The notes beneath the pieces were generated by a model. That model was not told where the DNA came from. It did no database searches and saw nothing but the letters and a program-made list of their open reading frames with translations. Shown here in pieces: positions 1-64,000 of a stretch of 64,000 nt of DNA. This stretch comes from Gammaproteobacteria bacterium. Lineage in GTDB: Bacteria > Pseudomonadota > Gammaproteobacteria > Ga0077536. The position numbers and the translations under genes were made by a program. Within the stretch, counting starts at the first letter, position 1; each line of letters opens with the position of its first letter. The stretch spans positions 2,688,001 through 2,752,000 of the forward strand of contig CAXXLL010000003.1 of the NCBI GenBank assembly GCA_963662545.2. Direction: 5' to 3'.

Positions 1-1253
1 TTCGCCACTTCCGCGATGCCTTCCGGGCAGCTTACCCGGACGTGGAGGTCCTGTTCGCCAACAAGAGCGCCAACCAGCTCGCAGTGCGCCATATCCTCAA
101 CCAGGAAGGAGCTGGCGGCGACGCCTTCGGCCTCCAGGAGATGTACTATTCGCTGCTCACCGGCGCGGACACCTCCAAGATGGTGCTGAACGGCAGCAAC
201 AAGGAGGACGACGAGCTCGAGATGGCGGTCGCCAACAAGGTGTGCATCAACATCGACGCCATGGACGAGCTGGACCGCATCGACGCCGCTGCCAAGCGCC
301 TGGGCGTGACCGACGTGCCGCTCGGCATTCGCGTCAAGTTGATCCTCGATGATCTCAAGGATCGCTACGGCATACCGATCCACGGGTCGGGAAGCTTGCA
401 AGAGCAAGCGGCCGCACACAAGTGGGGCATGACCATGGACGAGACGGTGGAGCTGATCGGGCGCATCGACAAGATGCCCGACATGAACCTGGTCGAGCTC
501 CACTACCACCTGAGCCGCATGGACAACAAGGCGTCCGACTTCGCGGCGATGGCACGCGAAATGATCGTCTGGACAGACGAGATCCGCAAAAAGACCGGCT
601 GGACGGCGCCCTCCATCGACATCGGTGGCGGCTGGTCATTCGGCCGCCCGGGCGGTACCGGCCCCGAACGCCGGGACGACGAGAATGTGGCCACGTTCGA
701 GGACTACGGGACGGAAGTCTGCGAAGCGATCAAGGACGAGTGCAAGAAGCGGGACTTTCCACTGCCCAAACTCAAGATGGAGCCGGGGCACTCAATCTCG
801 GGCAGCGCCGGCGTCGCCATCGCCCGCATCGGCACCATCAAGAAGCATCCGACGAAGACGTGGATCAACTGCGACCTCAGCGCCAACATCATCAGCTTTG
901 TCAACTTCTGCCACTGGTACTTCCCGATCTATCCGGTCAAGAACGCCGAGGCGAAGCCAACCCAGGTGGCGGACCTCGTCGGTCCGTTGTGCATCTCCGA
1001 CGAGCTCGGAGTGGAGCGCGAGTTCCCGGAGCTCAAGCGCGGCGATTACGTCGCGATGCTGGATTGCGGCGGCTACACCGAATCGACGATGTCCCAGTTC
1101 AATGCCCAGCTTTGGCCAGCGACCGTGCTCGTCAACGGCACCCACGTCGACGTCATCACCGATCGCCAGCGACTGAGCGACGTGATGGGGCGCTCCAAGG
1201 TGCCGCCGCGGCTCCTCGACGGCAGCTACGGGCGGCTGCGCGAAAGCGGATAG
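1..1253 (+). CDS. Fold-type III PLP-dependent decarboxylase (diaminopimelate decarboxylase LysA-like); 5' end lies outside the window
   Basis: Motifs FANKS (PLP lysine), LNGSNK, HKWG, IDIGGG, EPG, VGPLC and GGYT; frame is open back to the window start. Confidence 0.85.
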   Translation, partial: RHFRDAFRAAYPDVEVLFANKSANQLAVRHILNQEGAGGDAFGLQEMYYSLLTGADTSKMVLNGSNKEDDELEMAVANKVCINIDAMDELDRIDAAAKRLGVTDVPLGIRVKLILDDLKDRYGIPIHGSGSLQEQAAAHKWGMTMDETVELIGRIDKMPDMNLVELHYHLSRMDNKASDFAAMAREMIVWTDEIRKKTGWTAPSIDIGGGWSFGRPGGTGPERRDDENVATFEDYGTEVCEAIKDECKKRDFPLPKLKMEPGHSISGSAGVAIARIGTIKKHPTKTWINCDLSANIISFVNFCHWYFPIYPVKNAEAKPTQVADLVGPLCISDELGVEREFPELKRGDYVAMLDCGGYTESTMSQFNAQLWPATVLVNGTHVDVITDRQRLSDVMGRSKVPPRLLDGSYGRLRESG

Positions 1254-1334
1254 GCGCGCCGGCGCCGCGACTCCGCGAGCCGGCGTTCCTTGCGATCACG
1301 GCGGCGTTTGGTCCGCGGGCGTCGCCGTTTCTCT

Positions 1335-1580
1335 TTAGCTGCGCGGCGCGCCGGCGATCTTGCGTTGGCGGTGCTCGATCGCGCCGACTCCGAGCGAGAG
1401 GATCGTCATGATGGCGGCCGCGACCGTCATCAACCCGACGGCGCCCTCCCAGTTTCCCGCGGCCGTCACAACCGCCGCCAGCGCCGGGAGCCCGGCGACG
1501 TTGCCGAGGTTGAAACCCTGGACCAAGAGCCCGTTCGTCGTCCCCACCTGGGCCGCCGTGGCGGCAAGGATCATGTCATC
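1335..1580 (-). pseudogene. C-terminal fragment of an MFS (CynX-like) transporter
   Basis: TNGLLVQGFNLGNVAGLPALAAVV...GNW followed by a last TM helix; no N-terminal part. Confidence 0.55.
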
Positions 1581-1784
1581 GTGTTGATGCCACCCTTCAA
1601 ACTTGAAACGATCGATACGGCTCCGGTTGCAATGCGATTCATCGGGGCCGGCGCGATATGCAACGAAGGAGAATGAACATGTACTCGCAACACCAGAGGC
1701 TGATCTTTCTCCCGTAATCCGATCCACTTTGTGTGAGGGATTTTCCTAATAATTATCATTGAACGGTCTTTTTTGCTTCATTAT

Positions 1785-4205
1785 TCATCGTTTTTCCTGA
1801 GCCGTCGGAACAGAAAGCGATTTGTCAGAAACGAAGCGCTTCAACACATTCTCGGTTATTTTCGATACGGCGTTTTCGTAGTTATTATAAGAAAGGCTTC
1901 CACACCAACTGATTGAACTCGCGGAAAATACCGCACCGTCGTTCGGCGTTTCAAAATAAACCATGTCGGCTTTCACCCATGTTCGGCCCGCCTCGCCCTG
2001 AGGCACGTTCGCGGCATCATTTATCATAACTTCCTCGATAGCATGTTGGTAGACGTTCGAGAAATCCTTAGCGGTTGCGAGCAGTAGCGCATGTGGTGGC
2101 GTACCCAGTACCCGATCAAAACGGTCGACTTCCATACCTGCGGCACCGTACTCGAACACGAGCGATGGATTGTCACCAATGCTTTCGTCTGGCCCGATCC
2201 CTTCGAAGATCCAAGCCGCGCGCGGGTCGAAGCTGTCCGATTGCCGATGAAACGGTCGCCCAGGACCAGCCCCCATTGCCGTAAACCCCACGCCGACCAA
2301 GGAGTTCGGTGGCCTCCCTCGGACCCGCCATAAACCGCCGGGCTCACCCGTCGTACTATGGTAATACTCGCCGGGCGCCGCTTCCCAGGTCTGACCCCCG
2401 CCATGGCGTCGTACTTCGACCGTGTGCCTTTGTTCGAGATCCATCGAGGTGACCCAATAGAAACCGTTGCCACCCAGATACATGAGACGACCGCCGCCTT
2501 GCAGATACGCCCTGAGTCCCTCCAGCATCTGACCCGACACGTATTCGGGATGGGTGCCGGTCAAGATGACATTGTATGGCTCCAGTAAAGCCTCGCCTTC
2601 CCAATGCAGGTCTCCGTCCGTAATCACGTCGTGGTCAAACGCTTTCTGTTCCAACCAGCCCACCAGATGCAGATCGGCGGTGAGTTGGTGTGGATACGCA
2701 ATCTCGTTCCAAACATCGACTAGCTTCGGTCGCATGTTCAGGATCGGCCTAAGCCGCGAGGAGTATGCCACGCCGCTGCCGTCAGAGTGCTTATCGTACA
2801 GGCTCAGAAGAGTCTTGTGCTCAATATCGGAATTGGCAGTTTGGCTAGATTCTAGAAAATTGGCATAGGCTAGATAACTAAAGGTGGGGATCAGTAATGC
2901 AATCTTCGAGGTAGCCGCGCCTTTCGTCGGTCGCACAAAGAAGGGAATGTAATCTTCGGTCTTTCCCGCGCGCAGGCGTGCCGCATAAACGCCGCTCTTC
3001 AGGTCGGCCGGTACGCGCAGCTCAAAGTCGGCCTCCCAGCTGGCATCATCCAAATCATCGTCATGAAAATAAATGGCACCGTATTCCGTCGGCGCATGTT
3101 TGAAATTCAATTCATTTCCTGACCACAAATGACCTGTCGCAGCCCGCATCGGCATCTGAACAGTGCGGCCATGTAAGTGATTCGGTCCTGTATCCGTCAC
3201 CTTGCGTGATGCAAAATCCAGGGAGAAATCCCAGGTCGCAACAGGATCGGTAGCGGGATCGCCCTGCCTCAGTGCGCCAATCTCAGAGGGAGACAGGGAT
3301 CGGCTAAAGATGCGCGGGCTTTCGATTTTCCCGTTGAAGTGACCGACCACTTGGCGTCGACTGGAAGATTCCGCCTGCCATGATCCGGCAATGAGCAGTG
3401 GCGCCTCATTGCGACCAATCGACCTTAACGGAGTAGTCTTGGTCACCAGGGCTTGTGTCGTGTCTCCGGGCCATTCTTGAAATGGCTCCTGATAGAGTCT
3501 TACCGTGCCGTTGGTCGCATCGAAGGTTGCAGCGACGAAGTACCAAGTTGTCGTTTGGACCATCTGCTGCCCGCCTAGGGATTGGTTCGCCGGCGTCCAT
3601 GCACGGAGGGGTTTACCTGTCCGGATCTTTACCGCCCGGCCGTTCTTATCGCCGATCCACAGCGCTAGACTGCCGTCCTCGTCAATGAAGAGCCCGTATC
3701 CTGTCTGCTCCGAAACAGACCATTTGGTGAGAATGCCCTGCACGCCCTTGAGCGGAGTGGTCGGTGCGATCCACGCTTGCAGCGTCAGATTACCTGTTGC
3801 ACGCAAGACAGGATGATCTATTACTTCAACGTAGGAGCCGTTGGGCAGGTCTTGATACCGCCCGGGGTATTCCTGATTGAGAGGTGAGTCAATAACGATT
3901 TCCTTGAACCCGGGACCGATGGGATTGTCATCCCCTTGGATCAGCCGGACCAGATCGGCCTGGTAACGGGGCAACTTGGAACTGACCATGAACTGGATTG
4001 TTTCCCCCGGCTGCACACTGAGACGATCGGCGTAACCGATCAGTTGCAGCTTGTCGGGGTTTTGAGCCACGCGGTTTTGAGCCACGCTGGTTGTTGTCTG
4101 GACTAAAAGAGCGATAAGCAAACAAACGACCACCCGGCCAATGTTCGATCTGGCATGGGACACCCTACGCTTTCTGATACCCGGTAAGACATAATCAAGC
4201 ATCAC
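1785..4205 (-). CDS. N,N-dimethylformamidase large (beta) subunit family protein with LamG domain and signal peptide
   Basis: GYADRLSV, YGAIYFHDDDL, PTFSYLAYAN, SLYDKHSDGSGV, GTHPEY, GGRLMYLGGNGFYW; 806 aa. Confidence 0.85.
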   Translation of the reverse strand: MMLDYVLPGIRKRRVSHARSNIGRVVVCLLIALLVQTTTSVAQNRVAQNPDKLQLIGYADRLSVQPGETIQFMVSSKLPRYQADLVRLIQGDDNPIGPGFKEIVIDSPLNQEYPGRYQDLPNGSYVEVIDHPVLRATGNLTLQAWIAPTTPLKGVQGILTKWSVSEQTGYGLFIDEDGSLALWIGDKNGRAVKIRTGKPLRAWTPANQSLGGQQMVQTTTWYFVAATFDATNGTVRLYQEPFQEWPGDTTQALVTKTTPLRSIGRNEAPLLIAGSWQAESSSRRQVVGHFNGKIESPRIFSRSLSPSEIGALRQGDPATDPVATWDFSLDFASRKVTDTGPNHLHGRTVQMPMRAATGHLWSGNELNFKHAPTEYGAIYFHDDDLDDASWEADFELRVPADLKSGVYAARLRAGKTEDYIPFFVRPTKGAATSKIALLIPTFSYLAYANFLESSQTANSDIEHKTLLSLYDKHSDGSGVAYSSRLRPILNMRPKLVDVWNEIAYPHQLTADLHLVGWLEQKAFDHDVITDGDLHWEGEALLEPYNVILTGTHPEYVSGQMLEGLRAYLQGGGRLMYLGGNGFYWVTSMDLEQRHTVEVRRHGGGQTWEAAPGEYYHSTTGEPGGLWRVRGRPPNSLVGVGFTAMGAGPGRPFHRQSDSFDPRAAWIFEGIGPDESIGDNPSLVFEYGAAGMEVDRFDRVLGTPPHALLLATAKDFSNVYQHAIEEVMINDAANVPQGEAGRTWVKADMVYFETPNDGAVFSASSISWCGSLSYNNYENAVSKITENVLKRFVSDKSLSVPTAQEKR

Positions 4206-4280
4206 TTTTATCCTCGGTTGTTTGTTTTAGTTTGGCGTCGAGTGTTTCGACAATTCATAAATTGGAGAAAAGGTGACAGG

Positions 4281-5620
4281 CTGAGGAATCCCCATAAAAC
4301 CCCAACGAAATACAAAGCGATAGATTGATTTGTGGGTTCGTGGAACCTGCATGGCTCGAGTTGATCTCAGTTGTTGCAAGACAATCTGTGAACGACGAGG
4401 TGAGCCATGCAGGTATTGAAATTGTTACATGAAATGAGCAGCGAAGCGCTATACGGTGTGCATTTGGGTCGTCGACTCTCGGTTTGGGCGGCGGTCGGCG
4501 GTTTACTTCGGGGCCGACGTTTGTGGCTGACGCATATCGGTCGGAGCATAGACAGTGGCACGAGCGAGAAACACGCGATTAAGCGCGTCGATCGCTTGCT
4601 GGGTAATCGTCAGCTCGGTGGTGAGCGTTTGCAGTGGTATCAATGGATAGCTCGGTTATTGGTATCGGACTGTGCGCATCCGGTGGTGTTGGTGGATTGG
4701 TCTAATCTGGATCAACGTCAAGAGCTCTATGTATTGCGGGCGGCCTTAGCGGTCGGTGGTCGAGCCATCCCCGTGTATGAAGAAGTCGAACACCATTACG
4801 CGAGTGTCAAAGCGGAGAAACGCTTTCTGAAGCGACTGAAGGCCATTCTGCCTGCGGGCTGTTGTCCGATCTTGGTCAGTGATGCAGGATTTCGGACGCC
4901 CTGGTTGAGTCTTGTGGCCTCAATGGGATGGTATTACGTGGGTCGCATCCGTCATCGTCACCTCGTGCGAGGTATGGATGAGGCGGCATGGCATTCGAAC
5001 AAAGTGCTCTACGGCCAAGCCAATGCTCGTCCGAAGTCACTGGGTCGTTTTTTGATCACGAAAAGTAATCCGCTGGACACCCATTTATTCGTTTACAAAG
5101 GTAAGAAACGCGGGCGTGTCTGCTATACGGCTTACGGCAAACCGGCGCGGGCTCGCAATACCGAGAAACCGTCGGCAGCGGCGCGTGAGCCGTGGTTATT
5201 GGCCAGCAATCTGCCGGACAACCTTCGTAGTGCGCATCGGGTAGTTGCCGTGTATCGTCGCCGCATGCAGATTGAAGAGAGCTTCCGCGACATGAAGTCG
5301 CCCCGTTACGGCTTTGCACTTAGAGAAAACATGGGACGTGATCCCGAGAGAGTGGCGAACTTACTCTTGCTGTGCGCATTGGCCACACTGGCCCAATGGT
5401 TGGTCGGCTTGGTCGGTTACCAAACAGGTTTAGTGAAAGGTTTACAGGCCAATACCGAAAGACGTAAGCCCGTCCTATCCGTGGTATTCGTTGGTGCTCG
5501 CCTCATTGCCAAGCAACTTCAAATCCGGCGCTCAACTTTATTACAGGCGCTCCGGGATCTACAGGCACGCGCCATTGTGCAACTTGAATTTTGCTAGTCG
5601 AATTTGTGGGGATCCCTCAG
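4281..5620 (+). mobile_element. IS4 family, IS10-like insertion sequence (type A, intact)
   Basis: IRs CTGAGGAATCCCCA / TGGGGATCCCTCAG; 9-bp target duplication GGTGACAGG. Confidence 0.92.
4407..5597 (+). CDS. IS4-family DDE transposase
   Basis: IKRVDRLL, VDW, DAGF, EPWLL, Y-R-QIEESFRD-K (YREK signature). Confidence 0.92.
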   Translation: MQVLKLLHEMSSEALYGVHLGRRLSVWAAVGGLLRGRRLWLTHIGRSIDSGTSEKHAIKRVDRLLGNRQLGGERLQWYQWIARLLVSDCAHPVVLVDWSNLDQRQELYVLRAALAVGGRAIPVYEEVEHHYASVKAEKRFLKRLKAILPAGCCPILVSDAGFRTPWLSLVASMGWYYVGRIRHRHLVRGMDEAAWHSNKVLYGQANARPKSLGRFLITKSNPLDTHLFVYKGKKRGRVCYTAYGKPARARNTEKPSAAAREPWLLASNLPDNLRSAHRVVAVYRRRMQIEESFRDMKSPRYGFALRENMGRDPERVANLLLLCALATLAQWLVGLVGYQTGLVKGLQANTERRKPVLSVVFVGARLIAKQLQIRRSTLLQALRDLQARAIVQLEFC

Positions 5621-5634
5621 GGTGACAGGTTTAT

Positions 5635-5895
5635 TTGAGTGAACCATATCTCCAAAGTGACCCGGTGGGGCTTGCCGGTGGTATTAATACCTATGCCTAT
5701 GCCAACAGCAACCCCTTACGTTGGATAGATTTATATGGGTTAACTGCGACTTGTCCTCTAATTCCGCCTGGTTTAGGCGATTCGATGTGGACATCCGACC
5801 GCGGTTCACGCTTCTTTCATTGTGGCTTACGAGTTTTTAGGGAGAATCGCAAACCCACACCGTGCGACCCCACCGCAGAATGTGTTTATGACTGA
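5635..5895 (+). pseudogene. Orphan RHS core end plus truncated toxin tip
   Basis: [32 protein letters not shown] (RHS PxxxxDPxG-like motif). Confidence 0.85.
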
Positions 5896-6236
5896 CCCTG
5901 TCCGGCGCTGAACTCAAGGCCATCCTCGAAGACGTCGCTGATAACCTGTTCAATCCCGACCCGTATTTTCAGCAGGGCGGTGACATGGTGCGCACCGCCG
6001 GGATCGGTTATCGCCTGCGTGCACACGCGCAAGCCGGGGAGCGCATCGAGAATCTGACTAAGCTGCCAGGCCGCGATCCGATTGAAGCGTCGCGACAATA
6101 TGTGCTCACAGCTTGGGCCTCGGTCAACGAAAATGTCGAGGGCCCGGCGGTCTACGACGTCGTCAGCGAGCATATCGAGAACCTCGATGATGACGTCCAT
6201 GTAGCGCCGAACACCGCCGTGCAGTTCGTCGTCTAA
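5892..6236 (+). pseudogene. soxB: 3' fragment of thiosulfohydrolase SoxB
   Basis: ELKAILEDVADNLFNPDPYFQQGGDMVR...WASV...PAVYDVV matches the SoxB C-terminus. Confidence 0.8.
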
Positions 6237-6422
6237 TCAGGTCGCAAAGCCCCTGAATACGGTCAGTAGCGCGCGGATCTCCTGCACGAGATCGGGAGGC
6301 AGGTCATCGGCAGCCATCTCGAACGTCAGGGCCTGCTGGTCCGCGACCTCGATCACAGCTACCTCGCCCGCGAGCCGCACGATGACGATGGCCTGGCCCA
6401 GGTCCTCGGTCGTTCGATTACC

Positions 6423-6469
6423 TCGGCAACTGCTCCTGCGCTGCTCTACCTCCTGCATCCATGCAGTCG
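6423..6469 (-). repeat. 47-bp hairpin micro-insertion (also at 14646-14692 and 22309-22355 on +)
   Basis: Absent from the equivalent site at about 14007; reverse complement of CGACTGCAKGGATGCAGGAGGTAGAGCA...TTGCCGA. Confidence 0.85.
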
Positions 6470-6826
6470 TACCGCATCGCCTTCGGCCCCCGCCAGGGAC
6501 ACAAGGCCTTCATGCTACAAACGCGCCCCGCGCAAGATGAACACACACCTACCAGCGAGCGCTTGGCCAAGGCCGCGGGCTTCTCCCTACACGCGGGCGT
6601 GGCGGCCGAACCCTGGGAGCGCAACAAACTCCAACGTCTCGCCCGTTACCTCACTCGCCCCGCGATCGCAGAGCAACGCCTCGCGCTAACTGCACAAGGC
6701 CTCGTCAGGTACGAACTCAAAACCCCTTATCGCGACGCCACCACCCACGTGTTCTTCGAGCCCCTGGACCTCATGGCCCGCCTCGCCGCACTCATCCTCA
6801 AACCGCGCGTCAATCTGATCCGATTT

Positions 6827-6898
6827 GATGGGGAACATCCCTGTTCCCCACCCTTCGGGCAACCTTCGGTTGTCCAAATTTATTCCCGATAAATTTGT
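6827..6898 (+). repeat. 72-bp multi-hairpin micro-insertion (also at 14365-14436 and 22028-22099)
   Basis: Splits the IS91 RF|HGV motif; stems GGGGAACA/TGTTCCCC, CAAC-CTTCG-GTTG and CAAATTTAT/ATAAATTTG. Confidence 0.85.
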
Positions 6899-7017
6899 CA
6901 CGGTGTCTTTGCCCCGAATAGCCCGCATCGCGCCGCCGTCACGCCCGCCCGACGCGGCCGCAAGCAATCCGATGCAAAGCCCGACAAAACACCCGCCCAA
7001 CAACGCGCCGCCATATT

Positions 7018-7245
7018 GTGTACCGACGGGCTTTATTCATACTGGTTCTGGTATGGCAGATCGCAGCGGTCGTTGCCGCGGACGAGCGTACGCTGGCCAT
7101 CCTGCTGACGAACGACGACGGCTACGATTCCGCGGGGCTAAGCACATTGCGCGACGCATTGCTCGCGGACGGTCACCGGGTCACGGTGGTCGCGCCGCTG
7201 GCGCAACAAAGCGGCAGCGGCGTGAAAGTCACCCTGGGCACGTAT
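7018..7245 (+). pseudogene. surE: 5' fragment of a secreted SurE-family nucleotidase
   Basis: Signal peptide then ILLTNDDG, VVAP and QSGSG; ends abruptly. Confidence 0.8.
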
Positions 7246-7321
7246 AAGAAAAACAAAGCCCACGTGTCGATTAATCAGTTGTGAAGCGAAGGCCTGGGAC
7301 GAAGCTGGAAGAGAGGTTGTC

Positions 7322-8050
7322 GTGGGTCAGGTGCCGGCAATAGTTCGCACGCCGAAAGCATCGGTACGGGCAGAAAAAGTCGTATTGGTGATGAGCGCCT
7401 GGTCGGTACGCTGGGCCGCAATCCGCAAGGCGGTGGCGGTCGTCAGCGGCGACATCATCATGACGCCCCCCATCCCCAATGAACTCGAACAAATGGGCTG
7501 GACGGATGGCCTCGGCGTCTCCGACGGGCGCGCCCTCGGCATTACGCTCGTGGTCGCCGGTGCCGAGACGACGACCTTCCTGCTCGCGAACCTGCTATAC
7601 AACCTCGCCGTTATGCCCGCGGAGCGGATGGCGCTGTGCCGAGACCCGGCATTGATTCCTGCATTCATAGACGAGAGCTTGCGGCACTCGGGGCCGCCGC
7701 AGCGCCTGTTCCGGATCGCCACCCGGGATGTCGAGGTCGGCGGGTGCCTAATCAAAGCCGGCGAATGGGTGGCCCTGTTCTTCGGCGCCGCAAATCATGA
7801 CGCGGACGTGTTTCCGGAGCCGGCGCGCTTCGAGATGGCCCGCGAGAACGCGAATCGCCACCTGTCGATGGGTCTCGGTATCCACCACTGCCTCGGCTTC
7901 GCCGTCGCGAAGCTTGAGGCGGGCGCGCTTATCGAAGCGGTGCTCGGGCGATTTCCGGAGCTGCGACTCGGCGAAACCCTGCCGGTCCCGCAACGGACGA
8001 GCCTGCTGACGAATAGCTTCGAGGCGCTGACGATCAACTTCGACGGCTGA
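7322..8050 (+). pseudogene. Chimera: FAD-oxidoreductase internal piece fused in frame to the C-terminal half of a cytochrome P450
   Basis: [15 protein letters not shown]...GVSDGR, then AGAETT, ESLR and [13 protein letters not shown] (heme Cys). Confidence 0.75.
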
Positions 8051-8067
8051 TCCGGGAGATTGAGCAT

Positions 8068-8475
8068 ATGACGCAAAACAGCAACATCGAGATTACCCAG
8101 CAAATTTTCGCGGCGTTTGGTGCAGCCGATATTCCGGCCATACTCGCGCTGTTGACCGACGATGTCGTGATCGAGTTCTAGGGCCCCTCGACGATTCCCT
8201 ATGCCGGGACCTACCGTGGTAAAGCGGAGGCAACGCGTTTCTTTGACACCGTGCTAGCGTTCGTCGACGTCAACCAGTTCGAACCAAAGGAATTCCTCGC
8301 CGATGGCGACAAGGTCGTCGTGACCGGGCACCTCAACCTCAACGCGAAGTCGAACGGCGGCGAAATCGACTCCGATTTCGTGCATGTCATCACGTTGAGA
8401 GACCGTAAGTGGGCGCGCTTTCGCGATTTCATGGATACCGCCGCTGCCGTAAACGCATTCAGTGGCGAAGCCTGA
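8068..8475 (+). pseudogene. SnoaL/NTF2-like protein with an in-frame TAG at 8179-8181
   Basis: ATG after GGAG; AAFGAADIPAILALLTDDV...IPYAGTYRG...GDKVVVTG...FMDTA. Confidence 0.8.
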
Positions 8476-8568
8476 TAATGCTAAAAAGGATTACGACCAC
8501 ATTCGTCCGAAAAATGGCAAATTCGGTGTAAGATTGAGAGACAAAGGCACCCCTAAGGAGCGTTTACC

Positions 8569-9900
8569 ATGGTCGCATCAGTTAAGGCCGCATCCCTCGG
8601 GCTCGCGGTGTACGAACAAACCCGGTCACGTGAGCTATTTGAACGTGCCGAACGGGTCATCCCGGGGCAAAAGTACGGCGGTGCGGTGATCTGTCCGGCT
8701 GGAATGTGCGGTCATTACAGCCTGAACGCGATGGCTCCCGGGTACCCGATCTACTTCTCCGAGGCCCGCGGTGCACGATTCTGGGACGTCGATGGCAATG
8801 AATACGTGGATTACATGTGTGCCTACGGCCCGATGGTTCTCGGCTACAAAAACCCGGTGATCGACGAGGCCGTCCGCAAGCAGAACGAGAAATCCAACAC
8901 CGTCACCTTGGCTGCACCACTGATGGTAGAGCTCGCGGAATACCTGGTGGATCTGGTGCCGATCGCGGACTGGGCGTTCTTCTCCAAGAACGGCGGCGAC
9001 GCGACTGCCCAGTCTGTGATGGTGGCGAGGGCCGCCACGGGCCGCAAGAAGATCGTGACCGTCGCAGACGGCTATCACGGGGTAGCGGCGTGGATGCAGG
9101 GGCCGGGGGCCCCCGGAACCGTTGAGGAAGACTACCGGAACATCGTTACCGTGGACTGGAACGACGTGAAAGGTCTGGAGAACGTGGTGGCGGAGAACCC
9201 GGGAGAAATCGCCGCTTTTATATCGAGTCCGTATCACCACCCCCTGTTCATAGACAATGAGCTGCCCGCACCCGGGTACTGGGCCAATGTCGAGCGGATC
9301 TGCCGCAAGGAGGGCATCGTTATCATCGCCGACGATGTCCGTGCGGGCTTCCGTGCGCACATGGGGGGAAGCTGCGAGTACTTCGGATTCAAGCCGGACC
9401 TGATCTGCTTCGGCAAGGCCCTCGGCAACGGCGAGCCGATTGCCGCGCTGGTCGGGACCGATGCCATGCGCGATGCTGTAGCGAGTGTGTTCTACACCGG
9501 TACCCAGTTCTACAATGCAAGCCCGATGGCTGCCTCGCTCGCCACCCTGCGAGAACTGCAACGGATCGACGGACCGAACGTGATGCTGCAAACCGGTAAA
9601 AAGTTGACGGACGGCATGGTAGAGATCGCGAAGAACCACGGATTCGATCTCAAGGTGAGCGGGATGCCGAGCATGCCCTATCTGCGGCTCACCGACGAGG
9701 ATTCCCCGATCTGGACCGAGGGACTGGAAGCCATGCACACCGGTCTGCACGCGACATGGATCTCAGAATGCACCAGGCGGGGCGCGTTCTTTTCCTCGGT
9801 CCACAACCACTTCGTCTCGACGGCGCACGACCAGGCAGATCTGGAGCGAACCTGGGAGATCGTGGACGAGGCGTTCAAGGTAGTGAAGAACGCGAGGTAG
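8569..9900 (+). CDS. Class-III PLP aminotransferase (glutamate-1-semialdehyde aminomutase-like)
   Basis: WDVDGNEYVDY, YGP, YHG, DDVRAGFR, FGKALGNG; AAGGAG RBS. Confidence 0.88.
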   Translation: MVASVKAASLGLAVYEQTRSRELFERAERVIPGQKYGGAVICPAGMCGHYSLNAMAPGYPIYFSEARGARFWDVDGNEYVDYMCAYGPMVLGYKNPVIDEAVRKQNEKSNTVTLAAPLMVELAEYLVDLVPIADWAFFSKNGGDATAQSVMVARAATGRKKIVTVADGYHGVAAWMQGPGAPGTVEEDYRNIVTVDWNDVKGLENVVAENPGEIAAFISSPYHHPLFIDNELPAPGYWANVERICRKEGIVIIADDVRAGFRAHMGGSCEYFGFKPDLICFGKALGNGEPIAALVGTDAMRDAVASVFYTGTQFYNASPMAASLATLRELQRIDGPNVMLQTGKKLTDGMVEIAKNHGFDLKVSGMPSMPYLRLTDEDSPIWTEGLEAMHTGLHATWISECTRRGAFFSSVHNHFVSTAHDQADLERTWEIVDEAFKVVKNAR

Positions 9901-10053
9901 CAGTAAACGGGCACGACGACCGCGAGTCTCGCGGAGCGATCCGCCGAAGAACCGCAGGATTCTGACGGATCCCTGAAAGCTATAAGCCTTAGCGAAAAAA
10001 AATTTCAATCCGGAGAAACGTCCCAGCACTAGTGGCGAGAAACAACCAACAAG

Positions 10054-10077
10054 AAACCCCGCACACGGCGGGGCTTT
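10054..10077. terminator. Probable intrinsic terminator hairpin
   Basis: AAACCCCGC-ACACG-GCGGGGCTTT. Confidence 0.5.
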
Positions 10078-10517
10078 GTATTCTGAAATAGCCTGGTAGC
10101 GTTAAGCTGCTTTACGCCTTTGGAAACCCAATCCCGCGAGCGCAAATCCCATGAGGGTGAGGGTGGCGGGTTCAGGGGTGGAGAAAAGGTGACAGGCTGA
10201 GGAATCCCCATAAAACCCCAACGAAATACAAAGCGATAGATTGATTTGTGGGTTCGTGGAACCTGCATGGCTCGAGTTGATCTCAGTTGTTGCAAGACAA
10301 TCTGTGAACGACGAGGTGAGCCATGCAGGTATTGAAATTGTTACATGAAATGAGCAGCGAAGCGCTATACGGTGTGCATTTGGGTCGTCGACTCTCGGTT
10401 TGGGCGGCGGTCGGCGGTTTACTTCGGGGCCGACGTTTGTGGCTGACGCATATCGGTCGGAGCATAGACAGTGGCACGAGCGAGAAACACGCGATTAAGC
10501 GCGTCGATCGCTTGCTA

Positions 10518-12214
10518 GTGTGCATCCCTAAACGCGATGCGGTTGAAATAAAAAGGAAAATTTGTCGCTTAAGGGATCGAAACCTCCGGTGGGTCGTGAT
10601 CTAATGGAACTTCAAACCTCTGATTTTCCACACAATCATCGACACCACAGGAGGGGGAATGCGTCAGAAACGCACGGCCCAAGCGAGTATATACGAGCTG
10701 TTTGCTGACCATGACCTGGGGCGAGAGCTGCAGGGCATGTCCGAGTGGCTCGATGCTCACCCCAAGGTCCTCACGCCGGTCATGAACGATCTGTGTCGGC
10801 GGGGTTTGAAGCCCACCGGTCGACGCGGACTGTCGGCGGAGTCGGTGCTGCGCTGCGCGGTGCTCAAGCAGCACCGGCAATTGAGTTACGAGGAGCTGGC
10901 CTTTCACCTGCAGGACTCGGCGAGCTTTCAGGCCTTCGCCCGGTTGCCGGGTAATGAACGTCCGAAGAAGTCTGCCTTACAGCGGGTGGTCTCGGCGATC
11001 CAGGTATCGACGTGGGAGTCTATTCATCGCGCCCTGCTGGCGACGGCGAAAGAGACGCGCATTGAGCCGGCACAGCGTGTACGGATTGATAGCACGGTAA
11101 CGGACAGTGCCATCCACGCGCCGAGCGACAGTCATCTGCTGTGGGATGGCGTGCGTGTTGTGGTTCGTCTGCTCGCACAGGCGCGCGAGTTGCCTGGCGC
11201 GCCGGAGTTGTGCTTCGTGAACCACACTCGATTGGCGAAGAAGCGTGCGCGGGCGCTGTGGTATGCGCGTGGTGCGAAGCAACGCCAACGTCTGTATCGC
11301 GATTTGATTGGGGCGACGCGTTCAACCTTGGAAGCGGTAGCGAGGGTACGTGAGCAGCTGCTGAGCCCGGGCGTCACCGGCGTTGAACTGCCGGACTGGC
11401 TAGCGCAGGTAGCGCACTACGAAACACTTGTTCTGCAGGTGATTTCGCAAACTGAGCGGCGGGTGTTCGGCGGTGAGAAGGTCCCCGCGAGCGAGAAGTG
11501 CGTGAGCTTGTTCGAGCCGCATACCGACATCATCATAAAGGGTGCGCGCGACGTTCAGTACGGACACAAAATCAATCTGGCTTCGGGGCGCAGTGGCCTC
11601 ATCCTCGACGTGGTCATCGAGCGAGGCAATCCGGTCGATAGTCAGCGCTTCATGCCGATGCTCGAACGGCATCGAACACACTACGGGACGATGCCACGAC
11701 AGGTCGCCGCCGATGGCGGCTATGCGAGCCTCGACAATCTCCGGGCGGCGAAAGCAGAAGGCATCGAAGACGTTGCCTTCCACAAGAAGCGCGGGCTCGC
11801 GATCGCCGACATGGTCAAGAGTCAGTGGGTCTATCGACGCTTGCGCAACTTCCGCGCCGGCATCGAGGCCGGTATCTCCTGCCTGAAGCGTGCATACGGA
11901 TTGGCACGTTGCACCTGGAAGAGCCTGCCGCACTTCGAAGCCTACGTGTGGTCTTCTGTGGTCGCCTACAACCTCAGCCTGCTCGCGCGCTATCAACTCG
12001 AATAGCGACGTTCACTCGCACTAACTGACCTCCTCGATATCGTCGAACGGGCGACTTTGGGTTGCAGCGCTCTGCGGCCGGCGAACGTACTCACAATTAC
12101 GCTCGAAGAGCCCTTCGACCCCCACCGAACCGCCGCTACCGCTCCAACAACCTACTTTCAACACCTCGATTTCTCCGTGCCCATCGAAGAAAATGCCTGT
12201 TTATGGACGGACAC
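10518..12214 (+). mobile_element. ISNCY-type insertion sequence copy A (1697 bp)
   Basis: IRs GTGTGCATCCCTAAAC / GTTTATGGACGGACAC; 6-bp duplication TTGCTA. Confidence 0.9.
10659..12005 (+). CDS. ISNCY/IS5-like DDE transposase
   Basis: LSYEELAFHL, RIDSTV, ADGGY, FRAGIEAGIS-LKR. Confidence 0.9.
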   Translation: MRQKRTAQASIYELFADHDLGRELQGMSEWLDAHPKVLTPVMNDLCRRGLKPTGRRGLSAESVLRCAVLKQHRQLSYEELAFHLQDSASFQAFARLPGNERPKKSALQRVVSAIQVSTWESIHRALLATAKETRIEPAQRVRIDSTVTDSAIHAPSDSHLLWDGVRVVVRLLAQARELPGAPELCFVNHTRLAKKRARALWYARGAKQRQRLYRDLIGATRSTLEAVARVREQLLSPGVTGVELPDWLAQVAHYETLVLQVISQTERRVFGGEKVPASEKCVSLFEPHTDIIIKGARDVQYGHKINLASGRSGLILDVVIERGNPVDSQRFMPMLERHRTHYGTMPRQVAADGGYASLDNLRAAKAEGIEDVAFHKKRGLAIADMVKSQWVYRRLRNFRAGIEAGISCLKRAYGLARCTWKSLPHFEAYVWSSVVAYNLSLLARYQLE

Positions 12215-13253
12215 TTGCTAGGTAATCGTCAGCTCGGTGGTGAGCGTTTGCAGTGGTATCAATGGATAGCTCGGTTATTGGTATCGGACTGTGCGCATCC
12301 GGTGGTGTTGGTGGATTGGTCTAATCTGGATCAACGTCAAGAGCTCTATGTATTGCGGGCGGCCTTAGCGGTCGGTGGTCGAGCCATCCCCGTGTATGAA
12401 GAAGTCGAACACCATTACGCGAGTGTCAAAGCGGAGAAACGCTTTCTGAAGCGACTGAAGGCCATTCTGCCTGCGGGCTGTTGTCCGATCTTGGTCAGTG
12501 ATGCAGGATTTCGGACGCCCTGGTTGAGTCTTGTGGCCTCAATGGGATGGTATTACGTGGGTCGCATCCGTCATCGTCACCTCGTGCGAGGTATGGATGA
12601 GGCGGCATGGCATTCGAACAAAGTGCTCTACGGCCAAGCCAATGCTCGTCCGAAGTCACTGGGTCGTTTTTTGATCACGAAAAGTAATCCGCTGGACACC
12701 CATTTATTCGTTTACAAAGGTAAGAAACGCGGGCGTGTCTGCTATACGGCTTACGGCAAACCGGCGCGGGCTCGCAATACCGAGAAACCGTCGGCAGCGG
12801 CGCGTGAGCCGTGGTTATTGGCCAGCAATCTGCCGGACAACCTTCGTAGTGCGCATCGGGTAGTTGCCGTGTATCGTCGCCGCATGCAGATTGAAGAGAG
12901 CTTCCGCGACATGAAGTCGCCCCGTTACGGCTTTGCACTTAGAGAAAACATGGGACGTGATCCCGAGAGAGTGGCGAACTTACTCTTGCTGTGCGCATTG
13001 GCCACACTGGCCCAATGGTTGGTCGGCTTGGTCGGTTACCAAACAGGTTTAGTGAAAGGTTTACAGGCCAATACCGAAAGACGTAAACCCGTCCTATCAG
13101 TGGTGTTCGTTGGTGCGCGCCTCATTGCCAAGCAACTTCAAATCCGGCGCTCAACTTTATTACAGGCGCTCCGGGATCTACAGGCACGCGCCATTGTGCA
13201 ACTTGAATTTTGCTAGTCGAATTTGTGGGGATCCCTCAGGGTGACAGGTTTAT

Positions 13254-13514
13254 TTGAGTGAACCATATCTCCAAAGTGACCCGGTGGGGCTTGCCGGTGG
13301 TATTAATACCTATGCCTACGCCAACAGCAACCCCTTACGTTGGATAGATTTATATGGGTTAACTGCGACTTGTCCTCTAATTCCGCCTGGTTTAGGCGAT
13401 TCGATGTGGACATCCGACCGCGGTTCACGCTTCTTTCATTGTGGCTTACGAGTTTTTAGGGAGAATCGCAAACCCACACCGTGCGACCCCACCGCAGAAT
13501 GTGTTTATGACTGA
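13254..13514 (+). pseudogene. Orphan RHS core end and tip, copy 2
   Basis: Protein identical to 5635-5895. Confidence 0.85.
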
Positions 13515-13855
13515 CCCTGTCCGGCGCTGAACTCAAGGCCATCCTCGAAGACGTCGCTGATAACCTGTTCAATCCCGACCCGTATTTTCAGCAGGGCGGT
13601 GACATGGTGCGCACCGCCGGGATCGGTTATCGCCTGCGTGCACACGCGCAAGCCGGGGAGCGCATCGAGAATCTGACTAAGCTGCCAGGCCGCGATCCGA
13701 TTGAAGCGTCGCGACAATATGTGCTCACAGGTTGGGCCTCGGTCAACGAAAATGTCGAGGGCCCGGCAGTTTACGACGTCGTCAGCGAGCATATCGAGAA
13801 CCTCGATGATGACGTCCATGTAGCGCCGAACACCGCCGTGCAGTTCGTCGTCTAA
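13511..13855 (+). pseudogene. soxB: soxB 3' fragment, copy 2
   Basis: Near-identical to 5892-6236. Confidence 0.8.
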
Positions 13856-13923
13856 TCAGGTCGCAAAGCCCCTGAATACGGTCGGTAGCGCGCGGATCTC
13901 CTGCACGAGATCGGGAGGCAGGT

Positions 13924-15049
13924 CATCGGCGGCCATCTCGAACGTCAGGGCCCCTCGAGCCGCACGATGACGATGGCCTGGCCCAGGTCCTCGGTAGTTC
14001 GATTACCTACCGCATCGCCTTCGGCCCCCGCCAGGGACACAAGGCCTTCATGCTACAAACGCGCCCCGCGCAAGATGAACACACACCTACCAGCGAGCGC
14101 TTGGCCAAGGCCGCGGGCTTCTCCCTACACGCGGGCGTGGCGGCCGAACCCTGGGAGCGCAACAAACTCCAACGTCTCGCCCGTTACCTCACTCGCCCCG
14201 CGATCGCAGAGCAACGCCTCGCGCTAACTGCACAAGGCCTCGTCAGGTACGAACTCAAAACCCCTTATCGCGACGGCACCACCCACGTGTTCTTCGAGCC
14301 CCTGGACCTCATGGCCCGCCTCGCCGCACTCATCCTCAAACCGCGCGTCAATCTGATCCGATTTGATGGGGAACATCCCTGTTCCCCACCCTTCGGGCAA
14401 CCTTCGGTTGTCCAAATTTATTCCCGATAAATTTGTCACGGTGTCTTTGCCCCGAATAGCCCGCATCGCGCCGCCGTCACGCCCGCCCGACGCGGCCGCA
14501 AGCAATCCGATGCAAAGCCCGACAAAACACCCGCCCAACAACGCGCCACCATGAGCCTTAAGCACAAAGACTCAAACGTGTGTTCAATATCGATATCGAG
14601 ACCTGTGAGGCCTGCGGGGGGCATGTCAAGATCATCGCCTGCATCCGACTGCAGGGATGCAGGAGGTAGAGCAATGCAGGAGCAATTGCCGAGAAGACCC
14701 CGACCTTATCCAACGCATCCTCGACCATCTCGACCGTCATACCGAACCGACCCGAGCTGTCAACGCGCATCCCGCCCGCGCGCCGCCGCAACTGCCCCTG
14801 CTCGGACTCAACGATTGAGCCCAACAGCCACACGCAGCACGGATGCCAGGCCTCGCCAGCGACGGTCTCCGCGACACTCGACCGCAAGGCTAATCCGTCG
14901 ACTTCACGCCCCGCTCAGCCGTTCAGTGACACGCGATAACCCGATTTCACACGCCTGACCCCTACGTCTGCCCCACTTCCGCCTTCGTCAACCGCGCTCC
15001 AACCCGCGCGTCAGCGCATGAATGCGGGCGTTGTACTTCCTATTCTCCC
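13924..15049 (+). mobile_element. IS91/ISCR remnant 2 with intact oriIS-type end
   Basis: Dead transposase 3' half (KIIACI-EDP...RILDHL); ends about 230 bp after the stop in GGGCGTTGTACTTCCTATTCTCCC. Confidence 0.88.
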
Positions 15050-15200
15050 GCAGATGTACTTTTTCGAAGATCGTGCGTTGGTGTTCTGGAGTCTTGTCCT
15101 GCCCGGCTCGGATCGTGAGGTCGACGGCGTCGACGTGATGACCTTTACGGATGACGAACGTATCGCAGTAAAGGATGCCTACTGCAAGGCCTTTAGCTAG
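15050..15200 (+). pseudogene. C-terminal fragment of a SnoaL-like protein directly after the oriIS
   Basis: DRALVFW...VDGVDVMTF-D-RIAVKDAY-K; no start. Confidence 0.55.
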
Positions 15201-16896
15201 TGTGCATCCCTAAACGCGATGCGGTTGAAATAAAAAGGAAAATTTGTCGCTTAAGGGATCGAAACCTCCGGTGGGTCGTGATCTAATGGAACTTCAAACC
15301 TCTGATTTTCCACACAATCATCGACACCACAGGAGGGGGAATGCGTCAGAAACGCACGGCCCAAGCGAGTATATACGAGCTGTTTGCTGACCATGACCTG
15401 GGGCGAGAGCTGCAGGGCATGTCCGAGTGGCTCGATGCTCACCCCAAGGTCCTCACGCCGGTCATGAACGATCTGTGTCGGCGGGGTTTGAAGCCCACCG
15501 GTCGACGCGGACTGTCGGCGGAGTCGGTGCTGCGCTGCGCGGTGCTCAAGCAGCACCGGCAATTGAGTTACGAGGAGCTGGCCTTTCACCTGCAGGACTC
15601 GGCGAGCTTTCAGGCCTTCGCCCGGTTGCCGGGTAATGAACGTCCGAAGAAGTCTGCCTTACAGCGGGTGGTCTCGGCGATCCAGGTATCGACGTGGGAG
15701 TCTATTCATCGCGCCCTGCTGGCGACGGCGAAAGAGACGCGCATTGAGCCGGCACAGCGTGTACGGATTGATAGCACGGTAACGGACAGTGCCATCCACG
15801 CGCCGAGCGACAGTCATCTGCTGTGGGATGGCGTGCGTGTTGTGGTTCGTCTGCTCGCACAGGCGCGCGAGTTGCCTGGCGCGCCGGAGTTGTGCTTCGT
15901 GAACCACACTCGATTGGCGAAGAAGCGTGCGCGGGCGCTGTGGTATGCGCGTGGTGCGAAGCAACGCCAACGTCTGTATCGCGATTTGATTGGGGCGACG
16001 CGTTCAACCTTGGAAGCGGTAGCGAGGGTACGTGAGCAGCTGCTGAGCCCGGGCGTCACCGGCGTTGAACTGCCGGACTGGCTAGCGCAGGTAGCGCACT
16101 ACGAAACACTTGTTCTGCAGGTGATTTCGCAAACTGAGCGGCGGGTGTTCGGCGGTGAGAAGGTCCCCGCGAGCGAGAAGTGCGTGAGCTTGTTCGAGCC
16201 GCATACCGACATCATCATAAAGGGTGCGCGCGACGTTCAGTACGGACACAAAATCAATCTGGCTTCGGGGCGCAGTGGCCTCATCCTCGACGTGGTCATC
16301 GAGCGAGGCAATCCGGTCGATAGTCAGCGCTTCATGCCGATGCTCGAACGGCATCGAACACACTACGGGACGATGCCACGACAGGTCGCCGCCGATGGCG
16401 GCTATGCGAGCCTCGACAATCTCCGGGCGGCGAAAGCAGAAGGCATCGAAGACGTTGCCTTCCACAAGAAGCGCGGGCTCGCGATCGCCGACATGGTCAA
16501 GAGTCAGTGGGTCTATCGACGCTTGCGCAACTTCCGCGCCGGCATCGAGGCCGGTATCTCCTGCCTGAAGCGTGCATACGGATTGGCACGTTGCACCTGG
16601 AAGAGCCTGCCGCACTTCGAAGCCTACGTGTGGTCTTCTGTGGTCGCCTACAACCTCAGCCTGCTCGCGCGCTATCAACTCGAATAGCGACGTTCACTCG
16701 CACTAACTGACCTCCTCGATATCGTCGAACGGGCGACTTTGGGTTGCAGCGCTCTGCGGCCGGCGAACGTACTCACAATTACGCTCGAAGAGCCCTTCGA
16801 CCCCCACCGAACCGCCGCTACCGCTCCAACAACCTACTTTCAACACCTCGATTTCTCCGTGCCCATCGAAGAAAATGCCTGTTTATGGACGGACAC
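15200..16896 (+). mobile_element. ISNCY-type IS copy B
   Basis: Same sequence as copy A; flanks TAGCTA / TTGCTA. Confidence 0.9.
15341..16687 (+). CDS. ISNCY/IS5-like DDE transposase
   Basis: Identical to 10659-12005. Confidence 0.9.
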   Translation: MRQKRTAQASIYELFADHDLGRELQGMSEWLDAHPKVLTPVMNDLCRRGLKPTGRRGLSAESVLRCAVLKQHRQLSYEELAFHLQDSASFQAFARLPGNERPKKSALQRVVSAIQVSTWESIHRALLATAKETRIEPAQRVRIDSTVTDSAIHAPSDSHLLWDGVRVVVRLLAQARELPGAPELCFVNHTRLAKKRARALWYARGAKQRQRLYRDLIGATRSTLEAVARVREQLLSPGVTGVELPDWLAQVAHYETLVLQVISQTERRVFGGEKVPASEKCVSLFEPHTDIIIKGARDVQYGHKINLASGRSGLILDVVIERGNPVDSQRFMPMLERHRTHYGTMPRQVAADGGYASLDNLRAAKAEGIEDVAFHKKRGLAIADMVKSQWVYRRLRNFRAGIEAGISCLKRAYGLARCTWKSLPHFEAYVWSSVVAYNLSLLARYQLE

Positions 16897-16910
16897 TTGC
16901 TAGGCGCCTG

Positions 16911-16985
16911 TTCGCCGACAAGTCGGCTCCTACGGTGGCTATCGCTCAGAACGGAGACACCTGTAGGAGCCGGCTTGCCGGCGAA
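16911..16985. repeat. Inverted GTAG-family REP doublet (REPIN-like)
   Basis: TTCGCCGACAAGTCGGCTCCTAC ... GTAGGAGCCGGCTTGCCGGCGAA. Confidence 0.85.
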
Positions 16986-18137
16986 TCACTCAAACAAACC
17001 TTCAAACCAAGGCAGAATCAGTTCCTGATTGATCGAATACGTATACGCATGCCCCCACTCTGGAAGCTCTTTATACGTCACCTCCGCGAATCCATTTTCC
17101 ACGAGCGTGGCGTTCGCCATACGCGCGCCCCGTACGGGAAAGATAAAGTCCTGCCCGCCATGAATAATGAGAAACGGCAATGCTTTGGCTTTTTGCAGGT
17201 CCAGCCACGGCGCTAAAACGGCGGCGATGGGGGCAACTGCTGCAAAAAGATCCGGACGGCTCGTAGCTAACGCATACGAAAACGTCCCACCGTCCGATAA
17301 GCCAGAGACAAGAATTCGATCCGAATCAATGGCGTATTGTTCACCTACAGTCGTCAGCATCGCGGTAATGGACAAAACATCCGCGTCGGGATTGTCGACA
17401 GCCCAGGTGGGGCCGAGCGATTTCGGTGACAGAATAAAATATCCGTTGCTTTTTGCCGCTCGTAGCCACGTGAGCAGATACTCGTCATTCGCCCCGCTAC
17501 CGCCGTGCAGGGCGATAATCAATGGCCAATGTCGCTCGGGCACATAGTTCTCTGGCACATAGAGCGAATAGGCTCCATGTTCACTTGACCGTTGGTGATG
17601 CAGAATGCCGACCTCATGTTCGCTGGCGGCGACGCTCTCTTCCAGCGCGGGAAGATCGGCGACCACATCCGGAAGAACCCAATACTGCTGGAGGGTCGGC
17701 GTGTAATGGCGGATGTCGTACAAAAGAAATCGCGCTCGGGCGAACGTGTCGCGACTTTGTATAAAGACACCGATAAAATTGGAATCTTTTCGTACAAAAA
17801 TGCCATACGTCGTATAGAGCAGGCCGACGGCGTCAAACCAGGTCTCATGGAAGGCTTTACGTTCCGGTGGTGGCGTCAGTTTTTCAAATTCCGACCGAAT
17901 ATGGGCAAACTGATCACCGACTGCCTGGCTGAGTTCGGCTTGGAGTTGCGTAAACTTCGCGGGATGAAGCTGTTCCTGCAGGGTTTCAAATGTGCGCAGA
18001 AAGTAAAGCACCTGTTCTTCTTGGCGCGCAATGACTGAGTAGTAGTCTCCGTCGGCCAAAGCTGGTAAAGAAAAGAGCGTAATAGGAGCGGGTGTAAGAA
18101 CGTAAAAAAATAGGGCTGTCAGCCGAGTGCGAAGCAT
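16986..18137 (-). CDS. Secreted phospholipase/carboxylesterase (alpha/beta hydrolase)
   Basis: ALHGG, GLSDGG nucleophile elbow, HGGQD, WGH; signal-like N-terminus from ATG 18137. Confidence 0.8.
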   Translation of the reverse strand: MLRTRLTALFFYVLTPAPITLFSLPALADGDYYSVIARQEEQVLYFLRTFETLQEQLHPAKFTQLQAELSQAVGDQFAHIRSEFEKLTPPPERKAFHETWFDAVGLLYTTYGIFVRKDSNFIGVFIQSRDTFARARFLLYDIRHYTPTLQQYWVLPDVVADLPALEESVAASEHEVGILHHQRSSEHGAYSLYVPENYVPERHWPLIIALHGGSGANDEYLLTWLRAAKSNGYFILSPKSLGPTWAVDNPDADVLSITAMLTTVGEQYAIDSDRILVSGLSDGGTFSYALATSRPDLFAAVAPIAAVLAPWLDLQKAKALPFLIIHGGQDFIFPVRGARMANATLVENGFAEVTYKELPEWGHAYTYSINQELILPWFEGLFE

Positions 18138-18243
18138 GCCGGGAGATTGTATCAATCTAGCCAAGGGACGGGCTAATAACTTTCGGACACCATTGCCAAA
18201 CACCGCTGTCCTTTGAGACATTCCGCGACCATGTCGAGATATA

Positions 18244-19599
18244 GTGCCAAGTAAATCTATACCTTTTCGTCCTCGTGCCTGGCGCTCGCATACGGCGCCC
18301 GCCATCTGTCTCGGCTTTGTCGGCACGATATCGGCGATGAGCGCGTCCGCCTTCGAGCCCGTCACATACGGCCCGCTCGAAGCAGCATTCGGTATCACCG
18401 CCATCGCGAGCGCGCAGCAGGGTAGCGGGGTTAATTTCGGTTTCGGCGCTTTCGACCACCCGGGCGATGCCGCGCGTACCGTGGTGTCGGCCTCGATCGA
18501 ACCGCGCCTCGGATTGACGTGGGCGCTCGATCGGTCGACGTTATACGGGGCCGCCTCGGTCGTCGCGGCCGGCACCTTTTTCGACGGTGAGATCGCCGGC
18601 CAATTCGGCCGCTCGGGCGACGACGCATTCGACAACGACGAAGCGCATCTCGGCTGGCGTAATGACCTGTTCGACGTCTCGGTCGGGGCGCAGGAATTCA
18701 TCGTCGGCGACGGTTTGTTGATCGGCGATGGTAATTTCGACACCGGCGCCGACGACGGTCAGTACTGGCTGCTGCCGTTCACCGCGTGGCGTAACTCGGT
18801 GATCGCGAAACTCACCCACGAGCACCTGCGCGGGCAGCTGTTCTGGCTACGCAGCGATCGGGATTTCGGCGACGCCTATGTCGCCGGAATCAACCTCGAA
18901 AGCGAATTCGGAGCGGAATACGGCACGCTCGGGTTCATGTATGCCGAAGTGTTGCAGGGCAATCAATTCAATTACGACGGCATCGAGGTATGGAACGTGC
19001 GGGGCGCCGAAATCCGGCATCCCTTGATCCCGAACCTGACGCTGTTCGGTGAATACGTGGCCGAGCGCGGGCGTGACGACGACGGCGCGGGCGCCGACAA
19101 CGAGGCGAGCGGCTGGTATATCGAGGCGCGATACGCCATGCCCGGACTGCCATGGTCGCCCGCGGTTCACTACCGCTACATGCATCTGTCCGGCGACGAA
19201 CTCGACACGCCGGAGAATGAGGAATTCCGCGGGCTCTTCTTCACCACCGGCACGCGCGGCTGGGATACCTGGTATCAAGGTGAGATCGCGAGCCAGTACC
19301 ACCTGTTCAACCAGAACCAAGTGACGCAGATGGTCAAGGTGACCGCCTCACCGGCGCAGCGCTGGACCGTGTCGCTCTACTACTACCGCTTCGACTTGGA
19401 AGAGCCGCAGTTCCTCGGCACGCCGGTTTCGAGCACCGACTGGGCCGACGAATATAACCTGATGCTTGAATACGCTTTGGGCGAACGGTTGTACGTCTTT
19501 ACTGCGCTGTCCTGGTCACCGCCCGGCAACGCGGTGAAGCAACTCTTCGGCGACGACGACTTCACGGTGTTGGAGACGTTTTTCGTGTACACGTTTTGA
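18244..19599 (+). CDS. Outer-membrane beta-barrel (alginate export/porin-like); start uncertain
   Basis: SVGAQEF-VGDG, amphipathic strands, C-terminal YTF. Confidence 0.7.
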   Translation: MPSKSIPFRPRAWRSHTAPAICLGFVGTISAMSASAFEPVTYGPLEAAFGITAIASAQQGSGVNFGFGAFDHPGDAARTVVSASIEPRLGLTWALDRSTLYGAASVVAAGTFFDGEIAGQFGRSGDDAFDNDEAHLGWRNDLFDVSVGAQEFIVGDGLLIGDGNFDTGADDGQYWLLPFTAWRNSVIAKLTHEHLRGQLFWLRSDRDFGDAYVAGINLESEFGAEYGTLGFMYAEVLQGNQFNYDGIEVWNVRGAEIRHPLIPNLTLFGEYVAERGRDDDGAGADNEASGWYIEARYAMPGLPWSPAVHYRYMHLSGDELDTPENEEFRGLFFTTGTRGWDTWYQGEIASQYHLFNQNQVTQMVKVTASPAQRWTVSLYYYRFDLEEPQFLGTPVSSTDWADEYNLMLEYALGERLYVFTALSWSPPGNAVKQLFGDDDFTVLETFFVYTF

Positions 19600-19632
19600 A
19601 CACGCAACAGGACGACGCCAGCGTTATAGCCC

Positions 19633-20217
19633 CTATTCGATCATCCCTATCGTCGCCGCGCGGAGATCCTTGCCGGGAGCGGCAACGGCGGCTGAGGATT
19701 GGTCCTCGCGGGCCCGTTCGTCGAAGAGGATCTCCTCGATCGATGCGTCTACGAGTGAGTTGTCGTAGGCGATATCCACCACCACTTGACGGCCCGGAAA
19801 CTCGAGGGTGAGCGAGCCGAGAGCGATCGGCTCGGCCGTGCTGACCTGGGTTGTGATGAGGATCGGCGTTCGGTCCTCCGCGTTATTCGCCGCCAGCACT
19901 TGGAAAAGCGTCTGCGCGAACATGCGTACCGCCTCGCCCTCGAAGGCGCCGACATCCCGGCTGGCCCACACGAGTTCGTCGTCTTTGAATTTCACGATTC
20001 CGACGGTGTTCGCTGACGGATTTCCCGCGTGTATCACATAGGTTTCGGCGAGCAACTCCAGAACTTTGTACTCCGTGCGAAGCGACTCGAGCAGCGTTTC
20101 TTTGTCGTCACCGAGCGAGGCTTGAACCTCCCCGATGTCGATCGGCTCGGACGCGGCGACCGGGAGCGAACCGCCCCAGATGAAGAGAGCCAGTAAAACG
20201 GAGGATATGATTCTCAT
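19633..20217 (-). CDS. Hypothetical secreted protein
   Basis: AGGAG RBS; signal peptide MRIISSVLLALF...VAA. Confidence 0.6.
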   Translation of the reverse strand: MRIISSVLLALFIWGGSLPVAASEPIDIGEVQASLGDDKETLLESLRTEYKVLELLAETYVIHAGNPSANTVGIVKFKDDELVWASRDVGAFEGEAVRMFAQTLFQVLAANNAEDRTPILITTQVSTAEPIALGSLTLEFPGRQVVVDIAYDNSLVDASIEEILFDERAREDQSSAAVAAPGKDLRAATIGMIE

Positions 20218-20437
20218 CGGTTGTCTCCTGTAAGTGGGCGGCGCCTGCGGGAATATAAGACAAACAAAGCCTGTTTTTGGTGTGTGCGAAACTAAAGGAC
20301 ACGGTGGATCCTTTTGCACCGCCAGCCCCGTTCGAATGTAATCCCCCTGCCTATGCCGGACGACGGGGGAACCTCGTGATACTACATCCAGGCGAATCGG
20401 AGTCGGTTAGCGGAGGGTAATCAGCCATAATGTCCTG

Positions 20438-20488
20438 CGGCACAATCGGCACAATCGGCACAATCGGCACAATCGGCACAATCGGCAC
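20438..20488. repeat. Tandem repeat (CGGCACAAT) x5.7
   Basis: Read directly from the sequence. Confidence 0.95.
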
Positions 20489-20608
20489 TTCGATTCGTGC
20501 GCGCACTGCCGGAACCAAGACGGTTACGCTAACGCTGGATGTCAGAAACGCGATTCACGGCCTAGAAGTGTGACCGTTTGGCTAGTCGCTGCGTTCTAAT
20601 ACTAGAAC

Positions 20609-20953
20609 TTACTGTTTTGCCTTATACGCCCGCAGGGCCAGGTTAAACTGGTTGGCTACCGCTTCCATGTTGTCAACCATCTGATTGTGGCTTTCGATCA
20701 TTGCGGCTTTCATCGCCAGTGCTTCTTCGTCATCGCCGAGCGTGCCTCCGGCTTCGGTCAAGCATTCCAGGTAAGCATTCGCCGCATCCATGTAGGTCTT
20801 GACCGCTTTCTGCGCGCCGATCAGATCCTCTTCGGTCGCTTTTTCTCCGTCGGGAATACCGGGTTCGGCAGGGGTGCTACACCTCTTGGCCGCGAGCGCC
20901 GGCTGCGCCGCGAGCAGGGCGATGGTCAACAAGGTCGTCGTAAGTAATTTCAT
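20609..20953 (-). CDS. Small secreted two-Cys helical hypothetical protein, copy 1
   Basis: Signal peptide; C..P..PDG..A...YLECL; GGAGG RBS; module 20514-21081 repeated at 32375-32942. Confidence 0.8.
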   Translation of the reverse strand: MKLLTTTLLTIALLAAQPALAAKRCSTPAEPGIPDGEKATEEDLIGAQKAVKTYMDAANAYLECLTEAGGTLGDDEEALAMKAAMIESHNQMVDNMEAVANQFNLALRAYKAKQ

Positions 20954-21289
20954 TGTTCGCCTCCAAGCGATGAATCCTAACTCAAGGTAGCCGGCCGGTC
21001 ATCTTGCAGCAGTTCACGCAGGACTGGTTCTAATACTTCGATGCATTCATCTGCGAACGCGGAAAAGAGTACAAGGGGTCACTTCAGTGCGTCTCCTTTT
21101 CCGCGCCGTTTCCGCACTTGAAATCACTAAGAAACAGTTTCCGGAGATGTGTGTGGATCTGATTTTTTCGAGAATTTAGAGATTACAACACCGTGAAATA
21201 ACTCACGCCAAAGGCCAGCAGCAATTGCACGAAAAAGATGAGTCGCAGAAAATATTTTGCCGTCCATTTTGGCTGTACACGCTGTGGCA

Positions 21290-21450
21290 GGCGCTTGTAA
21301 GGCGCCAACAGCAAACAGCCATATCGACCACGTCCCCAGCGTCTGGGTAAGCATATTGCTCAAGGCAGTAATGGTATCGGCGCCCTGTGGTGTTTCACCC
21401 ATTGCATACAGCACACCGGCGTCGGTGATTGAGTCGGTGTTGGCCACGCG
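21290..21450 (-). pseudogene. Internal fragment of an Nramp-like transporter
   Basis: AGVLY..GETPQG...LSNMLTQTLG-W..WLF-VGA. Confidence 0.45.
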
Positions 21451-21699
21451 TTGTTCTTGTATTTAGACGACCGAAACTTGGCAACTTAAGTGTCGAATTG
21501 AAGTTGACTTGACAATAGCGGCTTTAGCCCTTGGTCCAGGCCGCGGCGCGCGGGCGCCGTCTCGGCCAGCCTGCGACGATCCGGCCGCGGCCTTGAGGGA
21601 GCTCCGGCCGGTGATCCGCCGCCGAGATCCGGGACCCCAGCGCATGGAAGACTTCGAACGAGCGGCGGATGAGCGCGGGGGACACGCCGTCCAGCACGA

Positions 21700-22712
21700 A
21701 CACAAGGCCTTCATGCTACAAACGCGCCCCGCGCAAGATGAACACACGCCTACCAGCGAGCGCTTGGCCAAGGCCGCGGGCTTCTCCCTACACGCGGGCG
21801 TGGCGGCCGAACCCTGGGAGCGCAACAAACTCCAACGTCTCGCCCGTTACCTCACTCGCCCCGCGATCGCAGAGCAACGCCTCGCGCTAACTGCACAAGG
21901 CCTCGTCAGGTACGAACTCAAAACCCCTTATCGCGACGGCACCACCCACGTGTTCTTCGAGCCCCTGGACCTCATGGCCCGCCTCGCCGCACTCATCCCC
22001 AAACCGCGCGTCAATCTGATCCGATTTGATGGGGAACATCCCTGTTCCCCACCCTTCGGGCAACCTTCGGTTGTCCAAATTTATTCCCGATAAATTTGTC
22101 ACGGTGTCTTTGCCCCGAATAGCCCGCATCGCGCCGCCGTCACGCCCGCCCGACGCGGCCGCAAGCAATCCGATGCAAAGCCCGACAAAACACCCGCCCA
22201 ACAACGCGCCACCATGAGCCTTAAGCACAAAGACTCAAACGTGTGTTCAATATCGATATCGAGACCTGTGAGGCCTGCGGGGGGCATGTCAAGATCATCG
22301 CCTGCATCCGACTGCAGGGATGCAGGAGGTAGAGCAATGCAGGAGCAATTGCCGAGAAGACCCCGACCTTATCCAACGCATCCTCGACCATCTCGACCGT
22401 CATACCGAACCGACCCGAGCTGTCAACGCGCATCCCGCCCGCGCGCCGCCGCAACTGCCCCTGCTCGGACTCAACGATTGAGCCCAACAGCCACACGCAG
22501 CACGGATGCCAGGCCTCGCCAGCGACGGTCTCCGCGACACTCGACCGCAAGGCTAATCCGTCGACTTCACGCCCCGCTCAGCCGTTCAGTGACACGCGAT
22601 AACCCGATTTCACACGCCTGACCCCTACGTCTGCCCCACTTCCGCCTTCGTCAACCGCGCTCCAACCCGCGCGTCAGCGCATGAATGCGGGCGTTATACT
22701 TCCTATTCTCCC
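21700..22712 (+). mobile_element. IS91/ISCR remnant 3 with oriIS-type end
   Basis: Near-identical to 14038-15049 including both micro-inserts; ends GGGCGTTATACTTCCTATTCTCCC; both flanks differ. Confidence 0.88.
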
Positions 22713-23339
22713 AGGGCCGAAGACTTGATCATTGACGATGGCAGGATCTCGGTCGCCGGGACGCCGTCGCGGTCCATGACGATGCAAGAGGTCGCCTTCG
22801 CAGCGTATTGGGACGGTAACGTGCGTGACGACGAGGCTGGCGGAAGCCACCAACCACTGTTGTCGTCTACCCGTTTTTACGATCCGCCCGCCACGTATGC
22901 GAACGGCTGCGTTGTGGTGCTCGCCGAGGTCGACACCGACACCGGCGTCGTCAAGTTGGATCGCGTCGTCGTGGTGGAGGACTGCGGGACGGTCATCAAT
23001 CCCATGATCGTTGAAGGACAGGTGCACGGTGCGATCGCCCAGGGGATCGGCGGCGCGATGCTCGAGTATCTAATCTACAGCGAGGATGGTCAGCCGCTGA
23101 CGACGACTTATATGGACTACCTGGTTCCCACCGCCACGGTTGTGCCCAACATCGAGGTGCTCCATCTCGAATCGCCGTCGCCATTCAGTATCGGTGGCAT
23201 TTAGGGGATGGGCGAAGGCGGACAGATTGCCGCGCCGGCAGCAGTGGCCAACGCGGTCGCCGACGCGCTCGCGCCGTTCGGCGCCCGCGTAACGCGTCTG
23301 CCACTGACACCCGACAATGTCCTGCGGATGATCGGCTGA
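22713..23339 (+). pseudogene. C-terminal fragment of a CoxL/xanthine-dehydrogenase large subunit with in-frame TAG (23202-23204)
   Basis: EVD-DTG, DCG-VINPMIVEGQVHG-AQGIG, GI*GMGE; starts right at the oriIS. Confidence 0.85.
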
Positions 23340-23440
23340 TCACAATCGCCAATTCGATTTGGGAAATGTCGGATTCCGACGAGCCTGCCAAGCCTCTGCC
23401 ATGATGCCAGCGTGATCCGCCGTCCAGTTGACGGGGTTGT

Positions 23441-24583
23441 TCAGCTCGAGGGGTACGGTCCGCTCAGAGCGGCGACTTGCCCTTTATGCTTGGCCGATGT
23501 AATGAGAAACAATCCGCGGGTAACCAGGGGCAACATGTAGAATATGATGAAACCCCAGGCGACCGTACCGTAGCCTTTGGCAACGAGCGCTATAACGCCG
23601 AAGGTTGCCAGAACAGAGCAAAGCACGAACGCCGAACCCGCTATCAGCGCATGAGCCAAGCGGCTGAGACCTTGACCCCTGATCTCTATGAAGAAAGCAT
23701 CCAGCCGTTCATTAACGCCGTGCAGCAGACCGACTCCCGTCTGCACCATCATCACAAATAGTACGATCGTGAAGACACTGTAAAAGACTGGCATTCCCAA
23801 ATGCTGGACCATCCAGTATGTGGGCAGAGCTTCCTCAATCACCGCGGGAAATCCCGCGAGAAACGTGAAATGAAACACGATGGCTGGCAAGCTGCCAGAC
23901 ACCGCGGCGAACGCTGCCGCAATTAGCACTTCATGCCGGGTCTCAAACTCTCTTGCGACAAAGAGCAGCGCCGGAACGACGCAACAGTTGTATACGGCGA
24001 ATCGGAAGCCGTTCAAGGCCCACCCCGATTCTGCGGTACCGGTTCGAAATACTTCGGCTATGCGGTCGCCCTGCCCCCAAGCAACGATCGCAAGATAGGA
24101 TATAAGTACTGCGGAAAATGCGATCATGCCACAAGTCAGTGTTAACTCGACCAGGTGGCGTCCGTAATAGGTCGTTACAACGATGCCCAACAGCACCAAC
24201 ACGGCGCCGACCATGTAGGGAATCTGAAACGCATCCAGAAGAATCGTGCCGGCCGCCGAAGTGGTTACCGCCAACACAAGTATGATTGTGGCAATGAACA
24301 GGGCTTCGTAGATTACCCACGCGCGGCCCAAAAGTTTCTTGAAGAATCGTCGATAGTCGTAAACTCGGAACAGTCTTCCAATTTCAAACGTGAGCGCCAG
24401 TATGACGAACATGGTTGCAACAACCACCGGCAACGCCAACGCGCCGCCAACCGCCCCGTACTGGGTGATAAATTCCATTACCTCGCGGCCCGATCCATAA
24501 CCCGGACCGACGAGAACGGCCTGAAATACCGCCGCCGGCATCAGGATGACGCGAACAAAACGATTCGCAAGTATGTCTCTCAT
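23441..24583 (-). CDS. YkvI-like multi-pass membrane protein (putative transporter)
   Basis: VGPGYGSGREVMEF; about 10 hydrophobic segments. Confidence 0.8.
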   Translation of the reverse strand: MRDILANRFVRVILMPAAVFQAVLVGPGYGSGREVMEFITQYGAVGGALALPVVVATMFVILALTFEIGRLFRVYDYRRFFKKLLGRAWVIYEALFIATIILVLAVTTSAAGTILLDAFQIPYMVGAVLVLLGIVVTTYYGRHLVELTLTCGMIAFSAVLISYLAIVAWGQGDRIAEVFRTGTAESGWALNGFRFAVYNCCVVPALLFVAREFETRHEVLIAAAFAAVSGSLPAIVFHFTFLAGFPAVIEEALPTYWMVQHLGMPVFYSVFTIVLFVMMVQTGVGLLHGVNERLDAFFIEIRGQGLSRLAHALIAGSAFVLCSVLATFGVIALVAKGYGTVAWGFIIFYMLPLVTRGLFLITSAKHKGQVAALSGPYPSS

Positions 24584-24795
24584 GTAGCGCCGGTTTCGAA
24601 AGCAATTTCAGTTACACCGATTCATAGGGTGACCTGCGTGCCGTCGGGACTTGCCTCTACAGTCGTCCTGCAAACGCGGCGGCTTCTACCCGCGCAGCGG
24701 GGGGCGACGTATGGCCGAAGCTTATGAGGAGATGCCTGAGGAGCATGACCTCTTTGGGAAAAAGTTTCGCGGAAGGCGCTTGAACGTTCTCTGGT

Positions 24796-25932
24796 CTACG
24801 AGTCCAACCGATAGAACCGAGCGGCAGCGTCCCCCAGCACTTGGCGTCGGGCTGAATCATCAATCGTCTGCATATTCTGCCACTTCGCCACCTCCCCAAA
24901 CGACGTGATCGAATCCCCATAGTGGGGATAGTCCGAGGCATACATGAAATGCTCCGCCCCCATCTCCTCGAACACCGCGGGCAAGACGACTTCCTCGCTT
25001 TCCACATGGTAGTACACCTGCTCGCCCTTCATATGTTCCCTCACACCCTTCTTCATCCCCGGAAACTCATAGCCGATCTCGCTGTACTCTCCGTGCTGCT
25101 CCAAGCGGCTCATCCAGTACGGCACCCAGCTACAGCCAGACTCCAGAAAGGCCACCCGCAGTCTCGGAAAGCGATCCAGCACGCCTCCAAAGATGATCGC
25201 CCCACACGCCAGCATGTTGTCGTGCGGAAAACAGCAGGCCTGTATCAAAGGAAACCGCCGATCGAACTGCGCCACCGGGATGTCCCGCGTGGCAAGCGCA
25301 TGATTGTGAATGCCCAGGGGCACATCCAACTCTTGCATCTCCTCATAAAGAGGATAGAAATCGGGGTGATCAAGCATCTTGCCCCACACAATCGGAGGCA
25401 TTTTCACTCCCACAAATCCCAAATCCTTTACCGCCCGCCGCAGCTCTTTACATGACTCTTCGATGTCCACCAGGGGCAGGTTAGCTACCCCTATGAGCCG
25501 CTTGGGATCTGCCTGGCAGTAGTCCGCCAGCCAGTTGTTGTAGGCCCGGTTCATTGCGGCGTTGAACTGCACATCGTCCGTCAGGAGTTCCAACCAGAGG
25601 TACATCGTGGGATAGAGCACAGAAATGTCGATCCCTTCCTCATCCATGTCCTTGAGCCGGAGATGCGGGTCATAACCTCCCGGCCGCAGGATATGATCGT
25701 ACATGCCAAAGTACTTACCGAATTCTTGCTCGTCGGGGATCATCTTTCCCTCAAACAGAAAATTCTCATGTCCCCAGTTGTCGACGACGATGCGGGGCCG
25801 GCGATCTCGATACTTCTCCTCCAGGTACTCTTTCCAACAATCGTTGCCCTCCACGTACTTCCCGTTTTCATCTTTGGTGAAGCTGAACTCCACCACATGC
25901 CCATCGCTGTCAATGACTTTCGTGGGTTCCAT
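24796..25932 (-). CDS. Amidohydrolase_2 family metal-dependent hydrolase/decarboxylase
   Basis: IDSDGH, DMD-EGID, AYNNWL, FP-LR-AFLE-G, ASDYPH. Confidence 0.88.
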   Translation of the reverse strand: MEPTKVIDSDGHVVEFSFTKDENGKYVEGNDCWKEYLEEKYRDRRPRIVVDNWGHENFLFEGKMIPDEQEFGKYFGMYDHILRPGGYDPHLRLKDMDEEGIDISVLYPTMYLWLELLTDDVQFNAAMNRAYNNWLADYCQADPKRLIGVANLPLVDIEESCKELRRAVKDLGFVGVKMPPIVWGKMLDHPDFYPLYEEMQELDVPLGIHNHALATRDIPVAQFDRRFPLIQACCFPHDNMLACGAIIFGGVLDRFPRLRVAFLESGCSWVPYWMSRLEQHGEYSEIGYEFPGMKKGVREHMKGEQVYYHVESEEVVLPAVFEEMGAEHFMYASDYPHYGDSITSFGEVAKWQNMQTIDDSARRQVLGDAAARFYRLDS

Positions 25933-25948
25933 CGCGCTGTCCTCCGGG

Positions 25949-27307
25949 TTAGACCGCTTCCTCTACTTTATTTTTCTTCACGTGCGCGCCTACCCCGGTC
26001 GTGGAGCTAGCGTGCGTTTCCTCCCGAATCGCCTCTTCCATAATCGCCACTGCCCTGTCTATCTCCTCATAGGAGCTCGTGAGAGGCGGCGCAATTCTAA
26101 ACACGCTGTTTTTACCCTTGAGTTGGACGATGTTCATTAGCAAGCCCTTGTCTAAACACTTCTGGTTAATGCTTGCCCCTTCTTCTCCGGCAGGCTCTTT
26201 GGTCTCACGGTCCCGGACGAGCTCTATGCCTATAAGGAGGCCTTTGCCCCGCACATCACCGATGATCTCATAACGCTCAGCCAGCTCTTCAAGCCGTTTT
26301 TTCAAATACGCACCCTTCTCTTTCGCTTGGCTGACCAGGTCTTCCTCCGCAACAATCTCCAACACCGCCAGGCCTACGCGGGCGGGAAGGGGATCGGCAG
26401 TATGTGAAGTTGCGTGCAGAAAACCTTTATCAAAAATCGCCCCTTCAATCTCTCCACTGACCGATGTCGTGGAAAGCGGGGTACCGCCTCCAAAGGATTT
26501 GGATAAGCACAGGATATCCGGAACAGTGTCCAGTTCTTCAAAACCGAACATGCAACCTAATCGTCCCAGCCCGGTAATAGCCTCATCGAAAATCAGCAGC
26601 ATCCCGCGTTCTTCATTCATCTTTTTGAGCTTGGCGAAATAGCCCGGAGGCGGGTCAATGATGCCACCGGCGCTTAGGATAGGTTCCACGATCGTGGCGG
26701 CTAAGGCCCCCACCGACTCTTTGTCGATGAGTTCAAAGCTGACGTCCATACAGGCAAATTCACAGCTCTCGGGTTTGAGCTTGAGCGGACAGCGATAGCA
26801 GTACGGGGTCAGAATGGCATACGCCCCTGGCGCCGCTGGACCATAGCCACTATGGCCCATGGAGAAGGTGGAGGCGCCACTGCCGCTTGTGAGGCCATGA
26901 AATCCGGCGGTAAAACTCAGGATCTCAAATCCACCCGTATACATCTTGGCCATTTTGATAGCGACTTCGGTAGATTCACTACCCGTACTGAGCTGAATGG
27001 TTTTGGAGAGAGAGTCCGGTAAATAGCTTGCCAACTTGACCGCCAGATTGATGGTATCGACCGTCTGTCTCCAGGTGTTCGCGTGCAGGATATCGCGACA
27101 GGCACCCTCAATGGCTTCGATGACTTTAGGATGGTTGTGTCCCACGGCAGCACAGATCTGACCTGAGGTGAAGTCTATAAACTCTGTTCCGTTGACGTCC
27201 TTAACAAGGGAGCCTTTGCCGCTGGCAAGAATAGGGGGCGCCCAGTCCTCTCGCACACTCCGGACGATGTGTTTATTGGCCTGGCTGACCAGCTCTTTCT
27301 CGTTCAT
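25949..27307 (-). CDS. Class-III aminotransferase, 2,2-dialkylglycine decarboxylase-like
   Basis: DFTSGQ, GHNHP, LSTGSES, EPILSAGG, LSKS, VFRIAPPL. Confidence 0.85.
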   Translation of the reverse strand: MNEKELVSQANKHIVRSVREDWAPPILASGKGSLVKDVNGTEFIDFTSGQICAAVGHNHPKVIEAIEGACRDILHANTWRQTVDTINLAVKLASYLPDSLSKTIQLSTGSESTEVAIKMAKMYTGGFEILSFTAGFHGLTSGSGASTFSMGHSGYGPAAPGAYAILTPYCYRCPLKLKPESCEFACMDVSFELIDKESVGALAATIVEPILSAGGIIDPPPGYFAKLKKMNEERGMLLIFDEAITGLGRLGCMFGFEELDTVPDILCLSKSFGGGTPLSTTSVSGEIEGAIFDKGFLHATSHTADPLPARVGLAVLEIVAEEDLVSQAKEKGAYLKKRLEELAERYEIIGDVRGKGLLIGIELVRDRETKEPAGEEGASINQKCLDKGLLMNIVQLKGKNSVFRIAPPLTSSYEEIDRAVAIMEEAIREETHASSTTGVGAHVKKNKVEEAV

Positions 27308-27579
27308 GGTTTATCACCTCACCTAATTCGAGATCCGTTTACCGTCGTCACACTTTTCTATCTGCGTGTGGCCGCACCACATTTTCCCTGGTGCGCACGT
27401 TCTGTATTGCAGAATACTAGACGAACAAAGCGTGTTAATCGAACATGCGGTCCCAAGACGTGAATTTGGGTCGATTGTGGCGTGGTTGTCGCCTCGACCG
27501 AATTATCGAATGAAGTCGACAACATACCGCCTTCAGTGGGAAAAATTCGGTTGGCCAAACGAATGAATGTACCTCGCAA

Positions 27580-29001
27580 ATGAAAACCGTACCGACAATC
27601 ACAACGGCTTTATTGCTCTTCTTACTGGCCACGCCGTCCGTGATTGCGAAGAGCCCTCGAGATGAATTTTGTAGTCGCATTAATGAGTGGGACCCCCATA
27701 TGCAGACCGAACAGATCGGGAGCATACCCATCGAAAGCGAATACATCATCTTCATCATCGACACTTCGGGCAGCATGATCCGCTATGCCTGGCCAAAGGT
27801 GATCGAGCAGCTCTTAAAAACCCTCACCGTCTACCCGAAATTGAAGGGGATCCAGATCATGAATGACATGGGTACCTACATGTTCCCGAATACCCGGGGG
27901 CAGTGGATCCCGGATATGCCGGAACGCCGGCGGGCGATCATCGATCGCCTGTGCACCTGGAGAGCGAGTTCAAACGGCAGCCCGGTCGAGGGCATTACGG
28001 CCGCGATTCGTTCATTTTATTCGGCCGACAAGAAGATCAGCCTTTACTTCTACGGTGACGAGTTCACGCGGGATTCGATCCGCAAGGCCATCGTACACGT
28101 GGACTCTATCAACCCTAAGGATGCCGAAGGCAATCCGCTCGTTCGTATCCACGCGAGCGGGTTTCCGGTTCAGTTCGCCAATCCACCCGAGCTGCAGGCC
28201 ACGGGGATCAAGTTCGCGGCGCTCATGCGTGAACTGACGGGCAGGAACGGCGGCACCTTCGTCGGCCTGAATTCGTTTAAGCCCGTGGAAATCGACCGCA
28301 ACAACGTACGGGCGCGAAATTATGAACAATCACGCGATGTACCCACGTTCGTCGGCAAAGGTAACCGCGAATATCTCACCGGGATCCGGCTTGGCGGCCG
28401 CCGCATCCTGATCCTGCTCGATGCCTCAGCGAGCATGCTGGACGAGACCATAGTCAATGTGAGCCGGCGGCGTAACATGGATGACGCGGCCAAACGCCGC
28501 TCCGCCAAATGGCGGCAAGCTTTGGCTACCGTAGATTGGATCAGCGCCCGCTTCCCGCAGCAAAGTCAATATCAGATCTACACCTTCAACACCAACGCGA
28601 GCCCGGTGCTATCAGACACCCGCGGGCATTGGCTGCCGGTATCCAATATCAACGAGCTCAAACGAGCGATCGATGAAGTGAAGCAAGAGATACCCGAAGG
28701 CGGCTCTAATCTGGATAGTGCACTTCACGTCATCACTCAGCTCAATCCACGCCCGGATAATGTCTACCTCATCACTGATGGCCTACCAACACTGGGGCGC
28801 ACGCCGCCGAGCAGTACTACGGTCTTCCCGAGGGAACGGCTACGACACTTCGAGGAGGCGGTGACGCGGATCCCATTTGGCATTCCGGTCAACGTCATCC
28901 TGTTACCCATGAAAGGCGACCTCATGGCGGCGTCCGCCTTCTGGAACCTTGCGTTATACACGCAAGGCTGGTTTCTCACCCCGGCGGTAGATTGGCCGTG
29001 A
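27580..29001 (+). CDS. Secreted tandem vWA-domain protein
   Basis: Signal peptide; two MIDAS motifs DTSGS and DASAS; LITDG. Confidence 0.75.
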   Translation: MKTVPTITTALLLFLLATPSVIAKSPRDEFCSRINEWDPHMQTEQIGSIPIESEYIIFIIDTSGSMIRYAWPKVIEQLLKTLTVYPKLKGIQIMNDMGTYMFPNTRGQWIPDMPERRRAIIDRLCTWRASSNGSPVEGITAAIRSFYSADKKISLYFYGDEFTRDSIRKAIVHVDSINPKDAEGNPLVRIHASGFPVQFANPPELQATGIKFAALMRELTGRNGGTFVGLNSFKPVEIDRNNVRARNYEQSRDVPTFVGKGNREYLTGIRLGGRRILILLDASASMLDETIVNVSRRRNMDDAAKRRSAKWRQALATVDWISARFPQQSQYQIYTFNTNASPVLSDTRGHWLPVSNINELKRAIDEVKQEIPEGGSNLDSALHVITQLNPRPDNVYLITDGLPTLGRTPPSSTTVFPRERLRHFEEAVTRIPFGIPVNVILLPMKGDLMAASAFWNLALYTQGWFLTPAVDWP

Positions 29002-29029
29002 AGATCCATCGTCGGTTTTCCTATTCGGC

Positions 29030-29425
29030 TCAGGCGACGGCCGTCCCTTCAATCTCGATCATGATGCTTGGGTCGAAGAGGCGTGTCACCCCGAGGAGCG
29101 TGGCCGCAGGCCCGCACCCATCCGCCGCGACTAGCCCGAAAATTTCACCGGCCGCCTCCATGAAACCATCTACATCAGTCGTGTACATGGTCAAACGAAT
29201 GACGTTGGCCGGCGTCATATCAGCCTCTGCAAGCGCGTCCTTCAAGTTGGCCCAGGCGAGCGTGAACTGTGCGACGAGATCGCCCGGATGCATTGGCGTT
29301 CCATCGGCGCTAGTTGAAGTTTGGCCGGAGAGGTAGAGCGTGCGCTGGCCGTCGGTCACCTCAACACCGTGGTTGACGTTGAAAGCCTGAAGCCAGGGTG
29401 TGGGATTGATAGTACGGGTTTGCAT
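29030..29425 (-). CDS. RidA/YjgF family protein
   Basis: LYLSGQ, PAATLLGV, IEIE-TA; AGGAGG RBS. Confidence 0.85.
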   Translation of the reverse strand: MQTRTINPTPWLQAFNVNHGVEVTDGQRTLYLSGQTSTSADGTPMHPGDLVAQFTLAWANLKDALAEADMTPANVIRLTMYTTDVDGFMEAAGEIFGLVAADGCGPAATLLGVTRLFDPSIMIEIEGTAVA

Positions 29426-29607
29426 GCGGGGCCTCCTTAGATGGTATTGGGCGAAACGCGCCTCGGCGAGGCGAAACGGCTGCTCTAATGCAGCAGGCCA
29501 AGCCGGCACGGGTTTCCAGTGTACGCACCCCAGGGCGCGTATAAAATGACTGTGCAGCGCTGTGGTCGCGCGTTATCTAGGGCCGGAACGTCAATTCATC
29601 GGACGGA

Positions 29608-31353
29608 CTAGCGTCGAAGGCTCCTTGATTTCTCCCGCAACGCGAACACCCACAACACCCCACCCTGTGGCACGACGGTTTTATGCGGCATGGCGTTATC
29701 GAACATGACCTGCATGGTTGCTGCATCGACGCCCCATCCGGCCTGAACTGCAATGTACTGAATCCCGTCCAGCATGTATGACGCAGGCACCGCGGTAATG
29801 CCAGAATTAAGCCGCATCTGCCAGAGCTTCTCGCCCGTTTCAGCGTCCAGGGCGCGGAATACGCGGTCGTTGCTGCCACCCGAGATAACCAGATTGCCCG
29901 CGGTGGTCAAGATCGAACCCCAGTTCATCTCCTTGATGTTGAACGTCCAAACTTCTTTACCCTGAGAGATATCCCAGGCTTGTATCTCACCTATGTGTGG
30001 ATCAATTCCGTTCAACGCATCAGGGTGTAGCCGCATACTCCCCAACAACTGCGGAATGGAGTACCCCATGTAGATCTCGCCTTTCCGGTATTCGGGTTTG
30101 AAGCCCCGCATCACCGAGCACAGGTTTTCATTGGCCGGGATGTACAGCAGCTTGGTATTTGGGTTGTAGGCCTCGGGTGGCCAGCCCTTGCCGCCAAAGA
30201 ACGATGGGCAGAAATCCGCCGTCTTATCGATACCGGGGATCTTGTCCGGGTTATAGCTGGGGCGTCCGGTGTCCGGATCAATGGCGGTGAAAACATCCTG
30301 ACGGACATAGGGTTCAGCATCGACGAAGCGGATCGAATCCTTGCCACGTTCCAATAACCATAAATAGCCGTTGCGCCCGGCGTGCACCAGTGCCTTGAAC
30401 TGCTTACCGTCGCGTTCGACGTCGATGAGCACCGGCGGCGAGGTCTCGTCCCAGTCCCAGGCGCCATTCCAATGGTATTGGTGGAAATCCTTGATAGCGC
30501 CCGTGTCCGGGTCTATCGCTAACACTGAATTCGTGTACAAATTGTCGCCAGGGCGCACTTCCGGGATCCAGGGTCCGGGATTACCGGTTCCCATGAACAG
30601 CAAATCGAGATCTGGATCGTAGGTCGCCGTGCTCCAGATAGAACCACCACCGTGCTCCCAGGTATCCTCCGGCCAGGTGTCGCCGCCGGGTTCATCCGGC
30701 TCAGGAATCGTGTAAGTGCGCCAAATTTCTTTACCGGTTTCGGCGTCCAGCGCGACCGCGAAACAGCGCGCGCCGAATTCCGCACCTGACACGCCCATAA
30801 TGATCTTGCCGCGGATCGGCAACGGCGCCAGCGTCATATGAAAACCGGCCTCCCAGTCGGCAACGCAGGTCTCCCAGATTTCCTCGCCCGTGGCCGCATC
30901 CAACGCCACGGCGCACGCATCGGTCGCGGTGACGAAGACTTTGTCGCCATACAGCGCGACGCCGCGATTGGTCGGGTGCATTTGCACCAACTCCTCGGGG
31001 ACTTCCTTGCGATAGCGCCAAATTTCATTGCCGGTCCTGCCATCCAAGGCAATGACCTCATGAGCTGGCGTCGTAATGAACATGTAGCCGTCGTTTACGA
31101 TGGGCGGAGATTCGTGCCCCTCGAGCGAACCGGTCGAATACGTCCATACCGGCGTGAGTTCGGAAACATTCTGCGTATTGATCTGATCGAGCGGACTGTA
31201 GGTCCAGCCCGCATAGTTGCCGCGCCACTGCAACCAGTTTTCAGGCTCAGGATTCAACAATCGCTCGTCGGTGACGGGTGAATACGCAGGGGGCTCTGCG
31301 AGCGCGGTTGGCATGACCAGCATGAGCAAAATAACCGACAGCCTTGGGTTCAT
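29608..31353 (-). CDS. Periplasmic PQQ-dependent dehydrogenase (alcohol dehydrogenase superfamily)
   Basis: YSPL-QIN, NRGVA, GGG-W, GNPGPW, DNLY, WDWD, RNG. Confidence 0.88.
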   Translation of the reverse strand: MNPRLSVILLMLVMPTALAEPPAYSPVTDERLLNPEPENWLQWRGNYAGWTYSPLDQINTQNVSELTPVWTYSTGSLEGHESPPIVNDGYMFITTPAHEVIALDGRTGNEIWRYRKEVPEELVQMHPTNRGVALYGDKVFVTATDACAVALDAATGEEIWETCVADWEAGFHMTLAPLPIRGKIIMGVSGAEFGARCFAVALDAETGKEIWRTYTIPEPDEPGGDTWPEDTWEHGGGSIWSTATYDPDLDLLFMGTGNPGPWIPEVRPGDNLYTNSVLAIDPDTGAIKDFHQYHWNGAWDWDETSPPVLIDVERDGKQFKALVHAGRNGYLWLLERGKDSIRFVDAEPYVRQDVFTAIDPDTGRPSYNPDKIPGIDKTADFCPSFFGGKGWPPEAYNPNTKLLYIPANENLCSVMRGFKPEYRKGEIYMGYSIPQLLGSMRLHPDALNGIDPHIGEIQAWDISQGKEVWTFNIKEMNWGSILTTAGNLVISGGSNDRVFRALDAETGEKLWQMRLNSGITAVPASYMLDGIQYIAVQAGWGVDAATMQVMFDNAMPHKTVVPQGGVLWVFALREKSRSLRR

Positions 31354-31370
31354 TACCGTCCCCGTTTGCC

Positions 31371-31964
31371 TTATCTTCTTGCAGGGCCAGGACGCTTACT
31401 AAACGGTCCGGCGACAACTATCCTGCCTTGCTCGACCCGTATCGGCAGCATCGGTAACTTGCGGGTAGCCGGGCCGCCGCCAACTTTACCGAACTTATAG
31501 GGATTGAAGCGTGACAAATGACACTCGCACAATAACTGTTTCTGTTGTTCCAGCCAGGCGGAGACATCGCAGGCTTCGTGGGTGCAAATTGCTGAATACA
31601 CAGCGATGCCCTCGGCCGCGTGAGGCGCAGTGCGATGATCCAACGCGGCAGTCTGCAGACGCATGATTAACACTTTATTGAATCTCGACCGCGAGCGGAT
31701 CAGCCCGCTGCCTGGATCTTGCGGAAAGGCAACGACGGGACTGGACTCCAATTCGACTGCATCGGCGGTGATCGGCAATCCCTCGTCCGGACCAAGGCCA
31801 TGCACGAGGATATCGCCCGTCTGCGGACGCCATCTTGCCGGATCTGCTTTGCTAGGCGCCGCGGTACCGGGCTGTGCTACACCCACACCGGCAGCTATCG
31901 CGGCCATGCGCCAGAGCAGTGCGCGGCGCTTCAACGAAACGCGATTCTCCAAGAACCCCTCCAA
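31371..31964 (-). CDS. Rieske 2Fe-2S protein with Tat-like leader
   Basis: CTHEAC...CECHLS, GPA-R-LP; KRRALL. Confidence 0.85.
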   Translation of the reverse strand: MEGFLENRVSLKRRALLWRMAAIAAGVGVAQPGTAAPSKADPARWRPQTGDILVHGLGPDEGLPITADAVELESSPVVAFPQDPGSGLIRSRSRFNKVLIMRLQTAALDHRTAPHAAEGIAVYSAICTHEACDVSAWLEQQKQLLCECHLSRFNPYKFGKVGGGPATRKLPMLPIRVEQGRIVVAGPFSKRPGPARR

Positions 31965-32018
31965 TCGAATTGCAGGTAAGGTATTTTGCTAGCGGCGAGA
32001 TCACGACGATAACGGGAA

Positions 32019-32270
32019 GAGTATAGTACGAATAACGCCTACTTTTTCCGAGTTTTCGGGTAAAGAAACGCATCGCTACGCGATGAACGCGCGTGAGTGG
32101 CGCAAGTGAAGTAATGACATGGGGGAAGTGGGGCGTATGCCGGTTGGTGGATGCGGATCGATGCCAGCGACGCGACGTTGAAGTCGAGTGTTTCCGCGAG
32201 CGTCGCTGGCGAGGCCTAGCATCGGTGCGTTGGGCGGGTTTCCGGGCTCAGTCGTTGAAGCGGATCGCGC
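32019..32270 (-). mobile_element. Solo ISCR 3' end and oriIS of a related element
   Basis: Minus strand aligns with 14808-14885 (CAACGA.TGAGCCC...GGCCTCGCCAGCGACG...ACACTCGAC) and ends AGGCGTTATTCGTACTATACTC. Confidence 0.75.
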
Positions 32271-32469
32271 GCCAGGGTTTCGGCCGCGTCCTATGTTCAA
32301 TCGACGACAAGGTAATAGCAGCCGGCTCGTCGCCGTCAACCATCGCGCTTCGCGATCTGGACGAGATCAAGATCACCAAGATGGTTGCGCTAACGCTGGA
32401 TGTCAGAAACGCGATTCACGGCCTAGAAGTGTGACCGTTTGGCTAGTCGCTGCGTTCTAATACTAGAAC

Positions 32470-32814
32470 TTACTGTTTTACCTTATACGCTCGCAGGGCC
32501 ACGTTAAACTGACTGGCTACCGCTTCCATGTTGTCAACCATCTGATTGTGGCTTTCGATCATTGCGGCTTTCATCGCCAGTGCTTCTTCGTCATCGCCAA
32601 GCGTGCCTCCGGCTTCGGTCAAGCATTCCAGGTAAGCATTCGCGGCATCCATGTAGGTCTTGACCGCTTTCTGCGTGCGGATCAGATCCTTTTCGGTCGC
32701 TTTTTCTCCGTCGGGAATACCGGGTTCGGCAGGGGTGCTACACCTCTTGGCCGCGAGCGCCGGCTGCGCCGCGAGCAGGGCGATGGTCAACAAGGTCGTC
32801 GTAAGTAATTTCAT
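32470..32814 (-). CDS. Small secreted hypothetical protein, copy 2
   Basis: Six substitutions relative to 20609-20953. Confidence 0.8.
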   Translation of the reverse strand: MKLLTTTLLTIALLAAQPALAAKRCSTPAEPGIPDGEKATEKDLIRTQKAVKTYMDAANAYLECLTEAGGTLGDDEEALAMKAAMIESHNQMVDNMEAVASQFNVALRAYKVKQ

Positions 32815-32946
32815 TGTTCGCCTCCAAGCGATGAATCCTAACTCAAGGTAGCCGGCCGATCATCTTGCAGTAGTTCACACGACACTGGTGCTAATACTTC
32901 GATGCGTTCATCTGCGAACGCGGAAAAGAGGACAAGGGGTCAGGAC

Positions 32947-34225
32947 CTCAGGGATCCCCTCAAATGTTCGGTTCTAGAGTAATTGAAAGTCGCGCGGTTG
33001 GGGATCATGCTGCCTATTTTGAGGTCAGCAGAGGGCAGCGAAATGGCGAGAGGGTCGATCGGCAGGAAAGATGTATCTAATTTTCTGTCGGATCTATTTG
33101 AGGGAGACGTTCATGCTAAGCGCGTTCAGTCGATGGCGAACGCGACGGTGGGGGTATTGACGAGCGCGTCTTTAGGGGTGCATGCGATTGGCCAGGGTTT
33201 GGCGCACGCGTGCGATTTGATGCCGAAGCACGCGGTGAAACAAGTGGACCGTTTGCTAAGTAATCAAGGGATTGAGGTGTGGGACTACTTTGCTTATTGG
33301 GTGCCTTATGTGGTCGGCAGTCGAACCACGATAGTGGTGGCATTGGATTGGACGATGTTTGAGGGTGATGGTCAGGCGACCATTGCGCTATCGATGTTGA
33401 CGGACCACGGTCGCTCGACGCCGCTGCTGTGGAAGACGGTGCGAAGCGCGACCTTGAAGGGCACTCAGACAATGCATGAAGACGCCTTGCTGGTGCGATT
33501 AAAGGAGGTGGTGCCGGCCGATGTGTCGGTGAGCGTAGTGGCAGATCGGGGCATTGCGGATTGCAAATTGTTTGAGTTTTTGGAGAGTGAACTAGGCTTT
33601 GGGTATGTCATTCGATTGCGCGGCAACAGTTATGTGACGAGTGCCAAAGGCGAACGGCGGCGCGCCCGCGACTGGATTGGCAGCGGCGGCCGTGCGCGAA
33701 CGCTACGACAGGCCCAGGTCACCAAGTCGCATGCTTATCCGATGGCGACCGTCGTGTGCGTGAAAGCGAAAGGCATGAAGGAACCGTGGTGTTTGGTCGC
33801 CAGTGACGCGCAGGTCAGTGCGAAAACCCTGGTGTCTTACTACGCTAAACGCTGGGGTATCGAAGCTAGTTTCAGAGATATCAAAGACATGCGTTATGGC
33901 ATGGGTCTATCGTGGTCACGCGTCTCACAGCCTGCGCGGCGCGACCGACTACTCCTGCTCAGTGCGTTTGCCATGGCCTTACTGTCGTTACTGGGTGCTG
34001 CTGGTGAAAGCCTAGGCTATGACCGTATGTTGAAAGCTAATACCGTCAAACGACGAACCCATTCACTGTTTCGGCAAGGCTACATGCTCTACGAGTGGCT
34101 TCCTACCATGCGCGTAGAGTTCCTACGCCCGCTGATGCAGCGCTTCAACGAGATGCTCCTGCAACAACGCGCCCTAAAACAAGTCTTCGGGGTTTTATGA
34201 CATTTACAATGAGGGGATACCTGAG
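32947..34225 (+). mobile_element. IS4 family, IS10-like element type B
   Basis: IRs CTCAGGGATCCCCTCA / TGAGGGGATACCTGAG; 9-bp flanks GGTCAGGAC / GGTCAGTAC. Confidence 0.9.
32983..34200 (+). CDS. IS4-family DDE transposase (real start may be a downstream ATG)
   Basis: VKQVDRLL, LDW, ADRG, EPW, Y-R-IE-FRD-K. Confidence 0.88.
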   Translation: MKVARLGIMLPILRSAEGSEMARGSIGRKDVSNFLSDLFEGDVHAKRVQSMANATVGVLTSASLGVHAIGQGLAHACDLMPKHAVKQVDRLLSNQGIEVWDYFAYWVPYVVGSRTTIVVALDWTMFEGDGQATIALSMLTDHGRSTPLLWKTVRSATLKGTQTMHEDALLVRLKEVVPADVSVSVVADRGIADCKLFEFLESELGFGYVIRLRGNSYVTSAKGERRRARDWIGSGGRARTLRQAQVTKSHAYPMATVVCVKAKGMKEPWCLVASDAQVSAKTLVSYYAKRWGIEASFRDIKDMRYGMGLSWSRVSQPARRDRLLLLSAFAMALLSLLGAAGESLGYDRMLKANTVKRRTHSLFRQGYMLYEWLPTMRVEFLRPLMQRFNEMLLQQRALKQVFGVL

Positions 34226-34280
34226 GGTCAGTACCCTTTAAATTGAAAAATTGGAAGCAATAGTTAGAAGGTACTGCCTC

Positions 34281-34306
34281 CTTTACTCTTTACTCTTTAC
34301 TCTTTA
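34281..34306. repeat. Tandem repeat (CTTTACT) x3.7
   Basis: Read directly from the sequence. Confidence 0.8.
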
Positions 34307-34380
34307 TAAGCATTCTCATCTAGGCGGTGGCCCGGATCCGCTCGAGGCCGTCGAGGATCAGATCGAGACATCGGGTCAAG

Positions 34381-34654
34381 GCGCCGGCCAAAGCCGAGCT
34401 CGAAACCCTCGTCCATCGCTTGAGCGAGCGCATCGGCAGCCATCTCGAACGTCAGGGCCCCTCGAGCCGCACGATGACGATGGCCTGGCCCAGGTCCTCG
34501 GTAGTTCGATTACCTACCGCATCGCCTTCGGCCCCCGCCAGGGACACAAGGCCTTCATGCTACAAACGCTCCCCGCGCAAGATGAACACACGCGTACCAG
34601 CGAGCGCTTGGCCAAGGCCGCGGGCTTCTCCCTACACGCGGGCGTGGCGGCCGA
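34381..34654 (+). mobile_element. IS91/ISCR remnant 4
   Basis: LVHRLSERIGSHLERQG...GFSLHAGVAA; shares its internal deletion with remnant 2. Confidence 0.85.
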
Positions 34655-35630
34655 TCTCGTGCCAAGGTTGCGCCAAGTGAGTCTCCGGCTTTGTAGACAC
34701 GATCTACGGAGGTCATCATGGCACAGCCGAGCAATGGACACATCATTGGGTTGGACGTATCGAAGGCGACATTGGATGTCTTTGAGTGGGACACTGAGCG
34801 CGCGTATTCGATCGCGAATGAAGCGACGGCGATCGAACACTGGCTGGCGGGACTTGATGCACCCGCACGGTTGGCCATTGAACCGACCAACACCTATCAT
34901 CGGGTGGTTGCCGTCGCCGCTTATGCGCAAAGACACCAGGTCTATTTGATTGACCCCTACCGCTTGACGCATTACCGCACGGGTGTCGGTCAACGGGTTA
35001 AGGCCGATCCTCAAGACGCCCAGTTACTGGCACGTTACCTCGCACGGGAAGCCGGCGACCTCAAGGCGTGGGCGCCGTTAACCCCGGGCCAGCAGCGCTT
35101 TTGGCACTTGCTCAGGCGCCGCGCGACGCTGGTGCGCTCGAGAGTTCAACTGCGCGCATCACTGACTGACATGGGGTCATTGCAAGTCGAAGTCGATGCC
35201 TTATTGGGTCACTGTGAGCAGACTATCCGCACCATGGACCGAGCACTCATGGCCGAGGCTAAACATCTGGGTTGGGCTAAACAGCAACGATGCCGTGCGA
35301 TCCCAGGGATTGGACCGCTGACGGCGATGGCGATGGTGGCTGCTTATCACCGTGGCCCGTTCCGCAGCATCGATGCCTTCATCGCCTTTATGAGCATGGA
35401 TGTCCGGGTGCGAGAATCCGGGCAGTGGCGGGGACAATGCAAGCTCACCAAAAAAGGCGACCCCGAGCTGCGCCGCTTACTGTTCAACGCCGCCATGCAG
35501 GGCCGGCGCAACTCCCTATGGGAACCTTACTACCTTAGATTGCGCGCCCGCGGAATGAACACTACCGAATCTGCCAGTATGAACAGGACACTTTCTAGAA
35601 ATAGTTTATTGTAGAAAGTGAGTCCATCAA

Positions 35631-36062
35631 ATGTTACAGAACAATCATTCAATGATCGAAGAGAAACCGGGGTCAAGCGACGAAACGCCTGATCCACAGG
35701 TCAAATCGAAGACGATTCGACGCGCCTTTACGACCGCCTACAAGCTGTCGATCCTAGAGCAGGCCGATCAGTGCCAGGGGCATGGTGAGGTCGGTGCGCT
35801 ACTGCGCCGAGAAGGACTATATTCGTCCCACTTGAGCACCTGGCGTCGGTTACGGCGTGAGGGAACGCTGCAGGCGCTCAAGAACAACAAGCGCGGGCCC
35901 AGACCAACGCTGGACCCGGTAGATCGGCGCGTGCTCGAGCAGCTGCGTCGTCGTAATGCGAAGTTGGAGCACGAACTTGAGAAGGCCCGCACTATCATTG
36001 ATGTTCAAAAAAAACTCTCGTCCATCCTGGCGGCGATGCCCGACGACAAGGAGTCGTCATGA
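35631..36062 (+). CDS. IS3-family OrfA (HTH)
   Basis: RRAFT-YK, LLRREGLYSSHL-WR; ATGA overlap with orfB. Confidence 0.85.
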   Translation: MLQNNHSMIEEKPGSSDETPDPQVKSKTIRRAFTTAYKLSILEQADQCQGHGEVGALLRREGLYSSHLSTWRRLRREGTLQALKNNKRGPRPTLDPVDRRVLEQLRRRNAKLEHELEKARTIIDVQKKLSSILAAMPDDKESS

Positions 36063-37063
36063 ACGCGGTCACAGCGCTGGGTGGATCCGTGGGCACACGA
36101 GGCGCCTGCGCGGCACTCAATGTGCATCGGTCACGGTACTACCGTTTTCGACGTCCCAAGCTTGCCACGCGGCGAGCGCCACCGCCATTGAAACTCAGTG
36201 AGGGCGAACGCCAGCACATCCATGAGGTTTTGGTCTCGCCAGCATTCGTCGATCAAACACCGGCCACCGTGGTGGCTAATCTACTCGATGACGGCACCTA
36301 TCTGTGCTCAGCGCGAACGATGTATCGGATCTTGCATGAGCATCAGCAGGTGCGAGAGCGGCGTCGTGGACACCGCCGGGTGCACTACGCGAAGCCGGAG
36401 TTGGTCGCCAGGGTACCGAACCAATGCTGGTCGTGGGACATCACCAAACTCAAGGGGCCGGTTACGTGGCAGTATTTCTACCTATACGTCATCCTGGACC
36501 TGTACAGCCGCTACGTGGTGGGCTGGATGGTGGCTGAACGTGAAGCGGCGGTGCTGGCCAAACGGCTGATCACTGAGACCTGCGCGAAACAGGACATCGT
36601 CGAAGGCCAGTTGACGTTGCACGCCGACCGCGGCTCATCTATGAAGTCGAAGTTGGTCGCTCAACTGCTGGTGGATCTCGGCGTGATCAAGTCTCACTCG
36701 CGGCCGCATACCAGTGATGATAATCCGTTCTCCTAGGCGCAATTCAAAACGCTCAAATATCGACCGGGGTTCCCAGGACGGTTCCCCCACATCGGTGCTG
36801 CCGCAAGACACAGTCAGTCCTTCTTCAATTGGTACAACCTTGAGCACAAGCACTCCGGTATCACGATGTTGACGCCGCACGCCGTTCATTACGGTCTTGC
36901 CGACGGCATACTGGCAGGGCGCCAGCAGGCCCTAAACCAAGCGTTCGCGGCCCATCCCGAGCGCTTCAAATATGCCGCACCCACGGTCACGCCGCTGCCG
37001 ACGGCCGTATGGATCAATCCGCCAGTTCAAACCAAAAAGGAGAGCCGCTGCCAATCAGAATAG
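36059..37063 (+). pseudogene. IS3-family OrfB integrase with in-frame TAG (36734-36736)
   Basis: WSWDIT, HADRG, DNPFS*AQFKTLKY (catalytic Glu codon lost). Confidence 0.85.
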
Positions 37064-37412
37064 ACATTGAACTTCGAAACCATGTGTCCTATTTTCATTG
37101 ACAGGTTCCGCTACGGCCGCTTTCGTAGCGCTCGGCAGGAAGCTCGCACGGGTTTGTTTTGCGTTGCTCGAAAAAGATACCGATTTCAATCCCGATTTAC
37201 ACCAAGCCGCTTGCGATTCAACATAGAATCTATACTCCGTGGACCTAACGCTTGTCCCGGTGTCGCTTCGGAATGGAACCGGAGTGGGCATGTCTTGACA
37301 GACAGCGGCACCACGGGGGACGGCTGAGGCTACTAACCAAAAACCGACTTAAACGCACCTAACGCTCGCCGACGTTAGCCGTCCAACATGGACCTATATA
37401 AGGACAGGTATT

Positions 37413-38111
37413 GTGAACGCTAAACAACGAGGTAAGAGCCTTATTAGGCGCTCACTAAATTATTTTGGATATAACGTACTAAAACCATCGGCATACAAGC
37501 AATTCAAGACACACTATGAGTCGTTAGCACATCTCCTCTATTTCAAAGAAATCTATGACTTAATTACAAATCTGGAAGGAGATATAGTCGAGTGTGGCGT
37601 AGGCCGTGGCCATAGCTTTTTTAAGTTATGTTGTTTAGCGCATTACGAAAACAAAGGGAGAAAGATTTACGGTTTTGATTCCTTTGAAGGGTTTCCAGAA
37701 CCTTCTGAAGAAGATGCAAGTCCAAGGAATCCGCAAAAGGGCGAGTGGAACGTCGCAACAGTTGAAACTATTGAACAGATATTGACAGAACAAGGAAGAT
37801 TTGAGCTGTCATTTATTAACAATAACGTGAAACTGGTAAAGGGTTTTTTCGAGGAAAGCCTGAGTAGATTTGACGGAAAGAGTATTGTTTTTTTACACCT
37901 GGATGTAGATCTGTATAAATCATACAAAGTCACTCTGGAATATTTCTGGCCCAAGGTTGCAAGGGGTGGGGTCGTTGCCTTCGATGAATACAGAAATGCA
38001 ACGGAGAAATTTCCCGGAGCCGCTAAAGCGATCGATGAGTTCTTCGGTTCTTTAGTAACTCAAATCCGATTTAACGAGCAGGCCAACCGCTATTACATTG
38101 TGAAATCATGA
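37413..38111 (+). CDS. TylF/MycF/NovP-family O-methyltransferase, copy 1 (AT-rich)
   Basis: GDIVECGV, FDSFEGFP, VKGFF, LHLDVDLY-S, GGVVAFDEY. Confidence 0.88.
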   Translation: MNAKQRGKSLIRRSLNYFGYNVLKPSAYKQFKTHYESLAHLLYFKEIYDLITNLEGDIVECGVGRGHSFFKLCCLAHYENKGRKIYGFDSFEGFPEPSEEDASPRNPQKGEWNVATVETIEQILTEQGRFELSFINNNVKLVKGFFEESLSRFDGKSIVFLHLDVDLYKSYKVTLEYFWPKVARGGVVAFDEYRNATEKFPGAAKAIDEFFGSLVTQIRFNEQANRYYIVKS

Positions 38112-38276
38112 TTGGGGCGGGCGCCGATCGGTGAGCGGAAACGCTAGCTGGTAGGCATGCGCCGCGGACATCACCTGCGCGTTTGCGCGGTGCGGGCCTA
38201 GGATCTGTAAGCCGACCGGACGACTCGGTGAAACCGCACGGCTCCGCGACCGCGGGCTTCCGCGTGAGGTTAGCTA

Positions 38277-39973
38277 GTGTGCATCCCTAAACGCGATGCG
38301 GTTGAAATAAAAAGGAAAATTTGTCGCTTAAGGGATCGAAACCTCCGGTGGGTCGTGATCTAATGGAACTTCAAACCTCTGATTTTCCACACAATCATCG
38401 ACACCACAGGAGGGGGAATGCGTCAGAAACGCACGGCCCAAGCGAGTATATACGAGCTGTTTGCTGACCATGACCTGGGGCGAGAGCTGCAGGGCATGTC
38501 CGAGTGGCTCGATGCTCACCCCAAGGTCCTCACGCCGGTCATGAACGATCTGTGTCGGCGGGGTTTGAAGCCCACCGGTCGACGCGGACTGTCGGCGGAG
38601 TCGGTGCTGCGCTGCGCGGTGCTCAAGCAGCACCGGCAATTGAGTTACGAGGAGCTGGCCTTTCACCTGCAGGACTCGGCGAGCTTTCAGGCCTTCGCCC
38701 GGTTGCCGGGTAATGAACGTCCGAAGAAGTCTGCCTTACAGCGGGTGGTCTCGGCGATCCAGGTATCGACGTGGGAGTCTATTCATCGCGCCCTGCTGGC
38801 GACGGCGAAAGAGACGCGCATTGAGCCGGCACAGCGTGTACGGATTGATAGCACGGTAACGGACAGTGCCATCCACGCGCCGAGCGACAGTCATCTGCTG
38901 TGGGATGGCGTGCGTGTTGTGGTTCGTCTGCTCGCACAGGCGCGCGAGTTGCCTGGCGCGCCGGAGTTGTGCTTCGTGAACCACACTCGATTGGCGAAGA
39001 AGCGTGCGCGGGCGCTGTGGTATGCGCGTGGTGCGAAGCAACGCCAACGTCTGTATCGCGATTTGATTGGGGCGACGCGTTCAACCTTGGAAGCGGTAGC
39101 GAGGGTACGTGAGCAGCTGCTGAGCCCGGGCGTCACCGGCGTTGAACTGCCGGACTGGCTAGCGCAGGTAGCGCACTACGAAACACTTGTTCTGCAGGTG
39201 ATTTCGCAAACTGAGCGGCGGGTGTTCGGCGGTGAGAAGGTCCCCGCGAGCGAGAAGTGCGTGAGCTTGTTCGAGCCGCATACCGACATCATCATAAAGG
39301 GTGCGCGCGACGTTCAGTACGGACACAAAATCAATCTGGCTTCGGGGCGCAGTGGCCTCATCCTCGACGTGGTCATCGAGCGAGGCAATCCGGTCGATAG
39401 TCAGCGCTTCATGCCGATGCTCGAACGGCATCGAACACACTACGGGACGATGCCACGACAGGTCGCCGCCGATGGCGGCTATGCGAGCCTCGACAATCTC
39501 CGGGCGGCGAAAGCAGAAGGCATCGAAGACGTTGCCTTCCACAAGAAGCGCGGGCTCGCGATCGCCGACATGGTCAAGAGTCAGTGGGTCTATCGACGCT
39601 TGCGCAACTTCCGCGCCGGCATCGAGGCCGGTATCTCCTGCCTGAAGCGTGCATACGGATTGGCACGTTGCACCTGGAAGAGCCTGCCGCACTTCGAAGC
39701 CTACGTGTGGTCTTCTGTGGTCGCCTACAACCTCAGCCTGCTCGCGCGCTATCAACTCGAATAGCGACGTTCACTCGCACTAACTGACCTCCTCGATATC
39801 GTCGAACGGGCGACTTTGGGTTGCAGCGCTCTGCGGCCGGCGAACGTACTCACAATTACGCTCGAAGAGCCCTTCGACCCCCACCGAACCGCCGCTACCG
39901 CTCCAACAACCTACTTTCAACACCTCGATTTCTCCGTGCCCATCGAAGAAAATGCCTGTTTATGGACGGACAC
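38277..39973 (+). mobile_element. ISNCY-type IS copy C
   Basis: Same sequence as copies A and B; flanks TAGCTA / TAGATA. Confidence 0.9.
38418..39764 (+). CDS. ISNCY/IS5-like DDE transposase
   Basis: Identical to 10659-12005. Confidence 0.9.
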   Translation: MRQKRTAQASIYELFADHDLGRELQGMSEWLDAHPKVLTPVMNDLCRRGLKPTGRRGLSAESVLRCAVLKQHRQLSYEELAFHLQDSASFQAFARLPGNERPKKSALQRVVSAIQVSTWESIHRALLATAKETRIEPAQRVRIDSTVTDSAIHAPSDSHLLWDGVRVVVRLLAQARELPGAPELCFVNHTRLAKKRARALWYARGAKQRQRLYRDLIGATRSTLEAVARVREQLLSPGVTGVELPDWLAQVAHYETLVLQVISQTERRVFGGEKVPASEKCVSLFEPHTDIIIKGARDVQYGHKINLASGRSGLILDVVIERGNPVDSQRFMPMLERHRTHYGTMPRQVAADGGYASLDNLRAAKAEGIEDVAFHKKRGLAIADMVKSQWVYRRLRNFRAGIEAGISCLKRAYGLARCTWKSLPHFEAYVWSSVVAYNLSLLARYQLE

Positions 39974-40013
39974 TAGATAGGATTGTCACTCAACTACGTA
40001 TGACACGGGTAGA

Positions 40014-40607
40014 TTGATGACTGGGATTGGCAAACCTGTACGGCGCAAGGAAGACCGGCGCTTTATCACGGGCGCGGGAACATACACGAGCAATGTCGAC
40101 TATCCCGACCAGGCACATCTCTATATCGTGCGTGCGCAAAATGTACATGCCCGGATACGTGACATCGACACATCGGCGGCACGGGCCGCCGAAGGTGTTG
40201 TCGCCGTCTACACTGCTGCGGATCTCCATGCCGGCGGGATAAGAGATATGCAGCCGGCATGGATCATCTACAACCCTGATGGGTCTCCAATGCATGAAGC
40301 CCCACGTGAAGCGTTGGCGGTTGAGCGCATCCGCTATGTCGGCCAGCCGCTGAGTGCGTCCTTCCTCGATTACGCTATGCCACGTGCGGATGATCTACCC
40401 GCATTCGAAGTTTCGGAATTAGATACGTTCTCGATATCGAATCCACTAGGCGCTAAGGGTGCCGGTGAGGCGGGGACCATTGGTGCACCGATTACAGTCA
40501 TGAACGCCATTTTCGATGCGCTCAAACCGATCGGTGTCACCGACCTTTCAATGCCGGCAACACCCACGAAGATCTGGTCGGCTGTTCAAGCGGCAAACAC
40601 TACCTAA
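40014..40607 (+). pseudogene. coxL: Internally deleted, in-frame copy of the coxL gene at 53340
   Basis: N-terminus to RYVGQP joined to LSASFLDY...; 197 aa versus 789 aa. Confidence 0.9.
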
Positions 40608-41746
40608 ATAGGTGATCCAAATCTTGCGACACTCGGGCAGTTTCCCGGGAATGGACTTGCCGCACGCATGAAGGCACGTACTGCGTCCATCAGACGGTCG
40701 ATGGTCGAGTAACGATGATTCCGGGTGACATTGTCGTGCAACTGTTTCCAGAGTTTCTCAATGTCATTGACCCAGGGCTGATAGGCCGGCTGGAACAGCA
40801 ATCGGAATTTCGGATTGTGCTTTAGCCAGACGTGTGCCAAGCGACATTTGTGGATGATGTAGTTATCCACGATCAAGATAATTCGACGCGCGGCGCGGTA
40901 AGTTTGCCGCAGGTGGTCGAGCAGGCAAAGGAATAGGTCGCTGTTTTTCCGTGTGCCCTCGACATACGCAACGCGACCGGTTCGTGCGTGCAGCGCGCCC
41001 GCCAGATAGCGTTTCCGGTTTTGCCCAGGCGTGGGGATGGCACGTTGACAACCTTGAGTAGACCAAAGGAAACCGATTTTGGGATTGAGGTCGATATCGA
41101 CCTCATCGGCGTAAAACACTTCATGCCCCGATGGGGCTCGAGACAACGCACGATGAATGGCTTTCAGGCGCGTGGCTGCCCGTGGGTCGCGCAGATGTAA
41201 GGTCGGACGAGCACGACGCCAGCCGAATCCCAAATTAACTAGCCAGCGACGTACCGTAGAGGCGTGAATGGGCCGTGACAGCAACGAATTCAGCGTCTCG
41301 GCCAGCATCTCGCTCGTCCACGTACTGCGCAGGTAGCCATAATCACTGGGCGGCTGCTCAACTAACTCGGCGAGCGTCTCCAACAGGGTGTCATCCACCG
41401 TATACGCCCGCCGGCCCGAGCCGCACGCCTCGAGAAAGGCTTCACCCGCGGTCTGGAATTGCGTGACCCATCGATAAACCGTTGAACGCGCGACCGACAA
41501 ACTGCGTGACACGGCCGTCGGTGAGACGCCTGAAGCTAACTGCAACAGGACTTGAGCGCGGCGAACCACCCGCCCGTTATCGCTGCGTTGAATCAACCGC
41601 TTAAAGCGACGTTTCTGTGAGCGCGTCAATGACACTAAACTATCCATACTCAGGTGACCTCTTTCGGGAACGTAGATTGCTCGATACAACCTCTGATCTC
41701 TGAATGTCACCTGAGTTCTTTTTATTTGATCGAGTTTTTGGAACAC
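40604..41746 (-). CDS. IS630 transposase (start probably ATG near 41646)
   Basis: YADE, VDNY, P-Y-PWVN-IEKLW. Confidence 0.88.
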   Translation of the reverse strand: MFQKLDQIKRTQVTFRDQRLYRAIYVPERGHLSMDSLVSLTRSQKRRFKRLIQRSDNGRVVRRAQVLLQLASGVSPTAVSRSLSVARSTVYRWVTQFQTAGEAFLEACGSGRRAYTVDDTLLETLAELVEQPPSDYGYLRSTWTSEMLAETLNSLLSRPIHASTVRRWLVNLGFGWRRARPTLHLRDPRAATRLKAIHRALSRAPSGHEVFYADEVDIDLNPKIGFLWSTQGCQRAIPTPGQNRKRYLAGALHARTGRVAYVEGTRKNSDLFLCLLDHLRQTYRAARRIILIVDNYIIHKCRLAHVWLKHNPKFRLLFQPAYQPWVNDIEKLWKQLHDNVTRNHRYSTIDRLMDAVRAFMRAASPFPGNCPSVARFGSPI

Positions 41747-41751
41747 CTATT
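40607..41751 (-). mobile_element. IS630-family element with TA duplication, inserted in the coxL stop codon
   Basis: IRs AATAGGTGATCCAA / TTGGAACACCTATT; empty site CCTAGTGTGC at 55705. Confidence 0.9.
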
Positions 41752-41856
41752 TAGTGTGCTGTCCCGCCTAAAGCTCCCAATTCATACCTATTTTGTTATG
41801 CTCACGGGACTGCCCTCGGGTTAACATCCAATAAGACGATGTCGGGAGATTGAACA

Positions 41857-43728
41857 ATGAGCAATCTGCGCCTGTTACCCCTGTTTGGGATCCTTTGCGC
41901 GGCGATGGCCGTGTCAGCCGATCCCGCAGCCAAAAAATCGGAGGGACCGGACGCCGCCAAGCTGTACGTCGAACGCTGCGCCGAATGCCACTCGCGCGCG
42001 TTGTTTTCGCCGGACCTAAACGCATTGTCGAACCTGACCGCGGAAGAGGCGTACAAGGATCTGTGGTGGGGCGTCATGGCGCAGTTCGCCAATGGCCTGG
42101 ATGATCAGGAGCGATGGGAGCTGGCCAAGTTCGTCACCAGTCACAAACCGGACAACGAAAAGGACGCGCGCGGCCACGGCGTCAAAATGTGCAAGGACAA
42201 GAAGCCGCTGGTGGCCGATGCCAAGCATGACTGGCCCGGACTCTCGAAGGACAACCGCTACCACCGGCATGCGACCAATTCGAAGTTCACTGCTGCGGGC
42301 GTGAAGAACCTCAAGCTCAAGTGGGCCGTGGGGTTTCCGCAGGTCCATGCGTTCAATGGTGGCGGGCACCCGGTCTCCGTCGTCGGCGACCGCGTGTTCG
42401 TGGGTAATCTCAATCACTGGGTCTACTCGTTCGATGTGGACTCCGGATGCGCGCACTGGGCGTTCCAGGCCGAATGGCGGATTCGATCGAACGTCGCCGT
42501 GGGCGACGGTATCGCCGTATTCGGCGATGTCGGGGCGAACGTCTACGGAGTGAACGCGGAAACAGGCCAGCTGCTCTGGCGCGACAAAGCGGATTGGACG
42601 CCGACCGCCCGCGTTTCGGGTAACGTGACGGTGCACGACGGCGTCGTCTACGTGCCCATATCCAACCTGCAGGAAGTGCTCAACATGGGCGGCAGGACCT
42701 TGGAATTCCCGTGCTGTACGGCTCGCGGCGCAATCGTCGCCTATGACCTGCATACCGGTGAGCGCAAGTGGAAGACCTTTACCATCGACCAGGAGCCCGG
42801 GTATATAGGCACGACGAAAAGCGGCACGAATCGCTACGGCCCCTCGGGCGTCATGGTGTTCTCGGCGATCACGGTCGACGACAAGCGCGGCCTCTTGTAC
42901 GTGCCGACCGCGAACCAGATGACCGAGCCGGTCGTTCGCGAATCCGACTCCGTGATCGCGTTCGACATGAAAACGGGCGCCAAGCGTTGGGTGAAATCAC
43001 TGGCGCCCGAGCAGATGGGCGGCCAGGACATCTACCACCTGGGCTGCGAAGCGTGGGTCGATGAAGAGCGGAAAACCTGCTCGCCCTTAAACCCGAAGGG
43101 ACAGGGTGACCGGGATATCGTGTCGCCCGTGGTGCTGGTGGAACGAGCGGACGGTAAGGAGGTCCTCATGGTCGGATCCAAGGACGGCATGCTTTACGCG
43201 TTGGATCCGGACGCCAAAGGAAAAATCCTGTGGCAGACCCGCGTCGGCAAAGGCGGGGAAGTCGGCGGCATCCAGTGGGGCTTTGCGAGCGATGGCAAGA
43301 ATGCTTACGTCCCCGTCAACGATATGGATGCGGACATGAAGGCGGACGGCTCGTTCACGGCGGTCGATCTCGTGACCGGAAAATCCGTATGGCGCGTCGA
43401 GAAAATGACGCCCGTCTGTGAGGGTAAGCCGACGCCGCCGTGCAGCAATGCCTTCGGCTTGCCCAGTACCGTGGCGAACGACGTCGCTTTCACGGGCAAC
43501 GCCGACGGCGTGCTGCGCGCCTACAATACTGCGACCGGGAAGCTGGTGTGGAGCTTCGATACGGCGCGCGACTATGAAACCGTCAACGGTCACAAGGGCT
43601 ACGGCGGGAGTCTGGGCTTCGGCGGGCCGGTCATCGTGAAGAATCGGATGTTCGTGTCATCCGGCCTGGACTATGGGAATTTCGGGATGGCCGGAAACGT
43701 CCTGCTCGCGTTCGAGCTCGACGAATAG
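41857..43728 (+). CDS. Cytochrome c-PQQ quinohemoprotein (polyvinyl-alcohol dehydrogenase-like), copy 1
   Basis: Signal peptide, N-terminal CAECH, LKLKWA, PCCT-RG, GGIQWG, GNVLLAF. Confidence 0.88.
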   Translation: MSNLRLLPLFGILCAAMAVSADPAAKKSEGPDAAKLYVERCAECHSRALFSPDLNALSNLTAEEAYKDLWWGVMAQFANGLDDQERWELAKFVTSHKPDNEKDARGHGVKMCKDKKPLVADAKHDWPGLSKDNRYHRHATNSKFTAAGVKNLKLKWAVGFPQVHAFNGGGHPVSVVGDRVFVGNLNHWVYSFDVDSGCAHWAFQAEWRIRSNVAVGDGIAVFGDVGANVYGVNAETGQLLWRDKADWTPTARVSGNVTVHDGVVYVPISNLQEVLNMGGRTLEFPCCTARGAIVAYDLHTGERKWKTFTIDQEPGYIGTTKSGTNRYGPSGVMVFSAITVDDKRGLLYVPTANQMTEPVVRESDSVIAFDMKTGAKRWVKSLAPEQMGGQDIYHLGCEAWVDEERKTCSPLNPKGQGDRDIVSPVVLVERADGKEVLMVGSKDGMLYALDPDAKGKILWQTRVGKGGEVGGIQWGFASDGKNAYVPVNDMDADMKADGSFTAVDLVTGKSVWRVEKMTPVCEGKPTPPCSNAFGLPSTVANDVAFTGNADGVLRAYNTATGKLVWSFDTARDYETVNGHKGYGGSLGFGGPVIVKNRMFVSSGLDYGNFGMAGNVLLAFELDE

Positions 43729-43734
43729 GGTGAC

Positions 43735-43960
43735 GTAACGGCGATTCGATCGGAGGACGTCATACTGAGCGTCGCGGACGCGCTGCAATACATCTCGTCT
43801 TACCCCGAATACATCGCCAACCTCGCGCGCGCCTACGAGCTCTGAAGAGTCGCAGGCCGCGCGCGATGCGATGGCGCAAATCCTGATCAACGCTCGCATG
43901 TGCGCGGAAGGGCACCGTCCGATCTGGCAGGACACCGGTATCGTCACCGTCTTTTGCCGA
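43735..43960 (+). pseudogene. fumA: Decayed 5' fragment of class-I fumarate hydratase
   Basis: SVADALQYIS...AARDAMAQILIN-RMCAEGHRPI-QDTGIVTVF. Confidence 0.8.
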
Positions 43961-44167
43961 GTCGGCATGGACGATCCGAATTTGTCTGGTGTGAGTTGCC
44001 CCTTTTTGCCCATTTCTATGTTCCCCGGGTATTGGTCGGGTCAGTAATGCATATCGGACGAATCGCTATCCCGCGCTCGCCGTTAACCGCGCGGGGCTCC
44101 GCTTTGTTATGCTTACAGGATTGCCCTCGGGTGAACATCCAATAAGACGATGTCGGGAGATCGGACC

Positions 44168-46033
44168 ATGAGAAATCTGCACCTGTTACCCCTGTTTGGA
44201 TCCCTGTTCGCGTCGCTCGCAGCGTATGCCGAACCGGCAACCGAAAAGTCGAAGGGACTGGACGGCGCCGCACTGTACGCCGAACACTGTATCGAATGCC
44301 ACGGGCGCGCCGCATTTTCCCCATCGTTGACGGCATTATCGAACATGACTGCAGAGGAAATTCACAAGGAGCTGTGGTTCGGCGTCATGGCGCAGTTCGC
44401 CAATGGCATGGACGATGCGAAGCGATGGACGATAGCCAAGTGGATCGCCGACCATAAACCCGAAAAGGGCACGCGCGGTGCCGGCGTGACCATGTGCAAA
44501 GACAAGACGCCGCTGGTACCCGATGCGGAGCATGACTGGCCTGGACTGTCGAACGACAACCGCTACAACCGGCATGTGACTAATGCGCAGCTCACCGCTG
44601 CGGGGTTAGCGAACCTCAAGGTCAAGTGGGCCGTGGCCTTCCCGCAGGTCCACGCGTACCAGGGTGGTGGGCACTCGGTCGCCGTCGTGGGCGACCGAGT
44701 GTTCGTGGGTAATCTGAATCAATGGGCCTACTCGCTCGATGCGGACACCGGGTGTGCCCACTGGGCGTTTCGCGCGGAATGGCGGATCCGATCGAACATC
44801 GCGGTGTCCGACGGTATCGCCGTGTTTGGCGATCTGGGGGCCAACGTATACGCTTTGAACGCGGAAACGGGCCAATTGCTGTGGCGCGACCGGGCGGATT
44901 GGACGCCGACTTCACGCATTACGGGCAACGTGACGGCGCACGACGGCATGGTTTACGTGCCCGTGTCCTCCCTCCAAGAAGTGCTCAATCTCGGCAAACA
45001 TAAGGAATACCCGTGCTGTACGTTTCGCGGCAGCATCGTCGCCTATGACCTGCGTACCGGTGAGCGCAAGTGGAAGTCCTACACCATCGACAAGGAATTC
45101 GGGTATCTGGGCACGACGAAAGCCGGCACGAATCGCTACGGTCCCTCGGGGGTCGTGGTGTTCTCGGCCGTCACAGTCGACGACAAGCGCGGCCTGCTTT
45201 ACGTGCCAACCGGCAACCAGATGACTGAGCCGGTCGTGCTCGAATCCGACGCCATGTTGGCGTTGGACATGAAAACCGGCGCCAAGCGCTGGGTGAAATC
45301 ACTGGCGCCCGAGCAGATGGGCGGCCAGGACATCTACCACCTGGGCTGCGAAAAGTGGGTGGATCCCGAACAGAAAACCTGCTCGCCCTTAAACCCGACG
45401 GGACACGGTGACCGGGATATCGTGGCTCCCGCGGTGCTGGTGGAACGATCGGATGGTAAGGAGATCATCGTGACCGGATCCAAGGACGGCATGCTTTACG
45501 GCCTGGATCCGGATGACGGCGGCAAAGTCCTGTGGCAGATCCGCCTCGGCGCCGGCGGAGAGATCGGCGGCATCCAATGGGGATTCTCGAGCGACGGCAT
45601 AAATGCCTACGTACCCGTCATCGATATGAATCAGGACATGAAGGCGAACGGGTCCTTCACGGCGGTCGATCTGCTGACCGGTAAATCCATCTGGCGTATA
45701 CAGGGTATGGCGCCTGATTGTGAAGGTAAGACGTCACCCCCGTGCAGCAACGCCTTCAGCTTGCCCAGTACCGTGGCGGGCGGCGTCGTTTACACCGGGA
45801 CCGGCGACGGCGTACTGCGCGCCTACGATACCGCGACCGGCAAGCCGGTGTGGACGTTCGATACCGTGCGCGAATATGAAACGGTTAACGGCCGCAAAGG
45901 GTTCGGTGGGGGGCTCGGCTCGTTCGGGGGGCCCGTCATCGTGAAAAACCGGTTATACGTTTCATCCGGCATGGATCAGTTCAATATTGGGCTGCCCGGA
46001 AACGTACTGATCGCGTTCGAGATCCCCGAATAA
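44168..46033 (+). CDS. Cytochrome c-PQQ quinohemoprotein, copy 2 (diverged paralog)
   Basis: CIECH, YPCCTFRG; same architecture and homologous leader. Confidence 0.88.
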   Translation: MRNLHLLPLFGSLFASLAAYAEPATEKSKGLDGAALYAEHCIECHGRAAFSPSLTALSNMTAEEIHKELWFGVMAQFANGMDDAKRWTIAKWIADHKPEKGTRGAGVTMCKDKTPLVPDAEHDWPGLSNDNRYNRHVTNAQLTAAGLANLKVKWAVAFPQVHAYQGGGHSVAVVGDRVFVGNLNQWAYSLDADTGCAHWAFRAEWRIRSNIAVSDGIAVFGDLGANVYALNAETGQLLWRDRADWTPTSRITGNVTAHDGMVYVPVSSLQEVLNLGKHKEYPCCTFRGSIVAYDLRTGERKWKSYTIDKEFGYLGTTKAGTNRYGPSGVVVFSAVTVDDKRGLLYVPTGNQMTEPVVLESDAMLALDMKTGAKRWVKSLAPEQMGGQDIYHLGCEKWVDPEQKTCSPLNPTGHGDRDIVAPAVLVERSDGKEIIVTGSKDGMLYGLDPDDGGKVLWQIRLGAGGEIGGIQWGFSSDGINAYVPVIDMNQDMKANGSFTAVDLLTGKSIWRIQGMAPDCEGKTSPPCSNAFSLPSTVAGGVVYTGTGDGVLRAYDTATGKPVWTFDTVREYETVNGRKGFGGGLGSFGGPVIVKNRLYVSSGMDQFNIGLPGNVLIAFEIPE

Positions 46034-46040
46034 GGGTACC

Positions 46041-46133
46041 GTGACGGCGATTAGATCGGAGGACGTTATTCAAAGCGTGGCGGACGCGTTGCAATACATC
46101 TCGTATTACCATCCGCCCGACTACATCGCCAAC
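46041..46133 (+). pseudogene. fumA: 5' fragment of class-I fumarate hydratase
   Basis: VTAIRSEDVIQSVADALQYISYYHPPDYI. Confidence 0.75.
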
Positions 46134-46515
46134 CGCGCGCCGCGCGCAGGCCGTTATTGATGTCGAAGCTGCCATCGAGATGGGGGTCGTTGATCAAGCC
46201 TTTCCAGCCAATGGTCGTGCGCGGCTTTTCGAAATAGGCCCGCATGACGATACAGAGGTCCGCTTTGAGATCGTCGAGCGCACCGTGCAGGTGGTCGGCA
46301 TATTCGAGCGCCGCTTGCGTATCGTGTATAGAGCACGGCCCGGCCACGACGAGCAACCGGTCGTCCTCACCGCGGATGATCGCTTCCGTCGCACTGCGCG
46401 CATTGGCAATGAGCTTGGCAGCCTGTTCGGAAACAGGGATCTCCTCCATCAATATTGCCGGCGAAATCAGCGGTCGGTAACCGCTGATACGCGCATCATC
46501 GATAACGTGGAACAT
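46134..46515 (-). pseudogene. 5' fragment of class-I DAHP synthase (AroF/G/H type)
   Basis: DDRLLVVAGPCSIHD, MRAYFEKPRTTIGWKGLINDP; cut after about 125 aa. Confidence 0.88.
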
Positions 46516-46657
46516 GGGAAACGGCTCCGCAGCCTGCGTTCAAGGGGCGCGATGATAATGCGGCGCTCATATTATCGCCAGTAGCCCAGTTTTTTCGGCA
46601 GTACGCTCGGGCCAGCGATGCGTTATGCTGCTAAATACACACGAGGGAGAACGATCA

Positions 46658-47170
46658 ATGAAACAATTTATTCTGATACTGGCGGCAGCAAGCGTATGCA
46701 ACGCGAGCCTCGCTGCGGATGAAAACTTCAACATGGCAGGATCCCACGGTACGGCGATCATAGCGACGGCTAAAGACAAGGAGTTGTCCGAGCAATACCA
46801 TTATTCTATGGCCTACCGTGCAGGCGATTTCATGTTCTTTTCCGGCGTCGTGGCCGAGGCACCTGGGGAAAATCCGGCAACGACTGAAGAATTTCAGAAA
46901 GATCTCCGCCGTTCGTTTAACGACATCAAGAAGACGCTCGCCGCTGCCGGTGCGGATTTCAATCAGGTCGTCAAGCTCACCACCTTCCACGTCTTCGACA
47001 GTCCCAATTTTGATGGCGACAAGGGCGCGCATATCGCAGCGTTTATGACCGTAAAGGATGAATTTATGCCGGCGCCGTGGACCGCGTGGACAGCGATCGG
47101 TATCAGCGAGTTATTTCCCGACCGAGGTCTGGTAGAGATCCAAATGATCGTTCACGTACCTGGTGAATGA
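46658..47170 (+). CDS. RidA-family protein with signal peptide
   Basis: FFSGVV, V-LTTFH, AWTAIG, VEIQ. Confidence 0.8.
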   Translation: MKQFILILAAASVCNASLAADENFNMAGSHGTAIIATAKDKELSEQYHYSMAYRAGDFMFFSGVVAEAPGENPATTEEFQKDLRRSFNDIKKTLAAAGADFNQVVKLTTFHVFDSPNFDGDKGAHIAAFMTVKDEFMPAPWTAWTAIGISELFPDRGLVEIQMIVHVPGE

Positions 47171-47198
47171 GGTGCGTGTTGCCGCCTGTTGATCGAGG

Positions 47199-48590
47199 CT
47201 AAATAAAGGATCGTGATGCCCCTAGGTGCGGTGCGCTGAGGCGGCGTGGTTCGCCGGCGAGCCGGCTCGCGGCGAACAGACGCTGAGCTTCCGCATACTG
47301 TTTTGCTGCGGTTTGCGGCCTGTCGAAGAGGAAGTGCCAGTCACCGAGCAGGGTCGCCGCAATTGCCTCGCCGGCGCTCTGCTGTATCTTCGCGGCCGCT
47401 TCCAAGGCAACGCGCCCGTCAACGAAATTGTGGATGATGTGATTGCGCTGCGAGATCGACCTGTCATTTTGGCGCGCTGTGAATTCGCTCGTAGTCAGGC
47501 CGGGTGCGGTGATAACCTGTTCCAGCTTGGTGCCCTTTTTCCCATCGCCAGTCGATACGTGACGCGCCATGTCGTAGGCAATCGCCGCGCGCAAATACAA
47601 GATTTCCACCAGGCGCGGATCGTGCTCGCCGTACGCCCTGATGGCGATATCGTGCGCTTGTTCTGCGGCATAGCCGCCCAGTAAAAGGTGCTTGTAGGGC
47701 GGAGTCGATGTCGGCAAATGATGTGCTTCGCGCTGCCAGATCGCGACTAACTGTTCCGCCTCGTCGCCGAGTTCGTGTCGATGTACCGACGCCAGAAGCT
47801 TGAAGTGCGCGTCGACCTGCTCCCAGTTTCCTTGCGCGCGATGACTTTCTATCAGCAGATCGATGATGGGGATCTGGCCGGGATCGTGGAGGCCGAGGTG
47901 CGTGCGCCGGATCTGAAGCGCGTTCGAGAAGCTGTCCACGGCGCCGGCGTGATCCCCCGCATCCCGCTGCGCCAGCCCGAGGCCGAGCCAATGCTCGGCG
48001 AGCGCGAAGCCATGGTTGCCGTGCACGGCCTGCAGCTCGGCGATATGGGCCTGGGATTCGGCTACCGAATTCGGCGGCACGGCGCCGGACGCAACCGCCG
48101 TTGCATCTGGCGTCAGTTCGGCCCATGCGTGAGAGGTGGCGATCAGGGCGATCAAGGCCGAGCACACCGCACCCGACAGCAGCAACCCGAAGCTGGAGAG
48201 CACGGCCAGATCCGAGTACAGATAGCTTAAAAACGCCACGACGAGAATGGCCGTGGTCGTGATCAGCGCCGGGCCGACACCCATCAACGCGCGCTCCAGC
48301 GCGACCCGATAGTCGCCGCTGCAGGCGAATTCAATCTTGTATCGATTGAGCAGATGGATGGTATCGTCGACGGCGATACCGATCGCGATGGTCGCCAGCA
48401 GCAAACGAAAATAGTCCAAAGAGACGCCCGTCAGCCCCATGCAGCCCAGGATGAACAGGATCGGCGTGAGATTCGCGATCATGGCCAGCAGGCCGATCGT
48501 CACACTGCCATAGACCAGGCAGATGAACAGGAAGATCAGCATGAAAACCACGATATAGCCTGGATGCGGCGCAGCGGGATCCGGGCTCAA
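47199..48590 (-). pseudogene. Chimera: MMPL/RND C-terminal TM block fused in frame to a TPR-repeat protein
   Basis: IAIGIAVDDTIH, GPALITT, FGLL, then TPR-like helices. Confidence 0.65.
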
Positions 48591-48608
48591 ACTGTACGCA
48601 GGAGACGC

Positions 48609-49023
48609 TTACTCGTCGAGGTCGATCCGCTCCACGCGCTCGAACCGGCCCAGGCCGCAGCCGGGCCCGCGAAAACGCCCCTCGTGATCAGGTGGGCCTT
48701 GGATCGCGGTGATCCAGTCGACGTCGCATAGTCTGGTGCTCCGCGTATCGATCGCGATACCGCGGTCCATGGTGAGCGCACCGCACGCCTGCGGCAGGGT
48801 ATTGAGATAGTAGCCGGCTGACGCCGGTGCGAAACAGGATGTGGCGCTCGTCGATGACGCGCGTATCCCGTATGCGGTGGAGCTGCAGGCAGCGTTCCAC
48901 CTCGCCGGTGTGCGCGAAACCCGCCTCGAAATCGGCAAGGCGTTCAGCCCCCGTCCTGGCTTGCGCCGCGGTTGCTGAAGCCAAGGTCAAACCGGCCACT
49001 ATTACGACTTTGAGACGATGCAT
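48609..49023 (-). pseudogene. Frameshifted secreted four-Cys protein (DUF6491-like)
   Basis: RCL...VIDERHILF then YLNTL..C...RLC..D...C-LG-F in another frame. Confidence 0.6.
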
Positions 49024-49482
49024 GGCTCATTAGTGTTGCCGGTGTGGCTGAAGTTCCCCACCGAGGCAATCGGCCGTCGTCTCATCCGCGGCACCGGTCG
49101 GTGGGTGCAAACGCGTGCCGAGCCCCCCGTCGATGCCCGCGTCGGCACGCGGCTCGACGACCGTGTCAGCAACGGAGCAGACCACGGTCAGGCGCAGGGT
49201 TCGCGGGTCGTGCCACGCCCGGCCCGCTGGCGTGCACGCCCGGATTCACTCGAGGCCTTCCTTTTTCGTGTTGAGACTTGATGGACGGGCTTTGTTTACC
49301 CTATAACTCCGCCGACCCGGGCTTTGCCCCGGTCCCGCTTCGGGATGGATCCGGCATGGATCGGTCTCGACAGACAGCGGCAACAGAGGATCGGCTTTGG
49401 GGGCGAACCAAGAACCGATCCGAACGCATCTAACGCTCCCTGAAGTTAGCCGTCCGACGCAGGCGCCCAAAGGATGGTCATC

Positions 49483-50181
49483 GTGAACGCCAGACAACGA
49501 GGAACGAACCTCATTAGACGGTCACTACGTTATTTCGGTTATCGGCTGCCAAAACCGTCAGCGAACAAGCAGTTTCAAATACACTACGAGTCGTTGGCGC
49601 ATTTCCTGTATTTCAAGGAAATCTACGACCTGATCTCGAATCTGGAAGGAGACATCGTCGAATGTGGCGTCGGTCGAGGCCACAGCTTGTTCAAGTTGTG
49701 TTGTCTGGCGTCTTAAGAAAACAAAGGGAGAACCATCTACGGCTTTGATTCCTTCGAAGGGTTTCCGGAACCTTCCGAAGAGGATACGAGTCCGAGGAAT
49801 CCTCAAAAAGGCGAGTGGAATGTCGCGACAGTCGAAACCATCGAACGGAGATTGGCAAAGGATGGCAGAATCGAGCCGTCGTTCATCAAAAATAACGTAA
49901 AACTGATAAAAAGTTTCTTCGAGGAAAGCCTGACCAGATTCGACGGAGAGCGTATCGCTTTTCTGCACCTGGACGTTGATCTGTATGAATCATACAAAGT
50001 GACGCTGGAATTTTTCTGGCCCAAGGTCGCGAGCGGCGGAGTCGTTGCCTTTGATGAATACAGGAACGTAATAGAGCAGTTCCCCGGAGCTGTCAAAGCG
50101 ATCGACGAGTTTTTCGGTTCTCTGGCAACCCAGATCCGTTTCAACGAGCAGGCCGACAGATACTACATCGTGAAGTCGTAA
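49483..50181 (+). pseudogene. TylF-family methyltransferase copy 2 with premature TAA (49714-49716)
   Basis: Colinear with 37413-38111; TAC to TAA. Confidence 0.88.
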
Positions 50182-50681
50182 TTCCAGACGGCTGATTGCC
50201 TATTCGTCATACCGGATTTTTTTTGCTGACAGCGTGTCCATTCCATGGCTCGCTTCCGCGGCCCGCTCCTGCCGTCATGCCGGGCCGGGGTGCCGAGGAA
50301 AGCCGGGCGTGCGGTGCGCGCCGCCCGCCTGAGGGCATGGATCGGCCGCGACCTAGAATGTCGGGGTGCGCCGGCGTGGTCGCCTGATCCCCCAAGCGCG
50401 GCCCCCCGGTCCCCGGGAAGCGCGGACAGCCCGGACGATTTTCGACCACGAAGCAATGCGTGCAGAGGTCGGGGCGCCACGCCGATCACGCAGCTGCGGC
50501 GAAGCGGCATCCGGCACCGGAAAACGTAACGGTGCCGCTCGTCGAATTGGTCTCTCGAATCTAAGGTGGTGTGCTCAGACGATCGGGTAATTTCTTATTC
50601 GACCTGGTACCAAAAACGTTATATGCTCGCGGCACGACCCTGAGGTCGGCATCCAAAAAGACGCAGCTGGGAGATCGGACC

Positions 50682-52550
50682 ATGAGCATTCGGCACCTGT
50701 TACCCCTGTTTGGGATCCTCTTCATGGCGACGGCGGTGTCAGCCGACCCCAACAAAAGATCGGGGAAACCGGACGCCGCCAAGCTGTACGCCGACCGCTG
50801 CGCCGAATGCCACACGCGCGCCGCGTTTTCGCCGGACCTAAACGCATTGTCGAACCTGACCGCGGAAGAGGCGCACAAGGAGCTGTGGTGGGGCGTCATG
50901 CAGCAGTTCGCCAATGGCCTGGACGATCAGGAGCGATGGGAGCTGGCCAAGTACGTCACCAGTCACAAACCGGAGAGCGAAAAGGACGCGCGCGGCCACG
51001 GCGTCAAAATGTGCAAGGACAAGAAGCCGCTGGTGGCCGATGCCAAGCATGACTGGCCCGGACTCTCGAAGGACAACCGCTTCCACCGGCATGCGACCAA
51101 TTCGAAGTTCACTGCTGCGGGCGTGAAGAACCTCAAGCTCAAGTGGGCCGTGGGGTTTCCGCAGGTCCATGCGTTCAATGGTGGCGGGCACCCGGTCTCC
51201 GTCGTCGGCGACCGCGTGTTCGTGGGTAATCTCAATCACTGGGTCTACTCGTTCGATGTGGACTCCGGATGCGCGCACTGGGCGTTCCAGGCCGAATGGC
51301 GGATTCGATCGAACGTCGCCGTGGGCGACGGTATCGCCGTATTCGGCGATGTCGGGGCGAACGTCTACGGAGTGAACGCGGAAACAGGCCAGCTGCTCTG
51401 GCGCGACAAAGCGGATTGGACGCCGACCGCCCGCGTTTCGGGTAACGTGACGGTGCACGACGGCGTCGTCTACGTGCCCATATCCAACCTGCAGGAAGTG
51501 CTCAACATGGGCGGCAGGACCTTGGAATTCCCGTGCTGTACGGCTCGCGGCGCAATCGTCGCCTATGACCTGCATACCGGTGAGCGCAAGTGGAAGACCT
51601 TTACCATCGACCAGGAGCCCGGGTATATAGGCACGACGAAAAGCGGCACGAATCGCTACGGCCCCTCGGGCGTCATGGTGTTCTCGGCGATCACGGTCGA
51701 CGACAAGCGCGGCCTCTTGTACGTGCCGACCGCGAACCAGATGACCGAGCCGGTCGTTCGCGAATCCGACTCCGTGATCGCGTTCGACATGAAAACGGGC
51801 GCCAAGCGTTGGGTGAAATCACTGGCGCCCGAGCAGATGGGCGGCCAGGACATCTACCACCTGGGCTGCGAAGCGTGGGTCGATGAAGAGCGGAAAACCT
51901 GCTCGCCCTTAAACCCGAAGGGACAGGGTGACCGGGATATCGTGTCGCCCGTGGTGCTGGTGGAACGAGCGGACGGTAAGGAGGTCCTCATGGTCGGATC
52001 CAAGGACGGCATGCTTTACGCGTTGGATCCGGACGCCAAAGGAAAAATCCTGTGGCAGACCCGCGTCGGCAAAGGCGGGGAAGTCGGCGGCATCCAGTGG
52101 GGCTTTGCGAGCGATGGCAAGAATGCTTACGTCCCCGTCAACGATATGGATGCGGACATGAAGGCGGACGGCTCGTTCACGGCGGTCGATCTCGTGACCG
52201 GAAAATCCGTATGGCGCGTCGAGAAAATGACGCCCGTCTGTGAGGGTAAGCCGACGCCGCCGTGCAGCAATGCCTTCGGCTTGCCCAGTACCGTGGCGAA
52301 CGACGTCGCTTTCACGGGCAACGCCGACGGCGTGCTGCGCGCCTACAATACTGCGACCGGGAAGCTGGTGTGGAGCTTCGATACGGCGCGCGACTATGAA
52401 ACCGTCAACGGTCACAAGGGCTACGGCGGGAGTCTGGGCTTCGGCGGGCCGGTCATCGTGAAGAATCAGTTATTCGTGTCATCCGGCCTGGACTATGCGA
52501 ATTTCGGGATGGCTGGGAACGTCCTGCTCATGTTCGAGCTCGACGAATAG
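50682..52550 (+). CDS. Cytochrome c-PQQ quinohemoprotein, copy 3
   Basis: CAECH; core identical to copy 1; GGAG RBS. Confidence 0.88.
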   Translation: MSIRHLLPLFGILFMATAVSADPNKRSGKPDAAKLYADRCAECHTRAAFSPDLNALSNLTAEEAHKELWWGVMQQFANGLDDQERWELAKYVTSHKPESEKDARGHGVKMCKDKKPLVADAKHDWPGLSKDNRFHRHATNSKFTAAGVKNLKLKWAVGFPQVHAFNGGGHPVSVVGDRVFVGNLNHWVYSFDVDSGCAHWAFQAEWRIRSNVAVGDGIAVFGDVGANVYGVNAETGQLLWRDKADWTPTARVSGNVTVHDGVVYVPISNLQEVLNMGGRTLEFPCCTARGAIVAYDLHTGERKWKTFTIDQEPGYIGTTKSGTNRYGPSGVMVFSAITVDDKRGLLYVPTANQMTEPVVRESDSVIAFDMKTGAKRWVKSLAPEQMGGQDIYHLGCEAWVDEERKTCSPLNPKGQGDRDIVSPVVLVERADGKEVLMVGSKDGMLYALDPDAKGKILWQTRVGKGGEVGGIQWGFASDGKNAYVPVNDMDADMKADGSFTAVDLVTGKSVWRVEKMTPVCEGKPTPPCSNAFGLPSTVANDVAFTGNADGVLRAYNTATGKLVWSFDTARDYETVNGHKGYGGSLGFGGPVIVKNQLFVSSGLDYANFGMAGNVLLMFELDE

Positions 52551-52556
52551 GGTGAC

Positions 52557-52776
52557 GTAACGGCGATTCGATCGGAGGACGTCATACTGAGCGTCGCGGA
52601 CGCGCTGCAATACATCTCGTCTTACCCCGAATACATCGCCAACCTCGCGCGCGCCTACGAGCTCTGAAGAGTCGCAGGCCGCGCGCGATGCGATGGCGCA
52701 AATCCTGATCAACGCTCGCATGTGCGCGGAAGGGCACGGTCCCGTCAGCCAGGACACGCGCATCGTCACGGTCTTC
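52557..52776 (+). pseudogene. fumA: Decayed fumarate hydratase 5' fragment, copy 3
   Basis: Same lesions as 43735-43960. Confidence 0.8.
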
Positions 52777-53339
52777 TGCCAACAACTTCGATGCAGTCGG
52801 CGGCCTTAGTGTCGCCGCAACCGCGGTGCCGTTGCCGGCGAGCGCGCTGTTGCTCGCTCCTGCGCCCGGCTTCCTCGGCTTTCCCACGCGGCGTGCGGCA
52901 GCCGCCGCCTCGCCTGCGTGACAACCGGTGTGCTGTGCCTTGCCCCGCAAGGCCTCCTCTGCTTGCCGGGCTTCGGCTCGGCGTTTTTTTAGCCGCGGTA
53001 GCAGAGGGCGCATTTCGACATTCATCTCATGGGGGAAATGAACACGCTTGAATCGATTCGCACCGCCGGCATCCTCGCTGCGGCGCTCGCCGTGAGCGGT
53101 TGCGCAACCATGCTCGGCCCGGAGATATCGATTGCCAAACAAGCCAGTCTGGGGCGGTCCCCGAGACGCTGGCGAATGCCGGGTGGTGCCGGCAGTTAGC
53201 TGCAAATTCGTCGAGTACAATCGGGGCTGCCAGGCGTTTGTAGGTTAGGTAGTGTTGTTGTAACGATCGATATTCGCCGGTTTGCACGGCGGGACGTGTT
53301 AGGCAGGACTGTTTCTCAACTAAGTGTGACAGGGGTAGA

Positions 53340-55709
53340 TTGATGACTGGGATTGGCAAATCTGTACGGCGTAAGGAAGACCGGCGCTTTATCACGGGCG
53401 CGGGAACATACACGAGCAATGTCGACTATCCCGACCAGGCGTATCTCTATATCGTGCGTGCGCAAAATGCACATGCCCGGATACGTAACATCGACACATC
53501 GGCGGCACGGGCCGCCGAAGGTGTTGTCGCCGTCTACACTGCTGCGGATCTCCATGCCGGCGGGATAAGAGATATGCAGCCGGGCTGGATAATCTACAAC
53601 CCTGATGGGTCTCCAATGCATGAAGCTCCACGTGAAGCGTTGGCGGTTGAGCGCATCCGCTATGTCGGGCAGCCGGTAGCGGCTGTGATCGCTGAATCCA
53701 GTCTTCTTGCGAAAGACGCAGCCGAACTAATCGAGCCCGATCTTGAGGAATTACCTGCCGTTGTCAGCATAGCCGACGCGAACAGTGCGAATGCCCCGAA
53801 GATTTGGGACCACATCTCTGCTAACCAATGCTTCGAGTGGGTCATCGGCGATAGTGAAACGGTAGATGAGGTATTCGCGTCGGCAGCTCAAACTGTGGAA
53901 GCTGACATCGTTCAAAATCGCCTCGTGCCCAATGCGCTCGAACCGCGCGCTGTCGTCGCCACGCATGATGCAAACAACGATGAATTTACACTTCATGTGG
54001 CGCACCAGAATCCACATCTTTTACGGACTTGGACGTGCGCACATACGTTGCCGGTCCCGGAATCCAGGCTGCGGGTCATTTCGGCCGACGTTGGCGGTGG
54101 TTTTGGCTCCAAGATTTTTCAGTACTCAGAGGACCTGGTGGCTTTGTTTGCAGCTAAGGCTTTGGGTCGACCGGTGAAATGGGTGGCCGAACGTAGCGAA
54201 TCGTTCGTTTCCGACGCCCACGCCCGCGATCATGTAACTCATGCAAGCTTGGCGCTGGATTCCGATGGAAAGTTTTTGGCGCTGCGTGTCGATACTGATG
54301 CCAATTTGGGTGCTGCAATATCGAATTACGGTGCCGCCATTCCGACCGTTTTCTACGCCACCATGCTGTCGGGTGTTTACAAGATCCCGGCTATCGCAGT
54401 AAGAGTGCGCGGCATAATGACGAATACGGTGCCGACGGACGCATACCGTGGGGCCGGACGCCCGGAAGCAACGTATGTGCTCGAACGTCTGGTCGATCTC
54501 GCTGCGGAGGCGACCGGTATCGATCGCATCGAGATTAGGCGACGAAATTTTATTCCGCTGTCGGCCTTCCCATACCAGTCGCCCTTGGGCCTCGTTTATA
54601 CCGAAGGCGCGTACGACCAATGCGTCGACGGCGCATTGGAAAACGCAGACATGAAAGGGTACGACGCACGCAAGGCGGCATCACAGGCCGCCGGCAAGCT
54701 GCGTGGATTAGGCGTAATCGTGTATACCGAGCAAGCTGGCGCGGCGCCTTCCCAGGCGGCGATCGCTTTCGGCGCGGGACACGCATTTTTTGAGGTTGCG
54801 ACGATCCGGGTAAATCCGGATGGATCGGTGCGCGTCCTTACCGGCGCACACAGCCACGGACAGAGTCACGAGACGACGTTTGCCCAAATCGTTTCGGATC
54901 AGCTTGGCCTGCCTCTGGACGAGATCGAAGTAATCCACGGTGATACCAATCAACTGCCGTTTGGCATAGGAACATTCGCATCACGCTCAATCAGTGCCGG
55001 CGGCAGCGCGGTGCTCTTAGGCACCGGGAAAATCATCGCCAAGGGCAAGAAGATCGCGGCACATATACTCGAGGGTGAGGCCGAGGACATCGAATTCATC
55101 GACGGCTTTTTCAAACTCAAGGATTCTGACCGTATCTTGTCATTCAAAGAGATTGCGCGCGAAGCGTATGTTCCGGGGAACTATCCGTTGGACCAGCTCG
55201 AGCCCGGGCTTGAAGAAACCACCTTCTTCGACCCACCGAACTTCACATTTCCTGCCGGCTGTCACATTTGCGAGGTCGAAATCGAACCGCAGACCGGCGA
55301 GACAAGGATCGATCGTTACACCGTCTGCGATGATTTCGGCGTGGTGGTCAATCCAATGGTCGTACACGGTCAGATCCATGGCGGCCTGGCGCAGGGCATT
55401 GGTCAGGCGCTTCTCGAAAATGCCGTATACGATGCTGATTCAGGCCAACTGTTGAGTGCGTCCTTCCTCGATTACGCTATGCCACGTGCGGATGATCTAC
55501 CCGCATTCGAAGTTTCGGAATTAGATACGTTCTCGATATCGAATCCACTAGGCGCTAAGGGTGCCGGTGAGGCGGGGACCATTGGTGCACCGATTACAGT
55601 CATGAACGCCATTTTCGATGCGCTCAAACCCGTCGGTGTCACCGACCTTTCAATGCCGGCAACACCCACGAAGATCTGGTCGGCTATTCAAGCGGCAAAC
55701 ACTGCCTAG
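53340..55709 (+). CDS. coxL: Molybdopterin hydroxylase large subunit (form-II CoxL / xanthine dehydrogenase family)
   Basis: VGGGFGSK, AYRGAGRPEA, HGQ-HET, GQIHGG-AQGIG, KGAGE. Confidence 0.9.
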   Translation: MMTGIGKSVRRKEDRRFITGAGTYTSNVDYPDQAYLYIVRAQNAHARIRNIDTSAARAAEGVVAVYTAADLHAGGIRDMQPGWIIYNPDGSPMHEAPREALAVERIRYVGQPVAAVIAESSLLAKDAAELIEPDLEELPAVVSIADANSANAPKIWDHISANQCFEWVIGDSETVDEVFASAAQTVEADIVQNRLVPNALEPRAVVATHDANNDEFTLHVAHQNPHLLRTWTCAHTLPVPESRLRVISADVGGGFGSKIFQYSEDLVALFAAKALGRPVKWVAERSESFVSDAHARDHVTHASLALDSDGKFLALRVDTDANLGAAISNYGAAIPTVFYATMLSGVYKIPAIAVRVRGIMTNTVPTDAYRGAGRPEATYVLERLVDLAAEATGIDRIEIRRRNFIPLSAFPYQSPLGLVYTEGAYDQCVDGALENADMKGYDARKAASQAAGKLRGLGVIVYTEQAGAAPSQAAIAFGAGHAFFEVATIRVNPDGSVRVLTGAHSHGQSHETTFAQIVSDQLGLPLDEIEVIHGDTNQLPFGIGTFASRSISAGGSAVLLGTGKIIAKGKKIAAHILEGEAEDIEFIDGFFKLKDSDRILSFKEIAREAYVPGNYPLDQLEPGLEETTFFDPPNFTFPAGCHICEVEIEPQTGETRIDRYTVCDDFGVVVNPMVVHGQIHGGLAQGIGQALLENAVYDADSGQLLSASFLDYAMPRADDLPAFEVSELDTFSISNPLGAKGAGEAGTIGAPITVMNAIFDALKPVGVTDLSMPATPTKIWSAIQAANTA

Positions 55710-55870
55710 TGTGCTGTCCCGTAATAAACTTCGATAAGTCGCGCAGGACTCGTGCCGCGATGCAAGGCGCGAGGAGGCGTCGTATCGGGAATACGGCAAC
55801 GACGAGCAACGCCGCAGCGTGGTGCGAGGACCAGCGAATTATGAAGGTTTATTACGGGACAGCACACTAG
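55706..55870. mobile_element. MITE of about 165 bp with 24-bp perfect terminal inverted repeats
   Basis: CTAGTGTGCTGTCCCGTAATAAAC ... GTTTATTACGGGACAGCACACTAG. Confidence 0.88.
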
Positions 55871-55904
55871 GGGCTGGATTGCAGGTAATTCGGAATATGC
55901 GGTC

Positions 55905-56110
55905 TGCGGATAGGAAGCATAACGCCCATCATCATCGCAATCGTCCCCCGTTGTGGGCGGCATCTCGGGCCGAGGAGCGAGTCCCGAGGTCGGATTGAGC
56001 CGTAGCATCTGGGCGACGAGTCACTCGTCGAGGTCGTCCAGTTAGGCATCTCCTTCTCAGCGGGGCAAATCATCGTGTGAGGCCGAGCGCCACCGACAGG
56101 ACCCGGTTCC
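55905..56110 (-). mobile_element. Solo ISCR-type 3' end and oriIS
   Basis: Minus strand reads GGGCGTTATGCTTCCTATCCGC, preceded by GGCGCTCGGCC about 160 bp upstream. Confidence 0.65.
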
Positions 56111-56182
56111 GGATCTCACCGTTGCAAGCGCGAACCTGCTCCCCGACAAACGCGACGCCGCGCCAGGCTGATCGTCCCCCCC

Positions 56183-56794
56183 TCAACCCGACGCGCTGCG
56201 ACGCATGAGCGAGTGGAGGAGCATTTCGTAGAGCTCGTGGAATGCCTCCGAGATCGTCAGGTCCGTGGAATCGCTGAAGTCGGGTTCGCGCAATCGGTTG
56301 ATGCTGGCGAACACGATTTCGGCGACGAACGCCGGCTGCACCTCGCGGAAGACGCCGGCCTTGACACCGTTGTCGATGATCCGGCGCATGCCCTCGACGC
56401 GCAGGCTGATGTGCTCCTGCCAGATCGCCCGCGCGGGCTCCCATTCGTGGATGTCGGCGACCACAGCCTGGCTCAACCGCTCGGCGACACGCACCGCGAC
56501 CTGAAGATACTCGAACACCTGACGTTCTGGGTCCATGGTGTTATCGGTCGCATGGTCGGCTTCTTGCCTGATGCGGCTGAAGAAGTCATCCAGCACCTTC
56601 AGCACCAGCCTGTTCTTGCTCGGGGCGAGCTCATAGAGGGTGCGCTTCGAGCAGCTGAGACGCGCGGCGATCTCCGAGACGTTGAGCCGCGAGAACCCCT
56701 CGGCAAGGATGAGCGCTTCAAGTGCTTCGAGAGTCTCTGCGCTGCTCTTGCTGATCGGAGCGCTACGGGATTTACGGGGGAGCGTGGTCGGCAT
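56183..56794 (-). CDS. TetR-family transcriptional regulator
   Basis: EGF...IAARL-CSKRTLY...SK HTH. Confidence 0.9.
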   Translation of the reverse strand: MPTTLPRKSRSAPISKSSAETLEALEALILAEGFSRLNVSEIAARLSCSKRTLYELAPSKNRLVLKVLDDFFSRIRQEADHATDNTMDPERQVFEYLQVAVRVAERLSQAVVADIHEWEPARAIWQEHISLRVEGMRRIIDNGVKAGVFREVQPAFVAEIVFASINRLREPDFSDSTDLTISEAFHELYEMLLHSLMRRSASG

Positions 56795-56877
56795 GCTCGA
56801 ATTATATCCGAATGATTAACGCGGTCGCGTCGTCCGCCGCGGCATCGAAGCCCGATGAATTGTCCAGGGCCTTCTGG

Positions 56878-57397
56878 TCATTTCTCCGGGAACAGGGGAT
56901 CGGACAGATCGAAGAAATCGATCGAAATGCTCTTTTGGCCGCCCTCGGACTGATCCGCCGGGCGCGCGTGCGGACCGACTTGCTCCTCGCTGATCTCACC
57001 GAGCTGTGGCAGGCCCTTGCGCATCTTGTTGCCGGCCTCGACGACCTTCGCGTGGAGCTCGCCGCTGAACGGTACGCGATACGCGCGGCTCCGTGCCGCG
57101 CGGGCCGCTCGCCATGTCGGTCGCCCGCAGGAATATCTCGCCTTCCGCGCCGGTCGTCTTGTCCGGCTCGACCACGTAGATCGCGACGAGCTTGAAGCGT
57201 TTCGTGAGCTCGGCGCTCGTCGGCCACCCGAGCGGCGGCGGCAGGGAGAAATAGCTGACGAGGTAGAAAGCCGATACGACGACGACCATCAATGCTTTCG
57301 TCTTCCACGACCACGGGGTGTACAACAACAGCGCGGCGAGGAGCAGCGCGATGACGACGTAGGCCGCGACGAGACCCGATCGCCCGAGTAAGAACAC
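56878..57397 (-). pseudogene. Frameshifted membrane protein, third gene of a MotA/ExbD-like cluster
   Basis: Two TM segments, GWP, EP, PR; continues in another frame to DPLFPEK-stop. Confidence 0.55.
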
Positions 57398-57412
57398 GGT
57401 ACCGGTAATCTT

Positions 57413-58018
57413 TCAGAAGTTGATAATGCTTTTGAAAATGTGGCTAATCTGCCCGACGCGCCCGGACGTGTCGATCACGAAACGTACGGCGGTTTTCTCG
57501 TCGCCTTTCTCGTCGAGCAGCGTTTCGCCATTGTAAACGATTTCAAGTGCCGGATTGACCTTGTACACCTTCACCGTGGCGCTTACGGGCTGCCCCGTTT
57601 CCGTTGCGTAGTAGTGCAGATTGACGACGTATTCACCCGGCACGACGCCGCGCACGGTGACGAGTTCCTGGTTCAGTGGATTCAGGATTTCCTGGCCGTT
57701 GATGCTGATCCTGTCGTTGACTACGCCGCGGTCATCGCGGTCGAGGTGAATGAGCCCGGCCTCGCGATTGCGAAACCAAACGACGTTGCCGTTCGGGTCT
57801 TCGACCCAGGTGTCGATATCGTCCGGGTTGGAGTCGGGCCAGGTCACGGCGATGATGTATTCGGCTTTCGGATCGATGAGGCCTTTCTTCGCAACCGGGT
57901 TCATGAACATGATCGCGATCAGAAACAGGTAGGTGAACCCGAGCAGCGCATTGAACAGCAGATCCGTGAACGGATCCGAGCCGGTGCGCTTTCGATCCCA
58001 GGCATTCGTGTAGGCCAT
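57413..58018 (-). CDS. ExbD/MotB-like single-TM protein
   Basis: PFTDLLFNALLGF, DIDTWV-DP-G, LDRDD-G, GEYVVN-HYY. Confidence 0.7.
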   Translation of the reverse strand: MAYTNAWDRKRTGSDPFTDLLFNALLGFTYLFLIAIMFMNPVAKKGLIDPKAEYIIAVTWPDSNPDDIDTWVEDPNGNVVWFRNREAGLIHLDRDDRGVVNDRISINGQEILNPLNQELVTVRGVVPGEYVVNLHYYATETGQPVSATVKVYKVNPALEIVYNGETLLDEKGDEKTAVRFVIDTSGRVGQISHIFKSIINF

Positions 58019-58029
58019 GCCGACGTGTC

Positions 58030-58344
58030 TCAGCCGAGCGCGAGGCGCGACTGGGAAAGCCGCAGGATCTGCTCGAGCAGGATGTCGGCACCCTTTTCGA
58101 TCACGAGGTACTGCAGGCCGAGCAGAATGCTGCCAGTGAGCCCGGCAAGCGTGGTGAACAGCGCCGTGCCCATGCCGCCGAGGTACAGCAGGCCGATGAC
58201 GAGTGAGATGCGGCTGGGGTTGCCGGCGTCGAGTGCCTGCAGCAGCCCCTCGTTCCAGCTCACGACGAAACCGAATGCAATCACGCCCGTGATGAGCATC
58301 CACACGAGCATCAGCCAGTGCTTCTGATCCTGAATCATGGGCAT
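58030..58344 (-). pseudogene. MotA/TolQ/ExbB-like gene with in-frame central deletion
   Basis: N-terminal TMs joined directly to GMGTALFTTLAGL; only 104 aa. Confidence 0.6.
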
Positions 58345-58699
58345 TTCAGTCTCCGTCTTGTTCCAGCGTGAACATGACGATCTGCTTCAGCGTCGCGTTC
58401 ATGCGTCGCGCGAAATCGTTGACGCGCGGGTCAATGCGTATACGCGAATAATATTAGTGCCTACTAACATTTTTGGTGCCAGATCGAGTCAAATATTACC
58501 TGCGTATAAGCAGTATAAACAGGCTTTTCGTCCAGCAGCATCCCGTCGTCACGTTTGTCGGTGGCCGGTCTGACCCGCGAACGCCCTCAAACCGGTATTC
58601 CGGCGCCCGAATCTACCCCGGCCGCGGGTTCGCCTGTGCACGGTTCGCCGTGGCACCGGCCCACAGGCCAGCCGCCACCGTGGCCGCGCCGCTGGTGTC

Positions 58700-58860
58700 G
58701 CAGCGTGAAAACCTTGCGGCCCTGTTGCGGTCCGACCGCGATGCGGTACGTGATTGACGAACCCAGGAGCTCATCCATCGGCCCAGCCTCGAGGCCATCG
58801 CCGGCCAGATAGCTGTTCTGCGCGTCCCGCGTAAGCCACCCCTGCGGTTCGAGATCGCAG
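58700..58860 (-). mobile_element. Remnant of a second, diverged IS91/ISCR transposase
   Basis: LEPQGWLTRDAQNSYL...LLGSSITYRIAVGPQQGRKVFTL. Confidence 0.8.
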
Positions 58861-59207
58861 ACATCCTGCATGCCAATCCGCGATGTCAGCATGTCCGCCG
58901 CTCGGACGAACTCCGCTGTCAGATCGAGACCGCTTACGCGACAGCCGAATTCCGCGGCCAGCGTGCGTGCAGGGCCGCTGATATCGCATCCGAGGTCGAG
59001 CACATGCATGTCCGCCCGCATACCGGCAAAAGCGGCGAGGTCACGGGTCGAGGCAATACCGCCGCCATGAAATTCGTCGAATGGCGTCCGGTCGCGGCGT
59101 TCGAGTCGTTCCAAGTCACGCCCCGCCACCCGCAGGCTGGCGAGAATCCGGGCGCAACTATCGGCGCTGCCGTAATGCTGCTCGACGGCGTGCTCAGGCG
59201 ACTCCAT
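58861..59207 (-). pseudogene. 5' part of a class-I SAM methyltransferase fused to the IS91 remnant
   Basis: DEFH-GG, VLDLGC-I-GPAR-LA, V-GLDLT. Confidence 0.8.
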
Positions 59208-59228
59208 CAGCCACCCGCCAGGCGTGGT

Positions 59229-59918
59229 TCAACGAAGGTAGTCATGCAGAACCTGGCCGTGTTCGAGCGCGCACGAGCTTTCGAAGAAGTAGCCCCCCTC
59301 AATGGATTTAATCGGAATGTCGGCCACGCGATCCGATGGCGATTCACCGAAGACGAGGGTGGCGGGGCCGCAATGCACATCTCCGATCTGCATGTTGGTC
59401 AGTGTGGTCGTGGTCAGTTGATCGACGTCAGGCGGGGCGCCGAGTGCGACGTTGGGGATGAACTTGCGCGTAACCCATTCGGTTGTGCCGCCCAGGTCTT
59501 CCGCAGGCATCATTGATTGCATGCGCATGGACGCGTCGATCACCGTGAACCCGCCGCGCTCAACCGTCGCGCGCACGACATCATCGGTGGTGTCGAGCGT
59601 CAGGCGGCCAAGTTTCTTGGGATACCCCCAGATTTCGCGCCCAGCGCCCATCGCGACGTCGCTATCCAGTATCATATAAATACTGAAGTTGACGAAGCGT
59701 CGATCGTAGGTTGCATGAGTGGAAATGTGCGCCTCGTAATAGCGGCCGACGCCAGAGCACAGGAAATCCACGACCTGGGCGAACATCAGGCTATCCTTGT
59801 TTGGTGTTAGCGGGGGCGGAACCAGTTGGCGCAGAACCTTGGGGTCTGTTTTGAACGCCACAGTGATCTGACTCATTTCGCGATAATGGAACGGCGGTTT
59901 GCCGTAAAGTTCGGACAA
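59229..59918 (-). CDS. Acetoacetate decarboxylase family protein (start uncertain)
   Basis: Y-E, GREIWGYPKK (Schiff-base Lys). Confidence 0.85.
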   Translation of the reverse strand: MSELYGKPPFHYREMSQITVAFKTDPKVLRQLVPPPLTPNKDSLMFAQVVDFLCSGVGRYYEAHISTHATYDRRFVNFSIYMILDSDVAMGAGREIWGYPKKLGRLTLDTTDDVVRATVERGGFTVIDASMRMQSMMPAEDLGGTTEWVTRKFIPNVALGAPPDVDQLTTTTLTNMQIGDVHCGPATLVFGESPSDRVADIPIKSIEGGYFFESSCALEHGQVLHDYLR

Positions 59919-59937
59919 GCTGGATTCTTGGGGACCC

Positions 59938-59960
59938 GGTGTTTATGCTTCCTATACTCC
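59938..59960 (+). mobile_element. Isolated oriIS-like motif at a segment junction
   Basis: GGTGTTTATGCTTCCTATACTCC. Confidence 0.6.
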
Positions 59961-60027
59961 GCGCAGCAGATTGTCGATTTGGCAAAAAATGCCGGTTATG
60001 CTTATCCCTCCTAAAGGAGGGACCGCG

Positions 60028-60717
60028 ATGATTAAAGGCTATGCACTCATTCCCAAAAAACCGGAAATTAGTCTGGAGCAATTCCACCGTCATTGGCGCG
60101 AAGTGCATGCGCCATTGGCCCTGCGAATTAAGGCGCTTAAGCGCTATGTCCAGGCCCATCGAATCCCGGCTAAAGTCGAGGGTTTCTCGAATAGCCCTTA
60201 CGAAGGATTTGCGGAGATCTGGTTTGAAGATCTGCAAACAGGTCTGGATTTAGGAGGCGATCCTGATTACCTCAACGGTGCCTACCTTGATGAGCCTAAT
60301 TTTATATCTGACGAGGGCCCGTCTTTTTTGATGACACGGGAAAATGTCGTCGTTGCCGGACCTGAGCTTGCTAAAGACGCGCCCGGCGTCAAAGCTGTCG
60401 TGTTGGTCAAGCGTAAACGGGGCTTAACGGTGGCCGAGTATCAGGACTATTGGCGGACCGGACACGCCGCCCTGGTACCCAAAACGCCCGGGCTACAGCG
60501 CTATGTCCAAAGTCATGTCGCACCAGAAACCTACGAATCTGGCGCCCCGGCGTACGATGGTGTCGCCGAATTGTGGTGGCAAGATATGGCTGCGTTCGAA
60601 CGAGGCTGGCTGTCCGAGGAGGTGCAGGTTGAACAGTTTAAAGACGCGTCGAATTTCGTTGACTTTGAAACCTCGGTCGGCCTGCTGGTGGAAGAAACGC
60701 GGGTAATCTGGCCCTAG
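60028..60717 (+). CDS. Tandem EthD-domain protein
   Basis: F-RHWR-VHAPL...RYVQ-H...YDGVAE-W twice; GGAGG RBS. Confidence 0.88.
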   Translation: MIKGYALIPKKPEISLEQFHRHWREVHAPLALRIKALKRYVQAHRIPAKVEGFSNSPYEGFAEIWFEDLQTGLDLGGDPDYLNGAYLDEPNFISDEGPSFLMTRENVVVAGPELAKDAPGVKAVVLVKRKRGLTVAEYQDYWRTGHAALVPKTPGLQRYVQSHVAPETYESGAPAYDGVAELWWQDMAAFERGWLSEEVQVEQFKDASNFVDFETSVGLLVEETRVIWP

Positions 60718-60937
60718 AAGGGCTGGGCACTGGTTCGAAGTTAATTAAAGCGGCATCGGATCGATGCGCGTCGAGCACTGATTAGGAACGCCGGCTTACT
60801 GCAACGGCCGCTCATTACCTAGGCGATGTTCGTGATAGATTTTTCTAGCCCAGCGTGACACTGGGTGTTTTTCGTATTGTTGATAGAAAGTATTAATTTG
60901 CGAATCGGGAATGTCGCGCCATGGAAATTGCGTGTTC

Positions 60938-61195
60938 TTAATCCGTGGGAAAGAGGATCTTGGTGGGGAAAAATCCAAGCCCCAGCATGCCGAGAAAGCG
61001 GCCGCTGTCACCGTCGACCAGGTACGCTTTGCCGTTCACGAGGCTGTACAGGTTGATATCGTTGACCCACACCCAATGGGGGCCGGCCTCGGCGAGAAGC
61101 CGCTCGCTCTTCTGGACATCGTGTTCGAGTTCGGCGAAAGCAATCGTGCTCGTGATGAGTAGGCCGCAGATAACGGCCAGCACTTTTCGCTCCAT
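60938..61195 (-). pseudogene. mauB: 5' fragment copy of mauB
   Basis: Near-identical to 63300-63557; part of duplication of about 60929-61376 and 63294-63734. Confidence 0.9.
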
Positions 61196-61318
61196 GGAGG
61201 TACGATCTCTATGTGATGCGGTCGCGATGCCCTCTGATTTTACCCTTATCTTACGGTTGTATACTGCTCCTGGTACTTCGGGTCCCGCAATCAGGACGAC
61301 AGATATGGAGCGTGAACG

Positions 61319-61492
61319 ATGAGCGCGACCGCGCCAGGCCCTGGCAGCCAAGTTAAAGCGACCGCAGAGGGTCGCTTTAATTGGGAAGATCCCCTGGGCT
61401 TGCACGATCAACTCAGTGAAGAAGAGCGCCTCACCCACGCTGCGGCCCGCCAGTTCTGCCAGGAACGTCTCATGCCGCGCATCCTCGAGGCG
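61319..61492 (+). pseudogene. gcdH: 5' fragment of glutaryl-CoA dehydrogenase (shorter copy at 63681)
   Basis: FNWEDPL-L-DQLSEEER...CQERLMPRILEA. Confidence 0.8.
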
Positions 61493-61856
61493 CCATGTTG
61501 CCGATGTTTACATAGGTTTCAGGCGTCTCGGGACTGATCTTCAGAACGTTATTGTAATCGCCGTAGCCGTCCTCAAAGTTCCCGTTCGCTACGCGGATTA
61601 CGCCGCGATTGATGAGCGTTGCGACGCGGTCTTTGAAACCCAAAGCTTCGGTTTCGAGCGCCCGGTCGCAGGGCTCCACATCGACCGTGCCAACGTCGCG
61701 CGTGGAGGCGGCGAATTGCGCCGACGTCGCACAGGTATGGGCATCTTCGCTACCCCCGATGACGGACATGGCCTGAGCAAACGCACTGCCAGGCGCGAGC
61801 GCGAGGAGGAATAAGCAGTAAGGCCAGAACTTGAGCATCATCTGCGGTCCCTGCAA
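61493..61856 (-). pseudogene. Truncated secreted TPR protein
   Basis: Signal peptide, C...C-RAL, ATLINRG, ETYVNIG; cut. Confidence 0.6.
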
Positions 61857-61893
61857 TTAATTAGCGTACAGGGCACAGGGTAAGTTTTTACAG

Positions 61894-62421
61894 CTAATGA
61901 TCAGGCTCCGTCGCCACCCCGATGATCGCCGCATACGAGCAATTGACGACGGTATTGCCGTTCGCCGTGCACCAATTGATCTCACTACTCTTGGAGGGAT
62001 GATAAAGAGGCTCGACGCCCTCGGTGCGGGTGCAGCCGCAGCGTGGGCAGATCGTTTTGCCGCAGCAATCGTGATAGGAGATCACGTAATCTTTGTTATC
62101 GGCCGGGTTGCGGCACGTGCCGATCCAACTTATGACCGAAGGCTCAGTGCCGGGCGGGCAGCTGCCCGCCGTGCCGCCGCAACACGCGCATAGGAAGCCA
62201 GACATGCCGCAGTAGCGCCAATAGTCGCAGCTCGTCGGATCACCGGGATCCTCGGGGTTGCCCTTAGCATCGGTGGCGCCGCGGGCAACGGGCAGCAGTG
62301 GGTATGCGGCCGTACCCACGAGCACGGTCCCCAAGCGGGTGAGAAAACTGCGCCGCGACGTGCGGCTCGCGAGCGTGCGGGACATCCGCACCGACCAGCT
62401 ATCAAACCAGGACATCTTCAT
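61894..62421 (-). CDS. mauA: TTQ amine dehydrogenase small subunit (MauA/AauA)
   Basis: Tat SRRSFL, CDYWR-C, SWIGTC, DCCGK, INWC (both TTQ Trp). Confidence 0.92.
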   Translation of the reverse strand: MKMSWFDSWSVRMSRTLASRTSRRSFLTRLGTVLVGTAAYPLLPVARGATDAKGNPEDPGDPTSCDYWRYCGMSGFLCACCGGTAGSCPPGTEPSVISWIGTCRNPADNKDYVISYHDCCGKTICPRCGCTRTEGVEPLYHPSKSSEINWCTANGNTVVNCSYAAIIGVATEPDH

Positions 62422-63557
62422 GGAATTTGCAAAAACACCGGTGAGGCGCCCAACTCATCCACGGTGCGCAAATGTTCACCGGATTTGGCATCGTATACAT
62501 CGAGGGTCGAACCTCCGAATAACGTCGTAAAAAGCAACGGCTCGGCATCCTGGCTGACCCGTACTGCAGTCGCCGGATGCTTGGCCTTAATGCGTTGTAA
62601 TCGGACGTGCTTCTCGAAATCGTAAACCCATATCTCTTCGGCGGGATCCCAGAACGTGTATTTCCCGCCCTTATGCATCAGGACGAACAAGCGCTGATTC
62701 GCCGCGTGGGCGGCGATTAACTGATGTCCGCCGACTCGCCATGATGCTTGGCGCTCGTCCTCGCTCGCTAATGACCAGGGGGTCGAGAGCGTTAACTCCT
62801 TCCCGCTAGCGTCGAACGTATGTATATATCCCTCGCGAGATACGAACAACCATCGATTTCCGATTCGAACGCCGTCTTCCTCGATCGGATCCTTGTCCGG
62901 ATCGAAAGCCGATTTCGTCAGTGTTCTGTCTATTTCTTGGCCCTGGTCATCGAGTTGCAGGGACATCAAGGAGCCGTCGCCACAGATCATGAAGAAGCTA
63001 TGCGAGCCTGTCGGATAGACCAGGGAGCAGCCGGGCGTTTCGATTTCGCTCAAGGTTTTGCGTGCTTTCACGTCGATAACCGTGACAGATTGCGCCGGCG
63101 TGAAGTTGTAGATGACGATAAATCGGTCTGCGTCGGTAATAGCCATATGGCCTTCGGTCGGGATACCGGTCAGGCGTTTATTCGGGATTATTATCTCGCC
63201 GATCGGTTTTAATTCCTGCGCGTCGTAGATGCCGATGATATCAGTGCGTTCGCCGCGAGTGCCGCGCGAATAGTAGGTCTCGGTCGTGTAAAGCGTGTTC
63301 TTATCCGTGGGAAAGAGGATCTTGGTGGGGAAAAGTCCAAGCCCCAGCATGCCGAGAAAGCGGCCGCTGTCACCGTCGACCAGGTACGCTTTGCCGTTCA
63401 CGAGGCTGTACAGGTTGATATCGTTGACCCATACCCAATGGGGGCCGGCCTCGGCGGGAAGCCGCTCGCTCTTCTGGACATCGTGTTCGAGTTCGGCGAA
63501 AGCAATCGTGCTCGTGATGAGTAGGCCGCAGATAACGGCCAGCACTTTTCGCTCCAT
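62418..63557 (-). CDS. mauB: TTQ amine dehydrogenase large subunit (MauB/AauB)
   Basis: TYYSRGTRGERTD, NFTPAQSV-V-D, PGC, CGDG, WR-GG-Q, EIWVYD. Confidence 0.92.
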   Translation of the reverse strand: MERKVLAVICGLLITSTIAFAELEHDVQKSERLPAEAGPHWVWVNDINLYSLVNGKAYLVDGDSGRFLGMLGLGLFPTKILFPTDKNTLYTTETYYSRGTRGERTDIIGIYDAQELKPIGEIIIPNKRLTGIPTEGHMAITDADRFIVIYNFTPAQSVTVIDVKARKTLSEIETPGCSLVYPTGSHSFFMICGDGSLMSLQLDDQGQEIDRTLTKSAFDPDKDPIEEDGVRIGNRWLFVSREGYIHTFDASGKELTLSTPWSLASEDERQASWRVGGHQLIAAHAANQRLFVLMHKGGKYTFWDPAEEIWVYDFEKHVRLQRIKAKHPATAVRVSQDAEPLLFTTLFGGSTLDVYDAKSGEHLRTVDELGASPVFLQIP

Positions 63558-63599
63558 GGAGGTACGATCTCTATGTGATGCGGTCGCGATGCCTCTGAT

Positions 63600-63627
63600 T
63601 TTACCCTTAATCTTACGGTTGTATACT
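63600..63627 (+). promoter_or_regulatory. Possible sigma70 promoter for the gcdH fragment
   Basis: TTTACC-16 bp-TATACT. Confidence 0.35.
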
Positions 63628-64000
63628 ACTCCCGGTACTTCGGGTCCCGCAATCAGGACGACAGATATGGAGCGTGAACGATGAGCGCAACCGCGCCGGC
63701 CCTGGCAGCCAAGTTAGCGACCGCAGAGGGTCGCATTCTTCTTTCGCCTCGGCGTGTGAAATCTCTACGTTGCTCAGAATGTCATCAACTATCGAAGCCA
63801 GAGGTCTGTACGACATCAGCGCTTCCCGTCGGGCCGTTGGTACGTTCCGGTACACCCAACCTTCGGGGGGCAGCGCGCTACTTCTTGCTTCGTCGACCAC
63901 TGCTTAGGGCCTATTCAACTCCCAGCGAATTATGGCAGCAGTTGCCGTCTTAAACGTTTGGCGACAAGGGTCTGGTCTTGGCCGAACGCCGCCGCCCGTC

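Follow-up and report, generated by a model that had tools for sequence, protein, structure and literature searches.

Dead ISCR ends of several lineages cluster in an insertion sequence-saturated catabolic zone of a marine gammaproteobacterium

Results

Features of the locus

The window, by which we mean the whole 64-kb stretch of DNA analyzed here, forms part of an insertion sequence (IS)-saturated accessory zone of at least 85 kb that carries catabolic genes and in which at least nine (about ten) dead ISCR ends from about seven lineages have accumulated (Table 1). The genome has a heavy load of DDE elements, including ISNCY-type (more than 50 copies), IS630-type (about 20) and IS4-type (about 10) sequences; these bound several gene scraps, and much of the mosaic is bounded by such ordinary elements. 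A 640-nt interval separates one IS4-family copy (4268-5636) from ISCR remnant A to its right, and the ISNCY-type copy at 10514-12221 splits a second IS4 copy. The reading frame of remnant B is shifted by a 47-nt two-hairpin insert, itself a separate small mobile element. Among the genes beside ISCR ends, the molybdenum hydroxylase scrap has a frame that is open from the oriIS junction onward, Rieske, PQQ-dehydrogenase and RidA genes point away from oriIS e, a TylF-type methyltransferase gene comes after vestige f, and an EthD-domain gene begins 12 nt past stub j. The transposase-less unit at 58502-59918 retains transposase residues 217-286 (58698-58919) together with a gene of the acetoacetate decarboxylase family that is missing 3 start codons. 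It is duplicated at window-equivalent positions 65420-66836 (pair i/k), with 1 mismatch in 1417 nt.

Table 1. Mobile-element features and adjoining gene scrap in the window
Feature	Position	Strand	Description
IS4-family IS	4268-5636	+	396-aa DDE transposase at 4407-5597; about 10 genome copies
ISCR remnant A	6276-7014	+	Covers transposase residues about 222-429; lacks oriIS; duplicated at 13895-14552
oriIS stub a	7240-7331	-	Motif 7240-7261 plus 70 nt of element interior
ISNCY-type IS	10514-12221	+	448-aa transposase; >50 genome copies; also at 15196-16904 and 38273-39981
ISCR remnant B	13895-15047	+	Transposase residues about 222-497; stop 14816-14818; oriIS b at 15026-15047
Two-hairpin insert, 47 nt	14646-14692	+	Also at 22309-22355 (+) and about 6422-6469 (-)
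oriIS c	20251-20272	-	Partner at window-equivalent 78710-78731
ISCR remnant d	21509-22710	+	oriIS at 22689-22710
Molybdenum hydroxylase gene scrap, C-terminal	22725-23204	+	MoCoBD_2 profile positions 149-283
oriIS e	32019-32375	-	Motif 32019-32040 plus about 330 nt of ISCR 3' end
ISCR transposase fragment	34375-34751	+	Residues about 212-327; between IS4-like and IS110-like transposase genes
oriIS vestige f, 9 nt	37225-37233	+	Heads segment paralogous to 49306 onward
Decayed oriIS g	49287-49308	+	14.3 bits; heads 79%-identical paralogue of 37234-38104
oriIS h	55906-55927	-	26.1 bits; no transposase remnant behind
Transposase-less unit	58502-59918	-	oriIS i at 58502-58523; 203 nt 3' region
oriIS stub j, 39 nt	59921-59959	+	Motif 59938-59959; 94.9% identical to ISCR copy end at C2:723317

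A recurrent motif is concentrated in the window

An initial annotation of this DNA had singled out a recurrent 22-base motif, and its five clear sites are present at the positions given, in elements b, d, e, h and j. With up to 3 mismatches, the 22-mer was matched three times in the window as compared to 0 times in 100 shuffles. Up to 5 mismatches gave 12 matches in the whole genome (5.58 Mb), five of them inside the 64-kb window, and two others lie at most 21 kb to its right. A genome scan with a weight matrix, suggested at that stage and here trained solely on seven motif sites outside the window, returned 24 sites of at least 20 bits; six fall in the window, where a uniform spread of matrix matches over the genome would place 0.28. 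Three minus-strand sites had been overlooked, namely those of a (23.8 bits), c (15.8 bits) and i (15.4 bits), and each has a homologous partner elsewhere. The partner of c comes immediately after an ISCR fragment, while stub a is 95.8% identical to C3:2487580-2487674, with homology stopping 3-4 nt beyond the motif. Two degenerate versions had also been listed. The one at 49287 (g) is plausible, as the 79%-identical paralogous segment begins in its last bases, but that at 19621, which scores below 10 bits, is unsupported.

Sequence comparison identifies the motif as ISCR oriIS

The motif is identified by sequence as the oriIS terminus of elements of the ISCR type, which belong to the IS91 family and encode an HUH/Y2 transposase; the nearest clade is ISCR2/ISVsa3. 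This agrees with the assignment first proposed, and a near-identical sequence, GGGCGTTTATTCTTCCTATACG, stands at the matching position of an ISVsa3 copy, 212 nt past the transposase stop. The corresponding gap is 207 nt in the window and 224 nt in an intact copy elsewhere in the genome. Two motif copies had been placed about 230 bp behind dead transposases; in remnant B the motif indeed begins 207 nt after the stop, and this also applies to the copy at 22689. The claim that a third site follows homologous 3' DNA holds weakly: the site at 32039 and the 15026 copy have 46 nt in common (85%), aligned in the same register, and there is also a C-terminal protein match (E=0.05).

A profile search matched transposase fragments in three window ORFs to Y2_Tnp (PF04986; E about 1e-19), and these window fragments are about 70% identical in DNA to ISVsa3/ISCR2. 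The NCBIfam model NF052416 ('ISCR element clade Ia') was matched by 21509-22093 (E=2.8e-36) and by the intact genome copy (E=3.5e-209), both scoring under the model's strict cut-off of 925 bits. A genome-wide census yielded 42 strong oriIS motif sites. Nineteen have a same-strand ISCR transposase remnant upstream, 61-612 nt off and mostly 193-267 nt, and in 14 of these 19 the remnant reaches the transposase C-terminus. No such motif was found downstream of the genome's IS91-type transposases (about 384-406 aa).

The motif marks a physical element end

The motifs are true element ends, as copies cease to be homologous within a few bases of where the motif ends. Of 34 pairwise alignments that run in register through the motif, 29 lose homology between -5 and +3 nt from the motif end; the other five were two larger segmental duplications and three alignments ending at +6, +17 and +17. 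It likewise stops at the motif end in the pairs b/d, i/k, l/m and j/C2:723317, and a 90-nt stub in a same-genus genome, 98% identical, stops at 22710. oriIS h shares 83 nt (78%) with C3:889117. The earlier placement of the motif at homology breakpoints is thereby supported, and the suggestion that several ISCR lineages are present is matched by about seven sequence lineages among the window ends. An assembly chimera had been raised as an objection. The checked junctions g, h and j are not artefacts, being spanned by contigs from sequencing runs: g and j by those of three isolate runs and one metagenome run, and h by those of two isolate runs. All of the isolate runs may be of the same strain as the assembly and would therefore not be independent support.

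Truncation is one-sided

That no intact IS91 transposase is present is true for the window, but the genome does hold one intact ISCR transposase (C3:2498999-2500501), about 187 kb off and 74% identical to ISVsa3 over 499 aligned residues. The window remnants are about 50-62% identical to it in protein, and its own oriIS, GTGGTTTATGCTATCTATACAC, differs from the window motifs. All window remnants begin at residue 212 or later of 500, without the HFH region near residue 190 in the catalytic N-terminal part. Adjoining the oriIS ends, a 3' stretch of between 9 nt and about 1.2 kb is kept, and the catalytic 5' part is lost. The same holds across the genome, where the 42 oriIS sites divide into 2 with a full- or near-full-length transposase, 18 with a 5'-truncated one and 22 orphans with none, which may include false positives; loci that retain an N-terminal part without oriIS number only five. 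In this genome, partial profile matches give 12- to 14-fold coverage of the C-terminal bins and 2- to 3-fold coverage of the N-terminal bins, and the corresponding coverage is 10 versus 3 in the complete genome of another genus. By our reading of repeat maps, the inner boundaries of seven of nine window remnants lie off any DDE IS end.

Proposed gene capture and movement in trans

The initial annotation had interpreted the region as a Helitron-like library in which non-autonomous ori units, moved in trans, deposited captured DNA. While the ISCR identity of the ends, the breakpoints and the several lineages stand, a trans-moved family and rolling-circle gene capture are not demonstrated. Near-identical units occur in two copies only (b/d, i/k and l/m), which speaks against both a multi-copy ori family repeatedly moved in trans and a capture library. 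As for the intervening genes, only one or two of about five gene scraps adjoin oriIS, and the rest adjoin DDE insertion sequences or ordinary repeats; in the IS91 model, moreover, DNA past oriIS is target-side and not captured (PMC13181058, in its available portion). No duplicated segment with oriIS at both ends was found, and the 37234/49306 pair has oriIS at one end only. No empty site, circle or polymorphic ISCR insertion was seen; the Logan contigs examined cannot show rare forms. The contrast drawn between metabolic and resistance genes is not new either, ISCR/IS91 elements with catabolic genes appearing in published work as far as it was accessible.

The 1417-bp i/k duplication, which ends exactly at oriIS, fits rolling-circle copying, short of proof. 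In the i copy, 76 nt beyond oriIS are shared with a third locus at 95% identity, so that more than one step must have led to the pair, whose near-identity could stem from gene conversion. The b/d pair (21700-22712 versus 14037-15049, 99.7% identical) starts mid-gene, where copy d runs on as another lineage, which points to recombination and not transposition.

Discussion

We consider it probable that the window holds oriIS ends of ISCRs that were truncated from the far side and then cut up by DDE insertion sequences and recombination. ISCRs with carried DNA would have entered by rolling-circle transposition starting at oriIS, and many copies would have been truncated from the terIS side, whether because copying ended early on their arrival or because of a subsequent deletion. 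In a last step, the pieces would have been cut up and duplicated by homologous recombination and DDE insertion sequences. The neighbouring genes may have arrived with the ISCRs, and the truncation may reflect aborted rolling-circle copying. Alternatively, the ISCRs could be old and inert, and DDE insertion sequences could, together with gene conversion and homologous recombination, have produced both the mosaic and the recent duplications. The stop of homology at oriIS would follow on that reading as well, because any two ISCR-derived sequences must diverge there. DDE elements of active appearance (99-100% identity) saturate the genome, a number of gene scraps and repeat boundaries coincide with such elements, the b/d copies are recombinant inside the gene, and the oriIS-flank junction of i predates the i/k near-identity (95% to the third locus versus 99.9% for i/k). 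We nonetheless regard purely passive debris as rather unlikely, as it leaves unexplained the excess of ori-side over ter-side loci (40 versus 5, or 18 versus 5 with detectable transposase), the same bias in another genus, and the seven of nine inner boundaries away from IS ends.

It is doubtful that the ori stubs are working non-autonomous units, with an intact ISCR2-like transposase repeatedly moving adjacent catabolic DNA and with DNA between two co-oriented oriIS ends acting as a cassette. An intact ISCR transposase does exist in the genome, and the 1417-bp unit at 58502-59918 has been duplicated although it lacks a usable transposase, ending to the base at oriIS with unrelated DNA beyond. 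Mobilization of mini-IS91 by transposase in trans and one-ended transposition are experimental for IS91 (PMC13181058, available portion), and gene capture by a two-oriIS 'sandwich' has been proposed for ISCR28 according to a citing publication. Against this, identical ori units come in pairs only and not in multiple copies, the divergence of the remnants from the intact transposase is accompanied by a different oriIS, and neither a duplicated segment with two oriIS ends nor, in Logan contigs blind to rare forms, a circle junction was seen. A more speculative possibility, to which we assign a low probability, is that ISCR copying from oriIS often stops early and yields dead-on-arrival, 5'-truncated copies in a LINE-like manner, with the stubs still used in trans by the intact transposase as start or stop sites and the zone serving as a slow catabolic gene-shuffling platform. 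If this were true, the pattern of truncation from one side would provide natural evidence for the ISCR rolling-circle mechanism, which the publications consulted do not present as experimentally shown. That the motif is instead a regulatory or repetitive extragenic sequence, such as a promoter or protein-binding box, is highly improbable. The first gene outside the motif does read away from it in 6-7 of 10 window sites, and the partly available literature describes outward-directed promoters in the oriIS region of ISCR1; a simple scan around two stubs found no sigma-70-like promoter. The fixed distance of the motif from ISCR transposase C-termini genome-wide, and its same place in ISVsa3, contradict this reading.

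The window is a dense example of a known element type, not a new system. Helitrons combine an HUH rolling-circle transposase with gene fragments nearby and many non-autonomous copies, but no two-ended non-autonomous family with internal gene fragments exists here. ISCR2/ISVsa3 shares with the window the transposase clade, a near-identical oriIS about 210 nt past the stop, and genes that adjoin the oriIS side. Unlike it, every copy in the window lacks its 5' part or consists of ori sequence only; the copies derive from about seven diverged lineages and lie in a marine bacterium's chromosome or chromid, beside genes for catabolism and not for resistance. In complex class 1 integrons, ISCR1 similarly has, in the descriptions accessible in part, its variable region on the oriIS side, read in the transposase direction; the window lacks an integron context, and outward promoters were not detected by the simple scan. 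IS91/IS1294 transpose with separate ori and ter ends and without duplicating the target, have a transposase that acts in trans on mini-elements, and resemble the window elements in having one constant and one variable end, but the IS91 target tetranucleotide CTTG/GTTC, which adjoins oriIS there, was found next to oriIS in 0 of 12 flanks examined here (PMC13181058, available portion).

A further comparison is offered by cIS91sdpA of Sphingobium herbicidovorans MH, with a 17-bp oriIS 167 bp downstream of the gene, and ISCR8, with multiple copies on environmental plasmids, both as described in partly available sources. There, too, ISCR/IS91 copies, some partial, lie among genes for catabolism and insertion sequences of other kinds. 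The same material describes the observation of a circular intermediate in that system. The density of orphan ends and the diversity of lineages appear higher in the window. The ISCR28 'sandwich', as described in the citing publication, likewise combines an ISCR remnant with a further oriIS that precedes a gene, but lacks a counterpart here in the form of a duplicated two-oriIS segment.

ISCR termini, incomplete copies and an association with catabolic genes were all previously known. Most work on ISCRs has concerned clinical bacteria, in which they carry antibiotic resistance, and their movement has been deduced rather than shown; published work available in part states that there was no experimental demonstration of ISCR transposition as of 2018. 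The genome provides a large natural sample from a marine environmental bacterium: it holds one intact transposase and 42 candidate ends, and the genes beside them are catabolic. That 5'-truncated remnants anchored by oriIS are so strongly in excess is a signature of ISCR self-copying that can be tested. Closely related isolates are present in public runs and would permit a search for polymorphic insertions.

Identity and distribution of the recurrent motif

The 22-nt motif that recurs across the window is identified as the oriIS end of ISCR elements, a reading that comes from direct comparison with a copy of ISVsa3 (ISCR2) rather than from a published consensus. ISVsa3, present on thousands of plasmids, has ∼70% DNA identity to window positions 13900-15060. 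The transposase stop of one plasmid copy lies at 3102 and GGGCGTTTATTCTTCCTATACG begins 212 nt later, and the corresponding frame stop in the window, at 14816-14818, is followed 207 nt later by GGGCGTTGTACTTCCTATTCTC. Across the genome, an ISCR transposase remnant precedes 19 of the 42 strong sites on the same strand, at a distance that is mostly 193-267 nt, and in 14 of the 19 it extends to the C-terminus. It is this distance from ISCR transposase 3' ends, seen in ISVsa3, in the window and across the genome, that identifies the motif as an ISCR oriIS. The initial annotation had named the motif as such and was right to do so. Three ORFs in the window match only the C-terminal part of PF04986 (Y2 transposase), and they hit the NCBIfam ISCR clade Ia model as well (Table). 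A literature search with a motif fragment yielded only unrelated papers among the matches listed.

Features in and beside the window (positions above 64,000 continue to the right on the same contig)
Feature	Position	Strand	Remark
ISCR remnant A	6276-7014
47-nt insert	∼6422-6469	-	site differs from other two inserts
Y2 transposase ORF	6461-6892
Motif site	7240-7261	-	matrix scan
Insertion sequence	10514-12221
ISCR remnant B	13895-15047		with site b
Y2 transposase ORF	14050-14430
47-nt insert	14646-14692	+
Motif site b	15026	+	clear site
Insertion sequence	15196-16904
Motif site	20251-20272	-	matrix scan
ISCR remnant d	21509-22710
Y2 transposase ORF	21509-22093
47-nt insert	22309-22355	+
Motif site	22689	+	clear site
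Motif site	32019-32039	-	clear site
Insertion sequence	38273-39981
Hydroxylase gene derivative	39979-40606		1.8-kb internal deletion
Insertion sequence	40602-41755
PQQ/cytochrome-c segments	41797-43958, 44103-46145, 50622-52780
Motif site g	49287-49308		degenerate site
Molybdenum hydroxylase gene	53305-55708
165-bp repeat	55706-55870
Motif site h	55906-55927	-	clear site
Transposase-less unit	58502-59918
Motif site i	58502-58523	-	matrix scan; end of unit
Motif site j	59938-59959	+	clear site
Duplicate of unit	65420-66836		with site k

The five clear sites were confirmed at the positions first reported and are not chance occurrences: the 22-mer with up to three mismatches has three sites in the window and none in 100 shuffles. 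With up to five mismatches, the 5.58-Mb genome contains 12 matches, five inside the window and two more just to its right. To avoid circularity, a weight matrix was built from seven sites that all lie outside the window, including one from a plasmid ISVsa3 copy and one from the intact ISCR of this genome. At 20 bits or more, 24 genome matches were obtained, with six in the window against 0.28 expected. Three window sites absent from the initial annotation were added by the scan. Of the two degenerate sites proposed earlier, site g scored 14.3 bits, and the other, at 19621, was dropped at below 10 bits. Targeting of oriIS next to oriIS was rejected as a general behavior: of 42 strong sites, one (C2:449550) has another motif core in the 120 nt outside it, versus 2 of 2000 random segments. 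There, the full motif (C2:449550-449571) runs straight into 17 nt that form another copy without the initial five bases, the sole tandem among the 42.

Sequence divergence at the motif

The motif marks the end of the element, the position at which copies cease to be alike. Positions 14037-15049 and 21700-22712 share 99.7% identity and diverge 2 nt past the motif. The transposase-less unit and its duplicate have a single mismatch over 1417 nt, and their divergence begins precisely at the motif, as it does in a pair at 70748 and 84439. The stub at 59921-59959 (39 nt), an oriIS with a short piece of element interior, aligns with the terminus of an ISCR copy located on the other large contig, the alignment stopping at the motif end; a same-genus genome carries a 90-nt stub of 98% identity that ends at base 22710. 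Across all 42 sites, 34 alignments cross the motif in register; measured from the motif end, 29 of them stop at -5 to +3 nt. Of the other five, two lie in larger duplications, and three stop at +6, +17, and +17.

Stubs have no fixed internal start, their starts being scattered at -9, -14, -17, -25, -55, -70, -73, and -98/-100 nt; a CCTGACCC box at two of these starts is anecdotal. Retention of stubs as promoters was also rejected, a crude scan finding no sigma-70-like site at 59700-60100 or 31900-32400.

Junctions reported at the motif are spanned by assembled contigs of sequencing runs, namely those at site g and at 59918-59959 by three isolate runs and one sponge-metagenome run, and that at site h by two isolate runs. 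These three junctions are real, with the proviso that the isolates and the sequenced strain may be one and the same. The runs used were those with more than a small share of the sequence. Such contigs cannot reveal rare circles, and places without contig cover were not counted as evidence.

One-sided truncation of transposase copies

In every transposase copy of the window, everything upstream of residue 212 (of 500) is missing, and with it the HFH region near residue 190; some copies are stubs of 9, 39, or 92 nt. By their upstream sequences, the window remnants represent about seven lineages. The genome encodes one full-length ISCR transposase (C3:2498999-2500501), ∼187 kb from the window, with 74% identity to ISVsa3 and only ∼50-62% to the window remnants; several IS91-type genes of ∼384-406 residues have no such motif behind them.

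By tblastn, two of the 42 oriIS sites follow a full- or near-full-length transposase, 18 a 5'-truncated one, and 22 none, and an N-terminal part is kept without a downstream oriIS at only five loci. In this genome, partial matches cover the N-terminal end of the ISCR profile 2-3 times and its C-terminal end 12-14 times; coverage climbs from 3 to 10 in a complete genome of another genus and from 7 to 20 in pooled draft relatives, where draft contig ends add noise. Detection bias is unlikely, since it is the N-terminal part that shows the higher conservation when aligned with ISVsa3. As we read the repeat maps, seven of nine window remnants have an inner boundary that lies off any DDE insertion sequence end. 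ISCR-clade fragments are common in the bacterial family, with matches in 10 of 18 same-family genomes and 30 matches, four of them full-length, in one complete genome; in every group, G000, G004, and other relatives included, partial matches favor the C-terminal region, on the side of oriIS.

Evidence for movement and alternative explanations

The best case for movement is the 1417-bp unit, which comprises an oriIS, 203 nt of 3' region, 74 transposase codons, and a neighboring gene. The same internal deletion is present in both copies, indicating that the unit already lacked a transposase when it was duplicated. One end falls exactly at oriIS and the other is arbitrary, 9 nt inside the gene start. 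Such a combination of ends is characteristic of one-ended rolling-circle copying by a transposase that acts in trans, a process proven for IS91. At a third locus, the 76 nt beyond the oriIS of the window copy recur with 95% identity, which points to a history of several steps. Gene conversion between older copies could lie behind the near-identity of the pair; another highly similar pair, remnants B and d, is recombinant inside the transposase gene. Near-identical ori units occur only in pairs, not in larger families.

The one-sided truncation is likewise what copying that starts at oriIS and frequently stops early would leave, and later deletions could leave the same pattern. The trans-driven gene-capture platform proposed in the initial annotation is a possible model. 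The window represents ISCR biology of a known kind: ISCR1 typically has genes on its oriIS side, IS91/ISCR copies lie among catabolic genes in Sphingobium, with a circle observed there, ISCR8 occurs in multiple copies on environmental plasmids, and remnant oriIS 'sandwiches' are proposed for ISCR28. The unusual feature is that a single chromosome region contains so many and such diverse orphan ends, together with a clear excess of ori-anchored remnants.

The surrounding mosaic

Catabolic genes in the region include a dimethylformamidase-like gene, aminotransferases, an amidohydrolase, four PQQ dehydrogenases, molybdenum hydroxylase subunits, methylamine-dehydrogenase-like genes, an acetoacetate-decarboxylase-family gene, and an EthD gene. 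Gene scraps derive from P450, MoCoBD_2, DAHP synthase, and the hydroxylase gene (a deletion derivative); only one or two of ∼5 abut an oriIS, and the others abut insertion sequences or ordinary repeats.

Insertion sequences are massively expanded genome-wide, with near-identical copies numbering >50 for a 1.7-kb ISNCY-type element, ∼20 for a 1.15-kb IS630 type, and ∼10 for an IS4 type; IS3, IS110, and a second IS4 likewise occur in the region. The hydroxylase derivative lies between ISNCY-type and IS630 elements, and its matching joint is present in contigs of all four runs. The paralogous PQQ/cytochrome-c dehydrogenase segments (97% and 81% identity) recur on the other large contig with 95-97% identity, and their boundaries lie off oriIS motifs. 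The 165-bp repeat between the hydroxylase gene and site h recurs with 94-100% identity at ∼8 other places, one beside an IS630 copy, and could represent a miniature element or the end of an insertion sequence.

Among 30 relatives, no syntenic counterpart to 16905-34400 was found; matches are mostly gene-level at 64-85%, the exceptions being short matches of 94-98% (the 90-nt stub, a 47-nt element, and one 59-nt match in G001). Searches with 1-25000 and 41800-64000 found no close plasmid relative: the former had only insertion-sequence-level matches of 60-80% among the matches listed, and the latter none. Six records at 95-99% were returned for 1-25000, and in later searches six such Pseudoalteromonas records corresponded to the 47-nt element. 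Rfam gave no match in the window at gathering thresholds.

A 47-nt two-hairpin element

Transposase remnants in the window are interrupted by a 47-nt two-hairpin insert, twice at one site and once at a different site in opposite orientation. Its pattern is CGACTGCA-N-GGATGCAGGAGGTAGAGCAA-Y-GCAGGAGCA-R-TTGCCGA, and the Y and R positions covary, keeping the second hairpin. The site filled in remnant A is empty in remnant B (13990-14010), the insertion being precise and without target duplication. The genome holds 13 full-length copies, five inside ISCR transposase remnants, and left-half-only matches at further sites. At least 106 stretches of other genomes carry the exact pattern; most are from Gammaproteobacteria, and some have it as a head-to-tail 47-nt tandem. 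Specificity for ISCR genes was rejected, only 2 of 115 instances elsewhere lying in or near one, as was a closing stem formed by the flanks, which reaches at least 6 bp in 6 of 91 instances versus 0.9% of mismatched flank pairs and is not general. The element has no Rfam family, and a 19-mer of it is in no searchable paper; it may be an undescribed miniature mobile element. Several copies adjoin a ∼135-nt intergenic repeat (for example, C2:1874390-1874524) that is present in at least 20 copies at 87-94% identity.
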